The notes beneath the pieces are model-generated. The model saw only the letters and a list, made by a program, of their open reading frames with translations. It ran no database searches and was not told the DNA's origin. A stretch of DNA of 64,000 nucleotides, taken from assembly GCA_963793305.1 (NCBI GenBank), contig CAWBZV010000005.1:448001-512000 (forward strand), given 5' to 3'. Of this stretch, positions 1 to 64,000 are shown in pieces. Source of the DNA: an uncultured Gemmatimonadales bacterium (GTDB taxonomy: Bacteria; Gemmatimonadota; Gemmatimonadetes; Gemmatimonadales; Gemmatimonadaceae). Numbering within the stretch: position 1 is the first letter of the stretch; every line of letters begins with the position of its first letter. Both the position numbers and the translations under genes were made by a program.

Positions 1-864
1 CCGAACGGCACGATCCAATATGGCCCGCTCGAGACGACCGCTCAGGTGTTCGCCGATGCCCAGGCGCGATTCGATTCGGCCATGAGCGTACTCGCGAAGG
101 ATACCATGAGCGCCGATGCTGCACTCATTCCGACCGAACAGAGTCTGGCGGCCATCGGCCTCGGCCGCACGCTGGTCGACGCCGGCAACTACGCGGCGGC
201 TGCGGCGGCGGTCGCCAACGTTCCCACGGACTTCGAGTTCGATCAAGGCTATTCCTCGACCAACCCGCGAACCGGCAACGGCGTCTACGAGTACACTGCC
301 GTTGAGGGTCGGTATTCGGTCGCCGACTTGGAAGGTGGCGTTGGGCTGCCCTATCGCTCGGCCAACGATCCGCGCGTGCTGTGGCTGGACACGCATAGCT
401 TCGGGTTCGATCGCACGGACTCGTTGTTCCTCGAGCTCAAATACACGTCCCTGAGTTCCCCAATTCCGTTGGCGACCGGCATTGAGGCGCGCTTGATTCA
501 AGCCGAGGCCGCGCTCGCCGCCAGCAACATGGCGGGCTACTTCTCGAACTTGAGCGCGGCGCGCTCCCAATCCTATACGGCGAACGGCGCCGGAGCCGCC
601 GCCCCAATCACGGCCGTGCCTGCCGGCATGACGGCGCTCCAGTTCCTGTTCCAAGAACGGGGCTTCGATCTCTGGCTCACGGCGCATCGCCTCGGCGACA
701 TGCGTCGTTTGATTCGTCAGTACGGTATGAACGTGAACGCAGTGTACCCGAACGGGCTGTATAAACCGCGCCCTGGTATCTTCGGCAATGACGTGGCGTT
801 GCCGATTCCGATCACTGAGGAAGGAAACCCGAATTTCAAGGCCTGCGACCCGACGATACCATAG
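1..864 (+). CDS. RagB/SusD-family outer-membrane nutrient-binding protein, C-terminal part (starts upstream of window)
   Basis: Frame 1 open from base 1; motifs EARLIQAEA, ERGFDLWLTAHRLGDMRR and LPIPITEEGNPN are typical of SusD/RagB C-termini; similar to 32011-33375. Confidence 0.85.
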   Translation, partial: PNGTIQYGPLETTAQVFADAQARFDSAMSVLAKDTMSADAALIPTEQSLAAIGLGRTLVDAGNYAAAAAAVANVPTDFEFDQGYSSTNPRTGNGVYEYTAVEGRYSVADLEGGVGLPYRSANDPRVLWLDTHSFGFDRTDSLFLELKYTSLSSPIPLATGIEARLIQAEAALAASNMAGYFSNLSAARSQSYTANGAGAAAPITAVPAGMTALQFLFQERGFDLWLTAHRLGDMRRLIRQYGMNVNAVYPNGLYKPRPGIFGNDVALPIPITEEGNPNFKACDPTIP

Positions 865-875
865 CGCGGATCATC

Positions 876-904
876 CGGAGGCGGCGGTACTCGCGCCGCC
901 TCCG
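876..904 (+). terminator. GC-rich hairpin after the susD-like gene
   Basis: cggaggcggcg-7 nt-cgccgcctccg, 11 bp after the stop; no clear U-tract. Confidence 0.55.
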
Positions 905-1062
905 ATCGCGTTGATCAGCAGCACGGCGCCCCATATTGCTGGGTACCAGAGCACGAGACCCCTCCCCAGACCAGCGAGCCACACGGCGACGGTTGGCGTC
1001 CGACGGGCATGGTCGCGCGCGAGCCGGCTGACTCACGATTCGACACACTCGAGGAGCCAATC

Positions 1063-1788
1063 GTGCCATCCATGATGCAACGAACGCTAGTGATCGCGAT
1101 GCTGGGGGCGGCGGCCTCGGCGGCCGCCCAAGAGCATGCGCTCACCACCACGGCGGGACTCACAGCGATTGGCGCCCACATGAAGGTCGCGACACTCGCC
1201 GGCCGGCAAGCGGTGGAGGTGACGCCGGCTACCCGCGATACCGGGCAGGTCGATGCGATGGCAATGGTCGACGGTAGCGGATTCGCCGATGGCACGATCG
1301 AGGTATGGATCACGGGTCATGTCGCGCCCGATACCCCGGATACGTCGTCGCGCGGGTTCATTGGCATCGCGTTCCGGAGCGCCACTGAGGGGAAGCAGTT
1401 CGAGAACATCTATCTGCGCATGACCAACGGTCGGGCTGAGCAGCAGCTGCGGCGGAACCACTCGGTGCAGTACGAATCGGTTCCGGAGTATCGGTGGTTT
1501 CGCCTCCGGAAGGAGACCCCAGGACAGTACGAGTCGTACGTGGACATCCAGCCTGACGTGTGGGCGAAGCTCCGGATCGTCGTCAGCGGTCGACACGCGA
1601 CGTTGTACGTGAACGACGCGCCGCAGCCGATTCTCATCGTCAACGATCTGAAGGGGCCAATGACCGGAGGCCGAGTAGCGTTGTGGGTGGGCCCCGAGAG
1701 CGTCGGCTACTTCTCGCATCTCACGATCCACTCGAGGCCGGCGAGTCCTGGTGCAGCAGGTGGAGCTGGGAGCGGGCCGCAGCGATAA
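1063..1788 (+). CDS. Secreted DUF1080/LamG-like beta-sandwich protein
   Basis: GAGGAG before GTG 1063; signal peptide; GFIGIAFR, ENIYLR, VQYESVPEYRW, YESYVDI, LIVNDLK motifs; paralog of 3109-3813. Confidence 0.7.
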   Translation: MPSMMQRTLVIAMLGAAASAAAQEHALTTTAGLTAIGAHMKVATLAGRQAVEVTPATRDTGQVDAMAMVDGSGFADGTIEVWITGHVAPDTPDTSSRGFIGIAFRSATEGKQFENIYLRMTNGRAEQQLRRNHSVQYESVPEYRWFRLRKETPGQYESYVDIQPDVWAKLRIVVSGRHATLYVNDAPQPILIVNDLKGPMTGGRVALWVGPESVGYFSHLTIHSRPASPGAAGGAGSGPQR

Positions 1789-3052
1789 TGTCCCGGTCGT
1801 TCGCCCACACGAGGATGGAGGCGGTGGCGCGCATCTCGGCTTCGCCGATGGTGACCGCGGTGCGCAGCTCGGTGACTGCGTGCGGCGTGTCGCCGGCGGC
1901 GGCGAGTGCTTCGCCCAAGCTCTCGTGGGCGTTGGCCGAGTGGGGGTAGTGATCGAGGTTCTCGCGGAAGAGCATCGTGGCGAGTCCGGTGTGCTTGACC
2001 TGCAGGCTGTAGGAGCCGAGCACGTCCAGCGGACCTTCGGGGAATGGCGTGGGGATTCCCAGGGACTTTGCGGCGGTGGTGTAGCGCGATTCGAGGTCGC
2101 GAGCCACTTGGTGGATTGCCGCTGAGTCCTCGGTGTGGCTATTCGTGAGTTGTAGGAATACCGAGTCAATCGGCACGACGATCGGTTCGAATGCCATGCG
2201 GAGCCCGTCGACCAGGCTTTGCATGGGTGTTACGTCGTGCTCGGTGTTGGGATAGGTGCGGCGATCGAAGCGCAGGGTTGTGTTGTGCGTGCTATCGAGC
2301 GCGGCGTGCAGTTGATCGGTAAACGTGGTGGTTGCGATATCGATCGGCCCTTGGAGGCCGCCGACCTCCAGTCCGCCGCTGGTGACGAATAGCGTCCGTT
2401 CCCGCTGCGTGTCCGCCGCGAGGTGTGCCGCTGCCTGCTTGCTGAAGGCGCCGTCGTTCCAGTAGACGGCCGGGCTCATGGCAATAACGATGCGAAACAC
2501 ATCCGGTCGGGTGACCATCGCGTGGAGCGCGATGAGGCCGCCCAACGAGTGCCCGGCCAGGATCCGGGTCGGCAGCGTGGGATAGTGTGCGTCGGCCCAC
2601 GGGAGGAGCTCGTCGGCATAGAACTGGAGGGTCTCATCGGCGCCGCCGGCTTGAGGGAACCGCTGCGCTGTAGTCCCGGTGGCGGACGGCGAGAGCTCGT
2701 GCATGCGGTTCGCGAGGAACGGGACGCCGAGGACCATGATCGGCGGTACCAGGCCGCGATCGATCAGGAACTGGATGTTGGCGAGCGCTGCGCGGAACTG
2801 GGTCTTCTCCTCGGCATCCGGAAAGACCAGAACGACGTAGCGGACGCCCGTCTTGGGGAGGCCGGACGGGAGCCAGACGGAGACATTGCGCGCGGTGTTG
2901 TACACCTTGGAAGGCACATGAACGTGAGTCACGGTCATCAGGGTCTCGTGCGGGTCCGCCGACGTGTAGCGGAGGCCGGGTTGGGCTTCGAGATGACTGG
3001 CGAGGACACACGCGCAGGCCGGGAGCCAGCATTTGCGGAGGAGTGAAGTCAT
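1721..3052 (-). CDS. Secreted alpha/beta-hydrolase (IroE/esterase-like) with C-terminal TPR
   Basis: Signal peptide, GHSLGG nucleophile elbow, C-terminal YPHSANAHESLGEA TPR. Confidence 0.8.
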   Translation of the reverse strand: MTSLLRKCWLPACACVLASHLEAQPGLRYTSADPHETLMTVTHVHVPSKVYNTARNVSVWLPSGLPKTGVRYVVLVFPDAEEKTQFRAALANIQFLIDRGLVPPIMVLGVPFLANRMHELSPSATGTTAQRFPQAGGADETLQFYADELLPWADAHYPTLPTRILAGHSLGGLIALHAMVTRPDVFRIVIAMSPAVYWNDGAFSKQAAAHLAADTQRERTLFVTSGGLEVGGLQGPIDIATTTFTDQLHAALDSTHNTTLRFDRRTYPNTEHDVTPMQSLVDGLRMAFEPIVVPIDSVFLQLTNSHTEDSAAIHQVARDLESRYTTAAKSLGIPTPFPEGPLDVLGSYSLQVKHTGLATMLFRENLDHYPHSANAHESLGEALAAAGDTPHAVTELRTAVTIGEAEMRATASILVWANDRDIIAAARSQLHLLHQDSPASSGS

Positions 3053-3108
3053 GAGAGTGATCGTCAGCGGAGGTTTGCTTCAGGTGAGGTGACGGGGTGT
3101 CGTCGCGC

Positions 3109-3813
3109 TCATTCCGTGGGTTCGATGCGAAAGTTCGAGAAGTAGGCGTCCGTGCTGATGCGCGCCCAGAGGGCGATCGGTCCGTGGCTGTCGCCCAGCT
3201 TGAGATCATTGACGATGAGGCACGGCTCTCGAGCGTCGTTCACATAGAGCGCGGCGCGGGTGCCGGACACGACGATGCGGAGATGCTCCCAGGCGCCGGG
3301 CTCGAGGTCCACGTACGACTCGTACTCGCCCAGGTGTTCGCCGCGGAGGCGGTCGAACGGGTAGTCGGGCATGGACTCGTACTGCGTGGAGAGGTTCCGG
3401 TACAGTTGGTTTCGGAGGCGGGCGTTTTCGGGGCGGACGTAGATCCGTTCGAGGCTGTCGCCGTGAATGCGGAAGCTGACGCCGATCATCCCCTTGAAGC
3501 CGATCATCTCGTCTTCGGTTTTGGGGTAGCCTTCGCGTCGCGCGCCGGCCACATTGACTTCGATCACCCCGTTGTGAAAATCGGATTCCGTCAATATCGC
3601 AGAGAGGCGGACGTTGGTGTCATGCTCGTGGCCTTCGAGGGGCGCCAAGTTGAGTGCGCGCCGGCCGCGATAGTCGACCCAGCGAATGCGGGCGTTGGAG
3701 AGTTGGAGGGGGGTCGAATCGAGCGCGATGTGACCCTGTGTCGGGGTGGTCTGGGCAGACGCGGTTGCCGCGGCGAAGCAGATGGCAATGCCGTTTCGCG
3801 CGGAAGCGGGCAT
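3109..3813 (-). CDS. Secreted DUF1080/LamG-like protein
   Basis: GGAG before ATG 3813; signal peptide; TQYESMPDYPF, YESYVDL, LIVNDLKLG motifs shared with 1063-1788. Confidence 0.7.
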   Translation of the reverse strand: MPASARNGIAICFAAATASAQTTPTQGHIALDSTPLQLSNARIRWVDYRGRRALNLAPLEGHEHDTNVRLSAILTESDFHNGVIEVNVAGARREGYPKTEDEMIGFKGMIGVSFRIHGDSLERIYVRPENARLRNQLYRNLSTQYESMPDYPFDRLRGEHLGEYESYVDLEPGAWEHLRIVVSGTRAALYVNDAREPCLIVNDLKLGDSHGPIALWARISTDAYFSNFRIEPTE

Positions 3814-3888
3814 GGGCAAGCTGGGACTCCAGTGGTCATGCAGGCGACTGAGGCGCCGATCGAAATCTCCCGTGCCTGAGTGCGCTGT

Positions 3889-3908
3889 GTCTTGAACGAT
3901 CGCAACAT
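3889..3908 (-). promoter_or_regulatory. Conserved promoter motif copy 1 (ATGTTG-CGATCGTT-CAAGAC)
   Basis: Points to gene starting at 3813; GAGATT -10-like hexamer 19 bp downstream. Confidence 0.8.
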
Positions 3909-3931
3909 GCGGTTCGAGCGGTCGAACCCGC
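3909..3931 (-). terminator. Hairpin directly after the MBL gene stop
   Basis: gcggttcgagcggtcgaacccgc imperfect inverted repeat abutting stop at 3932. Confidence 0.4.
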
Positions 3932-5035
3932 TCAGAACGACTCCGCGCGGAGCTCCTCGAAGGCCCGCGGGATAGCGAAGGTGAGAAAATAGTTCTTGAA
4001 ACTCCACTGTCGGCCAAAGTCATTGCCCGCCATCTCGGCTGCGAAGCGCGAGAGGTCTACGCGTTTTTTCACAGAGTCGACTTGATTGGCGTCGACAAAT
4101 CCTGCGCGCATGGCGGCACGGACCTGGGACAGGAGCGCGTCGATCAGCGCCTTTTCGGAGCGGACGTAGTCCCAGGATGACAGCACGGGGCCATGACCGG
4201 GAACGATCACTTTGACGCCGTCCATTTGTTCGAGGCGGGCGAGCGATTCGCTCCACGCACGAAAGTGCGACAAGATGCCGTAGGGGACCGGCGCGATCAC
4301 CAGGTCGCCGGTGATAAGCGTGCCCTGTTCCGGGATGAACGCGACGACGTCCCCTATCGTATGGCCGACGTACTTCCGCAGCTGGACATGGCGATCGCCA
4401 AGGTCGAGGTCTAGGTCGCCTTCGAACGTCAGCGTCGGTTGGACCAGGCGTGTCTCTCGCCACGTTGGCCATTCCAGCGCCGCTTGGTCCAAGCCGGCCA
4501 TGTCGTGCGCGGCTTCTTCCGGCGTGTAGGGCGAGCCGTCGGGGTCCTTCCCGGTCGCTTGTTGCTGGATCACCTTCTTGCGCTGTCCGGCGACCACCTC
4601 GGGCGTGAGCGCGAGCTGTTGCGCGAGATACCATGGGTTGCGCCACACCGAGTAGTCCCGGGTCGCGCCGCTGGCGATGATCTCGACGCCAGGGAATTGC
4701 TCGGCGTACACCTGATTGCCCGCCATGTGGTCCAAGTGCCAGTGCGTGTTGACCACGTACTTGACCGGAAGAGATGTCTTCGTCCGAATCCACTTGACGT
4801 GCTCGCGCGACAAGCGCACGCTCGGGACATCCACGACCAGGACGGCCTTCGAGCCGATGATCACCGTGGTGTTGCCATCGGGAAAGAAGTCGGTCGTGTT
4901 GTTCGGCGTGAATGCGAAGATACCCGGCGCAACTTCGGTCGGCGCCTGCGCGCACAGCTGGGGCGCGGGCAGCAGCGAGCGCACCAGGAGGGTGACCGCG
5001 ATCGAGGCGCGGCGTGGCGGGGCAAGAGAGAGCAT
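3932..5035 (-). CDS. Secreted MBL-fold metallo-hydrolase
   Basis: THWHLDH, GHT, GDL, PGHG motifs; ATG 5035 is 41.5 bp from motif copy 2 centre. Confidence 0.85.
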   Translation of the reverse strand: MLSLAPPRRASIAVTLLVRSLLPAPQLCAQAPTEVAPGIFAFTPNNTTDFFPDGNTTVIIGSKAVLVVDVPSVRLSREHVKWIRTKTSLPVKYVVNTHWHLDHMAGNQVYAEQFPGVEIIASGATRDYSVWRNPWYLAQQLALTPEVVAGQRKKVIQQQATGKDPDGSPYTPEEAAHDMAGLDQAALEWPTWRETRLVQPTLTFEGDLDLDLGDRHVQLRKYVGHTIGDVVAFIPEQGTLITGDLVIAPVPYGILSHFRAWSESLARLEQMDGVKVIVPGHGPVLSSWDYVRSEKALIDALLSQVRAAMRAGFVDANQVDSVKKRVDLSRFAAEMAGNDFGRQWSFKNYFLTFAIPRAFEELRAESF

Positions 5036-5066
5036 TGGTGATGTGTACGCTCGCGGGGGCGGTGCG

Positions 5067-5086
5067 GTCTTGAACGTCCGCAACCT
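5067..5086 (-). promoter_or_regulatory. Motif copy 2 (AGGTTG-CGGACGTT-CAAGAC)
   Basis: Centre 5076.5, 41.5 bp from ATG 5035. Confidence 0.8.
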
Positions 5087-5087
5087 G

Positions 5088-5107
5088 ACGTTGGGTTTGT
5101 TCCAGAC
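5088..5107 (+). promoter_or_regulatory. Motif copy 3 (ACGTTG-GGTTTGTT-CCAGAC)
   Basis: TAGGTT at 5126-5131; centre 5097.5 is 41.5 bp from ATG 5139. Confidence 0.8.
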
Positions 5108-5138
5108 GCGAGGGCGCGACCAGGCTAGGTTCGGACGA

Positions 5139-5726
5139 ATGCATCCTGTCGATTCGCTGTCCCTCCGGTCCATTGGTCGCGCGATCGGTGTCGCCGCCGC
5201 GTTGGCGCTGGCGTCCACGCGGCCCGCAGCTGCGCAGGCACCGCCGGCGACGGATACGTCGTCGCCGCCCGCCGCACCCGCCGACGTGCGCTCGCTCGAT
5301 GCGATCATGCACGCGGTATACGATGTCGTTTCTGGTCCGGCCGGTGGGCGCAACTGGCCGCGAATGTATTCGCTGTTTATCCCGGGTGGACGATTCGTAC
5401 CGACCTACCGTGACACGACTGGCGCGATCCACGTCGAGACCATGACGCCGCAGGGGTACGTGCGGTTGTACGGCGATTATTTCTTGCATCATGGCTTTTA
5501 CGAGCGAGAGATCGGCCGCGAGGTGACGGCGTTCGGGCCGATGACGCACGTGTTCAGCACCTACGAATCGAGACACGCGAGTGACGACCCGAAACCGTTC
5601 GTTCGCGGGATCAACAGCTTTCAATTGTTCAATGATGGCACGCGCTGGTACGTGGTGAATGTCTACTGGGCTGAGGAAGGCCCTCACGACTCGATCCCTC
5701 GCCGCTTTCTGGGGGAGGATAAGTGA
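5139..5726 (+). CDS. Secreted NTF2/SnoaL-like hypothetical protein
   Basis: Signal peptide; YDVVSGPAG..RNW, HVFSTYE, RGINSFQL motifs of a common bacterial NTF2-like family. Confidence 0.7.
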   Translation: MHPVDSLSLRSIGRAIGVAAALALASTRPAAAQAPPATDTSSPPAAPADVRSLDAIMHAVYDVVSGPAGGRNWPRMYSLFIPGGRFVPTYRDTTGAIHVETMTPQGYVRLYGDYFLHHGFYEREIGREVTAFGPMTHVFSTYESRHASDDPKPFVRGINSFQLFNDGTRWYVVNVYWAEEGPHDSIPRRFLGEDK

Positions 5727-7681
5727 TCGTGCCGCTCCGTGCGTTCGCGTGCGTCGTGCTGGCCGGCGGGTGGGTGACCGCTGCGGCGCAACCGGCACGT
5801 CCGCGCTTCGATAGCACCGGTGTCGGTGATACATTGATCTTCGCGCCGCTCCTGCTTCCCGCGCCCAGCGTGTATCGCGCGGGGTCTGGTGCGCCAGGGG
5901 CGCAGTACTGGCAGAATCGCGCGGATTATGATCTGACCGCGGTCCTCGATACCGCTACGCAGAGTATCCGAGGCACCGCCCATATGCGGTATACCAATCA
6001 CTCGCCGGATACGCTGCGGTTCCTGTGGTTTCAGATGGAGCAGAACGCGTTCATGCCGGGGTCGCTCAACGGATTGGTGTACGACCAAGACACACGGTTC
6101 GGCGGGCGCTCGTTCGAAGGCGGCGATCGCATTGATCATGTCACGCAGATCCGGGGGGCCAACGCGACCGCGCTCGTCGCCCGCGTCGACGGTACGCAGA
6201 TGAAAGTCGATCTGGCGCAGCCGTTGGCGCCCGGTGGTATCGCCGTGATCGACATTGCGTGGCACTTCGCGGTGCCTGAGCACGGCGCGGACCGGATGGG
6301 CCACGACGGTACGCTCTACGAAATGGCGCAATGGTATCCGCGGGTCGCGGTCTATGACGACATTCATGGGTGGAACATTGAGCCGTATCTGGGGCAGGGT
6401 GAGTTTTACCTGGAGTACGGCGATTTCACCTACGCGGTCACGGTGCCGGCGGGCTATATCGTCGGTGGGACGGGAACGCTCCAGAATCCGGAACAGGTGC
6501 TGACCGCGGTCGAGCGCGAACGGCTCGCGCGCGCCGCGCACAGCGCGAAGACGATCGCGATCGTGACGGCCGCCGAATTGATGAGTGGCGCGGCCAGGCC
6601 GTCGCGGACCGGGATGCTGACCTGGCGTTTTGCGGCGCACAACGTCCGCGACGTGGCGTGGGCGGCCTCGCCCAACTATCAGTGGGATGCCGCGAGCTGG
6701 CACGGGATTCTCGCTCAGGCGTACTATCGGCCGAAGGCCACGGAGACGTGGTATGAAGCCGCGGATATGTCGCGCACGTCGATCGAGGAATACTCGACGC
6801 GGTGGTTCCTGTATCCCTATCCGCAGATCACCGCCCTCGAAGGTCCGGTGAGCGGTATGGAATACCCCATGGTGGCCATGGAGTCCGTCACCCCGGACCG
6901 GTACTCGCTCTACAACGTGGTGACGCACGAAATCGGGCACACGTGGTTCCCGATGATCGTGGGCTCGAACGAGCGCGTGCACTTCTGGCAAGACGAGGGG
7001 CTCAATACGTTCATTAACACATTCGCCGAAGCCGCTCGGTATCCGGAGCAGGGCGACCAGATGCAGCGTGCGGCGGGGGAGCGCGAAGACATTGTGCAGT
7101 CGGAGTCACTCGGTGTCGACGTGCCGACGGAGCTGGGCGCCGATCGCGTGCCGTCGAATCGCCTGGGCTCCGACGACTATAACAAACCCTCGGTTGCCCT
7201 TCAGCTGCTCCGGCAGGAGATCTTGGGGCCGGCGGCGTTCGACGACGCGTTTCGCGAGTACATTCGCCGTTGGGCTTACAAGCACCCGGCCCCCGCTGAC
7301 TTCTTCCGGACGATGGAGGATGTCGGGGGCCGGCGGCTCGACTGGTTCTGGCGAGAGATGTTCGTCGAGAATATTCACTTCGATCAAGCGATCGACACGG
7401 TCATTGTGAGGGCGGCGCCCGGCGTGGACTCGGTCACGGTCGCGTACGCGAATCGGGCGCGGGGTGTGCTCCCGATTCGAGCGCGGTTCACCTTCAGCGA
7501 CGGCGCGACGCAAGATTTCTTCTATCCGGCCGAGGTGTGGAGCCGGAATACCACGCGCTACGTGCGTCGCTACGTGTTCGAGGGCAAGCATGTCACGCGT
7601 ATCGAGCTCGATCCCGAGCATCGGCTGATCGACATTGATCGCAGCAACAATGTCTGGTCCGTGAATCGTCCGACCACGTGA
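5723..7681 (+). CDS. M1-family metallopeptidase, secreted
   Basis: GMEYP and HEIGH(x18)E motifs, YWQNRADY N-terminus; GTGA overlap with upstream gene. Confidence 0.9.
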   Translation: MIVPLRAFACVVLAGGWVTAAAQPARPRFDSTGVGDTLIFAPLLLPAPSVYRAGSGAPGAQYWQNRADYDLTAVLDTATQSIRGTAHMRYTNHSPDTLRFLWFQMEQNAFMPGSLNGLVYDQDTRFGGRSFEGGDRIDHVTQIRGANATALVARVDGTQMKVDLAQPLAPGGIAVIDIAWHFAVPEHGADRMGHDGTLYEMAQWYPRVAVYDDIHGWNIEPYLGQGEFYLEYGDFTYAVTVPAGYIVGGTGTLQNPEQVLTAVERERLARAAHSAKTIAIVTAAELMSGAARPSRTGMLTWRFAAHNVRDVAWAASPNYQWDAASWHGILAQAYYRPKATETWYEAADMSRTSIEEYSTRWFLYPYPQITALEGPVSGMEYPMVAMESVTPDRYSLYNVVTHEIGHTWFPMIVGSNERVHFWQDEGLNTFINTFAEAARYPEQGDQMQRAAGEREDIVQSESLGVDVPTELGADRVPSNRLGSDDYNKPSVALQLLRQEILGPAAFDDAFREYIRRWAYKHPAPADFFRTMEDVGGRRLDWFWREMFVENIHFDQAIDTVIVRAAPGVDSVTVAYANRARGVLPIRARFTFSDGATQDFFYPAEVWSRNTTRYVRRYVFEGKHVTRIELDPEHRLIDIDRSNNVWSVNRPTT

Positions 7682-8011
7682 TGGGGGCTGTCGCCGCAGC
7701 ATTGGTGCCGCCGCTCGAGCCATTCCGGCAGGCGTTCGATGCGCTACGGGATCTCATGCGGGTCCCGGGGGCGTCGCAGCTGCCGTATCGGGTGCTGCCC
7801 GAGGAGCTTCCCACGCATTCTCATTGCGCTCGATAGTGGCACCGCTGCCCGCGCGACCGAGCTCGCCCGGCGCCTCGCGCGCCGGGGCGTCGTGGCATCG
7901 CCGCGGGGGTCGCGTCTTCGTTTCGGGTTTCACGCGTTCAACACCACGGCTGATGTTGCGCGTGCGCTCGCGTGGCTCGCGCGCGCCGCGCACCACACTC
8001 CCGGCGCATGA
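7681..8011 (+). pseudogene. Remnant of a class V PLP aminotransferase
   Basis: Only the C-terminal RGVVASPRGSRLRFGFHAFNTTADV segment is recognisable; far too short, no PLP-lysine region. Confidence 0.6.
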
Positions 8012-8520
8012 CGCACGCGCTGTTCGTCCACACCGACGTCCTCGCGCCGGAGGACGGTTGGACGCCGGTTGAGCCGCTTCGCGCGCTGGGTCCGATTCGC
8101 TCATTCGTGTCGGGAGATCCGGCGAGCGAGCGTATACGGATCGCGTATTTCCGACGAGAGGCCGATGGGATGCTCGTGGCGAAGGTCTGGTTCGGGCCTG
8201 ACGCCGAGGGGCCGCCTGGACACGCGCACGGTGGCGCGATCGCTTCGGTGCTGGATGACGCGATGGGTGCGGCGGCGTGGGCGGCGGGCCGCCGCGTGGT
8301 GACGTTGACGCTCCAGGTGCGTTTCCGGGCGATGGTGCCGTTACAGGTGGTGGTGATAGTGGAGGCGCTCGTGCGCGCGACGCACGTCGGTCGACTGCAT
8401 CTGACCGCGCAGTTACGCGACAGCGGTGGGGTGCCATTCGCCGAGGCATCGGGGGGCTTCGTGCGGATCGCGCTGGAGCAGATCGGGCTGTCGCGCGCGC
8501 AACTGGTCGATCGCACGTGA
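8008..8520 (+). CDS. PaaI-family (hotdog) thioesterase
   Basis: EGPPGHAHGGAIASVLDDAMG motif. Confidence 0.85.
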   Translation: MTHALFVHTDVLAPEDGWTPVEPLRALGPIRSFVSGDPASERIRIAYFRREADGMLVAKVWFGPDAEGPPGHAHGGAIASVLDDAMGAAAWAAGRRVVTLTLQVRFRAMVPLQVVVIVEALVRATHVGRLHLTAQLRDSGGVPFAEASGGFVRIALEQIGLSRAQLVDRT

Positions 8521-11500
8521 CGGACCAGGATCGACTCCAGCGCGCCGTCGAGGGGCGCTATCGTCTCGTTCGCCGGCTCGAGGGTGGCGGGATGTCGACC
8601 GTGTATCTTGCGCGCGATGAGGCGTTCGACCGCCAGGTGGTGATCAAGGTGTTGCCGGTTGAGCTGGCGAGCACCGAGGCCATCGAACGGTTTCGGCAGG
8701 AGATCGACCTGGTGGCGACGCTCTCGCATCCGCAGGTGGTCCCCGTGCTCACGGCGGGACAGGTCGATGGGCTTCCGTATTTCGTCATGCCGTATGTCGA
8801 CGGTGAGTCATTGCGGCGCCGGCTGCATCGCGGACCTCTGTCGGTTCGCGAGACCGTCTCGGTCCTGGTCGATGTGGCGCGCGCCCTGGCGGCCGCGCAT
8901 GCGCAGGGCATCGTCCACCGTGACATCAAGCCGGACAACATTCTCCTGACGGCGCAGTCGGCGGTGGTCACCGACTTCGGGGTGGCGAAGGCGCGCCAGC
9001 GCGCCGGTCGACCGCGCGTCGGCGGCGCCGCGGGTGTGCAGACCAGCGAAGGCACGTCGCTGGGGACGCCGGCCTACATGGCCCCTGAGCAGATCGCGGG
9101 GAGTTCGGATGTCGATGCTCGCGCCGACCTGTACGCCCTGGGTGTCGTGGCCTACGAGATGCTAGCCGGACGGCCGCCCTTCAACGACGCGTCGCCGCGG
9201 AAAGTCCTCGCCGCACATCTGGTGGAGACGCCACCGCCCCTCTCGAGCGGCCGGCGAGACGTCCCTCCGGGTCTCGAGCGCCTCATCGTGCGGTGCCTGG
9301 CCAAGGACCCTGGCGACCGGCCGCGATCGGCCCTCGACATCGTCCGGGCGCTGCAAGAGTCGGAGACGATCGCCCAGCCCGGACTTCGGTTCACTGCTAT
9401 AGATCTTCGCTCCGCGGTGCGCGGACTGGGGCGTGCACCCCTGCTCACGGTGTACGCGCTCGTCTGTCTCGCGCTGGGTGCGGGCTCGACCATCGCCGTC
9501 TGCGGGGCGATCGATCAGGCGCTCATTCGCGAGCTGCCGTTCGCGCATGCCCGTTCGCTCGTCACGGTCTACCGCACGACACCACAGTTCGACCGTGGGC
9601 CGTTTTCCGCGCCCACGTTCCTGGATCTCGCTCGCTCGCTGCACCGAATCGACCACTTGGCGGCCATCGACTTTGTCTTCGGTGTGCTGGTGCTGCCGGG
9701 TGACGCGGTGCGGGTCAGCATCCGTCGCGTCACGGAGAACCTGTTCTCGACGCTCGGCGTCACCGCCCAGGCGGGGCGGCTCTTCGATAGCAGCGATGCC
9801 CAGCGGGCCGTGCCCGTCGCCGACATCAGCGATGCCCTGTGGCGATCGCGTTTCGGCGGCGACCCATTGATCGTTGGTCGATCGGTCGATCTCGACGGCC
9901 GTTCGACGGTGATCCTCGGGGTGCTGCCTCGCGGCTTTCGTATTCCGCGTGCCGCTGTCGAGCTCGAGGCGGACATCTGGACCCCTCTCGTCTTCACGCC
10001 CCACGAGATCGCCCAGCGCCGCGCGAACAGCTTGAGCCTCCTCGGTCGTCTCGCGCCGGGTGCCACGGTATCCGCTGCGGAACGCGAGCTCCGCGATCGG
10101 ATGGCGGACATCACGCGGATCTATCCGGAGCTTCGTGACGAATCGATCCGTGTCGCCCCGATGCGCACCGATAGCGCCGCTTTTGTCCGGGGGTCGTTGA
10201 TGCTGCTCTTGGGCGCCGCGGGATTGGTGCTGGTGGTTGCAACAGCGAACGTGGTGTGCTTGCTGCTGGCCCGCGGTGTCCAGCGCCAGCAGGAGTTCGC
10301 GATCCGATCAGCCCTCGGCGCGTCACCCTGGGCCGTGGTTCGTCCGGTGCTCGCGGAGAGTGCGCTCCTGGCGGTTGCTGGGGTTCTCGTGGGAATCGCC
10401 TTGGCGTCGGCGGGTGTCCACCTCACCGACGCCCAAATCGCGGGTGATCTGCCGCAACTCGCCGGCCTCGCGCTCGGCGCCCGGATCATTCCGTTCGCCC
10501 TGGCGACCGCGGTACTCCTCGCGGTGCTCGCCGGCGTCCTGCCGGCCTGGTACGGCACGCGAGTCCTCGCCCAGGAAGCGCTTGGTGGCGCGCGGGGCAG
10601 TAGCGTTGGCCGCAGGCGAGTTCGGGCGCTCAATGCGCTCGTCGTTGCCGAGGTCGGCGTGGCGCTGGTACTGACGATTGCGACGGGCCTTGTGCTCAAG
10701 GCGTTCCTGCGGCTCAACGACCAGGATCCCGGCTTTGATCCAGCGCCCGTGTTAACCCTCGAAGTGGCGGTACCCGCATTGGCGTATGCCAACAGGAGCG
10801 CGGTGTCGCGTCTGCTCGAGCCGGCCCTCGACGCGGTGGCGCGCGTTCCAGGCGTCGCGGCTGACGGGGCTATCTCTATCCTTCCTTACCGGAATTGGGG
10901 CGCCAATTCGAACGTTCGCTATGAGGGCCAGCCGAACGACACGCCGACACGCTTACCGATCGTCGAAATGCGAGACGTGACGCCCGGCTACTTTGGGGTC
11001 ACCCATCAGCGGCTGATCGGCGGTCGCCTTCTTCGCGATGCTGACGCCACCGTCGACGCACCTGACGTTGTCGTCGTGAACCAGGCGCTCGCGCAGCGGG
11101 ACTTCCCGGGACAGGACGCAGTCGGCAAGCGCTTTTATGACTCTGACACGACGCTCGCGACCATCGTCGGCGTCGTCAGTACGATTCGCAACATGGGCCC
11201 GATACGGGTCCCCACGCCCGAGATGTACTTCCCCTACAAGCCGGGCGACGATAAGACCGCGTTCAATGTGATGATTCGAGTCCAGCGCGGCGACCCGGGG
11301 GCGCTCGGCGCGGCGGTCAGTGCCGCGATTCGTGCCGTCGATTCCCGGACGGCCATCACGCATGTGCAGACCATGCGAGAGGTCATGCGCGACAGTATTC
11401 GGACGCAGCGCTTTTTTCTGAGCGCCATCGTCTTGTTCGCATTGATCGCCGTCCTCCTCGCTGTCGCCGGGTTGCACGGTCTCCTGACCTTTACCGTGGC

Positions 11501-11798
11501 GGAGCGTGCGCGCGAGATCGGCATTCGCACGGCGCTGGGGAGCTCCCCGTTCCGGACGGTCGGCCTCGTCGTGCGTCGGGGACTCCGTCTCATCGCCGGC
11601 GGCGTGGTCTTCGGAATTGTCGGCGCGAGTCTGGCCGCTCGTGTATTGCAAGCGATGGTGTACGGCGTCGAGTCAATGGACCCTGCTCTGTGGCTCGTCG
11701 CGACGGTCGGATTGATGGGGATGGGTTTGCTCGCGTGTCTCCTGCCGTCCTGGCGCGCGGCGGCGGTCGATCCCGTTACCGCCATGCGCATCGAGTGA
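8517..11798 (+). CDS. Ser/Thr protein kinase fused to ADOP/MacB-type duplicated ABC permease
   Basis: GGGMSTVY, VIK, HRDIKPDN, DFG, GTPAYMAPE, then DLRSAVRGLGRAP, two EFAIRSALGA/EIGIRTALG FtsX repeats and VDPVTAMRIE end, all in one frame. Confidence 0.85.
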   Translation: MTDQDRLQRAVEGRYRLVRRLEGGGMSTVYLARDEAFDRQVVIKVLPVELASTEAIERFRQEIDLVATLSHPQVVPVLTAGQVDGLPYFVMPYVDGESLRRRLHRGPLSVRETVSVLVDVARALAAAHAQGIVHRDIKPDNILLTAQSAVVTDFGVAKARQRAGRPRVGGAAGVQTSEGTSLGTPAYMAPEQIAGSSDVDARADLYALGVVAYEMLAGRPPFNDASPRKVLAAHLVETPPPLSSGRRDVPPGLERLIVRCLAKDPGDRPRSALDIVRALQESETIAQPGLRFTAIDLRSAVRGLGRAPLLTVYALVCLALGAGSTIAVCGAIDQALIRELPFAHARSLVTVYRTTPQFDRGPFSAPTFLDLARSLHRIDHLAAIDFVFGVLVLPGDAVRVSIRRVTENLFSTLGVTAQAGRLFDSSDAQRAVPVADISDALWRSRFGGDPLIVGRSVDLDGRSTVILGVLPRGFRIPRAAVELEADIWTPLVFTPHEIAQRRANSLSLLGRLAPGATVSAAERELRDRMADITRIYPELRDESIRVAPMRTDSAAFVRGSLMLLLGAAGLVLVVATANVVCLLLARGVQRQQEFAIRSALGASPWAVVRPVLAESALLAVAGVLVGIALASAGVHLTDAQIAGDLPQLAGLALGARIIPFALATAVLLAVLAGVLPAWYGTRVLAQEALGGARGSSVGRRRVRALNALVVAEVGVALVLTIATGLVLKAFLRLNDQDPGFDPAPVLTLEVAVPALAYANRSAVSRLLEPALDAVARVPGVAADGAISILPYRNWGANSNVRYEGQPNDTPTRLPIVEMRDVTPGYFGVTHQRLIGGRLLRDADATVDAPDVVVVNQALAQRDFPGQDAVGKRFYDSDTTLATIVGVVSTIRNMGPIRVPTPEMYFPYKPGDDKTAFNVMIRVQRGDPGALGAAVSAAIRAVDSRTAITHVQTMREVMRDSIRTQRFFLSAIVLFALIAVLLAVAGLHGLLTFTVAERAREIGIRTALGSSPFRTVGLVVRRGLRLIAGGVVFGIVGASLAARVLQAMVYGVESMDPALWLVATVGLMGMGLLACLLPSWRAAAVDPVTAMRIE

Positions 11799-11873
11799 GG
11801 CGTCCGATGTGACAGCGGCGTCGCACCGGTGACGATGGGCGAGCTCCTGTCGTTACCCAAGCTCGACCGCCGA

Positions 11874-12461
11874 TCAGGTGGTCGTGAATCGTTCGGGGTG
11901 CCAGTCGTACTCCATGTAGCGCGCGGTGTCGCGGGCGATCTCGGGCCCGAGGAGTCGGTGGACGACATGCAACGCGCCATCGATGCCGGCCGATACTCCG
12001 GCCGCGGTGATGCAGCGGCCGTTGTCGACGAAGCGCCGATCCGCGTGCACGCGTGTGCGGGGCGCGGCGACGCGCAGTCGGTCGACGGCGCCATACCACG
12101 TCGTCGCCTCGAGACCGTCAAGGAGTCCAGCGCCGGCGAGCAGGAACGCGCCGGTGCATACTGAGAGCACGACCTCGGCGGTGCCGGTGACGTTGCTCAG
12201 CCAGGACGTGAATCGGGCGCTCTCGAGGAGTGGCTCGGCGCCGCCACCGGGGAGCACGACAATGTCCGGTCGCGGACAGGTCTCGATGGTGTACTCGGGG
12301 AGGATGCGCATGAACCCTTGGCTCACGATGGGGCCCGGGCGATCGGCTACGGTGTAGACCTGGAATGCCCGACCGTTATCGGCGGCGGCGAATACTTCCC
12401 CTGGCCCCGCGAAGTCGAGCAGCTCGGCCTCATCCCAGACGCAAATCGCGACGCGGCGCAT
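11874..12461 (-). CDS. DJ-1/PfpI-family protein
   Basis: ELLDFAGPGEVF, SVCTGAFLLA, TAAGVSAGID motifs; GGAGGA RBS. Confidence 0.9.
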   Translation of the reverse strand: MRRVAICVWDEAELLDFAGPGEVFAAADNGRAFQVYTVADRPGPIVSQGFMRILPEYTIETCPRPDIVVLPGGGAEPLLESARFTSWLSNVTGTAEVVLSVCTGAFLLAGAGLLDGLEATTWYGAVDRLRVAAPRTRVHADRRFVDNGRCITAAGVSAGIDGALHVVHRLLGPEIARDTARYMEYDWHPERFTTT

Positions 12462-12537
12462 GGTTCAGTCCTCCGGTGGGGCGGCGATGCTCACGTATGG
12501 GCCACGGTCTCAGACGGTACGGAGCGAACGATCCGAC

Positions 12538-12557
12538 GTCTTGGACGAGTCGAACAT
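12538..12557 (-). promoter_or_regulatory. Motif copy 4, variant (ATGTTC-GACTCGTC-CAAGAC)
   Basis: TACCGT -10 at 12519-12514, 18 bp downstream; points to DJ-1 gene. Confidence 0.65.
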
Positions 12558-12632
12558 CGCGCCTCACGTTGCGCGCGTCGGTGCGTGGAGTGTATCGATA
12601 TATTGGATTCGCCACCTCGCATCGATGATGCC

Positions 12633-13856
12633 GTGACTCTGCGCGACCTGACCAGCGTCCTGAGCGGCGCACTCCTGACGGCTTCGATCCTCGGAGCCCA
12701 GTCGAGTGGTGCCGACGCGGCGCGCATTCCGTTCATCTACGATGATGCGCGCGTCTTCGTGCCCGTCGGCATCAATCGGGATCCACCGCGATGGCTCATC
12801 CTCGACACGGGCGCCCCCGACGTCATGTTGGACGCCGATGTTGCGCGGGGCCTCGGGATTGCCGGCGTCGATGCGGGCCGGACCGGTGGCGCGGGGGCGG
12901 GGAGCATGGCGATCGCCCATGCGTCGGGCGCGACCCTTCGCATTGGCCCGGTGTCCCTCGGTGCGGTCGATGTCAATGTTGCTCCCCTCGACTCGGTGTT
13001 GGCGGCGTTCGGTGGGCGAGCGGCACTGGGAGTCGTCGGCGCACCGTTCTTCAGTCGCTACGTGGTGGAGCTCGACTTCAGTAGCTCGACGATGACCGTG
13101 CGGGATCCGGACACGTATCGATATCGCGGACATGGCATTGTCCTCCCGATGCAACTGGTCGGGGGGCTTCCGATGGTCGAAGCGCGATTGACGCCATCGA
13201 GTTCAGCGGCGGCTATTCCCATGAAGGTCGTCGTTGATATCGGAGCCAAGGCGACGCTATTGGTAACCGAGCCGTTCATCGCGGCGCACGACCTGATGCA
13301 CCAGTTTGCCCACCGGGTGGAAAGTCCGCTCGGGGCCGGGGTCGGCGGTGAGACGCGCTATGCGTTCGCGCGGGCAGCGTCGCTAGCGCTGGTCGATTCC
13401 GTCGGAGGGGCGACGGCGCGGCTCGACGACCCCGTCGTCGGTTTGTCGGTTCGGGGTACGCTCAAGTCCGGTTGGTGCGACGGACTCCTCGGCGCGGAGT
13501 TTCTGCATGCGTATCGCGTGATCTTTGACTATCCGCATCGGTCACTCATCCTTGAGCCGCGGGGCTCGGCGCCAACGGCCGCGGAGTACGACATGAGCGG
13601 GCTGTTCATTGTGAGCGACCGAGCGGATCACCATCGGTTCACGATCCACGAGGTTCTGTCGGACGGGCCTGCCGCGCATGGCGGCCTGCGCGTGGGGGAT
13701 CGTGTCGTATCGGTTGACGGCCGGCCGGCCACGAGCCTGACGCTCGGGGAGTTGCGCAACGTGCTGCGCAGCGCCCCGGGACGTGATGTGGCGATGACGG
13801 TGGAGCGCGATGGCGCTACGCTCCGGCGGACGGTGCGTCTCGTCCGTCTGGTCTAG
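12633..13856 (+). CDS. Secreted retropepsin-like aspartyl protease (two domains) with C-terminal PDZ
   Basis: ILDTGA and VVDIGA motifs, DGLLGAEFL, PDZ GLRVGDRVVSVDG; start approximate. Confidence 0.8.
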   Translation: MTLRDLTSVLSGALLTASILGAQSSGADAARIPFIYDDARVFVPVGINRDPPRWLILDTGAPDVMLDADVARGLGIAGVDAGRTGGAGAGSMAIAHASGATLRIGPVSLGAVDVNVAPLDSVLAAFGGRAALGVVGAPFFSRYVVELDFSSSTMTVRDPDTYRYRGHGIVLPMQLVGGLPMVEARLTPSSSAAAIPMKVVVDIGAKATLLVTEPFIAAHDLMHQFAHRVESPLGAGVGGETRYAFARAASLALVDSVGGATARLDDPVVGLSVRGTLKSGWCDGLLGAEFLHAYRVIFDYPHRSLILEPRGSAPTAAEYDMSGLFIVSDRADHHRFTIHEVLSDGPAAHGGLRVGDRVVSVDGRPATSLTLGELRNVLRSAPGRDVAMTVERDGATLRRTVRLVRLV

Positions 13857-13895
13857 AGGGCCCTTAGGCGCTCCTCGTTCGCTCCGTCTTGGTTT

Positions 13896-14495
13896 CTACT
13901 TGCTCCATGGCGGCGTGATGCCGTTTATCCTGGCGTAAGCGATCAGCTGGCCCAGGTGCTCGTGTAGGTCGTCCGTCATACCGATGGTCGTTTGCGTGAT
14001 CGTTGCCTGTTGGCCAAACCAATCGACGGAACCCACCGCGGCCGGGTCCACCGGGGCGAGCGTCGCCTTGGCGTACGCGTAGCTGTCGTTCAGGTGCTTG
14101 ATCACCGCTTCCTTGGTGGGATTGGCCTCGAATTTCGCCAGCGCTGCGTCCGTGTTGGGAACTACTGAAGACGGCTTGGCGCCATAGGCCATAGGTGCGT
14201 ACAGGTAATATTCACTTGCGACGTGCAGGAATACGGCGCCGACGGAGCGCACGCCCTTTTCTGGACTCCACGAGTACTTGTCGGCTGGAAACGCGTTCGC
14301 CAGCGCGAGGAACTTCGTGTGCGCGTGATCGAGGTCGGCCAGGAACTCCTTCTTCACATCTGTCGGCCCGTTCGCGGCTCGTGCGGCCGATTGCGCGGCG
14401 AGCGGCGGCGCGGGATGCGTGAACGCGATGGCTAAGGCGACGGTCGCGGCGCGGGTGAGGGAGGCGTGCCGGCGTGCGGTGGGCATGTCGCGCAT
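13896..14495 (-). CDS. DinB-family protein, secreted
   Basis: YSWSPEKGVRSVGAVFLHVA and HEHLGQLIAYARINGITPPWS; GAGGA RBS. Confidence 0.85.
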   Translation of the reverse strand: MRDMPTARRHASLTRAATVALAIAFTHPAPPLAAQSAARAANGPTDVKKEFLADLDHAHTKFLALANAFPADKYSWSPEKGVRSVGAVFLHVASEYYLYAPMAYGAKPSSVVPNTDAALAKFEANPTKEAVIKHLNDSYAYAKATLAPVDPAAVGSVDWFGQQATITQTTIGMTDDLHEHLGQLIAYARINGITPPWSK

Positions 14496-14575
14496 AAGAA
14501 TCCTCATTGGTGCGGGAGTGCGTGTGGTGACGCTGATAAGCCCGGCTGGAGAAGGTCGGCGGTGTCGGGCGTGAG

Positions 14576-14595
14576 GTCTTGTATGAACACAACGT
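14576..14595 (-). promoter_or_regulatory. Motif copy 5 (ACGTTG-TGTTCATA-CAAGAC)
   Basis: GACCTT -10-like hexamer 18 bp downstream; points to DinB gene. Confidence 0.8.
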
Positions 14596-14627
14596 GATCG
14601 GCGGGCAGTCGGTTGGCTCGCTGCGCG

Positions 14628-14647
14628 ACGTTGCGTCCATGCTAGAC
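14628..14647 (+). promoter_or_regulatory. Motif copy 6 (ACGTTG-CGTCCATG-CTAGAC)
   Basis: CATGAT at 14666-14671, 18 bp downstream. Confidence 0.75.
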
Positions 14648-14712
14648 AAAACCCCTCCCACCGGCCATGATCGCTGCGGTGGCATGAATCATCATCTCGG
14701 GATTGGAGGGTA

Positions 14713-15344
14713 ATGTCCATGATGCGATTGGTTGCGAGCCTCTCAGTCGGCGCCCTCGTCGCGTGCAGTAGCTCCGCCGTCATCGTCGCGCCGTCGACGC
14801 CGGACGGGTTCCTGGCCGTTCACTTCGACGAGTTGCGCGGGCAGGCATGCCAGAACCCAAACGACGCGTCGCGGTGTCAGTTCCTGACGTTGTTCGCGGT
14901 GCCAGCGGCGTTCGGCGCGGCCCTATCCGCCGTCACGGTCGACACGGGTACGGGCCGCTCGCCTGGCTAGGGTTCGTCTTGGATATCGCGGATTCGAGCG
15001 CGAACGGTCAGGTCACCGATTCGGTGACGTTCATGGCGTTCAGCGACACGAACGTTGCGGCCGGGGTCGTCGTCGATCTAAACGGGGTCCTCGTCTTGTA
15101 CGATTCGACCAACGCGATCAGCGGCATCAACACCCAATACGGGTACAGCGTCGGCGACAGCGTGGGCGCGTGCGCGCGGCCGCCGACACTTCGTCACACG
15201 AGCGTGCCGTCGATGGGATCCGGCACATCCTGTACGATCCGTACGTTCAACATGCTATTGAATGACATGGTGACGTTGAACGTGACGATCAGCATCGCGC
15301 CGCAGAACGTGAACGGGATTCGCATTCTGCACGTCACCCCGTGA
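14713..15344 (+). pseudogene. Putative lipoprotein, frameshifted near 14960
   Basis: GGAGG RBS, lipobox LVAC; ORFs 14713-14970 and 14847-15344 join by a frame change. Confidence 0.55.
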
Positions 15345-15350
15345 ACGGCC

Positions 15351-16049
15351 TCACGTGAGTGAGCCGGACAGGAATGCCAGAATGAACGCCGTGGAATCGT
15401 AGAGGCCGTGGGCGAGGATCGTGCGCCAGAGGTTGCCGCGCGCGTGGACATACGACGTGCCGTAGACGAGGGCGATCACGCCGGCGAGAATGGCGCCCGA
15501 AGGGCCCTGATAGGAATGTGCCAGGCCGAAGAACGTCGCCGATACGACGATCGCCATGGCCTGTGCGGGGCGAGTGTTGCCGTAGGCGTCGGCGAAGCGG
15601 CGGATGAGAAATCCGCGGAAGACGATCTCCTCACCGAAGGCGGCGCCCGTCCAGATCACGAGGAGCCATTTGGCGAGCGCCCACGGATGGCCGCGGAGTT
15701 TTCCTATCGCGGAGAAGTCTGGGGTACCCCACAACGAGAGCACGAGTGGGGAGAGGAGGCTCACGGCCAGCTGACCCACCACCGCGGTGACCACCGCCAA
15801 TAGGATGGTCACCGTCCATGATCGGGGTCGCGAGAGTCCGAGGCGCGAGAGGCCCGCGCCGCCGCCGCCTTCCAGGTACCAGGCGACGGCCGACGCTGAG
15901 AGTACGCCGATTGGTCCAAACCACACGAACTTGGTAATCTTCCCGGCCGCGGCGAACGCGAAGACAAGGGCGAGTACGCCGCACCACTCGGCGACCCCAC
16001 GGAGCTTGGTCTTCGGCACGCGGTCGGGCGCGGTCAACCCATTGGTCAC
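15351..16049 (-). CDS. CPBP (CAAX/Abi) intramembrane metalloprotease
   Basis: EEIVFRG, FGLAHSYQG, ILAHGLYD motifs; multiple TM segments. Confidence 0.9.
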   Translation of the reverse strand: MTNGLTAPDRVPKTKLRGVAEWCGVLALVFAFAAAGKITKFVWFGPIGVLSASAVAWYLEGGGGAGLSRLGLSRPRSWTVTILLAVVTAVVGQLAVSLLSPLVLSLWGTPDFSAIGKLRGHPWALAKWLLVIWTGAAFGEEIVFRGFLIRRFADAYGNTRPAQAMAIVVSATFFGLAHSYQGPSGAILAGVIALVYGTSYVHARGNLWRTILAHGLYDSTAFILAFLSGSLT

Positions 16050-16061
16050 ACCAACCTCCGT

Positions 16062-16820
16062 TTAGTGAGCGGCCCAGTGTTTCGCAGTCGTCCAGTGCGC
16101 GAGATCGAAGAGCGCCGGGTCGAGTGGCGGATCGGCTTTGATGTCGCTGTACTCCTCGCGCTGGCGGAGCGCGCCGTCGAAGTAGAACTCGCAGACCGGC
16201 GAGATCCATCCGCCGGCGAGCGGTTGGTAGTCATCGAAGCGCGCATCGAGAATCCGGGGAGACCCTGGACGCAACGGCCCCAGCATCCGAACGACAACCA
16301 GGCGCTCGGTGTCGATCCAGAACTGGGCGGTCTTGCGATCACCGGAGTCCGCGCCGACCACCGTCGTCCGTCGCCCCTCCCACATCTCAGTGTGCGTCTT
16401 CGACAGGTCGTATCCCGCCGCGCGCAACGTCGACGCGGACTGATCGACGGAGACGACGTAGACATTGAAGAGCAGCGGCATGAGGGGGTTGCCGCCGGCA
16501 TTCCGCTTCGAAACGGCGCCGTGGTCAATGACGAACGTGGAGTCGGCGGTCATCAAGATCCCGTTCGCATCGGTTAGCGGTGCGCGATCGATGCGCAGCA
16601 TGCCGGGGAGCTTCGAGGTTTCGTACCAGGTCTCGGTCGAGATTTTGCCGTCCGGCGAGTGGAGTGTTGTCTTTTGCTCGAAGGTGAGGGTGTGGTACCA
16701 CGTGGCGGCGTATCGATCGTGCATGCGGCGGATGACCGCTACGCCGGGGTCATCCGGGCGCGACGCGGCCGGCATCGTCATGGATAAGAGACTGGCACTG
16801 AGCAGGAGCAAAAATCGCAT
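16062..16820 (-). CDS. Secreted LolA-like/outer-membrane-sorting-like hypothetical protein
   Basis: Signal peptide; WYHTLTFEQKT, PGMLRID, QFWIDTERL, LDPALFD motifs. Confidence 0.6.
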   Translation of the reverse strand: MRFLLLLSASLLSMTMPAASRPDDPGVAVIRRMHDRYAATWYHTLTFEQKTTLHSPDGKISTETWYETSKLPGMLRIDRAPLTDANGILMTADSTFVIDHGAVSKRNAGGNPLMPLLFNVYVVSVDQSASTLRAAGYDLSKTHTEMWEGRRTTVVGADSGDRKTAQFWIDTERLVVVRMLGPLRPGSPRILDARFDDYQPLAGGWISPVCEFYFDGALRQREEYSDIKADPPLDPALFDLAHWTTAKHWAAH

Positions 16821-16887
16821 CGTACACTCGTCGTAAGAATGGTGAGCGGCGAACCGGAATATAGGCGCGCGCGAACGTGTGCAAGGG

Positions 16888-16907
16888 ATGTTGGAATCGT
16901 ACAAGAC
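16888..16907 (+). promoter_or_regulatory. Motif copy 7 (ATGTTG-GAATCGTA-CAAGAC)
   Basis: CAGGAT at 16926-16931; centre is 41.5 bp from ATG 16939. Confidence 0.85.
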
Positions 16908-16938
16908 ACAATGCGGTATCACGGCCAGGATGGCTCTC

Positions 16939-18805
16939 ATGGGTACTGCGCAGACACTCGGGCTACGAGATCGGTTCGCGCTGACACTCTTGGGTGTATT
17001 GGTCCTGATCGGTGGGCCGCGAAGCGGCGGGGCGCAAACGGTCAGTGGTGTCGTGCTGTCGGCTGCGGACAGTCGGCCGGTGCCCTACGCGACGATCATC
17101 GTCGATCAAGCGCAAGGGCGGTTCGCCGATAGCGTGGGGCGGTTCGTGCTCAGCGGACGCGGTTCGTACCGCGTGCGGGGGCAGCAGATTGGATTCTCAT
17201 CGGTGGACACCGTGGTGAGTGCCGGCACTGGGAGCATCCGCATCGCGATGCAGCCGGTTGTCATCAACACGGCAGCGATCTCAGTGGCGCGCAAGGGAAA
17301 AGCGTGCATGACGCCTGGATTGTCGGAGGGGACTGCCCAAGCGGATCTGGTGGTCTTGTTTGACCAGCTGCGCGAGAATGTAGAGCGTTACGAGATCTTG
17401 TTCGACCAGTATCCATTCCGCTATCGGTGGGAGGCGCGGCGATCGATTGCGTTGCATGGAGTGAGTGATCTGCAGACGGACAGCACGGTCGGTGTGGACA
17501 CCACGTCCTACGACAGCCGCGATCGGCATCGGTACAGCGTGGGCTCGGTACTCTACGAGGAGCGGTCAGAGCGGGGGACGCCGCAGCTCATGATGTACCT
17601 GCCGACGCTCCGGGATCTCACGGATTCGGTGTTCCTGGCGGCCCATTGCTTCGCGTACTCGGGTGAGGCCAACCACGAGATGCGCATCGATTTTCGTCCC
17701 CTCGACCGCATCAAGACGGCCGACGTGGCGGGGTCGGTGTTTCTCGATGCGACCCGGTATGTCGTGAGGCGAGCCGCGTTCAGTCTCACGCGCCGAGAGG
17801 CGGTGAGCTCGTCGATTCCGAGTGTCATGGTGACGACGACATTCACGGAGGAGGTGCCGCTCGTCCCGATTCTGGTAGCGGCGCGCACGGAGGAGCCGCT
17901 GCACGGGGTCTCCGTCGCGGGGTTGGATCCAAACCATCCGGTGGTGGTGGCGCAAGGGACCGCCGGGGGGACGACGCCGGAGGGATTCCCGCACCCGGAG
18001 ATGGAGCGGCTGGCGGTCGAGGAGGATCGCATGCTGGACCACTCTTTTCTGGGAGAATCGATCGGGTCCCGAGGTGTGCCGAGTGCATTCAGAGGCACTG
18101 CCGGCGCCTCGCCTGACGCTCGGGGCTAGGTGCACGATGCCGGCTTCGTTCGAGACCGCTGACGTGCCGATTTACGCGACGCTCGCGGGGGCTGTGCCAA
18201 TAGACTGGCGGGCGGACAATGTACTGAGAGGCATCCGGTCGCTGTTCCATTTGCCGAGTGATGTCGCGCTTCCGGTGTATGGGTATGGAGTGGGGGCGAA
18301 GGTCACGCCGGGGCTGACCGGACAGGTGGCGTTCACGCTCGATGCGGCTGGTCGGTTAGTGCAGGTTGGCGTGACGGCGAGCTCGCTCGTGTCCGGGATC
18401 GACAGCGGAATGGTGGCGATGGTGCGGGGCGCTGATGCCGCGCACGCGTTCAAGGGTTGGCGTGCGGGGCGGTACTCGCTCGGGCTTTCGTCTGCGCCGC
18501 CGGCCGCGGTCTCGCACTCGATCGTGTTGGCGCGTGTGTTCGCGGCCGTAATGCCGTTGGCGCGCGCCGCCGCGCTCGATCCCGACTCCGTGCAGCCGCA
18601 ACTCCCCGTGGGTGGCCAGTTCGAGATCGTGGTCGACGAGGGTGGCCGAGCGATGCCATTGACCCTGCGGGCCGTGACGGCGTCGCCAGATGCCGTGATG
18701 GCCGCCGCGCTGCAGGTCGTACCGGCGCTTCGGTTCCGTCCAGCGCTCACGGGATCGTGTCCGATTAAACAAGAGGTTCTGCTCAGCGGACAGTCGGCAC
18801 GGTGA
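16939..18805 (+). CDS. Carboxypeptidase-regulatory-like domain protein with TonB-C-like C-terminus, apparently frameshifted near 18080-18110
   Basis: QTVSGVV..RPVPYATI..DSVGRF..QIGF N-domain (16939-18129); second ORF 18074-18805 ends FEIVVDEGGR..LRFRPA..CPIKQEV. Confidence 0.55.
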
Positions 18806-18856
18806 GGGCTCGCGGTTGCGCAGCGGGAGAGAGATGCGCGCGCGCGTGGGCCAGAG

Positions 18857-18876
18857 ATGTTGGAATCGTGCAAGAC
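18857..18876 (+). promoter_or_regulatory. Motif copy 8 (ATGTTG-GAATCGTG-CAAGAC)
   Basis: Near-identical to copy 7; distal site upstream of susC-like gene. Confidence 0.8.
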
Positions 18877-18978
18877 ATCACTTGGCGTGGTACGGCGAAT
18901 ATCCGGTTGGGGGTGAATCATCATCCCCGTACACCAATCGCCACGAGACACACGCATCGCGTCCCGCAGCCGCACGCG

Positions 18979-18998
18979 ATGTTGGGTTTGTTCCAGAC
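18979..18998 (+). promoter_or_regulatory. Motif copy 9 (ATGTTG-GGTTTGTT-CCAGAC)
   Basis: CACATT at 19017-19022, 18 bp downstream; proximal site upstream of susC-like gene. Confidence 0.8.
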
Positions 18999-19089
18999 TC
19001 GTTGGTGCGATCTCATCACATTGGGACTCCCGGTAGTCACCGGTGCCGCGCGGGTCGTCCACACCCGCATTCTTTTGCGGAGGAGTACT

Positions 19090-22000
19090 ATGGGTGTAGT
19101 CCTTGTCCGTACCGGACGGATGGTGACGATAGCCGTGCTGTGTGCGGCTGCCGTCACGCGCATTGCGTCCGGCCAAGAATCACAACGCATTACTGGTCAG
19201 GTCCTCGATCTCGACGCAAAGTTCCCGGTGCCATTGGTGCGCGTCGCGGTCCCCGGTACCACATTGGGGACGCTGACGACCGACAGCGGGAGGTTCACGC
19301 TGCGGAACGTGCCGGCGGATGCGAAGTCGATCGAGGTCCGTCGCATTGGCTACCTCGGGGTGACAGTGCCGCTGGTGCGAGGGCAGACGGACTATACGAT
19401 CTCCCTCAAGCAAGATGTGCTGCACCTCGAGCAAGAGGTGATCACGGGGGTCTCGACGACGACGTTGAGTAAGACCGCGGCGACCTATGATCCGGTGATC
19501 ACCTCCGAGCAGCTGAACGGTGCGCCGGCGGCAACGATCGAAAACGCGCTGCAAGGCAAAGTGGCTGGCGTCCAGATCGACCAGAACTCGGGCGCGCCGG
19601 GTGGCGGCATGCAGGTGAATGTTCGCGGCGTGACGTTGATCTTTGGCAACACGGAGCCGCTCTATGTCGTCGACGGCGTCCTCGTGTCGAATGCGGTGTT
19701 TGCGACCGGCCTCAATGCCCTCTCCGGGGCCGGCAGTCAGAACGGCACCGGTCAGCCAGGCAACCAGGACCAGTCGGTGAACCGCATCGCCGACCTCAAT
19801 CCAAACGACATCGAATCGATTCAGGTCTTGGAAGGCGCCGCCGCGGCCTCGATTTACGGCAGCAAGGCGGCCGCCGGTGTCATCGTCATCACAACGAAGA
19901 AAGGCTCGGCCTCGAAAGTCGCGATCGACGCCACCCAGCGGTTCGGCACGTACAATCTCGAGCACGAGCTCGATGTGCGGCACTTCACCCTCGCGCAGGC
20001 CGACACCATGGGCGCGGCCGTGGGAATGACTTCCGCCCAGGTGCTGTCGAACTTCGACGGGTGTAAGGGATTCTGCGACCTCCAGAAGTCGCTCTACGGC
20101 GGCGGAGAGCTGTCCAACGAAAGCGATGTCACCGTGCGTGGCGGCTCGGAGAACACGACGTACTTCATGTCTGGCCTCACGAAGTATGACAATGGTGCCC
20201 AAATCAATACCGGTTACAACAAGCAGTCGCTTCGCGCGAACGTCAACCAGACGATCTTCAACACGATCAGCCTGGCCGCCAATCTCGCTTATACGTCGTC
20301 CTTGACGCGGACCGGCGTCAACGGGAACGATAACTTGGGCATCGCCGGGTACGACGTGTTGTCCTACACACCGTCGTGGTTCTGCATGAACTGCCACAAC
20401 GCCAATGGGTATGTCAACAACCCGTTCGGCTCGGCCAACGCCTTCCAGGATGCATTGTTGATCCAGACGCCGGACGAGGTCAATCGCACGACGCTGGGCG
20501 GTGCGCTCAACTGGAAGCTGTTCACGGCGACGAAGCAGAGCCTCGAGCTGGCGGCGGTCGGTGGTGCCGACTTCGTGAACGAGCACGTGCAACTCTACAT
20601 GCCACCGAATCTCCAGGTCGAGCACTCGGCGCTCGTCACGACCCCGGGTGTGAGCACCAGCAACCAAGGTTATGATCGGTTGTCGAACTGGTCCGTGAGC
20701 GTCATCCACCGCTGGACCCCGAGCTCTCTTGTATCCGCGACGACCTCGATCGGCATCACGCGCAACAAGGACGCCACGTATCAGACGGTCGACAACGCGA
20801 TTGGCTTGGTGCCGGGTGCGACGGCGTTTACGAGCGGCGCGGCGCTCACTCCGTTCTACCAACAGACCGAGTCGAATGACGCAGGCTACTATGTGCAGGA
20901 GCAGCTGCTGCTCTTCAATGAACGGCTGACGCTCACCGGTGGAGTCAATGCCGAGCGGAGCTCGAACGATGGGGCGGTCAATAAGCTGTTCCCGTATCCC
21001 AAGATCGCTGGCTCCTTCCGCGTCTTCACTGGTGACAACGAGTTGAAACTGCGCGCCGCCTACGGTCAGACGGGAACGCTGCCGATCTACGGCGTGAAGT
21101 TCGATTCGGCGAAGACGACCAACTACAACGCGATTACCGGCGCGGCATTCGGCCAAACACTGGGTGACCCCAACGTTCGCCCGGAGACCAACACGAGCAT
21201 CGAAACTGGTGCCGATCTCGCACTGTTCAAGGGACGCCTGAGCCTCAACGCGACTCTGTTCCAGAAGCGCGTCACGAACCTGCTCCTCACCGAGTTCATT
21301 TTGCCGTCCTCGGGATCCCTCGCGGCCTGGACCAACGGCGGGCAGTTGACGAACCAAGGGATCGAGCTGGCCCTGAACGCTACGCCGATCACGACGAAAC
21401 AGTTCTCCTGGATCACGACGGAATCCTTCTCTCGCATTTACGATCGCGTCGACAATCTCCCGATTCCGGGGTTCGCCGCCGGCAATTTCTTCGGGTACAA
21501 CCCATTCGGCGGCTACTTCATTCAGCCCGGCGCGTCGGTGAACGAGGTCTATGGGTATCCGAATGCCGCGACCGCGGCGTCGCAGACGCTGACGCAGTTG
21601 GGGAACATTGCACCCGCGTACACCGTTAGCTTCGGTCAGGATCTGAACTACGGACCGCTGCACCTGCACGCGTTCTTCGATTGGCGCGTCGGGCAGGTGG
21701 TCGCGAACCTCACGCAGCAGTACTACGACTTTGCGTTCGGTGGCTTGGGCGTCGGGATCCAAGGCAACCTGACGGACACGCTCGGCACCAAGGCGAGGAT
21801 AGCGGCCGTCGACAACGGCCAGACGGTGTACACGGAGACCGCCTCGTTCCTCAAGCTGCGCGAGTTGACGGCGAAATTCGACTTGCCGCAGGCGTTTGTG
21901 AGTCGAGTCGGCCAGGGATTTCTCCGGTCCGCGAGTCTCGAGCTCACCGGGCGCAACCTGCTCACATGGACGAAGTATCCTGGACTCGATCCCGAGGTCT

Positions 22001-22095
22001 CGAACTTCGGCTTGCAGAGTTTTGGCCGTGGTCAGGACGTGACGCCGTATCCCCCGACTCGCAGCTACTTCGTCTCCTTAGACCTGGGCTTCTGA
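19090..22095 (+). CDS. SusC/RagA-family TonB-dependent outer-membrane transporter
   Basis: AGGAG RBS; LQGKVAGV, PLYVVDGV, DLNPNDIESIQVLEGAAAASIYGSKAAAGVIVITTKKG plug; C-terminal Phe. Confidence 0.92.
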   Translation: MGVVLVRTGRMVTIAVLCAAAVTRIASGQESQRITGQVLDLDAKFPVPLVRVAVPGTTLGTLTTDSGRFTLRNVPADAKSIEVRRIGYLGVTVPLVRGQTDYTISLKQDVLHLEQEVITGVSTTTLSKTAATYDPVITSEQLNGAPAATIENALQGKVAGVQIDQNSGAPGGGMQVNVRGVTLIFGNTEPLYVVDGVLVSNAVFATGLNALSGAGSQNGTGQPGNQDQSVNRIADLNPNDIESIQVLEGAAAASIYGSKAAAGVIVITTKKGSASKVAIDATQRFGTYNLEHELDVRHFTLAQADTMGAAVGMTSAQVLSNFDGCKGFCDLQKSLYGGGELSNESDVTVRGGSENTTYFMSGLTKYDNGAQINTGYNKQSLRANVNQTIFNTISLAANLAYTSSLTRTGVNGNDNLGIAGYDVLSYTPSWFCMNCHNANGYVNNPFGSANAFQDALLIQTPDEVNRTTLGGALNWKLFTATKQSLELAAVGGADFVNEHVQLYMPPNLQVEHSALVTTPGVSTSNQGYDRLSNWSVSVIHRWTPSSLVSATTSIGITRNKDATYQTVDNAIGLVPGATAFTSGAALTPFYQQTESNDAGYYVQEQLLLFNERLTLTGGVNAERSSNDGAVNKLFPYPKIAGSFRVFTGDNELKLRAAYGQTGTLPIYGVKFDSAKTTNYNAITGAAFGQTLGDPNVRPETNTSIETGADLALFKGRLSLNATLFQKRVTNLLLTEFILPSSGSLAAWTNGGQLTNQGIELALNATPITTKQFSWITTESFSRIYDRVDNLPIPGFAAGNFFGYNPFGGYFIQPGASVNEVYGYPNAATAASQTLTQLGNIAPAYTVSFGQDLNYGPLHLHAFFDWRVGQVVANLTQQYYDFAFGGLGVGIQGNLTDTLGTKARIAAVDNGQTVYTETASFLKLRELTAKFDLPQAFVSRVGQGFLRSASLELTGRNLLTWTKYPGLDPEVSNFGLQSFGRGQDVTPYPPTRSYFVSLDLGF

Positions 22096-22098
22096 CCG

Positions 22099-23605
22099 AT
22101 GCGTATCTCTCGAAGCATCTCTGACGGTCCTGAGCACTGGCGGGGCGCTGGCGCTCGCCGGCTGCAACGAAGCGCTCATCCCGGACTACAATACGCTCAC
22201 CGGTTTCCCGCACGCGGTGGGCTCGATGCAAACCGAAATGACTGGCGTGTTCAATGGCCTCCGCGCGGCCGACGCGTTCAACATGGTCAACGAGATGGAC
22301 GCATTTGCTCGAAGCGCGGCCTACTATACGTCATCGGAAGCTCGGTTCGTGACGGAAGAGACCGGCAAAGCCTTGCTGGACGACGACAATTTCGGCGCGA
22401 GCATCTGGAACAATCCCTTTACTGCCATCAAGTCGGCCGACACGGTCATCGCCATTCTCCCGACGCTGATCACGCCCAACGGTTCCGCATACCCGGCGGC
22501 GAACGTGAAGGCGCTCCAAGCCGTGATGGAAACGCATAAGGCGTTCGATTACATGTACGTCGCCCTCTCGCACGACACGAATGGGGTGGCGATGAGCAGT
22601 CCCGGCGGCCCGATCACCGGGACGCTGGCGCCGATCCTCTGCGCTCGCGACTCATGGGCGGAAATCGTGGCCATGCTCGACACCGCGAAGGCCGAACTGG
22701 ATGCCGCCGGCGCGGGTACGGCGCTCGCTCTCCCTGGCGCGAGTCCCGCTTTCACCCTCCAGATGCCGCCGGGGTATGCCGCGCTTGGTGGCACGGCGGG
22801 TGGCTTCGAAGGCTTGACGTTGGCACTCCGGGGTCGGGCGCGCATCGAGTACGCGTACGCGATCGCCCGCGGGCCAGGTGGCACGGCTCCGACGGCCACA
22901 AGCGCCGGTTCGCCTGACCAGGCTCAACTCGACTCGGCGATCGCGGATATCACGGCTTCGTCCCTGTACAGCCCAAATCTTACCGCCAGCGAGGCCATCC
23001 CGGGGAGTGATCTCGGTGTATTCATGTCGTTCTCGCCCTCCGCGGGTGACGTTTCCAATCCCATCTTCGGGATCTCGGCGTCGACGTTCGTGCTCGAGGG
23101 AGCGGCGCAACAGATCGACACGCTGCATGATCAGCGGTTTCTGGCCAAGTTCGCGAAGGCTCCGGCCGCGCCCACGTCTACCGGTGCGTCCGCCGCGTCG
23201 AGCTACGCGTACTTGAACAACATCGACCTGTCGACGCCAATCCCTATGGTGCGGAACATTGAGCTCCAATTCTTGCTGGCCCGCGCGTACCTCGGCACCG
23301 GCCAACTCCTCAAGGCCGCGCAAACGGTCGATGCCGTGCGTACGACCGTGGGCGGGCTCGCGTCAGGCCTGGGCGGCGTCAATGCCTCGAGCTACACGTC
23401 GGTGCGCGATTTTCTCATGCGCGAGATGCTGCCAAGTCTCATGGAAGACGGGACGGGCGATCAGATCGTCGCCATTCGCGACTACGGTTTGATCATGCAG
23501 GATCTGACGACGTGGGGCGCTAGTGACTTCCACACGTCGATGTTGAATATCCCGGCTCCCGAAAGGGAGCAGCGCAACAACAATTTCGCAGCGGTCTGTC
23601 CGTAA
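22099..23605 (+). CDS. SusD/RagB-family lipoprotein, frameshift in signal peptide near 22120
   Basis: MRISRSI then shifted frame LTVLSTGGALALAGC lipobox continuing into ORF 22217-23605; PIPMVRNIELQFLLARA motif; follows susC-like gene. Confidence 0.75.
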
Positions 23606-23620
23606 TCTCCCGACCCCACG

Positions 23621-23651
23621 TGGCCGCCGTACGACAGTCGTACGGCGGCCA
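23621..23651 (+). terminator. Perfect 15-bp inverted repeat after the susD-like gene
   Basis: tggccgccgtacgac-a-gtcgtacggcggcca. Confidence 0.6.
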
Positions 23652-23865
23652 TTGCGCGGTGGCATTCAATGTCGTGGGCGTGGACTTCCAGCGTGTGGAG
23701 GGTGCGGCGCGAGACGTGAACATTGCCGTTCGCAGTGGGTGTTTCTGCAATCCGGGGGCGGCGGAGCGGGCCGGTGTGATGGGCGCGGTCCGGGCATTGC
23801 TCGGCATCGCGAGCAACATGGGCGACATTGATCGATTGGCCGAGGTGCTCCAGGCGATCCGTTGA
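23652..23865 (+). pseudogene. C-terminal remnant of class V aminotransferase / Moco-sulfurase-like protein
   Basis: VAFNV..IAVRSGCFCNPGAAE..GAVRALLGIASNMGD motif with no N-terminal domain. Confidence 0.6.
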
Positions 23866-23871
23866 GCGCGG

Positions 23872-23891
23872 ACGTTGGCTTTGTACAAGAC
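23872..23891 (+). promoter_or_regulatory. Motif copy 10 (ACGTTG-GCTTTGTA-CAAGAC)
   Basis: Centre is 41.5 bp from ATG 23923. Confidence 0.8.
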
Positions 23892-23922
23892 CGCGCGCGG
23901 TCGAGCAGCGATACGTGGTGTC

Positions 23923-24382
23923 ATGGCCATCACGATACGACCGGCTCGACCAGGCGACGAGCCGCGTTGGAGGGAGCTGTGGACCGCGTACAACCGCTTT
24001 TACGAGCACGAGGTGCCGGAAGCGATCACGCGATCGACCTGGTCGCGGATTCTCGATCCGGCCTCGAGTGTCCGTGCGGTTGTCGCTCAAGACGTTGACG
24101 GGACGACCATTGGGTTTGCCAACTATATCGTCCATGACGGGACCTGGTCGATCGAGTCCGTCTGCTGTCTCGAAGATCTGTATGTCGATCGAGAGCGCCG
24201 CGCTCGCGGCGTCGGCCGGCTCCTCATTCGATTGGTTGGTCGCCGAGATGAAGGCGAAAGGGTGGGCGAAGCTCTATTGGATCACGCATGAGACCAACTA
24301 TCGCGCGCGGTCGTTGTACGATACGTATACCGCGCACAGCGGATTTCTGCGGTACGTCATTCCGAACCGTACCGAGCCCTGA
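23923..24382 (+). CDS. GNAT N-acetyltransferase, frameshifted near 24228
   Basis: IRPARPGD..LEDLYVDRERRARGVGRLLI then shifted DWLVAEMKAKGWAKLYWITHETNYRARSLYD. Confidence 0.8.
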
Positions 24383-24389
24383 GGGATCG

Positions 24390-26396
24390 TCACCTGCGCG
24401 CGACATCCCCGACGGCCGACAGATCGTGCGCGACGGTCGAGAGTCTGCGACGTGGCTCGGCGCCATTCTCTTGGCCGGCATGGGCGTCCAGTTGCGCGGC
24501 GAGCTGGCCGAGCAACGCTCGACGGCGTGCACCCGTAGCCTTCTCGGATTGGGCGAGCAGGATGCGCATCTTCACGATCTCGTCCGGGGTTGTCGTCTCT
24601 GAACGCGCGAGTTGGTCGAGGTAGGCCCGGGCCAGCGCGAAGCTTGCCGGCCAGACGAACTTGGGTTGGCCTTGGACGTTGAGCTCCGTGAATCGCACGG
24701 TTTTCGCGGCGTCGATCTCGTTTTGAGTCAGGAAACGGCTGGGCGTCAACTCGAGCACATTGAGGCCGCGAGTGATTTCGGAGCTGACGATGAGACCATT
24801 GTACCAGTAGGCCGACCAGGAGCCTCCGACGACCATCGTCGTCGAGTCGATGGGGCCGCGGTCGAAGAACGCGATCTCCCGTGGGTGTGAGGGGTCGGTC
24901 CAATCAAATACGGAGACCCCGCCCTGATACCAGGCCTGGACCATGACGTTGCGGCCGGGGATCGGGATCAAGGAGCCGTTGTGCGCGACGCAGTTCTCGT
25001 ACGCTGTCTGGGGAGCCGCCATCTTATAGTATGCCTTAAACACCAGTTTCCTGTCGGTGATCGTGAAGATGGCGTCCGCGCCCCACTCGCGCGGGTCTGA
25101 CGCGCGGCATTTCGGTCCTCCGCCGCCGCCCCATTCGTCGCTGAAAACGAGCTGAGTGCCGTCGTTGTTGAACGTGGCGGAGTGCCAGTAGGAGAAGTTG
25201 GTGTCGGCGACGGCGTCGATGCGGGCGGGGTGCGCGGGATCATGGATGTCCAGCAGCATCCCGTATCCGTCGCAGGCGCCGCCGGCCAAGCCGATCGCCG
25301 AGTAGACGGTGATATCGTGGCACTGGTCGGAGAGGGCGGGGGCGTTCATGCTCATGCTCATGTTCATGCTCATGCCGCCACCCAGATTCGTGGTGTCCAT
25401 CCCCATGGCTTTCGCCATTCGGACGGGGAGCGCTTGGCGCAAGACGGCGCTGTCGGCGGACGTGGGGCCACCAGTACCCCCGCGTGCCTTGACGATGCTA
25501 TCCAGCAGCGGGTCGACGAAGGCTGATGAGAGAATGGTCTCTTCGCCCATCATTTGTACGGTGAACGCGCCGCGGGCGTGCGCGGCGGCGAGGTCGTCAC
25601 GATCCGCTTGCGACGTGCCGTGTGTGCCGACGGCGTCGAGGTTGTTCAGGATGTGTGGCGTGCTGACGATCGCCGCTTGCTCGGGGTGCGCCAGCGGGAC
25701 CTTAATGACCTCGATCCGAAAGAGGGCCGAGTTGGCATCGTGGTCGGGAGTAGCGGCGCTGCATTGGGCCAGCTCTTCGGGCGGGCGTACAGGTGCCGTG
25801 CCCGAGACATACACGTAGACGTTGTCGTGGTCCGCAGGATCGACCAAGAGGGTGTGCGTGTGCGAGCCGCGACACGTTTGCACGTTGGCGACCGACTTGG
25901 GATGCGCGAGGTCGGCTATGTCGAAGATTCTGATGCCGCGGAATCGCTCGGCGCTGACCGTTTCTTTGACGCCGCCGCCCGCGCAGTCGAGCCGGCCTTC
26001 GCTGCCTTCGTTCGAGACGAAGAGCAGGTTGTGGTAGACCGATACGTCGCCTTGTGATGCGGGGCAATAGTGGGCGGCTTTGAGCGTGGGGTGACTCGGG
26101 CTGGCGATGTCCCAGATCTGGAAGCCGCTGTAATTGCCTTGAATCACATAGTGGTCTGTGAACGCGAGATCGGAATTGTCGGTGGCGGCGAATCTCGGCG
26201 AGGGATGTGTGTTCGACAGGAGCCTCATGTTCCGCGCGGCTTGTCCGGCATCCCACTGGCCGGCTTTGAGGCCAACGCGAGGATCAGGAGTTGCCGAGGG
26301 CTGGCTCGCCACTGACGGGCCACCGGCGTGTGCGCAGGCGAACATCGCCAGGCAGGCCAGCGCGAGGAGCGGGGCGTTCGTCAACGTTGTTGGCAT
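24390..26396 (-). CDS. LVIVD-repeat lipoprotein
   Basis: Lipobox MFAC; NSDLAF, CPASQGDVSVY, QTCRGSHTHT, CHDITVY, WHSATFNNDG, ENCVAHNGS motifs. Confidence 0.85.
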   Translation of the reverse strand: MPTTLTNAPLLALACLAMFACAHAGGPSVASQPSATPDPRVGLKAGQWDAGQAARNMRLLSNTHPSPRFAATDNSDLAFTDHYVIQGNYSGFQIWDIASPSHPTLKAAHYCPASQGDVSVYHNLLFVSNEGSEGRLDCAGGGVKETVSAERFRGIRIFDIADLAHPKSVANVQTCRGSHTHTLLVDPADHDNVYVYVSGTAPVRPPEELAQCSAATPDHDANSALFRIEVIKVPLAHPEQAAIVSTPHILNNLDAVGTHGTSQADRDDLAAAHARGAFTVQMMGEETILSSAFVDPLLDSIVKARGGTGGPTSADSAVLRQALPVRMAKAMGMDTTNLGGGMSMNMSMSMNAPALSDQCHDITVYSAIGLAGGACDGYGMLLDIHDPAHPARIDAVADTNFSYWHSATFNNDGTQLVFSDEWGGGGGPKCRASDPREWGADAIFTITDRKLVFKAYYKMAAPQTAYENCVAHNGSLIPIPGRNVMVQAWYQGGVSVFDWTDPSHPREIAFFDRGPIDSTTMVVGGSWSAYWYNGLIVSSEITRGLNVLELTPSRFLTQNEIDAAKTVRFTELNVQGQPKFVWPASFALARAYLDQLARSETTTPDEIVKMRILLAQSEKATGARRRALLGQLAAQLDAHAGQENGAEPRRRLSTVAHDLSAVGDVARR

Positions 26397-26570
26397 CGTC
26401 AGCGATGTCGAAGTGGAGATGGTGAGGGGCGTCCTCGCCGCCAAGGTAGCGCGCTTCGTCCTGCTGATTGTGCGGGTTTCGTGTCCGCTGTGCGCAGTGT
26501 GTGAAGGCGCGGTTCGCGCGCGCCACTCGAGAGCGCAACCGACATGCGCTAGCATTGCCGCGACGCGCTT

Positions 26571-26590
26571 GTCTTGCACGAACACAACGT
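26571..26590 (-). promoter_or_regulatory. Motif copy 11 (ACGTTG-TGTTCGTG-CAAGAC)
   Basis: Points to LVIVD gene; -10 weak. Confidence 0.75.
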
Positions 26591-26601
26591 CGCTTCGTGC
26601 C

Positions 26602-26631
26602 TTGACGCGGCCATTTCTTTGGCGCTAAGTA
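26602..26631 (+). promoter_or_regulatory. Sigma70-like promoter (TTGACG..TAAGTA), likely leaderless
   Basis: TTGACG 26602-26607, TAAGTA 26626-26631, ATG at 26638 without SD. Confidence 0.5.
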
Positions 26632-26637
26632 GCGGCC

Positions 26638-27423
26638 ATGCGATCCAGTCCTGATTGGTGCGTGACGCGACGGGAGTTCGTCGGTGACTCAATGCGAGCG
26701 TTTGTGGCGCTGCCGCTGCTGCGTGCGGCGACGCTCGCTCCGTTTCGGCGAGTGGCTGACGGCCGTCTCGCGGCGCGTCCGTTGGCGGGCGTGAGTGATC
26801 CGCTGCCGGCCGGTGTGCATACGCTGCCGGCGCCCGGGGCGCGTGCCTCGGTCCTCGTCGTGCCGTCGAACGTGTCGGCCGGGCATCCGGCTCCGCTCGT
26901 CCTGATGCTCCACGGCGCGACGATGGACAGCACTGAATCGCTGGATGCGATGCGGGAGGTGTGCGAACACCGGGGTGTGGTCTTGCTCGCCCCCAGCTCC
27001 ACGGGGATGACGTGGGACGCGATTCGTGGGGAGTTCGGCCCGGATCTGGGGGAGATCGATCAGCAATTGGCGCAGGTGTTCGCGCACTGTGTGATCGATC
27101 CCCTACGCCTGGCGATCGCGGGGTTCTCCGATGGGGCGTCGTATGCGGTATCCCTCGGTCTCATCAACGGCGATCTGTTCACGCATGTCATTGGATATTC
27201 GGCGGGGTTCCTGATTCCGGGCCCACGGCACGGACATCCGCGGGTCTTCATGGCGCATGGCACGCGCGATTCGATCCTTCCGATCGACCGGTGCGGGCGG
27301 CGTATCGCGGCGGATCTTCGTGCGGATGGATACGCGGTTGATTTCGCCGAGTTCGATGGCGACCATGAGATTCGTCCGGAGATCGTGCGGCGGTCGATGG
27401 AGTGGTGGCTCGGGACGCCATGA
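26638..27423 (+). CDS. Phospholipase/carboxylesterase (alpha/beta hydrolase), possible Tat signal
   Basis: TRREFV, MLHGA, GFSDGASYA, HGTRD, FDGDH motifs. Confidence 0.85.
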   Translation: MRSSPDWCVTRREFVGDSMRAFVALPLLRAATLAPFRRVADGRLAARPLAGVSDPLPAGVHTLPAPGARASVLVVPSNVSAGHPAPLVLMLHGATMDSTESLDAMREVCEHRGVVLLAPSSTGMTWDAIRGEFGPDLGEIDQQLAQVFAHCVIDPLRLAIAGFSDGASYAVSLGLINGDLFTHVIGYSAGFLIPGPRHGHPRVFMAHGTRDSILPIDRCGRRIAADLRADGYAVDFAEFDGDHEIRPEIVRRSMEWWLGTP

Positions 27424-28565
27424 TGCGACTGCTGTCGCTTTGTGCGCTGGCGTTGCTCGGCGCGTCGGCGGGTCTGGCGCAGAGCGCCGGGACCGTGTCG
27501 CTCGCGCCGGATTCCCCGCGCTGGGCGTTGACCTCGGGGGCGACGGTGACGACCTATCTCGGGCGCCGCTCCTTGTTCATGGCTGGGGGGCTCGCGACGG
27601 TCAAGGATTTCGTTTTGCGGGACGGCGTGGTCGATGTGGACGTGGCGACTCCGGCGGCGCGGGGGTTCTTCGGGTTCGAGTTTCGCGTCGCGGACAGCGG
27701 AGCGAACTCGGAGCTGGTGTATCTCCGGCAGCACCAGTCGGGGCTGCCGGACGCGATGCAGTACACGCCGATCCTCAACACCGGTCGCAATTGGCAGATC
27801 TACAATGGACCGGGCTTCACGGCCCCGGTCGACATTCCGCGCAACGTGTGGTTCCACCTGCGCCTGGTGGTGGAAGGGCCGCATGCCAGTCTGTACGTCA
27901 CGGACATGCGCACGCCGGCGCTGGTCATGAGCGACTTGAAGAGCGGCGTGCAACGCGGTCAAGTGGCGTTGTGGGTGCTCGAGGGGGCGACGTACTTCAC
28001 GAATTTCACTGTGCGGTCGACGCCCGATGCGCCGTGGGAGCGGCATTTGCCGCCCATGCCGTCGGGGACGTTGGTGCATTGGAGCTTATCGCCCGAGTAT
28101 GACGCGCTCGCCCGGGACCTGGAGCATCCGCTGTCGCGGGCCGAGGAGGACAGCATGGCGTGGCAGCCCGTCGACGCGGAGGCGCCGGGGTTCGTGGTCA
28201 TCAATCGGTATCGCGTGAGCCCTCATGTGAACCGGACGTACGAGCATGATTTCTCGAGACGGTTGGAGCCGCAGCCGGGTACAGCCGTGGTATACGCGCG
28301 TACGACGATCGAGTCGGACCGCGCTCTGGTGAAGAAATTGGCGATCGGATATAGTGACGACGTTAGCGTCTTTCTCAACGGGCAGATTCTGTATCGGGGG
28401 CGCAGCGCGCAGAATTTTCGTGATCCGGAGTTTCTGGGGATCATGAGCGCTGACGATGACGCGGTCTACCTTCCGTTGCGACAGGGGAGCAACGAGCTCG
28501 TGCTCGCGGTGAGCGAGCTCGGTGGGGGGTGGGGGTTCATCTGCCGACTGACGGATATCGAGTAG
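27420..28565 (+). CDS. Secreted DUF1080-like protein with extra C-terminal beta domain
   Basis: Signal peptide; ELVYLR, MQYTP, WQIY, WFHLRLVV, IGYSDDVSVFLNG, GGWGF; paralog of 49113-50282. Confidence 0.7.
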   Translation: MMRLLSLCALALLGASAGLAQSAGTVSLAPDSPRWALTSGATVTTYLGRRSLFMAGGLATVKDFVLRDGVVDVDVATPAARGFFGFEFRVADSGANSELVYLRQHQSGLPDAMQYTPILNTGRNWQIYNGPGFTAPVDIPRNVWFHLRLVVEGPHASLYVTDMRTPALVMSDLKSGVQRGQVALWVLEGATYFTNFTVRSTPDAPWERHLPPMPSGTLVHWSLSPEYDALARDLEHPLSRAEEDSMAWQPVDAEAPGFVVINRYRVSPHVNRTYEHDFSRRLEPQPGTAVVYARTTIESDRALVKKLAIGYSDDVSVFLNGQILYRGRSAQNFRDPEFLGIMSADDDAVYLPLRQGSNELVLAVSELGGGWGFICRLTDIE

Positions 28566-28837
28566 TCGCGCTCAGCGCGTGCGTCGCGAGTCAGTTGACC
28601 CCCGCAAATTGGCCGGCCAGACCGACCGCCGCGGGGCGCCGGTGGGGGTTGATGGTCCGTCGGGGTCCGGATTCGTCATGCTGGGTGGGGGTGGCATCCC
28701 GACAGCGGATGGGATTCCGCTGGATCAGCTGGCGACCATTCGACGTGTGGCCGAGTACGGGCTCATCCGGCTGGCGCACGATTGGCGCTAGGTCGGTTCG
28801 TTCACGACGGCAGCACGCACCGACGCCCTTCAGTTTG

Positions 28838-28857
28838 ATGTTGCGATCATTCAAGAC
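28838..28857 (+). promoter_or_regulatory. Motif copy 12 (ATGTTG-CGATCATT-CAAGAC)
   Basis: CAAGTT at 28876-28881, 18 bp downstream; upstream of second susC-like gene. Confidence 0.85.
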
Positions 28858-28990
28858 CGAGTAACCGCCCCGCCACAAGTTCCCGACGCAACTCGCGTGA
28901 AGGCAATAGCGAGCGTGAGTCGTACGCGGGTCACTCCTCCTCTCCGCGTGGCTCGCGTCTCACATTGCGTCAACACCAAGAGGTGCGTTC

Positions 28991-31900
28991 ATGAGACTAC
29001 GCTTCCGTCTGTCAGTGCTGTCCGCCGTATTGGTCGCGGCGCCACTCGGAGCACAGCGAGGTAGCATCGTCGGGCACGTGACCGACAAGTCGAGTGGCGC
29101 ACCCGTTGCCGCCGCGGAAATCGTCATTGCCGGTACGACTCGCGGCACGGTCGCGGGGTCCGACGGCCGGTATCAAATCCTGAGTCTCCCAGCCGGCGCC
29201 GCCACCGTGCGCGTGCTCCGCATCGGCTTCGAGGCGCAGGTCAAGAACGTGACGATCACTGCCGGCGTGACCGACACGGTGGATTTCGTGCTCACACCGT
29301 CCGTGATCACGCTCGATCAGGTCATCGTGAGCGCGTCCGGTGAGCAACAGCGCCAGCGCGAGACCGGCAACGCCGTGTCGACGATCAGTCCCGACTCGAT
29401 TGCGCAACCCACGGTCGCGGACTTCTCGGATCTCCTCAACTCGCGGGCGCCCGGTGTCTCGATCGTGCAGCAATCGGGCACGACCGGCGGCGCATCTAAA
29501 ATTCGCATTCGCGGCGCGAACAGCGTCTCGTTGAGCAACGATCCGCTGCTCGTCATCGACGGCAACCGCGTCGACAACAGCACGAACTCGGCGTCGAGCA
29601 ACCTGTTCACCGGTGGCCAGACCCCGTCGCGGTTCGATGACCTCAATCCCGACGAGATCGAAGACGTGCAGATCCTGAAAGGCCCCGCGGCCTCGGCGCT
29701 CTACGGCACGGCGGGATCGAACGGCGTCATCCTGGTCACCACGAAGCACGGCGTGCCGGGGCGCACGAAGTGGGACTCACACGCCGAATACGGCTCGGTT
29801 CGGAATGCGACGACCTACCCGCCGAACTTCTACGCCAACGGCATTGCGCTCGACAACAACGGCCAGCCGATCGCCGGCGACACGGTCCAGGGTTGCCAGA
29901 ACTACCAGCACGGCCAGGCGGGCGGCTGCAACATCATCCCGGCGGGCCTTATCGCGTTCAGCCCGATGAACTCCCTCTCGCCGTTCATCGCGGGCTATCG
30001 CGAGAGCTATGGCATCACCGCGGCCGGCGGCAGCAACAACCTCACGTACTTCCTGGGCGCCGACGACTACAACGAGCAAGGCATCTACATCAACAATCGC
30101 GAGCGGAGAACCAACCTCCGTGGCAACTTCGGCGCGCAACTGTCGCCGGTGCTCAACGCATCCGTGAATCTCGGGTATCTGCAGAGCCGGCTCTCGCTCC
30201 CGCAGAACGACAACTCGCTCTATGGCGTCATCGGACTCGCGGTCACGGGCAGCGCGTTCGACGATCCGATCTGCCATGGTTACTTCGCGTGCGTGACGCC
30301 CGCCAAGGCCAACCTGAACGACGCCGAGTCGGACGTTGATCGCTACACCGGCAGCGGGACGATCAACTACCACCCGACCAACTGGTTCAGCGGCGTCGCC
30401 ACCGGCGGCATTGATTACGGTGATCGATTCGACGGCACCTTCACGCCGGCCGGCGTCCTTCCCGGCGCCCAAGGGGCAGGGTTGGGCGCCGCGTCGCCAG
30501 CGCCGTACCAACTCTACACGTATACCGCGAACCTGAGCGCCATCTTCAAGTTCGATCTCGGGCCGTCCATTCACTCGACCACCACGTTCGGGACGCAGTA
30601 CGTCGACGAGGCACGGCGCGGCATTCTGACCTTCGGCGCCGGCATCGTGCCGGGCACGGGGAACCTCGGCGGCGCGACCTCGGAGTTCACCGCCACCGAG
30701 GCGGATACGGACATCGTGACGTTCGGCGGACTCGGCTCTCAGGAGTTCGCGTGGCGCGACAAGATGTTCGTGACCTTGGCGGTCCGTGCCGACGAGTCGA
30801 GCGCGTTCGGCAAACCGAATGACCTCATCTGGTATCCGGACTTCAGTGCCTCGTGGGTCGTCGGCGAGGAGCCGTGGTTCCCGAAGGTGCCTGGTATGAG
30901 CTCGTTGCGCCTGCGCGGCGCGTACGGCGAGTCTGGCCAACGCCCCGCGTTCCTGCAAGCGCAAACGTTCTATACCCCTATCGCGCAGTCTCGCCTCGGC
31001 GTCAACGAAGGCGGCTTGAGCGTCGGCGGCTTCGGCTTCACCAGCCTCAAGCCCGAGATCTCGCGCGAGATCGAAGGCGGATTGGACGCCGGATTCTTCA
31101 AGGACCGCATCAACGTCAGCTTCACGGTCTACAACAAGACCACGAGCGACGCACTGATCCAGGTCCAGGAAGCACCGGACGTTTGCGGCAACAACTTCCC
31201 CCTCATTGAGCAATGCCAGCTGTTCCAGAACCTGGGTGAGGTCAACAACAACGGGTTCGAGCTCGGGGTGAGCGGCGTCGTCGTCGACACGAAGCCATTC
31301 CGGTTCGACATGTCCGTCAACGGATCGGAGAACAACAATAAGCTGCTCAAGCTCGGCCTGCCCGCGCCGATCTTCTTCAACTCGGCGATCGACGGCAACG
31401 TCCAGCAGTTCAGTGAGGGACGCTCGCTCGGCACGTACTTCGCCGTGCCGTACACGTACAAGGACCTGAACCACGACGGTATCCTCGAGCCGAACGAGCT
31501 CACGCTCGGCACCAAACCCGTGTACCTCGGCGGCCCGAACCCCAAGGGTGAGTGGACGCTGGCGCCGGAGTTCACGTTCTTCGGCATCGTCAAGGTGAGC
31601 TCCACGTTCGACCGACGGTACGGCAGCCGGACCCTCAACTTCACCGAGGAGTTCCGCTGCTTCGCGTCATTCCTGTGCAGCGCGCAGTTCAATCCGCACG
31701 CGACGCTGCAAGCGCAGGCTGCCTACTTGGGCGCGCTCGAAGGCACCGACTTCGGCTATATCGAGAACAACGCGTTCTGGAAATGGCGTGAGCTCGCGGT
31801 GACGCTCATGGTCCCAGAACGATTCGTCCGCCGGACCCCGTTCTCGACGCTCAATATCCAGCTCGCCGAACGCAACGTGGCGACGTGGACCCGGTATACC

Positions 31901-32014
31901 GGGTACGATCCGGAGATCAACTTCGCGAGTACGACCCAGAACTTCCAGACAGCGGATTTCTTGACCCAGCCGGCCGTCCGGTATCTCACCATGCGCGTGA
32001 ACGTCGGCCTATGA
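28991..32014 (+). CDS. SusC/RagA-family TonB-dependent transporter
   Basis: Signal peptide; IRIRGANSVS, PLLVIDG, DLNPDEIEDVQILKGPAASALYGTAGSNGVILVTTKHG. Confidence 0.92.
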   Translation: MRLRFRLSVLSAVLVAAPLGAQRGSIVGHVTDKSSGAPVAAAEIVIAGTTRGTVAGSDGRYQILSLPAGAATVRVLRIGFEAQVKNVTITAGVTDTVDFVLTPSVITLDQVIVSASGEQQRQRETGNAVSTISPDSIAQPTVADFSDLLNSRAPGVSIVQQSGTTGGASKIRIRGANSVSLSNDPLLVIDGNRVDNSTNSASSNLFTGGQTPSRFDDLNPDEIEDVQILKGPAASALYGTAGSNGVILVTTKHGVPGRTKWDSHAEYGSVRNATTYPPNFYANGIALDNNGQPIAGDTVQGCQNYQHGQAGGCNIIPAGLIAFSPMNSLSPFIAGYRESYGITAAGGSNNLTYFLGADDYNEQGIYINNRERRTNLRGNFGAQLSPVLNASVNLGYLQSRLSLPQNDNSLYGVIGLAVTGSAFDDPICHGYFACVTPAKANLNDAESDVDRYTGSGTINYHPTNWFSGVATGGIDYGDRFDGTFTPAGVLPGAQGAGLGAASPAPYQLYTYTANLSAIFKFDLGPSIHSTTTFGTQYVDEARRGILTFGAGIVPGTGNLGGATSEFTATEADTDIVTFGGLGSQEFAWRDKMFVTLAVRADESSAFGKPNDLIWYPDFSASWVVGEEPWFPKVPGMSSLRLRGAYGESGQRPAFLQAQTFYTPIAQSRLGVNEGGLSVGGFGFTSLKPEISREIEGGLDAGFFKDRINVSFTVYNKTTSDALIQVQEAPDVCGNNFPLIEQCQLFQNLGEVNNNGFELGVSGVVVDTKPFRFDMSVNGSENNNKLLKLGLPAPIFFNSAIDGNVQQFSEGRSLGTYFAVPYTYKDLNHDGILEPNELTLGTKPVYLGGPNPKGEWTLAPEFTFFGIVKVSSTFDRRYGSRTLNFTEEFRCFASFLCSAQFNPHATLQAQAAYLGALEGTDFGYIENNAFWKWRELAVTLMVPERFVRRTPFSTLNIQLAERNVATWTRYTGYDPEINFASTTQNFQTADFLTQPAVRYLTMRVNVGL

Positions 32015-33375
32015 CAAAATATATCGCTCTCGGTCTCGGCCTCCTCGCGATTGCGGCCTGCAATCCGAACGCGGCCTTGAGGCCAAAAGAGAAGGGTGTC
32101 GTGACGACGATCGGCGCCTCAGCGCTGCCGGGTCTGTACATTGGCGCGCTGAACGATTTCACCATCGCGTGGTCCGGAGCGGGAGACGGAGGGAACGGCT
32201 CACACGAAGGCAACCTTGGCTTGTCGTCGATCTTCACCGATGAGATGACGTTGTTGTACCTGGATGAGTTCACGTTCCGCCGGGCCCTCGATACGGGCCA
32301 GGCCACACCCCAGAACACGCAGCTCGCCGGGATCTTCAACGATCTCTCGGCGTCGCGTCACTCATCGCAGCAGGCCGCGGCGAGCTTCGCCACCATCGCG
32401 CCGCACGACGTTGGCCGGGCAGAAATGCTCAGTATCGAGGGGTACACCTACATCATCTTTGCCGAGATGTGGTGCTCGGGCGTGCCGTTCGGCAGTCTCA
32501 ATGAGACCACCGGCGCACCGGTCTACGGGCAACCGACGACGACCGGCGGCATGGACTCGATCGCGCTGGCGCTGTTCGACACGGCCAGCACCTTGGCCGC
32601 GGCGGACACCACGACGGCGATCCTGGGCGCATATGCCACCAGCACCACCGAGATCCTGGCGCTCTCGGAAGTTGGACGCGCTCGCGTGTTGCTCGATCTC
32701 GGCCAGTTCGCGGCCGCGCAAGCCGCCGCCGACTCGGCCGTGTTGAACGACCCCACGCTCAACTACCAGATGGAGAATTCGCTCAACTCGCCACGCCAAT
32801 ACAATGGCATGTGGCAGTACACCTTTGCCGACGATGCGTGGGGCGTCGTCGATAAAAAGGGCGGCAATGGGCTCGATTTCGAGTCGGCCAACGACCCGCG
32901 CGTCCTCTGGGTCGATGGGCAACAGAACGGCTCGCTCGGCGTGACGCCGTCTGGATTGGACACCATCTACTTCCAGCTCAAGTATCCCACGAAGGAGACC
33001 TCCGCCACCTTGGCCAGTGCCACCGAAGCGACGCTCATCAGCGCCGAGGCCGATTTGAAGGCCGGCAACATTGGGTCGTGGGCCAACAAGCTGAATATGC
33101 TCCGCGCCAACTCGGGGCTCGCGCTGCCCCCGATCACCGCGGACTCGACATCGCTCGCGTCGCAGGACATGCGGGTCGAGGTGCACTTCCGCGAGCGCGC
33201 GTTCTGGCTCTGGCTGACCGGGACTCGCCTCGGCGATCTCCGGCGGCTGATTCACCAGTACGGGCACAATGACTTTCCGGCGAACCCGACTCGTGATATC
33301 CGGTTCTCGATACCGGTCAGCGAGACGAATAACCCGAATTTCAAGGCGTGTCTGGACGTAGGACACGAGCAATAG
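32011..33375 (+). CDS. SusD/RagB-family lipoprotein
   Basis: ATGA overlap with susC-like gene; lipobox IAAC; ERAFWLWLTGTRLGDLRR, IPVSETNNPN. Confidence 0.85.
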   Translation: MTKYIALGLGLLAIAACNPNAALRPKEKGVVTTIGASALPGLYIGALNDFTIAWSGAGDGGNGSHEGNLGLSSIFTDEMTLLYLDEFTFRRALDTGQATPQNTQLAGIFNDLSASRHSSQQAAASFATIAPHDVGRAEMLSIEGYTYIIFAEMWCSGVPFGSLNETTGAPVYGQPTTTGGMDSIALALFDTASTLAAADTTTAILGAYATSTTEILALSEVGRARVLLDLGQFAAAQAAADSAVLNDPTLNYQMENSLNSPRQYNGMWQYTFADDAWGVVDKKGGNGLDFESANDPRVLWVDGQQNGSLGVTPSGLDTIYFQLKYPTKETSATLASATEATLISAEADLKAGNIGSWANKLNMLRANSGLALPPITADSTSLASQDMRVEVHFRERAFWLWLTGTRLGDLRRLIHQYGHNDFPANPTRDIRFSIPVSETNNPNFKACLDVGHEQ

Positions 33376-33446
33376 CCAAGCCTTGCTTCATGGGCGAACT
33401 GACCCAGAAGTCGGATCGAAGCTCGCCACGGTCGCTCGCGTCGCAG

Positions 33447-33995
33447 TCACGGCGCCGCTGAGCGGCCGGGCGAGCGCGCCCGGTCGACCGTTGACGGGCG
33501 CGGTACACGCGCGCGCGCCGCGGGGAAATGGTGGTCTACCGTCTGGCGGACGGTGGCGCAACGGAGCTCGGTCCGAGTGCTCTCGGCGAGGTAGCTCACG
33601 AGTCCTTCGCAGATCGAGGGCCAGCTCCCGCGCATCATCCGACGGGTCGCCGGACACGACGCCAGTCCATCGTGCGTGAGCGTCAGCACCGTTCCCATTC
33701 CGCTGGGCGTCACGACCCACGCGATCGTTGACGCTTGTTCCTCGCGGAGGCGTCGATTGAACTGGAGGATGGCGGTCATGTGGAAGCGGCGGGGTGCCTC
33801 ATACTCCAGGACGCTCCCGGCCATGACGACGTGGCCATCGGGGAGTTGATAGGTGACGCGCGCACCCTCTCTCCAGGTCGACCGCACGGCCAAGTCGTAG
33901 AAATAGCGGCGCGTTTGGTTGGGGTCCGTAATGGACTCCCAGACCGTGGCGGGTCGGGCGGCGAGCGCGAGCGTGTAGATCAGTTGGTCGATCAT
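33447..33995 (-). CDS. SRPBCC/AHSA1-domain protein
   Basis: VWESITDP..RYF..STWREG..GSVLEYEAPRR..VLTLTHDG..W; ATGA-coupled to upstream regulator. Confidence 0.8.
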   Translation of the reverse strand: MIDQLIYTLALAARPATVWESITDPNQTRRYFYDLAVRSTWREGARVTYQLPDGHVVMAGSVLEYEAPRRFHMTAILQFNRRLREEQASTIAWVVTPSGMGTVLTLTHDGLASCPATRRMMRGSWPSICEGLVSYLAESTRTELRCATVRQTVDHHFPAARARVPRPSTVDRARSPGRSAAP

Positions 33996-34759
33996 CCGAG
34001 CGGCTCAGATGGTGAGGGATCCGTGGGTCGGGGAACCATATATCCCGTATCGCGAACGGTCAGTATGTAGCGGGGCGCTTCGATATCCGGCTCGATCTTC
34101 TTCCGGAGGACCGACATGTGCTTGTCGATCGCCCGAGCGCCGATGGCCTTTGTTGCGGTCGCGGAAATGGCGCGGTACAACTCGGCGCGCGTGACGACTT
34201 GCCCCCGAGACCGCATCAACGCGAGGAGGAGCGTGAACTCGACGTGGGACAGTCGCAGGCGAGTCGAGCCGCGCCTCACGACACGCGCGGCGGGGTCGAT
34301 GACGAGGTCGCCCAACAGCTCCTGGCGATCAGCCCCTGGGAGCACGCGCATGTGCGGTCGACGCAGCAATGCGTACGTACGGGCGGCGAGCTCGCGGGGC
34401 GAGCAGTTGAAATCGGCCACCATATCGGCGCCGGCGGCAATGCAGCGCTCTGCGGCCTGGTCATCGCGCGGCGGAATCAGGACGAGGTAGCGAATGGGGA
34501 GCCCTTCATCGCACTGCTGCTGCATGGTCGCCAGCCATTCGGCATTCTGATCCGACCACCGCAGGACGATGGCGGCGGGGGTGTCTTCGCGGGCGCGATC
34601 GAGCGCGTGCAACGCGTCCGGCTGGATCTCGACGCGAAATCCGGCTTGCTCGAGCGCGAGACATTGTTCCGTCATGCGCGGTGCGCCGCGGTCGCCGAGG
34701 ACGATGAGGGCGCCCTGGTGGCGCGGCGCCAGGTGTTGCTCGGAGGGTGGCGGCCTCAC
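33992..34759 (-). CDS. OmpR-family winged-helix regulator with degenerate receiver
   Basis: LSHVEFTLL..VVTRAEL..RAIDKHMSVLRKKIE..YILTVRDTGY; receiver lacks the phospho-Asp and Lys; GTGA overlap. Confidence 0.75.
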   Translation of the reverse strand: MRPPPSEQHLAPRHQGALIVLGDRGAPRMTEQCLALEQAGFRVEIQPDALHALDRAREDTPAAIVLRWSDQNAEWLATMQQQCDEGLPIRYLVLIPPRDDQAAERCIAAGADMVADFNCSPRELAARTYALLRRPHMRVLPGADRQELLGDLVIDPAARVVRRGSTRLRLSHVEFTLLLALMRSRGQVVTRAELYRAISATATKAIGARAIDKHMSVLRKKIEPDIEAPRYILTVRDTGYMVPRPTDPSPSEPLG

Positions 34760-35472
34760 GCCATCATCCGACCGGCGGCCTTGACGTGGGCCGGATCGGC
34801 CCGGAACCCGTAGCCCGTCTTCCGTATCGAAAAGATGTAGTCGCCGCAGTCGGCGCGCCCGAGCTTGCCGCGCAGCGAGCTCACATGGGCATCGACGGTG
34901 CGTGAAGTGGCGCCGGCGGATGCGTCGGTGGCGCGCGAATACTGCCACACCGTGCGCAGGAGCTCGTCGCGCGGGACGGCGCGTCCGCGATTTCGGATCA
35001 ACGCCTGGAGGAGCTCGCATTCCTTCAGCGTAAGCTGCACGGTCTCCGCCCCTCCGCGGATGGACCGGGTCGGCGGATGGAATGCCAACTCGCCGAACTG
35101 CACCCATGAGGGCCCGCGGCGCTCGGGCGGATTGACCCGCCGCAGCATCGCCAGGATATGCGCTTTGATCCCCCGGAAGCTGACGGGCATCGAGAGCCAA
35201 TCGTCGGCGCCGCGCACCAAGGCCCGCAGCATCACCATTTCGTCGCGCGGTGGTGTCGCGACCAGCAGGAGCGGCACACCGGACCGACGACGCAGCGATC
35301 CCACGAGCCCTGGATCGTCCGCGATGATCAGGTCGGGTTCGGTGGGCTCGAGCCGATGCAGTACGTCGAGGGTGTTCGATGCGATTGGGCTCTGATACCC
35401 CTCGGCCTCGAGGTGATTGCAGAGCCACACGGCGTGTTGGCGATCGGACTCGAGAATGAGTAGCTGAGGCAC
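34756..35472 (-). CDS. OmpR-family response regulator, atypical receiver
   Basis: PDLIIADD, GADDWLSMP (K->M), LTLKECELL, SRTVDAHVSSLRGKL, IRKTGY. Confidence 0.8.
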   Translation of the reverse strand: MPQLLILESDRQHAVWLCNHLEAEGYQSPIASNTLDVLHRLEPTEPDLIIADDPGLVGSLRRRSGVPLLLVATPPRDEMVMLRALVRGADDWLSMPVSFRGIKAHILAMLRRVNPPERRGPSWVQFGELAFHPPTRSIRGGAETVQLTLKECELLQALIRNRGRAVPRDELLRTVWQYSRATDASAGATSRTVDAHVSSLRGKLGRADCGDYIFSIRKTGYGFRADPAHVKAAGRMMA

Positions 35473-35541
35473 GGGCAGTGAGCGTCGGCGGCATCGCGCC
35501 GGGTGGGTGATGCCTTCATTCTCCCACTGCCGCGCCTTCAG

Positions 35542-35561
35542 GTCTTGAACGATGTCAACAT
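35542..35561 (-). promoter_or_regulatory. Motif copy 13 (ATGTTG-ACATCGTT-CAAGAC)
   Basis: GAGAAT at 35523-35518, 18 bp downstream; points to response-regulator operon. Confidence 0.85.
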
Positions 35562-35569
35562 ACGGCCGA

Positions 35570-36895
35570 CTAGTCCGCGAGCGCGTAGAGGTTTCCGTCG
35601 GCGCTGCCGACATACAGCACGCCATCGATGACCGTGGGTGACGAGATGATCGCGCCCAGCGAGTATTCTTGCTCGACTATGGCCACCATGTTGTCGTAGA
35701 ATGGCTCGAGGTGGGGGTCGGTGTAGAAATCGATCGTGCCATCCTTGTCGGTGTGCGCCGCCGCGTGCGCTCGGGATGCTTCCGTCGCGAAGACCCAGGC
35801 GGGCTTTGCCGTGGTGAGATCGACGGCGGTCACCGTCCCGTCCCAGTTCCCGACGTACAGCCAGTGGCCGGCCAGCGCTGGTGAGCTGAATGAGAAGAAG
35901 CGCGTGGGGATCTCGAATACGGGCGTTCCACTGGCCGCGTCGAGCGCCCATATGCGGTGCGAGTCACTGGTGGCGAAGTACACTTTGCCGTCACGGACGG
36001 CTGGCGACCCGACGACCCAGGATCCTTTGTTGTCGAAGGACCATTTCTTCTGGCCGGTCTTGGCGTCGAACGCGTAGAGTTGGGCATCGCGGCAACCGAC
36101 GTACACGACGCCATCCATGACCGCGGCGGAGCCCTGGAAACCGATCTGGTTGTGCATCTTGGGATCGTCCCCGGCTTGGTAGCGCCATTGGAGCGCGCCC
36201 GTCTTCGCGTCCAGCGCATAGAAGTACCTATCCCAACTCCCGATGTACACCGTGCCGTTAGCGATCGCTGGCGAGGCATGGACGACGTCGCCCGTCTGGT
36301 ACTTCCACTGGAGGTGCCCGGATTCGGCGTCGAGGGCGTACACGTTTCCGTCGCCGCTTCCGAAGTAGACGGTATGCTCCCAGACCGTCGGCGAGGAGAG
36401 GAAGACGTCGAACGGGTCGGGCATCCGCTCGGTGACCGGGACGGACCCGTGCAGGTGGGTGCCGGCGAAGCGACGCTCGCCTTGGGTCGCGAACTGCCAC
36501 TTGAGTTGCCCCGTGGCGGCCGTGACGGCATAGAGGTTTCCGTCATAGCTCTCGACGTAGACGACTCCGTCCGATACGGCGGCCGACGCGGTGATGCGGG
36601 CGTGTGTGGCAAACCGCCAGCGCTCCTTCCCGTCCGTGATGTTGATGGCGTAGAGGTAGCGGTCTGTGCTGCCGACGTACACGGTGTTGCCGCTTACGGT
36701 AGGCGACGCGATGACACGGCCGTCGGTGTGAAAGCGCCACTTGACGGCGGGCAACCGCGAGAGGCCAGGAGACTGATACACGCCGGTGTGCGCGGGATCG
36801 CCGCGGAACATTGCGGCGTCCTGGGCGCCCGCCGTGGTGGCGAGCGTCAGGCTCACGAGCATGGCGATGAGGCTACCGCGGTCCTTGATGATCAT
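35570..36895 (-). CDS. PQQ-like/BamB-type beta-propeller repeat protein
   Basis: AMFRGDPAHTG then repeated SPxVxxGxVYxGSxDxxLYALDAxTGxxxW units. Confidence 0.88.
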   Translation of the reverse strand: MIIKDRGSLIAMLVSLTLATTAGAQDAAMFRGDPAHTGVYQSPGLSRLPAVKWRFHTDGRVIASPTVSGNTVYVGSTDRYLYAINITDGKERWRFATHARITASAAVSDGVVYVESYDGNLYAVTAATGQLKWQFATQGERRFAGTHLHGSVPVTERMPDPFDVFLSSPTVWEHTVYFGSGDGNVYALDAESGHLQWKYQTGDVVHASPAIANGTVYIGSWDRYFYALDAKTGALQWRYQAGDDPKMHNQIGFQGSAAVMDGVVYVGCRDAQLYAFDAKTGQKKWSFDNKGSWVVGSPAVRDGKVYFATSDSHRIWALDAASGTPVFEIPTRFFSFSSPALAGHWLYVGNWDGTVTAVDLTTAKPAWVFATEASRAHAAAHTDKDGTIDFYTDPHLEPFYDNMVAIVEQEYSLGAIISSPTVIDGVLYVGSADGNLYALAD

Positions 36896-38195
36896 GGCTC
36901 GAGGGATTGTCGCTCCGGCGAATCCACTCGTCGACTATCGCGGCGAGCGGGTGGTGGTAGTGCCGCTCGCAGGCGGCGACGAAGTCCTGCTCAGATGCCA
37001 ATCCATAGGCGTGTGTCCGGACGTAGTCGGCCAGCGCGCCATCCATCGCGCGGGTGCCGATCAGCGCCTCCAGTGACACCAGCACCAGCGGTCCTTTTTC
37101 AAAAGTGAGATCGCCGAACATTGTCGCGAAGCCGCCGCTATCGGCGTGGGCCAAGCTCCCCTGATACACTTTGCCACGTGCTTCGTTGACGAGCTGGGCG
37201 AATGCCGAATCGCCGCGGTCGGCGCGAACCCAGCGCCACGCCATGTACTCGGCGAAGCTTTCGTTGAGCCAGATATCGCTCCACCGCGCCACGGTGACCG
37301 AATTTCCGAACCATTGGTGGGCGATCTCGTGGGCGATGATCTGGTCGTTTTCGTGCTTGCCGGTAATGAACGCGGCGCCGAAGCTGGGCAGGGTCTGGTG
37401 CTCGCGAAATGATTTTCGGGCGAATTCGGCGATGCCGTACTTCTCGCGCACGAACGGGTAGGGGCCCAAGATCGATTCCATGAAGGCCATGGCGCGCGGA
37501 ACCACGGTGAAATCGCTGTCGGCGTGCGTGGAGTCTTCCGGGAACACGAAGAACGTGAGCGGCACGGCCGTGCCCGCACGCGAGTGGAAGATGCCTTGGC
37601 GCACCACGTAGTCGGCGGCGGCGATCGAGATGACATCCGAGTAAATGGGGTAGCGCACGGACCAATGGGTGGTGGCGGTGCCATTGTCGTGCTGCACGCG
37701 GGTCACGAGGCGGCCATTGCTGGCGACTTGCAGCGCGCCGGGGGCGGTGACTTGGATGTCCGCCGAGTCGGCCTTCTCGGAGGGGTCATCCAGCGTCGGC
37801 CACCATTCGCGGGCGGAATTCGGGAGACCGTAAGACGCGATGCGGATGATCCCGGCGTGGTCCGTGAAGGCCAGCGCACGGCCCGAGGGTGTGCCGTGAT
37901 ACCAAATATGGATGGCGCCCTGTGCGGGTGCCGGGATATGCAAGGCGCCGGTGGTGCGTTGAAAGGTGCGGGTACTGACGCTGTCCACCGTCATGGAGTC
38001 GGACAGATCCAGCACCAGATCGCCGGGCGCGCCCGCCGTTGGCGTGATGAAGAGCTGTGCCTCACCGCGAATCGAATGCGTCTCGGGCAGGAGCGTGACG
38101 TGGAGATCGACGTAGCGGAGCCGCCACGCCGGAGGTGCGTGGTGGAAGACCGTCGCGGCACAGACGGCCGCGAGCGCGATGCGGAGGACAGGCAT
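36873..38195 (-). CDS. M1-family aminopeptidase
   Basis: HEIAHQWFGNSVT..WLNESFAEY zinc motif; GxMEN motif divergent (SFREHQT). Confidence 0.85.
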   Translation of the reverse strand: MPVLRIALAAVCAATVFHHAPPAWRLRYVDLHVTLLPETHSIRGEAQLFITPTAGAPGDLVLDLSDSMTVDSVSTRTFQRTTGALHIPAPAQGAIHIWYHGTPSGRALAFTDHAGIIRIASYGLPNSAREWWPTLDDPSEKADSADIQVTAPGALQVASNGRLVTRVQHDNGTATTHWSVRYPIYSDVISIAAADYVVRQGIFHSRAGTAVPLTFFVFPEDSTHADSDFTVVPRAMAFMESILGPYPFVREKYGIAEFARKSFREHQTLPSFGAAFITGKHENDQIIAHEIAHQWFGNSVTVARWSDIWLNESFAEYMAWRWVRADRGDSAFAQLVNEARGKVYQGSLAHADSGGFATMFGDLTFEKGPLVLVSLEALIGTRAMDGALADYVRTHAYGLASEQDFVAACERHYHHPLAAIVDEWIRRSDNPSSHDHQGPR

Positions 38196-38227
38196 GTCTT
38201 CGCAAGGTGAGTCGGTCGAACAGGGGG

Positions 38228-38247
38228 GTCTTGAACGATCGCAACGT
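38228..38247 (-). promoter_or_regulatory. Motif copy 14 (ACGTTG-CGATCGTT-CAAGAC)
   Basis: CACCTT -10 at 38209-38204; centre 42.5 bp from ATG 38195. Confidence 0.85.
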
Positions 38248-38259
38248 GAGGTTCAGCCG

Positions 38260-38279
38260 TTGTTGCATCCGTTCAAGAT
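38260..38279 (+). promoter_or_regulatory. Motif copy 15 (TTGTTG-CATCCGTT-CAAGAT)
   Basis: CACGTT at 38298-38303; centre 40.5 bp from ATG 38310. Confidence 0.8.
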
Positions 38280-38309
38280 CGTTCGAACGAGGTGTCGCAC
38301 GTTGGAGCC

Positions 38310-39245
38310 ATGGTCAATGTAAGCCTGGGTCACGTCGGGATTGCACTGCTGCTCGCGTTCGCCACGTCGGCCTGGGCCCAGACACCGGTCAGGCCAGCCG
38401 CCCGGTGTACGGCCACCGGGGATCTCGAGATTCATGAGCTCACGAGCGCCGTCTTTCACAACACCCGCAAGCTTCGGGTCCTGCTGCCGGCGGGGTATCG
38501 GGATCCGGCGAATGCCTCGCGGCAGTATCCGGTCCTCTATTTGAACGATGGCCAGAATCTGTTTGATGTGTGCACGGCCATCTTTGGCCCGAAAGAATGG
38601 CAGGTCGATGAGAGCGCGATTCGCCTGATTGCGGAGGGTCGAGTCGAGCCACTGATCATCGTGGGCATCGACAACGCGGGTCGGCACGAGCAGGCGCGAT
38701 TGCAAGAGGAGAAACGCGTGGGGTCGCGGCCCAACGAGTATTTGCCGTGGCCCGATAGCGGCTTGGAGCCCTTTATACCGGTTGTCCATGGCAAGGACTA
38801 TCCTCGGTTTCTGACGGGTGAAGTCATGCCGTTCGTCGAGCGCCACTATCGCGTGAAGACGGGGCCGGCCAGCACTGGGCTCGGCGGTTCATCTTACGGC
38901 GCGTTGATCACACTCTACGTCATCGAGCACACGCCCGGCGTGTTCGGCCACGTGCTCATCGAGAGCCCGTCGGTGTACGTTGACGATTACCACGTTCTGC
39001 AGGAGGCTGCAGACGACCACGACTGGCCGGCGCGGCTCTACTTCGGCGCGGGAACCGAGGAGACGCCAAGCGATTCTCCGCTCCAACTGCCGGCCGATAT
39101 CAAGAAGGTCGTCGAGCTCCTCGAACGGAACGGCGTGAACCAGGACCGGATTCTCGTGAATATCACGGCCGGTGAGCACAACGAGGACGCGTGGGCCAGG
39201 CGCTTTCCAACGGCGCTGACTTTTCTGTTCCCGCGCCAGCACTAG
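38310..39245 (+). CDS. Secreted alpha/beta-hydrolase (esterase family)
   Basis: YPVLYLNDGQNLFD, GGSSYG, EHNEDAWARRF. Confidence 0.88.
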   Translation: MVNVSLGHVGIALLLAFATSAWAQTPVRPAARCTATGDLEIHELTSAVFHNTRKLRVLLPAGYRDPANASRQYPVLYLNDGQNLFDVCTAIFGPKEWQVDESAIRLIAEGRVEPLIIVGIDNAGRHEQARLQEEKRVGSRPNEYLPWPDSGLEPFIPVVHGKDYPRFLTGEVMPFVERHYRVKTGPASTGLGGSSYGALITLYVIEHTPGVFGHVLIESPSVYVDDYHVLQEAADDHDWPARLYFGAGTEETPSDSPLQLPADIKKVVELLERNGVNQDRILVNITAGEHNEDAWARRFPTALTFLFPRQH

Positions 39246-39269
39246 CCGGGTGGGTGCGGGTGGGCGCCG

Positions 39270-39289
39270 ATGTTGTGTCCATTCTAGAC
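39270..39289 (+). promoter_or_regulatory. Motif copy 16 (ATGTTG-TGTCCATT-CTAGAC)
   Basis: CAGAAT at 39307-39312; centre 41.5 bp from ATG 39321. Confidence 0.8.
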
Positions 39290-39320
39290 ATGATCCGCGC
39301 GTGATTCAGAATTCCGGCGC

Positions 39321-41375
39321 ATGACTGCCTCATCTTGGCGTTGGTTATCGATTGCCGTCCTCGCGATCCCCGGTGGCCAGGTGGAGTCGCAGACGACGGT
39401 TCCCACGGTGCTCAGGGTGATCGACCCGGCGTACATGGATACGACGGTTAACGCGTGCACGGACTTTTTCGCGTTCGCCAACGGGCATTGGCTCAAGACT
39501 GATACGATCCCGGCCATCTACGCAGCGGACGGTATCGGCAGGGACATGGTCGATCAGAATGAGCGCGTCACGCGCTCGCTGGTCGACGATGTGGTCGCGC
39601 ACCGCCAGGGCGCAGCCGAGGGGGGCACGGAGCGCAAGTTGGGCACCTTCGTCGCCTCGTGCATGGACTCCACGGCGGCGGAAACTCAGGGGCTGGCGCC
39701 GATTCAATCCTTCCTCGATCACGTGGCGGCGATCCGCTCGCGCGACGCGCTGGTGCCGGAGATCGCCGAGCTTCAGCTGCAGGGCGTGAACGCGTTGTTC
39801 TCGATCTCGCCGAACTCGGCGGTGCACGATGCGGGGCATTACCAGGAATGGTTCACCCAAGCGGGACTGGGCCTGCCGGACCGCGCCTACTATACGGACT
39901 CTGGGCACGCGGCGGATTCCGTCCGCGACGAGTACGTGGCGCACGTCGCGCGCTTGCTGGTGCTTGCCGGCGCGACGCGGGCCCAAGCGGATGATGACGC
40001 GAAGCGGGTCATGGCGCTCGAGACCGAGCTGGCGAAAGCGTCGACTACCGTCGAGGCATTGCGTGAGCCGCGGGAGACCGACCACCCGATGTCCCTCGCC
40101 GCGCTGGGCGCGCTGGCGCCGAACGTCTCGTGGCCGGTGTACTTTCGAGCGGTCGGACTGACGAAGCCACTCGGGCGTGTCAATGTCGCTGAGCCAGGGT
40201 TTTTCCGCAGGATGAGTACGTTGCTGGCGACAATACCGCTGGCAGACTGGCGGGCCTATCTCCGGTTTCACGTTCTCGCGAGTGCCGCGCCGTGGCTCAG
40301 CTCGAGCTTCGTGCAGGAAGATTTCGCGTATCAGCGCCTGTTCACCGGCGCGACCGAGATCTTTCCCCGTTGGAAGCGGTGCTTGAACGAGACTGATGCC
40401 GATGTCGGTGAAGCGCTGGGCCAGGCGTACGTCGCCAAGACGTTCCCGCCCGAGGCCAGGACGCGGGCACGACAGATCATCGATGACATTCGAGCCGCGT
40501 TCGGCCAGCGACTGGCGCATCTGACGTGGATGTCCGACGCGACGCGGACAGCGGCGCTCAACAAGCTGGCGCATATGCACGAGAAGATCGGCTACCCCGA
40601 CCACTGGCGCGACTACTCGCGGCTCCGGGTCGGCGATGGCGCATTCGTGTTGAACGTCTTCTCGGCGCGTCGGTTCGAGTGGGAACGCGTCAAGGACCGT
40701 CCGGGTACGCCAGTGGACACCACCGAATGGGTCCTGACCGCGCCGACCGTCGATGCGTACAACGACATCACGAAGAACGAGATGGCGTTCCCGGCCGGGG
40801 CGCTCGAGCCGCAAACCTTCAATGTCCACGCCGATGACGCGGCCAACTATGGGGCACTCGGCGCGAGCTGGGCCGGTCATGAGCTGACGCATGGCTTCGA
40901 TGATCAGGGGCGACATTACGACGAGCGGGGCAATTTGCGCGACTGGTGGGCGAGCGCGGATTCCGCCCGGTTCGTGCAGCAGGCTGATCTCCTCGTCCGG
41001 CAGTACGACGAGTTCATTCAGGTGGACACGCTGCATGTGAACGGGCGGCTGACGCTGGGTGAGAACCTCGCGGATTTCGGTGGGTTGCTGACCGGATATG
41101 ATGCGATGGAGCGGGCGCTCGAGCGGGATGGTCGACCGGGCCTCATCGACGGATATACGCCGGAGCAGCGCTTTTTCATTTCCTTCGCGCAGGGTTGGCG
41201 GGGACACGCACGACCGGCGTTGCTCCGTTCGACGCGGATGACCAACGTCCACTCACCGGACGAATGGCGCGTGATCGGTCCGATCTCCGATATGCCGCAG
41301 TTCGCGCAGGCGTTTCACTGCCATCCGGGAGATCCGATGGTTCGACCCGACAGTCTCGTGGCCAAAATCTGGTAG
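39321..41375 (+). CDS. M13-family metallopeptidase (neprilysin/PepO-like)
   Basis: CTDFFAFANGHW, KIGYPDHW, GHELTHGFDDQG, TLGENLADFGG. Confidence 0.92.
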   Translation: MTASSWRWLSIAVLAIPGGQVESQTTVPTVLRVIDPAYMDTTVNACTDFFAFANGHWLKTDTIPAIYAADGIGRDMVDQNERVTRSLVDDVVAHRQGAAEGGTERKLGTFVASCMDSTAAETQGLAPIQSFLDHVAAIRSRDALVPEIAELQLQGVNALFSISPNSAVHDAGHYQEWFTQAGLGLPDRAYYTDSGHAADSVRDEYVAHVARLLVLAGATRAQADDDAKRVMALETELAKASTTVEALREPRETDHPMSLAALGALAPNVSWPVYFRAVGLTKPLGRVNVAEPGFFRRMSTLLATIPLADWRAYLRFHVLASAAPWLSSSFVQEDFAYQRLFTGATEIFPRWKRCLNETDADVGEALGQAYVAKTFPPEARTRARQIIDDIRAAFGQRLAHLTWMSDATRTAALNKLAHMHEKIGYPDHWRDYSRLRVGDGAFVLNVFSARRFEWERVKDRPGTPVDTTEWVLTAPTVDAYNDITKNEMAFPAGALEPQTFNVHADDAANYGALGASWAGHELTHGFDDQGRHYDERGNLRDWWASADSARFVQQADLLVRQYDEFIQVDTLHVNGRLTLGENLADFGGLLTGYDAMERALERDGRPGLIDGYTPEQRFFISFAQGWRGHARPALLRSTRMTNVHSPDEWRVIGPISDMPQFAQAFHCHPGDPMVRPDSLVAKIW

Positions 41376-41397
41376 GGCGGCCCCTTGGGCGGCGGCA

Positions 41398-41906
41398 TGA
41401 TAGTTGAGAGTCTCGTCAGGCATCTCCGTATCACCGCCCGCGGTCTCCGCCGGACGCCCGGCGCCACGCTTGTTGCCGCCTTGACCATGGCGCTGGGGAT
41501 CGGCGCTACGGCGGCTGTGTTCAGCCTGGTCGATGCGGCTTTCCTGCACGAGCTGCCCTACGCCGGCGCCAACCGCCTCGTCACGTTGTCGACGACTCGC
41601 AAAGGTGAAGACCTGTCGAATTCCTATCCCAACTTTCTGGACTGGCGCGAGCGCAACCACACGTTCATGTCCATCGCCGCTTTCGCCGGCACGAGCGTCG
41701 CGCTTGCGAGCGGGAACGGCAATGCGGAGCTGATTCGAGCACAGATCATCACACCGGATCTCTTCCGTACGCTCGGAGTACCGGTCGCGCGCGGGCGTGA
41801 CTTTGTTGACGCGGAAGGCCAGTGGGGAGCGCCGCACGTCGCGATCGTGGGTGATGGCCTTTGGAAGCGCCGGTTCGGCGGCGATCCCGCGATCGTCGGC
41901 CGGACC
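41398..41906 (+). pseudogene. N-terminal fragment of an ADOP/MacB-type permease
   Basis: HLRITARGLRRTPG..LALGIGATAAVFS..SYPNFLDWR..RFGGDPAIVGRT, then homology stops abruptly. Confidence 0.75.
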
Positions 41907-42413
41907 ACGGCGCGAGTTCGCCACTGCGGGCGGCACGGTTGAGGGGCACCTCCCGCAGATGTACAGCCTGTACGAGCTCTACTTCGCCGCGGCATTGCAG
42001 CGCGCGGCGCTGTCGAAGCGACCGACGGGCGACACGGTGCAAATGCGGCAGTTTTACATCGACCGGGAGTTCGACCAGTTCCCGCTGGGTCATGGCGTGG
42101 TGCGACCGCTGCCGGGCGGTCGGGCGGAGATCGTGCACGACTGGCTGGCCGGGGTCGGAGTGGCGACGTTGGACTCCGCCAACCACCTGCTCAGCTACTC
42201 GGGCGCCCGGACGACGTATAAGGTGGACGTGAGTCGACTCGCGACGCCTCCCAACGTCCAGGCGGCCGCCGCGCGGCTCGAGGCCGCCGAGGCGAAGAGC
42301 GGCGTGACGGAGCTGAGCGTTCGGGATACCGCGCGCGCGAGCATCGGTCACGCGACCTTCACCATCGACTATGGGCGGCCACTCGTCCGCGGGCGCGTCC
42401 TGCTCGGAAACAT
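41907..42413 (+). pseudogene. Internal fragment of a DUF2911-domain protein
   Basis: Ends LSVRDTARASIG..IDYGRPLVRGRVLLG (start of DUF2911); lacks both ends; boundaries approximate. Confidence 0.55.
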
Positions 42414-43527
42414 GCGCGACTGACGCGCCGGTGATGCGAGTGAGGTCCGGGCTCAGGTCGAACCGCGTGACTCGCTCGGGTGTGGTGCCGTTCTGGATGG
42501 CGTAGAGGGCGTGGCCCACGAGGTACATGCCGTCGATTCCGTTGACCGCGACGGTATCCGGATGGGGGAGCCAGGTCACGGCGTGGGTCAATGGGTCGAC
42601 GGCCGCTATGCCCATCGCGTAGTCGGCGACGAGGATACGACCGTCGGGGGTGACGGCTGGTGTCTGGGGTGAGCGAAAGGTCCCCGGGTGGACCACCGTC
42701 TCGATCGTCCCGCGCCGGCGATCGACGCGATAGAGGCCGCCGCCCGTGCCATCGGACACGATCGGGTTGCCGTGGGCGTCGAGCGTCATGTCTCCCAGGA
42801 CGTGGCCGGCGTTGTCCAGTGGCAGCGGGTAGCGGCCGGTGACGCGGTGCGTGGCCAGATCGTATCGGAGGACGCCACTTCGACTCGAGTCGGCCGCGCG
42901 CCAGTGCCCGGCTTGTGGCATCGAGGCGGTCGTTGCCCAGAGCGTCTGGCGCTCGGGGTCGACGACGAGCGCGACCGGTGTGAGCAGCGTGTCATCCGAG
43001 ACGGCGAATGTCGTCGTGGTTCCCGATGCGGTAATCGCGATGATCCGCTGCGCGTGGATGCAGCTGATGTAGAACGTGCGCGTGGCGGGGTCGTAGGCCA
43101 CGTCTTCGGTCAGGAGGTCAGGATCCGACATCGCGGTCACGGGCGTGGCATGGCTAATGGGTGACCGGTTCGCTGCCATCGCCGCGAGCACTGCCTTGAA
43201 ATCGTCGCGCTCGTGTAATGCCGCGAACGTCGTATCGCGATCGGCGGGGTACGCGAGGCCCATCGCCGCGATCGTCCGCAGGTAGGCGACCGCGGTATCT
43301 GGTTGGCCTCGTCGCACGGCGTTCCGGGCGAGCAGATAGAAGACGTCGGGGTGGCCGTGCATGAGCGTGAGTGCCCGTTGCAGGTGTAGCACGGCGGACA
43401 TCGGATCACTGGCGCGGGCGGCGGCGAGGTGTTGGCGATAGGTCGAGTCTTGCTGCGCGCTGGCGGATGATGATGGCGTGGCCAGCGCGAGTACGGCTGC
43501 CACGGTCAGCGTGTCGCGGCCGATCAT
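42414..43527 (-). pseudogene. TPR + SMP-30/gluconolactonase-like beta-propeller, C-terminally truncated
   Basis: Signal peptide; EDVAYDP, LGDMTLD, SPQTPA, GIDGMYL..AIQNG..RVTRFDL; then reads into the antisense of the neighbouring fragment. Confidence 0.6.
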
Positions 43528-44846
43528 TGACTTCCGATCATCTGCAGCCGCCGGCCATCCGGTTGAATGACCTCGAGCTCGGTTGGGCGATCTGCGCGGT
43601 GGTGAAAGACGAACCGCATTGCGCCGCTGGCGAACACGGAGTCGGACAACGTGACGAGCGGTACCATCATCGTGTGACGGTTGTTGTACTGCAACTGTGC
43701 GCCGCGCAGTGCGATCGCCATCTGATCGTAGCGGCCGGTGTCCGCCATGAGCGCCGAGCGTGGCAGGGCGCGCGGGTGTTGCTCGGCGTCGAGCGCTTCG
43801 GCTACGCGTGTGAGCGTGGCGAGCTGGACGCCGGTCGCGTGCTTGGCGAGCGATTGAACAGCTAAGGCGTGCGCCGTGGCCAGCGCCTGCTCGGGGTCGA
43901 CCTCGATGTCCGGCTGCACCCCGATGTGTTCCCACTGACGTCCAGTCCGCGGATCCATGACCTTGCTGTACGAGATTGACGTGGCGAACCCATGTCCGGA
44001 GTCGACGATCTCGTTGTTGTGGCCGGCGCCGACCGTGCGTATTCCGACGAGCGTGGCGCGGCCGAGGTTGTGGAGGACGAACGCGAAGTCTTCCGCCGCC
44101 GACGCGGTACCGTGGCTCGTGAGTACGTAGAGCGGAACGTCCAGGCGCCGAGGCCCGGGGACGGTCGCGAGTGTGTAGCGGTCGAGCGTGTCGTGGGAGG
44201 AGCGGTCGACCAGGCGCAGTGACAGGATCGCGTCCGGCCCGACGAAGTGGCTGATGAGAAAGTTCGACAGGTCGCCATCGCCGCCGCCGTTTCGGCGCAG
44301 GTCGATGATGATCGCGTCGGTCGATTCGAGGTAGCGCAGGGCGGCGACCAGGGCATCGCGCGCCAGCGCGAGGCGCGCGAATCCGCGCATCTCCAGGTAG
44401 CCGACGTTGCCATCCAGGATATCGATCCGGCCCAGTTGATGGTGCGCCGCGCGATCGGCGGCGATCTCTCCCGGGGTCGGCGGTGGGTCGTCGCCACGGA
44501 TCGACACGCCTTCCGGGCCGACGTGGGCGCCCGGTGCGTCAGGGGTGAACTGGACGTACAAGTGCTGATCGTCATTCACGGCATGGAGGTCGATCGAGAG
44601 GTGTCGAGCGAAGGCGACGGGGTCGCGGTCGGCATCGTATGCGCCGGCGGCCATCCGTTGGCGCAGATGCGCCGCGATCATTCGTCCGGTGTCCGCGTCT
44701 TGATAGACGCGTTCGAGCTGGGCGGCGATCGTGTCGACCACGTCGCGGCGGGTGTGTTGGTCGAGTGGAGATTGCGCCCGCGCCGGTGTCCAGGTGACTA
44801 GCGGCAGCATCAAGAGCATCGTGGCGATCGTGTGGCTCATGCGCAT
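43524..44846 (-). CDS. S41-family peptidase
   Basis: GNVGYL, IIDLRRNGGG, TASAAEDFA, WEHIGVQPDI. Confidence 0.9.
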   Translation of the reverse strand: MRMSHTIATMLLMLPLVTWTPARAQSPLDQHTRRDVVDTIAAQLERVYQDADTGRMIAAHLRQRMAAGAYDADRDPVAFARHLSIDLHAVNDDQHLYVQFTPDAPGAHVGPEGVSIRGDDPPPTPGEIAADRAAHHQLGRIDILDGNVGYLEMRGFARLALARDALVAALRYLESTDAIIIDLRRNGGGDGDLSNFLISHFVGPDAILSLRLVDRSSHDTLDRYTLATVPGPRRLDVPLYVLTSHGTASAAEDFAFVLHNLGRATLVGIRTVGAGHNNEIVDSGHGFATSISYSKVMDPRTGRQWEHIGVQPDIEVDPEQALATAHALAVQSLAKHATGVQLATLTRVAEALDAEQHPRALPRSALMADTGRYDQMAIALRGAQLQYNNRHTMMVPLVTLSDSVFASGAMRFVFHHRADRPTELEVIQPDGRRLQMIGSQ

Positions 44847-44876
44847 CGTGCATCGTATCGCGACGCGTCACGGCTC

Positions 44877-44896
44877 GTCTTGCACGATTTCAACAT
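44877..44896 (-). promoter_or_regulatory. Motif copy 17 (ATGTTG-AAATCGTG-CAAGAC)
   Basis: TACGAT at 44857-44852; centre 40.5 bp from ATG 44846. Confidence 0.85.
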
Positions 44897-45019
44897 TGAT
44901 GATGGACGTGATCGCAGTGACGCGCGCGTTAACAGCGTGGGAGTTGACGTGCGTGCATCACGACGCCATCCTCGCAGTGTGACGAACATGAGCCGGACAC
45001 CTCGCGTCCGTCGTGCGAC

Positions 45020-45739
45020 ATGAGCGCCGAGGTATTGCACGCACTCGTCGTCGGTGGGAAGCCAGCGCTGCGCCAGGTCGTCAAGGACCATCTGGCTTAC
45101 CATCCCGACATCCGCGTCGTCGGCGAATGTCACACCGCGACGTTGGCGCAGGCGGCGGTGCGGGAGCTGCGTCCCGAGTTGTTGTTGCTCGACCTGCAGC
45201 TGTCGGGGGCTGACGCGCTCGCGTCGGCCGATGGGATTGGCGCGCGGGCGCTGCCAGTCATCATCACGACCAGTTATCCGATGGCGGCGCTGCGGGGGTA
45301 TGACGGCGGACGGGTGTCGTACCGGATCCGACCCATGAACGACGAGGGGCTGCGCGCACTCTTGGGCGACGCGCGGGTGTTGATCCGCGGGCGACTCGCG
45401 ACGCCGTACGCGAGCAGCGTCACGGTGCGTGTGAGCCATGGCGTGATGGTCGTCAATGCAGCGGACATCCACTGGATCGAGGGCGACGATGGCCAGGTCC
45501 AACTGCACGCGAACGGGGGACCGCAGTCGGTGTACGAGACCTTACGCGACCTGGAGCGCCTGCTCGATCCGCGGCGGTTCGTCCGCGTCCATCGTTCGGC
45601 GATCGTGAATATGGATCGGGTGTCGGCGGTGCAGCCGCATCGCAAGGGGCGGTGCGTGCTGGTGCTGGATAACGGAGCGCGCATCATCACGAGTGTGGCG
45701 CGTTCATCGATCGCGGACGCGTTGCGCCGGGCATTCTGA
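45020..45739 (+). CDS. LytTR-family response regulator
   Basis: ELLLLDLQL receiver; IHWIEG..LHA..ETLRDLERLLDPRRFVRVHRSAIVN; TTGACG..CATCCT promoter upstream. Confidence 0.85.
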   Translation: MSAEVLHALVVGGKPALRQVVKDHLAYHPDIRVVGECHTATLAQAAVRELRPELLLLDLQLSGADALASADGIGARALPVIITTSYPMAALRGYDGGRVSYRIRPMNDEGLRALLGDARVLIRGRLATPYASSVTVRVSHGVMVVNAADIHWIEGDDGQVQLHANGGPQSVYETLRDLERLLDPRRFVRVHRSAIVNMDRVSAVQPHRKGRCVLVLDNGARIITSVARSSIADALRRAF

Positions 45740-45923
45740 CAACGCCGGGAGCGGACGCGTTGATACGGGGCGCCGCTTCGGGTTCGTAGTCGCTCTGGTG
45801 CGGGGCGCCATCTCCCCGGCAAGGGGAATCGCGAACAGTGGGTGCGTATTCGCCCCGTACGTACGGTGCTGGGTCCGCGCGTCTTATAGGGATGCGGGAC
45901 AACTGGTGCTTGCCATCGCTGTC

Positions 45924-46235
45924 ATGCGACTCGTCGGGTCCGCCGATGCGGTCTGTGCTGCCGACGGCGTTTCCCGCTCGACTGTGGATCCATTAACCCG
46001 CGCGTTGGGGCGCATCGTCGCGCGTCACCGGCGGGCGCGGGGGTATTCCTGGCGACGCCTTGGCGAATCGTCCGGGGTGAGCGGGAATACCGTGCGCAAT
46101 TTGGAGCGCGGCGAGCGTAGCAGCCGAGTGAACGTTGTGGCGGCGATCGCGCAAGGGCTGGGGATGCCGGTCTCGCGACTGTTGCGGGAGGCGGAAAGAC
46201 TGGCGGCAGCGGCGCGGCGTCGGGCGGGGCACTGA
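45924..46235 (+). CDS. XRE-family helix-turn-helix protein
   Basis: LGRIVARHRRARGYSWRRLGESSGVSGNTVRNLERG..IAQGLG; start uncertain. Confidence 0.75.
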   Translation: MRLVGSADAVCAADGVSRSTVDPLTRALGRIVARHRRARGYSWRRLGESSGVSGNTVRNLERGERSSRVNVVAAIAQGLGMPVSRLLREAERLAAAARRRAGH

Positions 46236-46318
46236 CGAGGACGTGGATGGCGCGACGTGGGCGCCAATGAGGCGACGAGCGCGAGCAACCTACATCTATA
46301 GTAGTGCGCCGCAGGGCT

Positions 46319-46338
46319 GGATTGAACGAACGCAACAT
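46319..46338 (-). promoter_or_regulatory. Motif copy 18, lacks GAC arm (ATGTTG-CGTTCGTT-CAATCC)
   Basis: No minus-strand gene downstream; lies upstream of canonical promoter TTGACA 46374-46379 / CATGAT 46397-46402. Confidence 0.65.
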
Positions 46339-46411
46339 GCCCTTGCCCATGATGTCACACCGCCGCTCCTGCGTTGACAGTGCGGGCACGGCCGTGCATG
46401 ATGGCGCGACC

Positions 46412-47425
46412 ATGACATCACTTCTGAACGTGCTATTGGCGTTGACGCTCCACGGGACCGTCGTCGTCGCCAACATGAACGACAACACGGCGTCGGTTAT
46501 CGATCTGGCGAGTGGCCGGACCATGGCCACGCTGAGGACGGGTGACGGACCGCATGAAGTCGCGATCTCGCGGAATGGCCGTTGGGCCGTCGTCTCCAAT
46601 TACGGACCCGGGAAAGTGCCTGGTCATTCGCTGACGGTCATCGACTTGTCGGTGCGGGTTCCGGTGGTGGTGCGCACCATCGAGCTCGGCGCGGCCAACG
46701 CGCATCCGCACGGCTCGGCGTTCCTGCCGGGGGATTCGACGATGCTCGTGACGGTGGAGAAGAGCCAAGCCGTCTTGGTCGTGAATATTCTGCGTGGTGT
46801 GGTGGAGGCGTCGATTCCGACGCACGGCCGCTTCACGCACATGATCGCGCTCACGGCCGCGGCGGACCGCGCGTACACGAGCAATGTCGGCGACGGCACC
46901 ATATCGGAGCTCGACATCACGCGGCGCGCGTTCGTGCGCACGATTGCGGTCGCGCCGGTGGTGGAAGGCATCGGGGTAAGCCCCGACGGGTCTCAGGTAT
47001 GGGTGGGGAGCGACAGCCTCAAGACGGTGAGCATCGTGCCGACGGGGTCGGGGACCGTGGCGCATGTCATCAGGGGCTTCGGCTTTCCGTACCGGATGGC
47101 GATCACGGCCGACAATCGGACGGCCATCGTGACGGATCCGGCTCACGGCGAGCTCCGGTTCTTGGATGTGGCGACTCGGGTGGAGATCGGGCGTACGTTC
47201 TTTCCTGGCGGTACGGTGGTCTCGACGTCGGAGTTCCCGAACTCGCCGAGTCCGGAGGGGATCAGTTTGGCGCCGGATGGGAAGACGGTGTACGTGACGT
47301 TGCAGGGGAAGAATGCGGTGGTCGCGGTCGATGTCGCGACGCGGACGGTGCTCCTGACGCTGCCGACCGGCGTGTGGCCCGACGGCCTCGCGTACACGCC
47401 GGTGGAGCACGTACTTAACCGGTAA
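46412..47425 (+). CDS. YncE/YVTN-family beta-propeller protein
   Basis: Repeats GDGPHEVAIS, PHGSAF, VEGIGVSPDG, PEGISLAPDG, GVWPDGLAY. Confidence 0.85.
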   Translation: MTSLLNVLLALTLHGTVVVANMNDNTASVIDLASGRTMATLRTGDGPHEVAISRNGRWAVVSNYGPGKVPGHSLTVIDLSVRVPVVVRTIELGAANAHPHGSAFLPGDSTMLVTVEKSQAVLVVNILRGVVEASIPTHGRFTHMIALTAAADRAYTSNVGDGTISELDITRRAFVRTIAVAPVVEGIGVSPDGSQVWVGSDSLKTVSIVPTGSGTVAHVIRGFGFPYRMAITADNRTAIVTDPAHGELRFLDVATRVEIGRTFFPGGTVVSTSEFPNSPSPEGISLAPDGKTVYVTLQGKNAVVAVDVATRTVLLTLPTGVWPDGLAYTPVEHVLNR

Positions 47426-47554
47426 TCCGCGGTGCGGCCCACGAGGGACATCATCCGCCGAAATCGCTCACTCGACGCTATTGGTCATGACGCGCCAGGA
47501 TTTCCATTGCTCTCCTGCTCTTCGGAGCACTTCGAGCACTCGGCACCGCGTCGC

Positions 47555-47574
47555 GTCTTGGATGGACGCAACGC
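47555..47574 (-). promoter_or_regulatory. Motif copy 19 (GCGTTG-CGTCCATC-CAAGAC)
   Basis: Points to AGGAG + ATG 47507 (9-codon ORF) between convergent genes. Confidence 0.65.
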
Positions 47575-47604
47575 GGCTTGCCAGGGATTTGTGATGTTTT
47601 CTCC

Positions 47605-49065
47605 TCAGGTCATCTGCTTGGCTTTAGCCCTCACCAGCATGTACGGGACGTTGGGCAGGATATCCATGTCGGCGCATCGGGCGGCGAACGTCTTCGCGTT
47701 CGCGGCGTCGCCCTTGCCCTTGTAGGCCAGCGCCATCTCATAGAACACCTCCGGATTCTGCTGGTTCGCCTTCGCGAGCTCGGCCAAGACCGTGTCGAAT
47801 TGCTTGTCGGCCAGCGCGACCAGGCCATTCAGCTCGTGCGCTTGTGCGATCAGAAAGGCATTGTGTAAGGCCTCCGTGCCGCTCATATACATGGCGGCCT
47901 CGGTGTGCGCGGTCGCCCGATCGTTCGCCGCGAGCGCGACGCGGGCGCGATTGAAGTGGTCGTTGAGCTTCGCCAGATCCTTGGCGGCGGCCGACGCGGT
48001 CGACGAGTTGACCACGAGCGCGAGCGCGTGAGCCCACCTCCGGGCGGCGTCCGGAGCGCGTCCGGAGCCCAGGAGGATGAGGCCGGTTGTTTGCTCGTCG
48101 ACCGACATGTTGCCGGAATCGCCATTCGCGCGATCGAGGACGAGCTCGGAGTCGGCGCGTTGGACCGCCTGATCGATCTCGTGCGCGTCAATGTGCACCA
48201 CCGCCTCATTGAACAGCGCCAAGCGCTGCTGGCCAATGTCGCGCGCGCCGGCGTAAACCTTCTGGGTCTCGGCGACCGCGGCGTCGTGCTCGCCCTTGTA
48301 GAGATGGTCGGCCGCGATCCCCACGTGCGAGCTCAAGAACGTTGGATCGAGCGCCAAAGCCTTCGTGTATTCGGCGATCGACTCGTCGAACCGCCCCATG
48401 CTCATCAGCAGCTCGCCATAGGAGTCGTGCGGGTTCGGGTCCTTCGGCACGAGTGCGACGTACTGCTGGAACGCGGATTCCGCCGCCGGCTTGTCGCCGA
48501 CCCCGCGATACGCGTACCCGAGCGTGTTGTACGCCGTCGTGAGGTTGGGGTTGATCGCCACGGCCTTCTTGAGCACCTCTATGGTCTTGTCGTTCAACTG
48601 CTGAGCGAAGTACGCATTGCCGAGTGTGTTCAGGGCGCGCTCGTCCTGCGGATAGCGCGCGACCAGGCTCTCGGCGTATACCTGCCCCGTGGTCGGATCG
48701 CCGTTGTTGAGCGCCAGCAGCGACAGGATCGTCAGGCGCTCTCCGTCGGAGGCCTTGTTCGCCAGTGCGACGGCTTTGCCCAAGTGATCGTTGAAATCCT
48801 TCGCCGTCGCCGACGACATCGCGAGGCCGTACTCGGCCATCGCGAAGCTCGGGTCTTTCGCCACGGCGTGTTCCCACGTCGCGTACGCGTCGTGGGCCTT
48901 GAGCTGCTCGAACAGATCCCGGCCTTGCAAGTACAGGGCTCGCGCGTCGGGCGATGTCGTCGTGATGGGTACTTTCCCTGATGCCGCGGTCGTCGTCGCG
49001 TCCGATGATTTGATGTTGCACCCGGTCGCGATCGCCAACAGCGTGAACGACACGAAGTAGCGCAT
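47605..49065 (-). CDS. TPR-repeat lipoprotein
   Basis: Lipobox ATGC; multiple TPRs (AYNTLGYAY, NPHDSYGELL); PITTTSPDARALYLQG. Confidence 0.82.
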   Translation of the reverse strand: MRYFVSFTLLAIATGCNIKSSDATTTAASGKVPITTTSPDARALYLQGRDLFEQLKAHDAYATWEHAVAKDPSFAMAEYGLAMSSATAKDFNDHLGKAVALANKASDGERLTILSLLALNNGDPTTGQVYAESLVARYPQDERALNTLGNAYFAQQLNDKTIEVLKKAVAINPNLTTAYNTLGYAYRGVGDKPAAESAFQQYVALVPKDPNPHDSYGELLMSMGRFDESIAEYTKALALDPTFLSSHVGIAADHLYKGEHDAAVAETQKVYAGARDIGQQRLALFNEAVVHIDAHEIDQAVQRADSELVLDRANGDSGNMSVDEQTTGLILLGSGRAPDAARRWAHALALVVNSSTASAAAKDLAKLNDHFNRARVALAANDRATAHTEAAMYMSGTEALHNAFLIAQAHELNGLVALADKQFDTVLAELAKANQQNPEVFYEMALAYKGKGDAANAKTFAARCADMDILPNVPYMLVRAKAKQMT

Positions 49066-49112
49066 GGTGAAGCTCCGTTGCAGGAGAGAAGGCAGCATGC
49101 CCGGTGAGCTCC

Positions 49113-50282
49113 TCACGGAGCGCCGGACCGAGATGGTTGGTCGAAGCTCGCCATGAAGCCCCACCCGGCGGTGGCCTCGCTCACCGCCAGCAACAATTCG
49201 TTCTTTCCCTTCTTGAGCGGCACGAACACCGCCTCCGAGTACGGATAGAAGTATCCGAGCGCCGCGGGGTCGCGATAGGACATGGCGTTACGACCTTCGT
49301 AGAGGGGGCGGCCGTTGAGATAGACGACAATGTCGTCGCTGTAGCCGATCCACATTTTGCGCACGGTGTCCCGATCGGAGACGATCGTGTTCCGCGCGAA
49401 CACGACTTCAGAAGCGGGAGGCCGCGCCGCCGGGCCGTCGCGGACCCGTCGCTCGGGCTCGACGCTCGGATCTTTCCGGTAGCGGCCGATCATGATGATC
49501 CCCTCGCGTTCCGCGTCGACGGGCTGCCACTGCAACGAGCGGACGTCCGGATAGATCCCGGGATCCTGCCGCGACACGAGGAACGATTGCGACAGGGTCC
49601 AGCCGGCGGTGATCGCGCCCGGCGCGAAGGTGTGCTCGGGGGTAAGCGCGTACGTCGTCGTGTCTGGTCGATACGTCAGGTTCGAGATGTAGGCGCCGCC
49701 GACCCGGCCCCAGATCCCGATCGTGCCGCCGCCGCCGCCGAGCCCCAGATCGTGCACTTCGAGGGTGGGCTTGGTCGCGGTATCGACATAGATCGATGCC
49801 ACGAGACCTTTGACCACGATCCGCAGGTGCACCCACCGGTCTGGTGGGAAGTCCGGTGACCTCCCGTACTGGGGCGCCGGGTAAAACTGCCATGCGTTCA
49901 TGTCGTAGAACGATGGCGTGTACTGCAACGTCGGGTCGGCCCCCGGCGGGCGGAAGAACACGATCTCGTAGCGCTCGTGTTGGCTCGCGACGTGGAACGC
50001 GATGCCGTAGAACGCACTGGTCGAGTCGGTCGCGATGTCCGCGTCGATCGTCCCATTGCGGAAATCCACGCCGCTTGCGTATGCGAGGCCGCTCGGCACG
50101 ACGATGCTCGGGCGCCCGAGATGCGTCTCGAATCGCACGCTCTTGTCGCGCGGCCGCGGCTCGCGCTGGAAGAGGATGTACGAGGTCCATCGGTCAGGCG
50201 TCAGCGGGATCGTGATGTCCTGGGCCGCGGCTCGCGCGGCCGCGACTTGGCCAGCCAAGGCGCACAGCAGGATGAATCGCAT
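49113..50282 (-). CDS. Secreted DUF1080-like protein with extra C-terminal beta domain
   Basis: Signal peptide MRFILLC; LQYTP, WQFY, WVHLRIVV, IGYSDDIVVYLNG, AGWGF; paralog of 27420-28565. Confidence 0.7.
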   Translation of the reverse strand: MRFILLCALAGQVAAARAAAQDITIPLTPDRWTSYILFQREPRPRDKSVRFETHLGRPSIVVPSGLAYASGVDFRNGTIDADIATDSTSAFYGIAFHVASQHERYEIVFFRPPGADPTLQYTPSFYDMNAWQFYPAPQYGRSPDFPPDRWVHLRIVVKGLVASIYVDTATKPTLEVHDLGLGGGGGTIGIWGRVGGAYISNLTYRPDTTTYALTPEHTFAPGAITAGWTLSQSFLVSRQDPGIYPDVRSLQWQPVDAEREGIIMIGRYRKDPSVEPERRVRDGPAARPPASEVVFARNTIVSDRDTVRKMWIGYSDDIVVYLNGRPLYEGRNAMSYRDPAALGYFYPYSEAVFVPLKKGKNELLLAVSEATAGWGFMASFDQPSRSGAP

Positions 50283-50433
50283 CGGGAGACGGTGGGGTTG
50301 GGTGATGGCGAGCGATTGGATAAAACGGCCACTGCCTGGGCGCGATCTGCGTACGACGATGCGGGGGCGAAGCGGAGCGCCATCACGGCCGTCGTGCTCC
50401 AAGGTGAGCTAGCTACCTGCGTGCAATGGAGAT

Positions 50434-50453
50434 GTCTTGTATTAATGCAACAT
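50434..50453 (-). promoter_or_regulatory. Motif copy 20 (ATGTTG-CATTAATA-CAAGAC)
   Basis: TAGCTA 18 bp downstream; points to gene ending at 49113. Confidence 0.8.
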
Positions 50454-50704
50454 CGTATGCGCACCGTCTTCCGCGCCGGTCAGGGTCCATCGGCGACATG
50501 AGCGGCGAAGGTATGCGCCGGCGCGAGCGCGTTCCACCGCGTCGCGCATTCGGCTCGGCGAACGGTGTTGGAGGGTCGGTGAATCGTTCTTTACCGAACG
50601 GCCAACGCCTCACCCGGCCGAGCCCTTGACGTCGTCACGACCTCGCGAGTGCGTGGTCAGCGAAATGTTGGTTGCGGCGCGGGGGCAGTATATTCGCGGT
50701 CGTG

Positions 50705-51735
50705 ATGGTTCCACGCCTCGCATTGTTGACCGCTGTATGGCTTGTCGCGCCACTGCGGGCCCAGCTGTTTCCGGCGGGACCGCATCCCGTTGGTCTGCGC
50801 GTCATGTCGATCGATGTGCCTCGCCGCATGCGTGTCATCCTGTGGTATCCGATCGCGACCTCATCACCCGCTGCGCGAGCAACGCTCGCGACCTACGTCG
50901 CGGTTATTCATGATACGTCGTTCACCACCGAAGCGGCTGCATTCGCCCACACGACGCTGAGCGAACGGGCGATCGCCGCGATGCTCACAACGCCCAGTCA
51001 TGCGGTGTTGGGCGCCGCACACGCGCCGGGCCGCCATCCGTTGGTGTTGCTCGGCAACGGATTCGGCCCTCCATACTTCGTGCACTGGGCGCTCGCCGAG
51101 TATCTCGCCGGTCGCGGCTATGTCGTGGCGGCGCTGGCGGGGTCAGAGGGTGACGAGAACCGTCCTTTCAACCTCTCAGGGGTAACGGCGATCGCGGAGG
51201 ACATGAAGACAGCCCTGACGTCGCTGTCGGCGCTTTCCTTCGTCGACGCGCGCCACGTCGGCCTGGTTGGATTGAGCGTCGGCGGGTTGGCGCAGGCGTT
51301 CGTCGCAGCGACGACGAGGAACGTCGGCGCGATCGTGAGCCTCGATGGCGGGACGGTTATGCCTATGGCGCACAGATGCTCGACAGCGCGACCTGGCTCG
51401 ATCGCTCGCGCTTCACGATCCCCTATCTTCACCTGACGGGCGATGGCGTGCCGTCTATCGTCGTGGCCAAGAGCACGGTGTTCTACGATTCGCTCGCCCA
51501 GGGTCCCGCGTACCTGCTGCACGTCAAGCACCTGACGCACGCCCAGTTCACATCCTTAGGCATCCTGGTCGCGTGGATGGCGGACTCCACGGCTGCCGGC
51601 CCGATGCTCGAGGAGTACGCGCACGTCGCGCGCACGACGGCTTGGATGCTCGATACCTACGTGGCGAGCAGGTCGAGCTCGACCGACGCCTTGAACGAAC
51701 GCAACATCGTCAAGCGAAGAGCGTTCACGCATTGA
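50705..51735 (+). CDS. Secreted alpha/beta-hydrolase (dienelactone/PAF-AH-like), frameshifted near 51352
   Basis: HPVG, ILWYP, LAEYLAGRGYVV, GLSVGG, SLDG; continues in ORF 51376-51735. Confidence 0.7.
51688..51707 (-). promoter_or_regulatory. Motif copy 21, lacks GAC arm (ATGTTG-CGTTCGTT-CAAGGC)
   Basis: In the 3' end of the hydrolase ORF; upstream of TTGACG 51732-51737 / CACTCT 51755-51760. Confidence 0.65.
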
Positions 51736-51797
51736 CGGGCGGACGTGTTGGTGCCACTCTGCGATAACGCAACTATCCGCGCGATGCCGGTGTCCCA

Positions 51798-54187
51798 ATG
51801 CACATGCCGATGATCGTTCAAGAGCTTCGCTACGCGTTCGACGGTCTGCGTCGCCGACAAGCATTCGCGGTCACGGCGATCCTGAGTGTGGGGCTGGGCA
51901 TAGGCGCGGCGACCACGGTGCTCAGTGTGTCCATTGGTGTGCTGGCGCGCCCATTGCCGTACCGGGCGCCGGAGCAGCTGGTGGCGATTTGGCCCGGGCG
52001 CGCGCTCGCCGGACGAGAGGTCAATGCGATCGAGCAACAGGCGACGAGCCTGACGGCGGTCGCTAGCGTCAGCCCCGGTTGGCTCATGACGCTAACGCAC
52101 GTGATCGAGCCCCGCCAAGTCGATGTGGGCCGCTTGAGTGGCGATCTGTTCGGGTTGCTCGGCGTCACGCCTTTCATCGGTCGAGCGTTCGGGAGAGAAG
52201 CCGACGTGACCGGCCGGGATCATGTGGCCGTACTGAGTTACCGCCTCTGGCAGTCCGTGTTCAGCGGCGACCGATCGATCGTCGGGCGATCGATCGTGCT
52301 CGGCGGTGAACCGTACACCGTGGCTGCGGTGATGCCGCCGACGTTCCGCGTGTTCAGCTTTACCTCTGACATGTGGGTGCCGTTGCCCGACGATCGTTCC
52401 GCGTGGTGGTGGACCGGAGCGCAGATGTTGGCGTTCGGCCGTTTGCGGCCAGGCGCGACCGCGCACGCGGCATCGGTGGAGCTCGCAACGATCGCGCCGC
52501 GTGTCGAGAGCGAGTTCCATCTGGAGACCGACTGGGCGGCCGGTGCTCGGGTCGTCGGATTGGCCGAGAGCATGGTTGGCGCGGTCGCGCCTATCGTCAC
52601 GCTGCTGACCGGGGCGGTCGGACTGCTGCTCGCGCTTGCCACGGCCAACGTCGCCATTCTGCTGCTCGTGCGGGCTGCCGAGCGGCGGGCCGAGATGGCG
52701 ACACGCGCCGCGCTGGGTGCGACGCCAGCGCGACTCGTTCGGGTCACGCTGTCGGAGAGCCGGTCATCGGGTTGGTGGGAGGCGTGATCGGTATCGCGCT
52801 CGCTCGGTTGGGCGTGGCGCTCGTCGTGTCGATCCTGCCATCGGCGCTCCCGCGGATCGAAGAGATCCGCTTGCAGCCGCTCGTCCTACTGGCGTCCGCG
52901 GCGCTCACGTTGGTCACTACGCTGGTTGTCGGTTCTGTCCCGGCGTGGAAGGCCAGAGCCGAGGGATTGGCGATTCATCTGCGCGACGCCCGCACGGTAG
53001 CGACTGGCGGTGAGCAGACGCGCGGGTTGCTGATTTCGCTGGAGATGGCGCTCGCGCTCATCCTGTGCGTTGGCGCTACCCTCATGGGCCGCACATTGGT
53101 CGCCCTCTCGCGCGTGGATCCCGGACTCGAACGCGACCACCTGCTGACCATGAAGGTCGAACCATTCGCGCCCTCGAACGACGACGAGCTGCGCGCGTAC
53201 TGGCGCTCCGTGCTGTCGCGGGTCGAGGCCGTCCCGGGCGTCAGTTCCGCGGCAACCATTCTGCATTTGCCGACGATCGGGCGGAGTTGGGATGCTCCCA
53301 TTCAGATCGAAGGGCAGCCGCTGGCGGCGGACGCGTCGCCGCCGCTCGCGCACTGGCAGGCGGTGTCGGTCGGGTACTTCCACACGGCGGGTGTGAAGGT
53401 GCTTCGAGGGCGGGCCTTCGAGGCATCCGATGGGCCAACGTCGCCCCGTGTGATCGCGGTCAACTCGGCGTTCGCTGCGCGACTGTTCCCCAATGTCGAT
53501 CCGATCGGCCACCGGATTCGAGCCAAAAATGCGACCAACGACTCCCTGGCGACCATAGTCGCCGAGGTCGCCAGTGTTCGGCATGACAGCTTAACGGGCC
53601 CCCCGGGACCCGAGGTGTATGTGCCATTCGCGCAGCATCCGGTGGGCGCGACGGGTCTCATCGTCCGGACACGCGTGCCTCCGTTGTCGGTTGCCGCGTC
53701 TATCCGCGATCAAATTGCCTCGGTCGATCGCGACACGCCCATCTCGGATGTGCAAACGATGGACAGCCTCCTTGGGGCTTCGGTCGCCCGAGAGCGTATG
53801 ATACTGATCCTGCTCGGGGTGTTCGCGGGTATGGGGCTCTTGCTTGCCGCCATCGGTGTGTACGGTGTGGTCGCGTTCGGCGCCGCGCAGCGAGTGAAGG
53901 AGATCGGGATCCGGATGGCGCTCGGGGCCAATGCCCCGGCGATACGGAGACTGCTCCTCGGGCATGGGTTGCGGTACACGGCACTGGGCGCCGCGGTCGG
54001 TGTGTGCGTGGCGCTGGCGGCGTCGCGCGTCATGCGGGCCGTCCTGTTCGGCGTGCCGAGCATTGACGCTGTGTCGTTCATTGCGGCGCCCATCATTCTC
54101 GCGGTCGTTGCCGCGGCGGCGAGCTGGATTCCGGCACGGCGGGCTGCCGCTATCGCACCGACCGTGGCCCTCGCCAAGGAGCAGTGA
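51798..54187 (+). CDS. ADOP/MacB-type duplicated ABC permease, frameshifted near 52760
   Basis: QELRYAFDGLRR, EMATRAALGA, EIGIRMALGA, IPARRAA; split over ORFs 51798-52787 and 52373-54187. Confidence 0.85.
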
Positions 54188-54230
54188 GATCGGCTGGCGC
54201 CGCGCGGCTTCCCGTCGTGGCGGTGAGCGC

Positions 54231-55116
54231 TCATTGAGACGGCCGACGTATCGCCAGTCCGTACGTTCGCGTTGCGTCAATCGGGGCGAGCACGCTATCG
54301 GATGGTGTCGTCGCGAACAGGAGCCAGTTGGTTTCCCGGCCGTTCGCGGTCACGTGATCGCGTCGCACCACGGTGCCGCGATCGTAGTGAAGGTACACGT
54401 AGTCGGCGACCGGGCGAACGCGAGTGCTGCTGAATGGCGAGCCCGTCCCAGTCACATACTCGCCAACGGGAAACCGAGGGTTCAGTCCGAACGAATCGCG
54501 TATCGTCGGCTCGTCGAGGTAGGACCAAGCCTTCGGCCCACCGGTGCTGCCCGAGGCCATGTACTGCAGCGCCCCATCTGCACCGTAGTTGGCCATAACA
54601 GTCCGGTTTCCGTAGGGCCCTGCGACCGTGCGCGACACGCTAATGTGATCGAGGACGAGTCGTGCGCCCTCGGGTGCGGCGTCCGACTCGGTCGGAGGTT
54701 CGTTCAGCGTCATCCCGGGGTATAGGACCGTCTCGACCCGGATCACGGTCCCGTACTCCGGATCGTATGGGTAGAACGTGTGGACGAGTATCGAGTCCGG
54801 TCCAGTCGCTGAGAGCAATTGGTACTTCTCGCGGTACATCAAGATGGTATGCGGTGTCGCAATAGAGGTCATCGTAGAAGTACGGCTGGTCGGTGCCGCT
54901 CCGGTGCACGGTCGCTGACCGTCGACCCCAAAAGTCTGGTTTTTCGGCGTAGTAGAACTCGCCTTTGGGTGGGGGAGACCACATGCGATCCTCGAACGTG
55001 ACCTTGCGGGTCGCGACATCGATCGACATGTGCCGATACAGATGGTCGTAGAAATTCATCTCATCGGAGCAGGCCCAGAGCATGAGGGCGGCGATGCCGA
55101 TCAGTGCAGCGCGCAT
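54231..55116 (-). CDS. Hypothetical lipoprotein, frameshifted near 54850
   Basis: AGGAG RBS, MRAALIGIAALMLWAC lipobox; continues in ORF ending 54231. Confidence 0.55.
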
Positions 55117-55278
55117 GCACTCCTGACGACGGCGGGCCGGCATCGACACGCGCGTGGTCGCCGCGCCGTAGGCCATCCGTCCGAGCGGGGGGGCCGCGCC
55201 GCCTCGGGGCAAAAGAGACGACGCGGTTGACAACCCCAAAACATCGAACCCTGAAACGTTCGTGCGGCGCAGCGAGAT

Positions 55279-55298
55279 GTCTTGAATGAATCCAACGT
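55279..55298 (-). promoter_or_regulatory. Motif copy 22 (ACGTTG-GATTCATT-CAAGAC)
   Basis: AACGTT at 55260-55255, 18 bp downstream; points to lipoprotein gene. Confidence 0.8.
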
Positions 55299-55344
55299 GG
55301 CGAGCGTGCGTGTCCTCGTGCACATTCCGAACCACGGAGGGGTG

Positions 55345-57781
55345 ATGATGCTAGGTGACGTACTGACGCAAGATATCCGATTCGCGATGCGCCAACTGGT
55401 GCGGTCGCGGTCGTTCGCAGCCACGGCTATCGCGACGCTCGCCATTGGCGTGGGGGCGACCGTGGCGGTTTTTTCGGTCGTCGATGCGGTGGTCTTGCGA
55501 CCGTTCCCGTTTCAGGACGCGGATCGCGTCGTCAACGTGCACCCGGCGCACGATGGTGCGCCGCAGCCGATCTCGTCGAATCTGGAGTTCGCCACCTGGC
55601 GCGCGCTGCCGCGGACGTTCGACCAGGCGGCAGCGCTCGTGCCGCTCGCCTCGTTCATCTTGACTCGCGGTGATGCGCCGGAGGTGCTCACCGGCACCCG
55701 CAGTACATCGGCGCTCACGGAGGTCTTCGGGGTCAACCCAGAGGTCGGGCGTGGATTCGGGCCGGCGGACGATCAACCCGGCGCGCCGCATGTCGTGCTG
55801 CTGAGTCATAGCCTCTGGATGCGTGACTTCGACGGCGCGCGGGCGATCGTCGGACAATCGATTCGCCTCGACAGTGTCTCGTACGAGGTGATCGGCGTGA
55901 TGCCGGCGTCGTTCGACGTCGTGTACCCTGGCAGCGCGGTGTGGGTGCCGCTCACCTTGTCGTCGACCGATCTCCTCGATTTCAAGCAGCGGAACCTGCT
56001 GGTGGTGGCGCGCCTCGCCCCCGGGGTCTCGGTGCGTCAAGCCGCGTCGGCGGTGGATGGCGCCGAACAGCGACTCCAGTCGCAGTATCCGACGTGGGGC
56101 AGTGGGTACACGGGTCAAGTGACGCGATTCGCGGACGACGCGATCGGACCGGTCCGGAGCCGACTCTTCATCCTGCTGGGCGCGGTGTCGTTCGTGTTCC
56201 TGATTGCGTGCGTGAATGTCGCCAACCTGCTGTTGGCCCGTGGGAGCACGCGCGCGCGGGAGATCGGCGTTCGCACGGCTCTGGGCGCAGGGCGCGAGCG
56301 GATCATCGGGCAGCTTCTCACCGAGAGCGCGCTGTTGTGCGTGGTGGCCGCGGCGGTCGGGGTCGCGCTGGCGTTCGGTCTGGTGCGGGCGCTCGTCGCC
56401 CTGAGCCCTCCTGGTGTCCCACGAATCGGCGAGTCGCATATCGACGCCCGCGTACTGCTGGTCACGCTTGGCGTTGCCGCGCTCTGCACCACGCTGGTCG
56501 GGCTCTTTCCCGCCGTCCGCGTTGCCGGCGCCACGATGCTCGCGGCGCTGCGCGAAGGTGGGCGGGGGTCGGGCGAGGGACGTACGCGCGGACGCGCGCG
56601 CAATGTGCTGGTCGCGGGCGAAGTCGCGCTCGCCATGGCGCTTCTCACGGGCGCGGGCTTGCTGATTCGGACGGCGTGGGCGATCAGTCACGTCGACCCC
56701 GGGTTCGATAGCGGGCATCTGCTCACCGCGCAGCTTTTGCCGCCGCCCGCGCGGTATCCTGATCTCCGGTCTGGTGGCGTGGTGTATCGGGCGATTCGCG
56801 AGGGCCTGTCGCGAACGCCGGGTGTCGAAGGCACCGCACTCGCATCGTCGCTCCCGTTCCAAGTGCCATTCCGCGCGGGCGTGGGGGCCGAAGGGCGGCC
56901 GTTCACCGATGGGGAGCGACAGATAGCCGATCTGCACATTGTGTCGCCCGATTACTTCGCGACGATGAAGATGCGGCTCCTCGAGGGGCGCGATTTTGCG
57001 CCGACGGACAACGCGGATGCACCGAACGTGGCCATCATTAGTGAGGCGTTGGCGCGCAAGCTGTGGCCGGGTGAGCGCGCCGTCGGCAAGCGCATGGAGG
57101 GCATGGATCCGAGTCACCAACACTTCATGACCGTGGTGGGTCTCGTCCGGGATCCGCGCGATGCGGCGGTCGACCAGTTGCCGCACCCGGAGTTCTACAT
57201 CCCGTACGAGCAGAACGTCGCCGGCGCTGTGGGCGAGTTTCCAGGGGTCGTTGGCGGTCGTAGCGCGCACGGCGAGCGATCCGGCGACAATGGAGCGAGC
57301 GCTGCGCGGCGCCGTGGCCGCCGTCGATCCGAGTCTGCCGCTTTCATCCGTCTCTACAATGGATCAATTGCTGCGCGGATCGCGGGCCGAGGCGCATTTC
57401 AATACGCTCCTCCTCTCGGTGCTGGCGGCGGTTGCGCTCCTCTTGGCGAGTGTTGGTGTCTACGGTTTGGTTGCATATGCGGTGGCGCAGCGCACGCGTG
57501 AGATCGGACTCCGCATGGCGCTTGGGGCGACGCCGCCCATGATCGCGGCGCTGGTAGTGCGCCAGGGGCTCTTGCCGATCGTGGCTGGCGCGGTAGCCGG
57601 TGGGGCGCTCTCCGTCATGACGACGCGTCTGCTTCGCGAGCAGCTGTACGGCGTAGCCCCCGGCGATCCGACGACGATTCTGGCGATCGCAGTGCTGCTC
57701 GTGATCGTCTCGCTCGTCGCGGCTGGTGTCCCGACACGCCGGGCGATGTCGATCGCGCCGGTGACCGCATTGGCCTCATGA
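55345..57781 (+). CDS. ADOP/MacB-type duplicated ABC permease, frameshifted near 57215
   Basis: GGAGG RBS; QDIRFAMRQL, LLIACVNVANLLLAR-like segment, EIGVRTALGA, EIGLRMALGA. Confidence 0.85.
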
Positions 57782-59124
57782 TCGCTCGCGTGGCTTTGGC
57801 GTTGGCACTTGTGGCGACGCCGGTGCCCGGCCGATATCGGGCCGTTCCGATCACGTCCTATCACTTGGCGAACGGTCTCAAGGTCGTGTTGGCGCCGGAC
57901 TCGACGACCTCAGTCGTTGCCGTCGGGGTGTATTATGGCATCGGACAGCGCACCGAGCCGGTCGGTCATGAGGGGTTCGCGCACTTGTTCGAGCATCTCA
58001 TGTTCGAGGGGTCGGCGCATCTGGCGCCCGGTGAGTTGATTCGGCTGATTCAGGCGAACGGTGGGACGTTCAACGGCAATACGCGGTTCGACTTCACCGA
58101 CTTCTGGGAGGTCGTGCCGCCGGCGGCCGTGCGCCTCATGTTGTGGGCGGAAGCGGATCGGATGCACACGCTCGTCGTCGACGATTCGGCGCTGCGGCGC
58201 CAGAAGGAGATCGTCAAGACCGAAGTGCGCCTGTCGTACATCGACGTGCCCGACGGGGGCTTTCCGTGGTTGGACGTGCCCCGCGTCGCGAACCGCAACT
58301 GGCAAAACGCGCATGACTTCCGGGGCCGGCCGTCCGAGCTCGACTCGGCGACGCTCGACGAGGTGCGCCGATTCCATCGGCGGTACTACGTGCCCAACAA
58401 CGCGGTCGTCGTCCTGTCCGGGGCATTTCGGTTGGCGGACGCGCGCCGGTGGATCGACGAGTATTTCGCGGGCATTCCGCGTGGGGAGGCGATCCAACTG
58501 CCGGATACGCGCGAGCCGCCGCAAACCGCGGAGCGACGCGGGGAGCGGATCGACTCGCTGGCTACGTCGCCGGTGCTGGCGGTCGCGTTTCATATGCCAC
58601 CCCGCCACACGCGGGCGTTCTTCGCCATGGTACTCATCGATCAGCTGGTCTTGCAGGCGAGCGACAGCTGGTTGAACACGGCGTTGGTGCAGCGCGGCAA
58701 GCTCGCGACGGCGGTCTTCGGGGGTGCGAATCTCCAGGGCAGCCTCTTCGACTACAACGGGCCGATGCTGTGGACGGTCGGTGCGCAGTACTCGCGTCTC
58801 GACCAAGCCGATACGATCACGGCGGTCATTCAGGCTACGCTGGACCGCCTCGGGCGCGAGTCAGTCGACACGACGGCGTTGCGCGTCGCCCGGCAGGAGG
58901 CGTTGTCGACGCTGTACGATCTCTCCGATGATCGTGGTGGGTTCGGCCGGTTGAATCTGCTGGCGTCGTTCGCGCTCTTCGACGACGATCCGACACAGAT
59001 CGACCGACTCGAGTCCGAGATCGAGGGGGTGACGGCGGCGGACATTCGCGAGACGGCGCGGCGCTACCTCTCGACGGCGCAGCGAACGGTGTATGTGCGA
59101 CGCCCGCCTCGCGTGACGCCATGA
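57778..59124 (+). CDS. M16-family (pitrilysin-like) peptidase, catalytic subunit
   Basis: LANGLKV, GFAHLFEHLMF inverted zinc motif. Confidence 0.9.
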   Translation: MIARVALALALVATPVPGRYRAVPITSYHLANGLKVVLAPDSTTSVVAVGVYYGIGQRTEPVGHEGFAHLFEHLMFEGSAHLAPGELIRLIQANGGTFNGNTRFDFTDFWEVVPPAAVRLMLWAEADRMHTLVVDDSALRRQKEIVKTEVRLSYIDVPDGGFPWLDVPRVANRNWQNAHDFRGRPSELDSATLDEVRRFHRRYYVPNNAVVVLSGAFRLADARRWIDEYFAGIPRGEAIQLPDTREPPQTAERRGERIDSLATSPVLAVAFHMPPRHTRAFFAMVLIDQLVLQASDSWLNTALVQRGKLATAVFGGANLQGSLFDYNGPMLWTVGAQYSRLDQADTITAVIQATLDRLGRESVDTTALRVARQEALSTLYDLSDDRGGFGRLNLLASFALFDDDPTQIDRLESEIEGVTAADIRETARRYLSTAQRTVYVRRPPRVTP

Positions 59125-60479
59125 AGCGTCTTCCGGTCGTTGCACTTTGCATCGCGGCGCTCGCATCTCTCGTGTCGTCATCTCTCGTAGGTGCGCAGCC
59201 GTCGGCGATGCCCGCGGTGGGTGCCATCGCTCCCGGGCGCACCGTTCTCCGACGGGACACGGTGTTGGCGGATGGCGTTCATGTGACACTCGCTCACGTC
59301 GGTGCGTCGCCAAAGGCACTGGTGCGCGTCGTGCTGGCGACCGGTGCGGAGCCCGCGAGTGTATGCGGCGCGACGGCCGCGTTGGCGCACGCCATGGAAG
59401 GCGTGGGCCTCGGGGATTCGATCGGCCACATGGGTGGGCAGCTCGTCACATTGGCGCGGGCCGAGCGAGTCGAGCTTACCGTCGAGGTGCTGAGCGCGTT
59501 CGCGCCGGTGGCGGTGGACCTCGTCGCTGGTCTCGTTCGCGCGCCGGACTCGGGCGCGGCGCGTGCGATTCCAACATCATCAGGCAGCGCTGATAGCGTG
59601 GCTATGGAGGCGCTGCGGCAGGCATTTTTTCCCGCGGGGCAGTTCGGATCCACGTGTCCCGCTGGCGGGGAGCCGAGCGAAGGGCGGGCGGCCGACGTCG
59701 AGCGGTTCTATCGCGCACGGGTCGGGCCGACCGCGACGCGCGTTCTGGTCGTGGGTCGGTTCGATGACCGTGACGTACTTCGCGAGGTCGACCGTGCCTT
59801 TGGAGACTGGCCACGGGATCGAGTGGTGAGCGATTCAGGCGGGGTGACTGCTGGCGCGGCGCCGCCGCTCATCATCGTGCATCGCGCGGGGGTGCGGCAG
59901 AGCGCCATCGTGATCGGTGCGGCGGTGCCGGGTGCGGCGGATTCGGACTTCGCGGCGCTCCGGGTGATGGACGTCCTCTTGGGTGGCAATGTTGCTTCGC
60001 GCATTACGGTGAACATCCGGGAGGCGAAGGGCTACGCTTATGGGCCGGGTAGCGTGTTGGTTGCGGCGCCATCCGGTGCGGCGTATTGGGCGGAGCTCGC
60101 CGACGTGAGCACGCCGGTCACGTGGCCGGCGATTCGGGAGATTCTGGCGGAGATCGCCCGCTTAGGGGCCTCGGAGCCGGACAGCGCGGAGCTCGAGGGG
60201 AGTCGTCGTTATCTCCTCGGTCGCACGTTGGTGCAGACGGCGACGAGGCGCGGTTGGGCGGAGCACGATCACCTTGTCGCGCTCATGTCGCGTAGGGGGG
60301 CGGCGTCGGACGGTTCGGGCGATCGGCTGCTGGCGGTGAGCCGCGGCGACATTCGCCGCGTGACGGCGGCGTATTTGGTGGCGCGAAGGCTGACGATTGT
60401 CGTGGTTGGCGACACGGTCGCGATTGGGGAGCAGTTGGGTGCCATTCGCCAAGCGGCGCGAGCGTTGCGGGGCGAGTAG
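59121..60479 (+). CDS. M16-family peptidase, non-catalytic partner subunit
   Basis: LLGGNVASRITVNIREAKGYAY motif; no HxxEH; ATGA-coupled. Confidence 0.82.
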   Translation: MKRLPVVALCIAALASLVSSSLVGAQPSAMPAVGAIAPGRTVLRRDTVLADGVHVTLAHVGASPKALVRVVLATGAEPASVCGATAALAHAMEGVGLGDSIGHMGGQLVTLARAERVELTVEVLSAFAPVAVDLVAGLVRAPDSGAARAIPTSSGSADSVAMEALRQAFFPAGQFGSTCPAGGEPSEGRAADVERFYRARVGPTATRVLVVGRFDDRDVLREVDRAFGDWPRDRVVSDSGGVTAGAAPPLIIVHRAGVRQSAIVIGAAVPGAADSDFAALRVMDVLLGGNVASRITVNIREAKGYAYGPGSVLVAAPSGAAYWAELADVSTPVTWPAIREILAEIARLGASEPDSAELEGSRRYLLGRTLVQTATRRGWAEHDHLVALMSRRGAASDGSGDRLLAVSRGDIRRVTAAYLVARRLTIVVVGDTVAIGEQLGAIRQAARALRGE

Positions 60480-60525
60480 CACGCCATCCGGTCTCCCACG
60501 CGTGCCCGCGCGACCGGGTCGAGTC

Positions 60526-60545
60526 GTGTTGCATCCATTCAAGAT
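60526..60545 (+). promoter_or_regulatory. Motif copy 23 (GTGTTG-CATCCATT-CAAGAT)
   Basis: CAAGTT at 60564-60569, 18 bp downstream. Confidence 0.8.
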
Positions 60546-60623
60546 CGGATCACGCGGGCATCCCAAGTTCGACTTGGAATAACGCGCCGGCGTTCTTGCT
60601 GCGCCCCCCAATTGCACCGACTC

Positions 60624-61898
60624 ATGAGGCCGAACCTGCAACGCGCCTGGTCCGTAGCGCTTGCCTTGTTGACGCTGGCTGCACCGCTGAGTGCCCAGCC
60701 GCACACCACGACCGTCGCGTCGTTTGCATTGGCCGAGGTGCAGCCGGGGGAGCCATCGTGGATGCCGGTCTTCCGCCTCCGCGCCGGCGAGGCCAGGTAT
60801 CGCGGCGGCACATGGTGGGAGACCTATGCGCAGATGCGGGCGCAAGCGGAAGCCCGCATCGGCAACGATGCTGGGGCCATGGCGTTCTTCGATCGGCTCC
60901 TTCCGCTGTCCACCCAGACGATCGTGTTCCCGCCGGGGGTCCGAGCCGTTCCGGCACTCGACGTGCTCGCGGCCGCGGCCGATACGGCGCGGGTGATCAT
61001 GGTGAATGAGCAGCACCACGTCAGCGCCAGTCGCTTGCTGACGCTTCGGCTGTTGCCGATCCTCTGGGCGAAAGGCTTTCGCTATTTGGCGGCGGAGGCG
61101 CTGGCGGTGGCGGACACCGGACTGGGGCGGCGTGGGTACGCGATCGAGCGTGTCACTGGCTACTATACCGACGACCCGGTCTTCGGCGAAATCATTCGCC
61201 AAGCGCTGCGCATTGGTTATCACGTCGTGCCGTACGACGCGGAGGAGTCGCAGGAGGATTCGACGGACGGGCTCAAACCGCAGCTGCGCCGCGACAGCAT
61301 CGAGGCGTTGAACCTCTACGATCGCATCTTTCGCGAAGAGCCCAACGCCAAGGTCCTCGTCCACGCCGGCATCGCCCACATCAAGGAATCGGTGACGGCG
61401 TCGTGGTCGCCGATGGCCGCGTATTTTCGGAAGCTCAGCGGGATCGACCCGGTGACCGCCGACCAAACAACCCTGAGCGAGCACAGCGCGCCGGAATACG
61501 AGCATCCGGCGTATCGAGCGGCGATCGCGGCTGGGCTGCTCCGAGACGTTCCGGTCGTGCTCGTGGATTCTGCCGGAGCGCCCTATCTCCCGGCCCGATT
61601 CGGCGCGGACCTGGAGATTCTCAACCCGCGCACAACTCATGATCATGGGCGGCCGATGTGGATGGCGCTCTTCGGGACACGCGTGGGCGTTGACGTCCGC
61701 GTCGCCGAGTGCGTCGCGCGTCCGTGCGTCGCCGAGGCCGGGCTCGCATCGGAGCCGGACAGTGCTGTCGCGCTCGACCGGGCCGAGCTCTCGGCGGGGG
61801 CAGTGCGCCTCTTCGTGCCGGCCCGCCAGCGCGTGCGTGTGCGCGTCACGGACGCGTCGGGTCGGCCAGTGCGCACGCTCATGCTCCGCGCGCGCTGA
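60624..61898 (+). CDS. Secreted hypothetical protein (ChaN/EreA/TIKI-like fold suspected)
   Basis: Signal peptide; VIMVNEQHH, GFRYLAAEAL, RDSIEALNL, LVHAGIAHI. Confidence 0.6.
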   Translation: MRPNLQRAWSVALALLTLAAPLSAQPHTTTVASFALAEVQPGEPSWMPVFRLRAGEARYRGGTWWETYAQMRAQAEARIGNDAGAMAFFDRLLPLSTQTIVFPPGVRAVPALDVLAAAADTARVIMVNEQHHVSASRLLTLRLLPILWAKGFRYLAAEALAVADTGLGRRGYAIERVTGYYTDDPVFGEIIRQALRIGYHVVPYDAEESQEDSTDGLKPQLRRDSIEALNLYDRIFREEPNAKVLVHAGIAHIKESVTASWSPMAAYFRKLSGIDPVTADQTTLSEHSAPEYEHPAYRAAIAAGLLRDVPVVLVDSAGAPYLPARFGADLEILNPRTTHDHGRPMWMALFGTRVGVDVRVAECVARPCVAEAGLASEPDSAVALDRAELSAGAVRLFVPARQRVRVRVTDASGRPVRTLMLRAR

Positions 61899-61913
61899 TG
61901 TGGTGATCTCAGG

Positions 61914-62270
61914 GTGAGCGCGCTTTACGCTGAGACGCCTATGGCAGCACGCATCGACACGGTGCACGAGAAGGAAGCGCTCGGCGACGGCATCTACCTG
62001 TTTCGCGCGCCGTCGGACCTCGAGGTCTGGACCCAGACGAATACGGTGGTGATCGTCAACGACGAGGACGTCACGGTATTCGACGCGCGCCCGCGTCGAC
62101 CGCGCGGAACGTGATCGCCGAAATCCGGACGATCACCAACAAGCCGGTGCGCACCCTGATCAACTCCCATTGGCACATGGATCACTGGTCCGGGAACGAG
62201 GCGTATGTGAGCGCCTACCCGGGCGTCCAGATCATTGCGACGACCGAGATGCGCGACTTTATGACGTGCA
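61914..62270 (+). pseudogene. Truncated, frameshifted MBL-fold hydrolase
   Basis: LGDGIYLF..NTVVIV..FD, then shifted PVRTLINSHWHMDHWSGN..IIATTEMRD; homology then ends. Confidence 0.7.
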
Positions 62271-62329
62271 CACACCGTTATTCGAAGACGCGTTCACGCA
62301 GGTGTTGGACTCGCGTAGCGTGCGCTGGC

Positions 62330-62925
62330 GCATGCGACGCACGGCCAGAGTGTCACTCGGGTCGTACCCCAGACGTTCGCGGCTCAGGTGGATGACATGC
62401 CGGACCAGCAGACCGGCGGATATGAGCAGTGTAACGGACATCGCGATCTGACTCACGACGAGCGCGTCGCGCACCAGTCCGCTCCGGCGGCGCCCCGGCG
62501 TGATGCCACCGCCTGATCGGAGCGTTCCGGCGACGGCATGCGTCGTCGATCGCAACGCCGGCAGCAACCCACTGAGCAGGCCAGTCAGGAGCGAGATCCC
62601 AGTGCTGAAGGACAGCAGCCAGACGTTCGGGGAGAGTGGGCCCAGGAACGAACGCAGGTTGACGTTGCCGGGCGCCGTCGTCCAGCTGATGGTCACGAGC
62701 TCGATGATCCAGGCTGCGATGGCGATGCCGAGCACCCCGCCGGCCACGGCCAGGAGGCCGCTCTCCACGAGGTGCTGCTGTATGAGGCGGCGACGACTGG
62801 CGCCGAGTGCGCTGCGCAGCGCGATCTCTCTCCGCCGCTCGATGCCGCGGGCGAGCAGCAGGTTGGCCACGTTGGCGCAGGCGATCAATGTCACGAGGCC
62901 CACCGTGGCGGCGCACACGAACAGG
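62330..62925 (-). pseudogene. Internal fragment of an ADOP/MacB-type permease
   Basis: LIACANVANLLLARG..REIALRSALGASR..LVVSQIAMS..LGYDP; both ends missing; boundaries approximate. Confidence 0.75.
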
Positions 62926-63073
62926 GGTCGCCGGCGTCGGGATGCCGGTCGCCACCACGCGGTTGCGGCGATGGGTGTCTCCGGTGAAGTGTACGAAAAC
63001 GGTGTGCAGTGCGTCGCGTCCATCCGGGGCCAGAAACTTCGCGGCTCCGGCCAATCAGAAAAAGGAGGCCACG

Positions 63074-64000
63074 TTGCGTTATCTCAAGTTCATTTTCCCA
63101 CTTTGGACGCTCAACAGCGCCCGTGTGGCCGCGCAGGATAGTGGAATAGTATGCCGTCAGCAGTTCAAGACTTCGAACAACTGCTATCACCTCTTCAGGC
63201 CGGCCGATTCTGCTCGAGGGCTCGTCGTCCTACTTCCATATTTCGGATCGAACGCCAACGAGTTTTCGTCTGCCGCTCTGCCGAGACTACTCGTGCAGCA
63301 GCACGTGGCCGCGATGGCCGTGAGCGCCAGCGGTTACCTCACGGACGATGACCTCCTTACGCTGAGGGGATTGATCGGAGCGGTCGTTCGGGAGCTGAAC
63401 ATTCCGTCAGGGCGTGTGGATGTCGGAGGCATTTCCGCCGGAGGAACGGGCGCGCTCCGGTATGCAGAATACTGTATGGCCGGTCACTGCGATGCGCGTT
63501 CCGAGCCCGTTGCCGTTTTCTCCGTCGATGCGCCGTTGGATTTCGAGGCCTGGTGGAACAGAGAGACACTGAATTTGCGGCGCGGGAATCCGACATCTTC
63601 CTTGGAGGAATCGCAAGCGATTCTGAACGCATTGCGTTCGGCTCTTGGCGGTTCGCCGAATCAGGTCCGCCAGGTCTATCGCCGCCGGTCGCCCTTCCTC
63701 GTCTCGGACAAAGACGGAGGGAATGCGCGGTTGCTTAAGAACCTGCCCATCCGACTTTATACGGAGCCAGACGTTATTCTGGACGGTCGAGAATATCGGA
63801 CGCGACTACTACACCACGAACGCCGTTGACCAAGCAGCCTTAGTTCTTCAACTGCGAATGCTCGGCAACATGAAAGCCGAATTAATCACAACGACCGGCA
63901 GGGGGTTCAGGCCGCCAGGGACACGCAATCCGCATTCGTGGACAATAGTCGATGAACCAGAGCTGAGAAAGATCCCACATGCGGGGAGCCGTGGGCGTCG
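63074..64000 (+). CDS. Secreted alpha/beta-hydrolase-like protein, frameshifted near 63780, runs to window edge
   Basis: AAGGAGG RBS + TTG; GGISAGG, VFSVDAPLD, PIRLYTEPD; shifted frame continues ..ELITTTGRGFR..RNPHSWTIVDEPEL. Confidence 0.65.

Follow-up and report, generated by a model that had tools for sequence, protein, structure and literature searches.

A directional 20-bp box that occurs at least 54 times within one 175-kb region of a Gemmatimonadaceae chromosome is, judging from sequence comparisons, likely to be where an AraC/XylS-family activator (P0004) docks and, from a class II position, would turn on some 40–55 promoters; we put the probability of this reading at about 0.65. An earlier note had listed 23 copies of the box in the window (the whole 64,000-nt stretch analysed, on contig C5) and had proposed either a regulon under one global activator or a lineage-specific sigma/RNA polymerase upstream element. 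All 23 copies are present where the note placed them, 15 of them matching its consensus RYGTTG-N8-CWAGAC exactly against 0.05 expected by chance (0 of 100 shuffles reached 15), while six (5067, 5088, 12538, 18979, 51688, 60526) carry one mismatch and two (38260, 46319) carry two. The observation is thus confirmed as real, and it is larger than the note stated. The window copies and their presumed targets are given below, with the distances of hexamers and start codons downstream of each box.

3889..3908, minus strand: box ATGTTGCGATCGTTCAAGAC, 33.3 bits; GAGATT at 19 nt; start codon at 69 nt; 233–236 aa gene 3109-3819, weakly 3-keto-disaccharide-hydrolase-like
5067..5086, minus strand: box, 22.6 bits; ATG at 31 nt, leaderless geometry; metallo-beta-lactamase-fold gene 3932-5035
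5088..5107, plus strand: box, 26.6 bits; TAGGTT at 18 nt; ATG at 31 nt; 195-aa ORF 5139-5726, then M1 peptidase 5723-7681
12538..12557, minus strand: box, 22.8 bits; TACCGT at 18 nt; ATG at 76 nt; DJ-1/PfpI gene 11874-12461
14576..14595, minus strand: box, 30.1 bits; GACCTT at 18 nt; ATG at 68 nt; DinB_2 gene 13896-14507
14628..14647, plus strand: box, 24.7 bits; CATGAT at 18 nt; then small ORFs without known function, 14728-15344
16888..16907, plus strand: box, 31.3 bits; CAGGAT at 18 nt; in-frame ATG at 31 nt; CarboxypepD_reg-like protein, about 16939-18129
18857..18876, plus strand: box, 30.5 bits; distal of two boxes ahead of a TonB-dependent receptor gene
18979..18998, plus strand: box, 28.3 bits; CACATT at 18 nt; ATG at 91 nt; TonB-dependent receptor 19090-22095
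23872..23891, plus strand: box, 26.4 bits; downstream only a 66-aa ORF, 290 nt away
26571..26590, minus strand: box, 29.3 bits; start codon at 126 nt; 663–684 aa protein of no family, 24390-26444
28838..28857, plus strand: box, 33.3 bits; CAAGTT at 18 nt; ATG at 133 nt; TonB receptor and SusD-like pair 28991-33375
35542..35561, minus strand: box, 29.5 bits; GAGAAT at 18 nt; GTG at 69 nt; two tandem atypical OmpR-type regulators and an AHSA1-like gene, 33447-35472
38228..38247, minus strand: box, 31.7 bits; CACCTT at 18 nt; ATG at 32 nt, leaderless geometry; M1 peptidase 36873-38195 and beta-propeller protein 35570-36895
38260..38279, plus strand: box, 25.7 bits; CACGTT at 18 nt; ATG at 30 nt; esterase 38310-39245
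39270..39289, plus strand: box, 27.8 bits; CAGAAT at 17 nt; ATG at 31 nt; M13 peptidase 39321-41375
44877..44896, minus strand: box, 29.7 bits; TACGAT at 19 nt; ATG at 30 nt; S41 peptidase 43524-44846 and a 591-aa protein without known function
46319..46338, minus strand: box, 26.5 bits; no co-directional ORF; inverted, 55 nt before beta-propeller gene 46394-47425
47555..47574, minus strand: box, 23.1 bits; neither a downstream gene nor a convincing -10 hexamer
50434..50453, minus strand: box, 29.9 bits; TAGCTA at 18 nt; TTG at 31 nt; 429-aa protein without known function 49113-50402, then TPR protein
51688..51707, minus strand: box, 29.7 bits; no co-directional ORF; inverted, 90 nt before a MacB/FtsX-type permease gene at 51798
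55279..55298, minus strand: box, 32.2 bits; AACGTT at 18 nt; co-directional gene start 440 nt off; also inverted relative to a MacB/FtsX-type permease gene whose ATG (55346) follows after 47 nt
60526..60545, plus strand: box, 25.8 bits; CAAGTT at 18 nt; TTG at 66 nt; 428-aa protein without known function 60612-61898

Boxes 5067 and 5088 lie back-to-back on opposite strands. The TonB/SusD-like pair at 28991-33375 has a 91% identical counterpart on contig C3, the similarity being confined to the stretch between ribosome-binding site and stop codon, and in a variant metagenome contig box 39270 is changed only at the variable positions 7 and 11.

A matrix built from the 23 window sites and scanned against the 5.7-Mb genome returned 58 matches of at least 20 bits, 54 of them in a single 175-kb region of contig C5 (C5:435,375-609,668, reaching from 12.6 kb left of the window to 97.7 kb right of it). 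Although this region is 85.7% coding, 53 of its 54 boxes lie outside called genes, while the four matches elsewhere in the genome all fall within genes. Within the window, 22 of the 23 sites are intergenic by crude gene calls (the exception, 51688, lies in a doubtful 119-aa ORF), in agreement with the note's 'all but one', and about 19–21 face a co-directional ORF within 300 nt, close to the 20 it had counted as pointing toward a gene start. The same holds for 39 of the 54 region boxes, with a convincing co-directional gene absent for 15, and a co-oriented box stands at only 37 of the region's 100 transcription-unit starts by a crude count. Genes behind the region's boxes encode exported peptidases, esterases, beta-lactamase- and MBL-fold hydrolases, CAAX proteases, DinB and DJ-1 proteins, TonB receptors and MacB-type permeases. 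The box is not a lineage-wide promoter element, because 440 related genomes (40 of them near relatives, the other 400 from the phylum) give only background counts; this, together with its absence from the rest of the genome, leaves the proposed lineage-specific sigma/RNA polymerase upstream element unsupported.

Across the 54 sites the consensus is AYGTTGCRTTCGTTCAAGAC, asymmetric and sharply bounded, with information content falling to background at both edges and returning at +40 and +43/+44 (A in 32/54 at +40, T in 22/54 at +43 and T in 33/54 at +44, where the background for A at +40 or T at +44 is about 17.5%). The T that the earlier note reported at spacer position 7 is present in all 54 sites of this enlarged set, while the purine at position 6, also said to be universal, is found in 53 and fails at one site. 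Symmetry is slight, despite the note's quasi-palindrome reading: only four of ten mirrored consensus pairs are complementary, and G3, T13 and G18 are invariant or nearly so, yet occupy asymmetric positions. The box does contain a 9-bp direct repeat, formed by positions 2–6 (YGTTG) and 11–15 (CGTTC).

The returning signal corresponds to a -10 hexamer of the form nAnnTT, usually 18 nt past the box end. An nAnnnT hexamer occurs at 18 nt in 24 of the 54 sites, as the earlier note's 'often' implied, at 19 nt in six, and at 17 and 20 nt in three each, so that spacing is 17–20 nt in 36 of the 40 sites having such a hexamer. For 11 genes the start codon lies 27–32 nt after the box, a leaderless geometry, and the box would therefore stand in a class II position, from about -50 to -31, with transcription starts placed from this geometry and crude gene calls. 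Leaderless promoters elsewhere in the genome have TTG at -35 to -33, TAnnTT at -12 to -7 and a 17-bp spacer; box promoters read AAGACa where the genome's ordinary promoters have this TTG, and their first -10 base is C in 20, T in 8, G in 8 and A in 4 (n=40), as opposed to mostly T elsewhere. These features support the note's view of a directional promoter element overlapping -35 in class II geometry and, most probably, of one regulon under one activator.

The candidate for this activator lies inside the 175-kb region, 75 kb to the right of the window:

C5:586758-587684: P0004, AraC/XylS-family protein

This 308-aa, two-domain protein carries an HTH_18 domain (E 6.4e-23), its nearest solved sequences being RamA, Rob, SoxS, the AraC DNA-binding domain and MarA, and full-length ToxT, CsvR and Rns are structural matches to its model (pLDDT 88.4). 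The N-terminal domain is cupin-like with an invariant HxH...H motif. Close paralogues occur only inside the region: one is a 72% copy that carries a 1-nt frameshift, the other a fragment. Upstream of the P0004 gene itself the sole box is inverted and lies 158 nt from the gene start. Two-domain proteins of this type are often dimeric on two sites; here there is one conserved 20-bp block only.

Evidence linking the box to this protein family comes from other Gemmatimonadaceae, in which 9 of 33 loci encoding P0004 homologues have an adjacent box with the same promoter geometry. Boxes of at least 14 bits within 150 bp of homologue gene ends number 8, compared with about 0.13 expected by our own arithmetic from the out-of-region match rate. 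In genome G005, a 68% homologue is followed 68 nt past its stop codon by GTGTTCGTTTCGTTCAAGAC, then after 19 nt by TAGCTT and a TonB receptor gene; the left end of the region shows synteny with this locus, and all that is left of the AraC gene there, ahead of box 444305, is a fragment. The G003 homologue is divergent from CCGTTTCGCGCGTTCAAGAC, which stands 31 nt ahead of a CAAX protease ATG; divergent boxes precede the AraC start by 30–46 nt in G002, G023 and G505; G112 has three boxes within 1.9 kb around its AraC gene; and in G519, G293 and G194 the box directly follows the AraC stop codon, the G293 and G194 loci being near-identical; related genomes in these counts are not independent. The pattern GTT-N6-RTTCAAGAC has four matches in five congeners, two of them adjoining AraC homologues. 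When 34 homologues are placed on a tree, one side of it includes 9 of the 10 box-linked proteins, in three well-supported all-box clades, the box label requiring 3 changes versus 8.8 for shuffled labels (0 of 500 shuffles as low). The AraC gene is the constant neighbour of the boxes while target genes differ between genomes; among them are beta-lactamase-fold hydrolases, CAAX proteases, DinB, DJ-1/PfpI, alpha/beta hydrolases and TonB receptors, families also represented among the putative targets in this genome. A full box beside the gene is absent in 24 of the 33 homologue loci, and in the 22 of these that were rescanned the best full-matrix score reached at most 6.8, against a 95th percentile of 9.9 for random 370-bp controls. 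In several box-less loci only the right half, CAAGAC, is present, with a -10 hexamer 18 nt beyond it, a pattern noted without a control, and recognition helices are nearly identical between box-linked and box-less homologues.

Other proteins could in principle read the box. A CRP/FNR-family dimer encoded elsewhere in the genome and bound to TTG-N8-CAA at -41.5, as the earlier note suggested, would fit the spacing of that core, the position relative to the -10 hexamer and inferred start, and a centre near -40.5, all compatible with class II CRP/FNR sites; moreover, G000 has CRP-family paralogues without close congener orthologues: the best match of C3:1002721 is only 42%, and three copies of about 70% identity stand against a single gene in relatives. 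We nevertheless regard it as highly improbable, since the box lacks the dyad symmetry of CRP/FNR sites, none of the genome's eight HTH_Crp matches lies inside the 175-kb region (the note, too, had seen no CRP/FNR gene in the window), and the boxes of other genomes adjoin AraC genes, so that the comparative evidence favours another family. The FNR recognition helix is of the E..SR type, whereas the CRP-family helices examined here are RE..R-type or unrelated. Direct reading of the box as an extended -35 by a dedicated sigma factor, for which an ECF-like protein (C5:528645-529925) is one candidate, would account for the fixed spacing to -10 and the first -10 base so different from housekeeping promoters, and an ECF-type sigma with a long C-terminal extension is encoded in the region behind box 526397. 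Against this, a sigma region 4 footprint is far smaller than 20 conserved bases reaching -50, the -10 is of the A-11/T-7 type rather than ECF-like, the region holds no sigma gene with region 3, and in nine other genomes it is AraC rather than sigma genes that accompany the box, all of which makes such a sigma factor very unlikely.

The direct repeat raises the doubtful prospect that another regulator of the region binds CGTT...CGTT as a head-to-tail pair, the candidates including:

33992..35472, minus strand: P0001 and P0002, tandem winged-helix regulators of OmpR type whose receiver domains are degenerate
45020..45739, plus strand: P0003, one of the region's six LytTR-type regulators, its receiver domain atypical

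GTT-containing half-sites are typical of both families, the OmpR-type operon is itself behind box 35542, and 6 of the genome's 25 LytTR genes fall within the region, which makes up 3.2% of genome length. A 9-bp period is, however, unusual for OmpR and LytTR proteins, and the constant neighbour of boxes at the loci read in other genomes belongs to neither family, which weakens this reading. A different question is whether the AraC-type protein acts chiefly as a repressor or dual regulator, the box being an operator over the -35 of self-firing promoters. AraC-family proteins are able to repress, the box overlaps the -35 position as an operator could, and in G003, G002, G023 and G505 an inverted box 12–46 nt before the AraC gene's own start resembles a typical negative-autoregulation site. 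We consider this unlikely, as an operator would need neither the strict -10 register nor the strict orientation, and the -35 hexamer lacks the TT of the genome's own promoters; since the first -10 base is T at only 8 of 40, the core promoters resemble activator-dependent ones in their apparent weakness.

Activation by the AraC-type protein P0004 would have parallels in known systems. Class II marboxes of the MarA-type proteins, as outlined in PMC12052159, are forward-oriented, overlap -35 and are centred between -36 and -55, and the box likewise is 20 bp long, asymmetric, in a single orientation, over -35 and centred within that interval. The P0004 DNA-binding domain is closest by sequence to RamA, Rob and SoxS among solved structures, and the regulons share a detoxification and envelope flavour. 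In contrast to MarA-type proteins (107–130 aa, single domain), P0004 has its second domain, and monomeric binding is for P0004 only a possibility; the box sequence differs from the marbox, the targets are packed in one region rather than scattered, and many box transcripts are predicted to be leaderless, unlike those of MarA/SoxS/Rob/RamA class II promoters. In fold, P0004 resembles ToxT, Rns and CsvR, which combine a cupin-like N-terminal ligand domain with a two-HTH domain (Foldseek E 2.8e-11 to 1.7e-08 over about 270–280 columns, 10–13% identity). These are master activators of horizontally acquired clusters, with one activator for many promoters in one region, as proposed here, although their regulons comprise roughly ten promoters versus at least 54 boxes here, and pili or toxins rather than the hydrolases and transporters of a soil bacterium.

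We posit that the housekeeping sigma factor continues to recognise the -10 hexamer together with what remains of the -35, GAC, while the AraC-type protein would sit on box positions 1–17 and substitute for the missing TT contact. The contacts involved may be those that MarA, SoxS and RamA make at class II promoters, with sigma region 4 and with the alpha C-terminal domain; the account in PMC8811837 has a RamA monomer making both contacts through its two HTH domains. Through the HxH...H cupin-like domain, activity could be under the control of a small ligand or metal.

The closest counterparts are the local AraC-type switches of other Gemmatimonadaceae, which have the same protein subfamily, box and 18–19 nt spacing to -10, and for which literature searches found no printed description. 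They have one to four boxes in the portions examined, an arrangement from which the regulon in this genome may have grown to at least 54. So this would be a known kind of switch, expanded into an unusually large, tightly clustered putative regulon: one chromosomal stretch of a soil bacterium holds at least 54 boxes for a switch that appears to serve one to four genes in its relatives.

All 23 copies of the 20-bp element RYGTTG-N8-CWAGAC (hereafter the box) listed for the window in the earlier note were recovered: 15 match exactly, 6 differ at one position and 2 at two. The 15 exact copies compare with 0.05 expected, and none of 100 shuffles reached that number. Exact copies number 32 across the source genome (GCA_963793305.1; 5.72 Mb, 65% G+C, 26 contigs): the window holds 15 and the others lie in adjoining 64-kb bins. 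The copies listed with a looser pattern are confined to C5:435,375-C5:609,668, C5 being contig CAWBZV010000005.1. A log-odds matrix built from the 23 window sites found 58 matches of at least 20 bits in the genome, 54 of which fall within C5:430-615 kb (3.2% of the genome), as do 57 of the 65 matches at a cut-off of 18 bits. The four matches of at least 20 bits outside this region all lie within called genes; inside it, 53 of the 54 lie outside called genes in a tract that is 85.7% coding, which bears out the intergenic placement described earlier. The G+C content and codon-based coding score of the region are about those of the rest of the chromosome. A search for other over-represented intergenic words revealed no second region-specific promoter box, only a dispersed repeat. 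That repeat (...TTGGGGTTTGCCCCCCGGAGG..AACCGACCAGTCGAGCAGCGC..., with example words CCCCCGGA and AACCGACCAGTCGAGC) occurs many times between genes on several contigs of the source genome and may be a REP- or MITE-like element.

In an alignment of the 54 region sites on the box, information content rises above background after position 0, stays high for exactly 20 positions and falls back to background at +21; the consensus is AYGTTGCRTTCGTTCAAGAC, with G3, T4, T5, T13 and A17 invariant. Signal reappears downstream as A at +40 (32/54) and T at +43 (22/54) and +44 (33/54), and an nAnnnT hexamer begins 15-21 nt past the box at 40 of the 54 sites, most often at 18 nt (n = 24; 19 nt, n = 6; 17 nt and 20 nt, n = 3 each; 36/40 within 17-20 nt). 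A mobile repeat or copy-paste promoter is ruled out as the source of the boxes by the absence of conservation both beyond the 20 bp and in the 18-nt spacer. With ORFs and start codons taken as approximate calls from our own codon-bias gene caller, 39 of the 54 boxes face a co-directional ORF of positive coding score within 300 nt, and in 11 leaderless-type genes the start codon follows the box by 27-32 nt; window box 16888 adds another case, with an in-frame ATG at 31 nt. Taking the start codon as +1, which makes the transcription start an inferred one, the box spans about -50 to -31 with its centre near -40.5.

The core promoter of the source genome provides a reference for these sites. Over 1372 upstream regions of the whole genome, TAnnnT peaks at -12 from the start codon (65 versus about 8 elsewhere), and Shine-Dalgarno-like words are only modestly enriched, from which many genes of this genome would be leaderless. 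The 464 leaderless promoters outside the region favour T (42%), T/G and G (44%) at -35 to -33 and TAnnTT at -12 to -7. At the -35 hexamer position the box promoters instead carry AAGACa, in which G, A and C are retained and the two Ts are lost. Among 40 box promoters with a -10 hexamer, the first base of that hexamer is C 20 times, T and G 8 times each and A 4 times; outside the region the excess over background at this base is almost all T. Box promoters thus look like weak core promoters needing help, and in both site position and poor core -35 they are consistent with class II activator-dependent promoters of the sigma-70 type, the predicted activator site overlapping the -35 and centred near -41 of a start that is inferred, not measured. 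The class II position proposed in the earlier note is upheld in its overlap with the -35 and its spacing to the -10.

The same note had proposed either one global activator, with CRP/FNR-type class II activation as the model, or a lineage-specific sigma factor or RNA polymerase upstream element. PF13545, the family used to find CRP/FNR-type activators, has eight matches in the source genome and none in C5:435-610 kb, and no hidden CRP-like domain was detected in the rescanned unannotated region proteins of 160-390 aa. Of the mirrored positions in the consensus, just the pairs 2/19, 4/17, 5/16 and 6/15 are complementary, and G3, T13 and G18, which vary hardly or not at all, break the symmetry. 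With neither an associated CRP/FNR gene in the region nor a dyad-symmetric site, a CRP/FNR regulon is very unlikely. An alternative or ECF sigma promoter is equally unlikely: conservation covers 20 bases as far as -50, and the nAnnTT hexamer at the -10 has A and T where housekeeping promoters have them; no sigma gene with region 3 was found in the region, and the one ECF-like gene there is a box target.

A lineage-wide promoter element is rejected on background-level counts in relatives and across the phylum together with the confinement of the copies to one region, and the lineage-specific sigma or polymerase element is likewise not supported. A core pattern with 38 matches in the source genome has 0-3 in each of 40 relatives, five congeners included, and 0-4 per genome in 400 genomes of the phylum, no more than a reversed-pattern control. 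A sequence-only profile of the 54 sites yields 55 matches in the source genome and 0-3 borderline matches in each other genome; this search scores 150 candidates per genome and missed a known box in the compared genome G005, hence it is not exhaustive. The tallies over relatives, phylum and profile search take in genomes G012 and G427, on which no claim rests. An all-species scan for RYGTTG-N3-TCGTTCAAGAC returned at least 120 stretches and, among the matches listed, each is single and in an unrelated taxon.

Several candidate regulators are encoded within the region:

Window 33992-35472, minus strand: two tandem atypical OmpR-type winged-helix proteins with degenerate receivers (acidic pocket and conserved Lys altered)
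Region: six LytTR proteins
Region: the ECF-like sigma
Region: BlaI-, GntR- and PadR-type proteins
C5:586758-587684, 75 kb right of the window: P0004, the one intact AraC-family protein

No kinase gene was found near the OmpR-type pair. Close paralogues of P0004 occur only inside the region, as a copy at 72% that carries a 1-nt insertion and as a fragment of 44 aa. Boxes were also found beside homologues of P0004 in other genomes:

G005: 68% homologue in the order PD40-PD40-AraC-box-TonB receptor; box GTGTTCGTTTCGTTCAAGAC (21.5 bits) 68 nt past the AraC stop and 19 nt before TAGCTT
G003: CCGTTTCGCGCGTTCAAGAC, in divergent orientation to the gene of a 33% homologue; the ATG of a CAAX protease follows the box at 31 nt
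G002, G023 and G505: divergent boxes (16.4, 10.6 and 13.1 bits) 30-46 nt before the AraC start, those of G002 and G505 predicted to drive beta-lactamase-family genes
G112: three boxes (28.2, 17.5 and 27.6 bits) within 1.9 kb around the AraC gene, which precede and would drive DinB, DJ-1/PfpI and alpha/beta hydrolase genes; no further box in 40 kb of the AraC contig, one box on another contig
G519, G293 and G194: box (23.5, 19.6 and 19.6 bits) directly past the AraC stop, before a beta-lactamase-family gene

The gene order of G005 recurs at the left end of the region, where only an AraC fragment remains before box 444305. In total 9 of 33 distinct homologue loci, from nine genomes, have an adjacent box (locus L186 was left out of this count), and eight boxes of at least 14 bits lie within 150 bp of AraC gene ends versus about 0.13 predicted by our own arithmetic from the out-of-region rate in the source genome (71 matches of at least 14 bits in 5.5 Mb). 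A maximum-likelihood tree of 34 homologues has a deep split of weak support. One side holds 9 of the 10 box-linked proteins, in three all-box clades with good support; of the 24 proteins on the other side, 23 are box-less. The box label changes three times on this tree versus 8.8 times for shuffled labels, and none of 500 shuffles is as low. Across genomes the target genes vary and the AraC gene is the constant neighbour, a pattern typical of regulators that lie next to their own sites; by this association only, P0004 is predicted to bind the box. Rescanning 22 of the 24 box-less homologue loci with the full matrix gave scores that do not exceed random controls. Some of these loci carry the CAAGAC half only, with a -10 hexamer 18 nt on (an uncontrolled observation), and the recognition helices of box-linked and box-less homologues hardly differ.

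P0004 is a protein of 308 aa with a C-terminal DNA-binding domain (PF12833 HTH_18, E 6.4e-23, residues 199-277; PF00165, E 7.5e-13), and this C-terminal domain of about 100 aa with two predicted helix-turn-helix (HTH) motifs is that of an AraC/XylS-family protein. Among solved structures, a phmmer search against the PDB placed closest RamA (E 2.8e-10), an AraT response-regulator domain, the AraC DNA-binding domain, Rob, SoxS and MarA. P0004 is not a mar/sox/rob regulator proper, on grounds of size and domain placement: the solved chains of MarA, SoxS and RamA measure 107-132 aa, and that group, which reads the marbox, comprises small single-domain monomers or, in Rob, an N-terminal DNA-binding domain, whereas the domain of P0004 is C-terminal. 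An AlphaFold2 model on 20 homologues (pLDDT 88.4) has beta-strands over residues 18-100 followed by helices. In Foldseek the whole model aligned with ToxT, CsvR, Rns and CuxR, cupins being matched by the N-terminal half, and the modelled architecture would be that of AraC, ToxT and Rns, two domains with a cupin-like sensor. No N-terminal Pfam family was found in P0004 at E <=0.01. Among the 20 homologues H44, H46, G57 and P79 are invariant and H84 is kept in at least 90%, which suggests a metal or ligand site. One further element lies upstream of the gene:

L005:18770-18800 (C5 about 586,670-586,700): CCACAA-N7-TTGTGG, an inverted repeat set in A+T-rich sequence about 60 nt upstream of the start codon of the AraC gene, which may be a separate operator

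We posit that the AraC-type protein would sit on the asymmetric box so that its two HTH motifs enter successive major grooves; about one helical turn separates conserved blocks 3-6 and 15-19, with TT at 9-10 between them. From the class II position it would recruit the housekeeping holoenzyme, and the activator contact would compensate for the lost TT of the -35. This proposal is modelled on what is described for MarA-type proteins, whose class II marboxes are reported to be in forward orientation, to overlap the -35 and to be centred at -36 to -55 (PMC12052159); another report describes a RamA class II complex in which the two HTH domains of the monomer contact sigma region 4 and the alpha C-terminal domain (PMC8811837). 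Both the binding of the AraC-type protein and the sign of its action, activation, are putative.

A Pfam run on 154 called proteins from the region and its flanks identified the following families:

Peptidases M1, M13, M16, M23, M28, M61, S9 and S41
Esterases and alpha/beta hydrolases
Beta-lactamase-fold and metallo-beta-lactamase-fold (MBL) proteins
Erythromycin-esterase-like and alkyl-sulfatase-like genes
DinB, DJ-1/PfpI and CAAX (Rce1-like) proteases
TonB-dependent receptors with SusD-like partners
MacB/FtsX-type permeases, one fused to a Ser/Thr kinase (window 8517-11795, plus strand: 1093 aa, N-terminal Ser/Thr protein kinase domain and duplicated MacB/FtsX-type permease)
Several regulators

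Transcription-unit starts in the region, crudely defined by an upstream gap of at least 60 nt or a change of strand, number 100; a co-oriented box lies within 300 nt of 37 of them. Fifteen of the 54 boxes lack a convincing co-directional gene, and several of these lie inverted 39-90 nt before an opposite-strand gene, at window 46319, 51688 and 55279 and at C5:441774 and 609649; box 55279, for example, precedes the ATG at window 55346 by 47 nt, and CACATT follows the box at 21 nt. Strong boxes pointing away from any gene also include C5:494319 and 499688, and a divergent gene starts within 200 nt behind 26 of the 54 boxes. Gene-less and inverted boxes may be bidirectional, class I-like or decaying sites. 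Four genes appear split into two overlapping frames, reflecting either real decay or single-base assembly errors:

Window 51798-54187: MacB-type permease
C5:520959-522205: PLP decarboxylase
C5:588234-589833: SusD-like gene
C5:573811-574731: second AraC copy

Synteny of the region is absent in the five congeners, and its genes match paralogues in the source genome and in relatives at 65-91% nucleotide identity. A metagenome scan for divergent box pairs returned five contigs, none with a regulator gene. Three of them, from soil (L128, L130 and L132), have two good boxes each (24.8-30.0 bits), with CAAX, MBL, SRPBCC, M1 and receptor-like genes on their flanks; the pairs on L129 and L131 look like chance. 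The metagenome contigs aligned to the region are short and of low depth, and a single variant contig crosses a box, 39270, with 12 differences from the source genome in 229 nt, those inside the box falling only at variable positions 7 and 11, an anecdotal observation from a single contig.

As to the origin of the region, a tRNA-Ile gene (anticodon TAT; C5:432842-432915) lies 2.5 kb left of the first box, and a search of the right side for an att-like direct repeat of it gave nothing longer than 14 nt. Right of the last box, C5:613-629 kb is a stretch of 58-61% G+C with TIR-domain, RES-domain and FtsK/SpoIIIE-like genes, and the nearest integrase-family match (C5:628931-629383) is 19 kb from that box. 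The TonB receptor/SusD pair behind box 28838 has a second copy in the source genome and an orthologue in a congener:

Window 28980-33377: region copy
C3:222121-226520, on another contig of the source genome: chromosomal copy
C27 of genome G001: orthologue

The region copy is 90.6% identical to the C3 copy and 90.9% to the G001 orthologue. Those two are 90.4% alike with homology extending into the flanks; in the region copy homology begins only about 11 nt before the ATG and ends with the stop codon, between unrelated flanks. These limits would fit a coding cassette captured behind a box promoter that was already there, or conversion of one paralogue by the other. A broader and more speculative reading, with roughly one chance in four, is that a one-gene Gemmatimonadaceae AraC switch would have gone through a regulon explosion in this lineage. 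The tract would then be a single inducible organ of about 140 genes in 175 kb with a standard 20-bp box at each transcription unit, many of the genes being additional versions of exported hydrolases, receptors and permeases that the source genome also encodes outside the tract. Within this reading, the operon copy whose homology to its chromosomal twin runs exactly from ribosome-binding site to stop suggests that the tract may be a platform which takes up coding cassettes behind box promoters already in place, comparable to an integron but based on promoters.

Class II activation by AraC-family proteins is well known, and large regulons are normally scattered. What is new is the pairing of a site with a protein (binding predicted) in a phylum that has gone unstudied and, still more, the size and density of the set, with at least 54 boxes in 175 kb, about 3% of the chromosome, versus one to four in relatives. 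The full-text literature searched, which excludes subscription journals, yielded nothing on promoters or regulons of Gemmatimonadota. For this phylum the analysis offers a promoter architecture (TTG / TAnnTT) with many predicted leaderless genes, a concrete and testable putative transcription-factor/site pair, and a ready list of about 40-55 putatively co-regulated promoters. It also documents an extreme of regulon evolution, in which an AraC-type switch with one to four genes in relatives has a counterpart here with at least 54 boxes. The set of exported peptidases, beta-lactamase and MBL-fold, erythromycin-esterase-like, DinB, DJ-1, CAAX, MacB-type and TonB proteins suggests a single inducible programme for handling foreign peptides or toxic compounds in soil, and the ligand of the predicted cupin domain of P0004, once found, would open up that programme.
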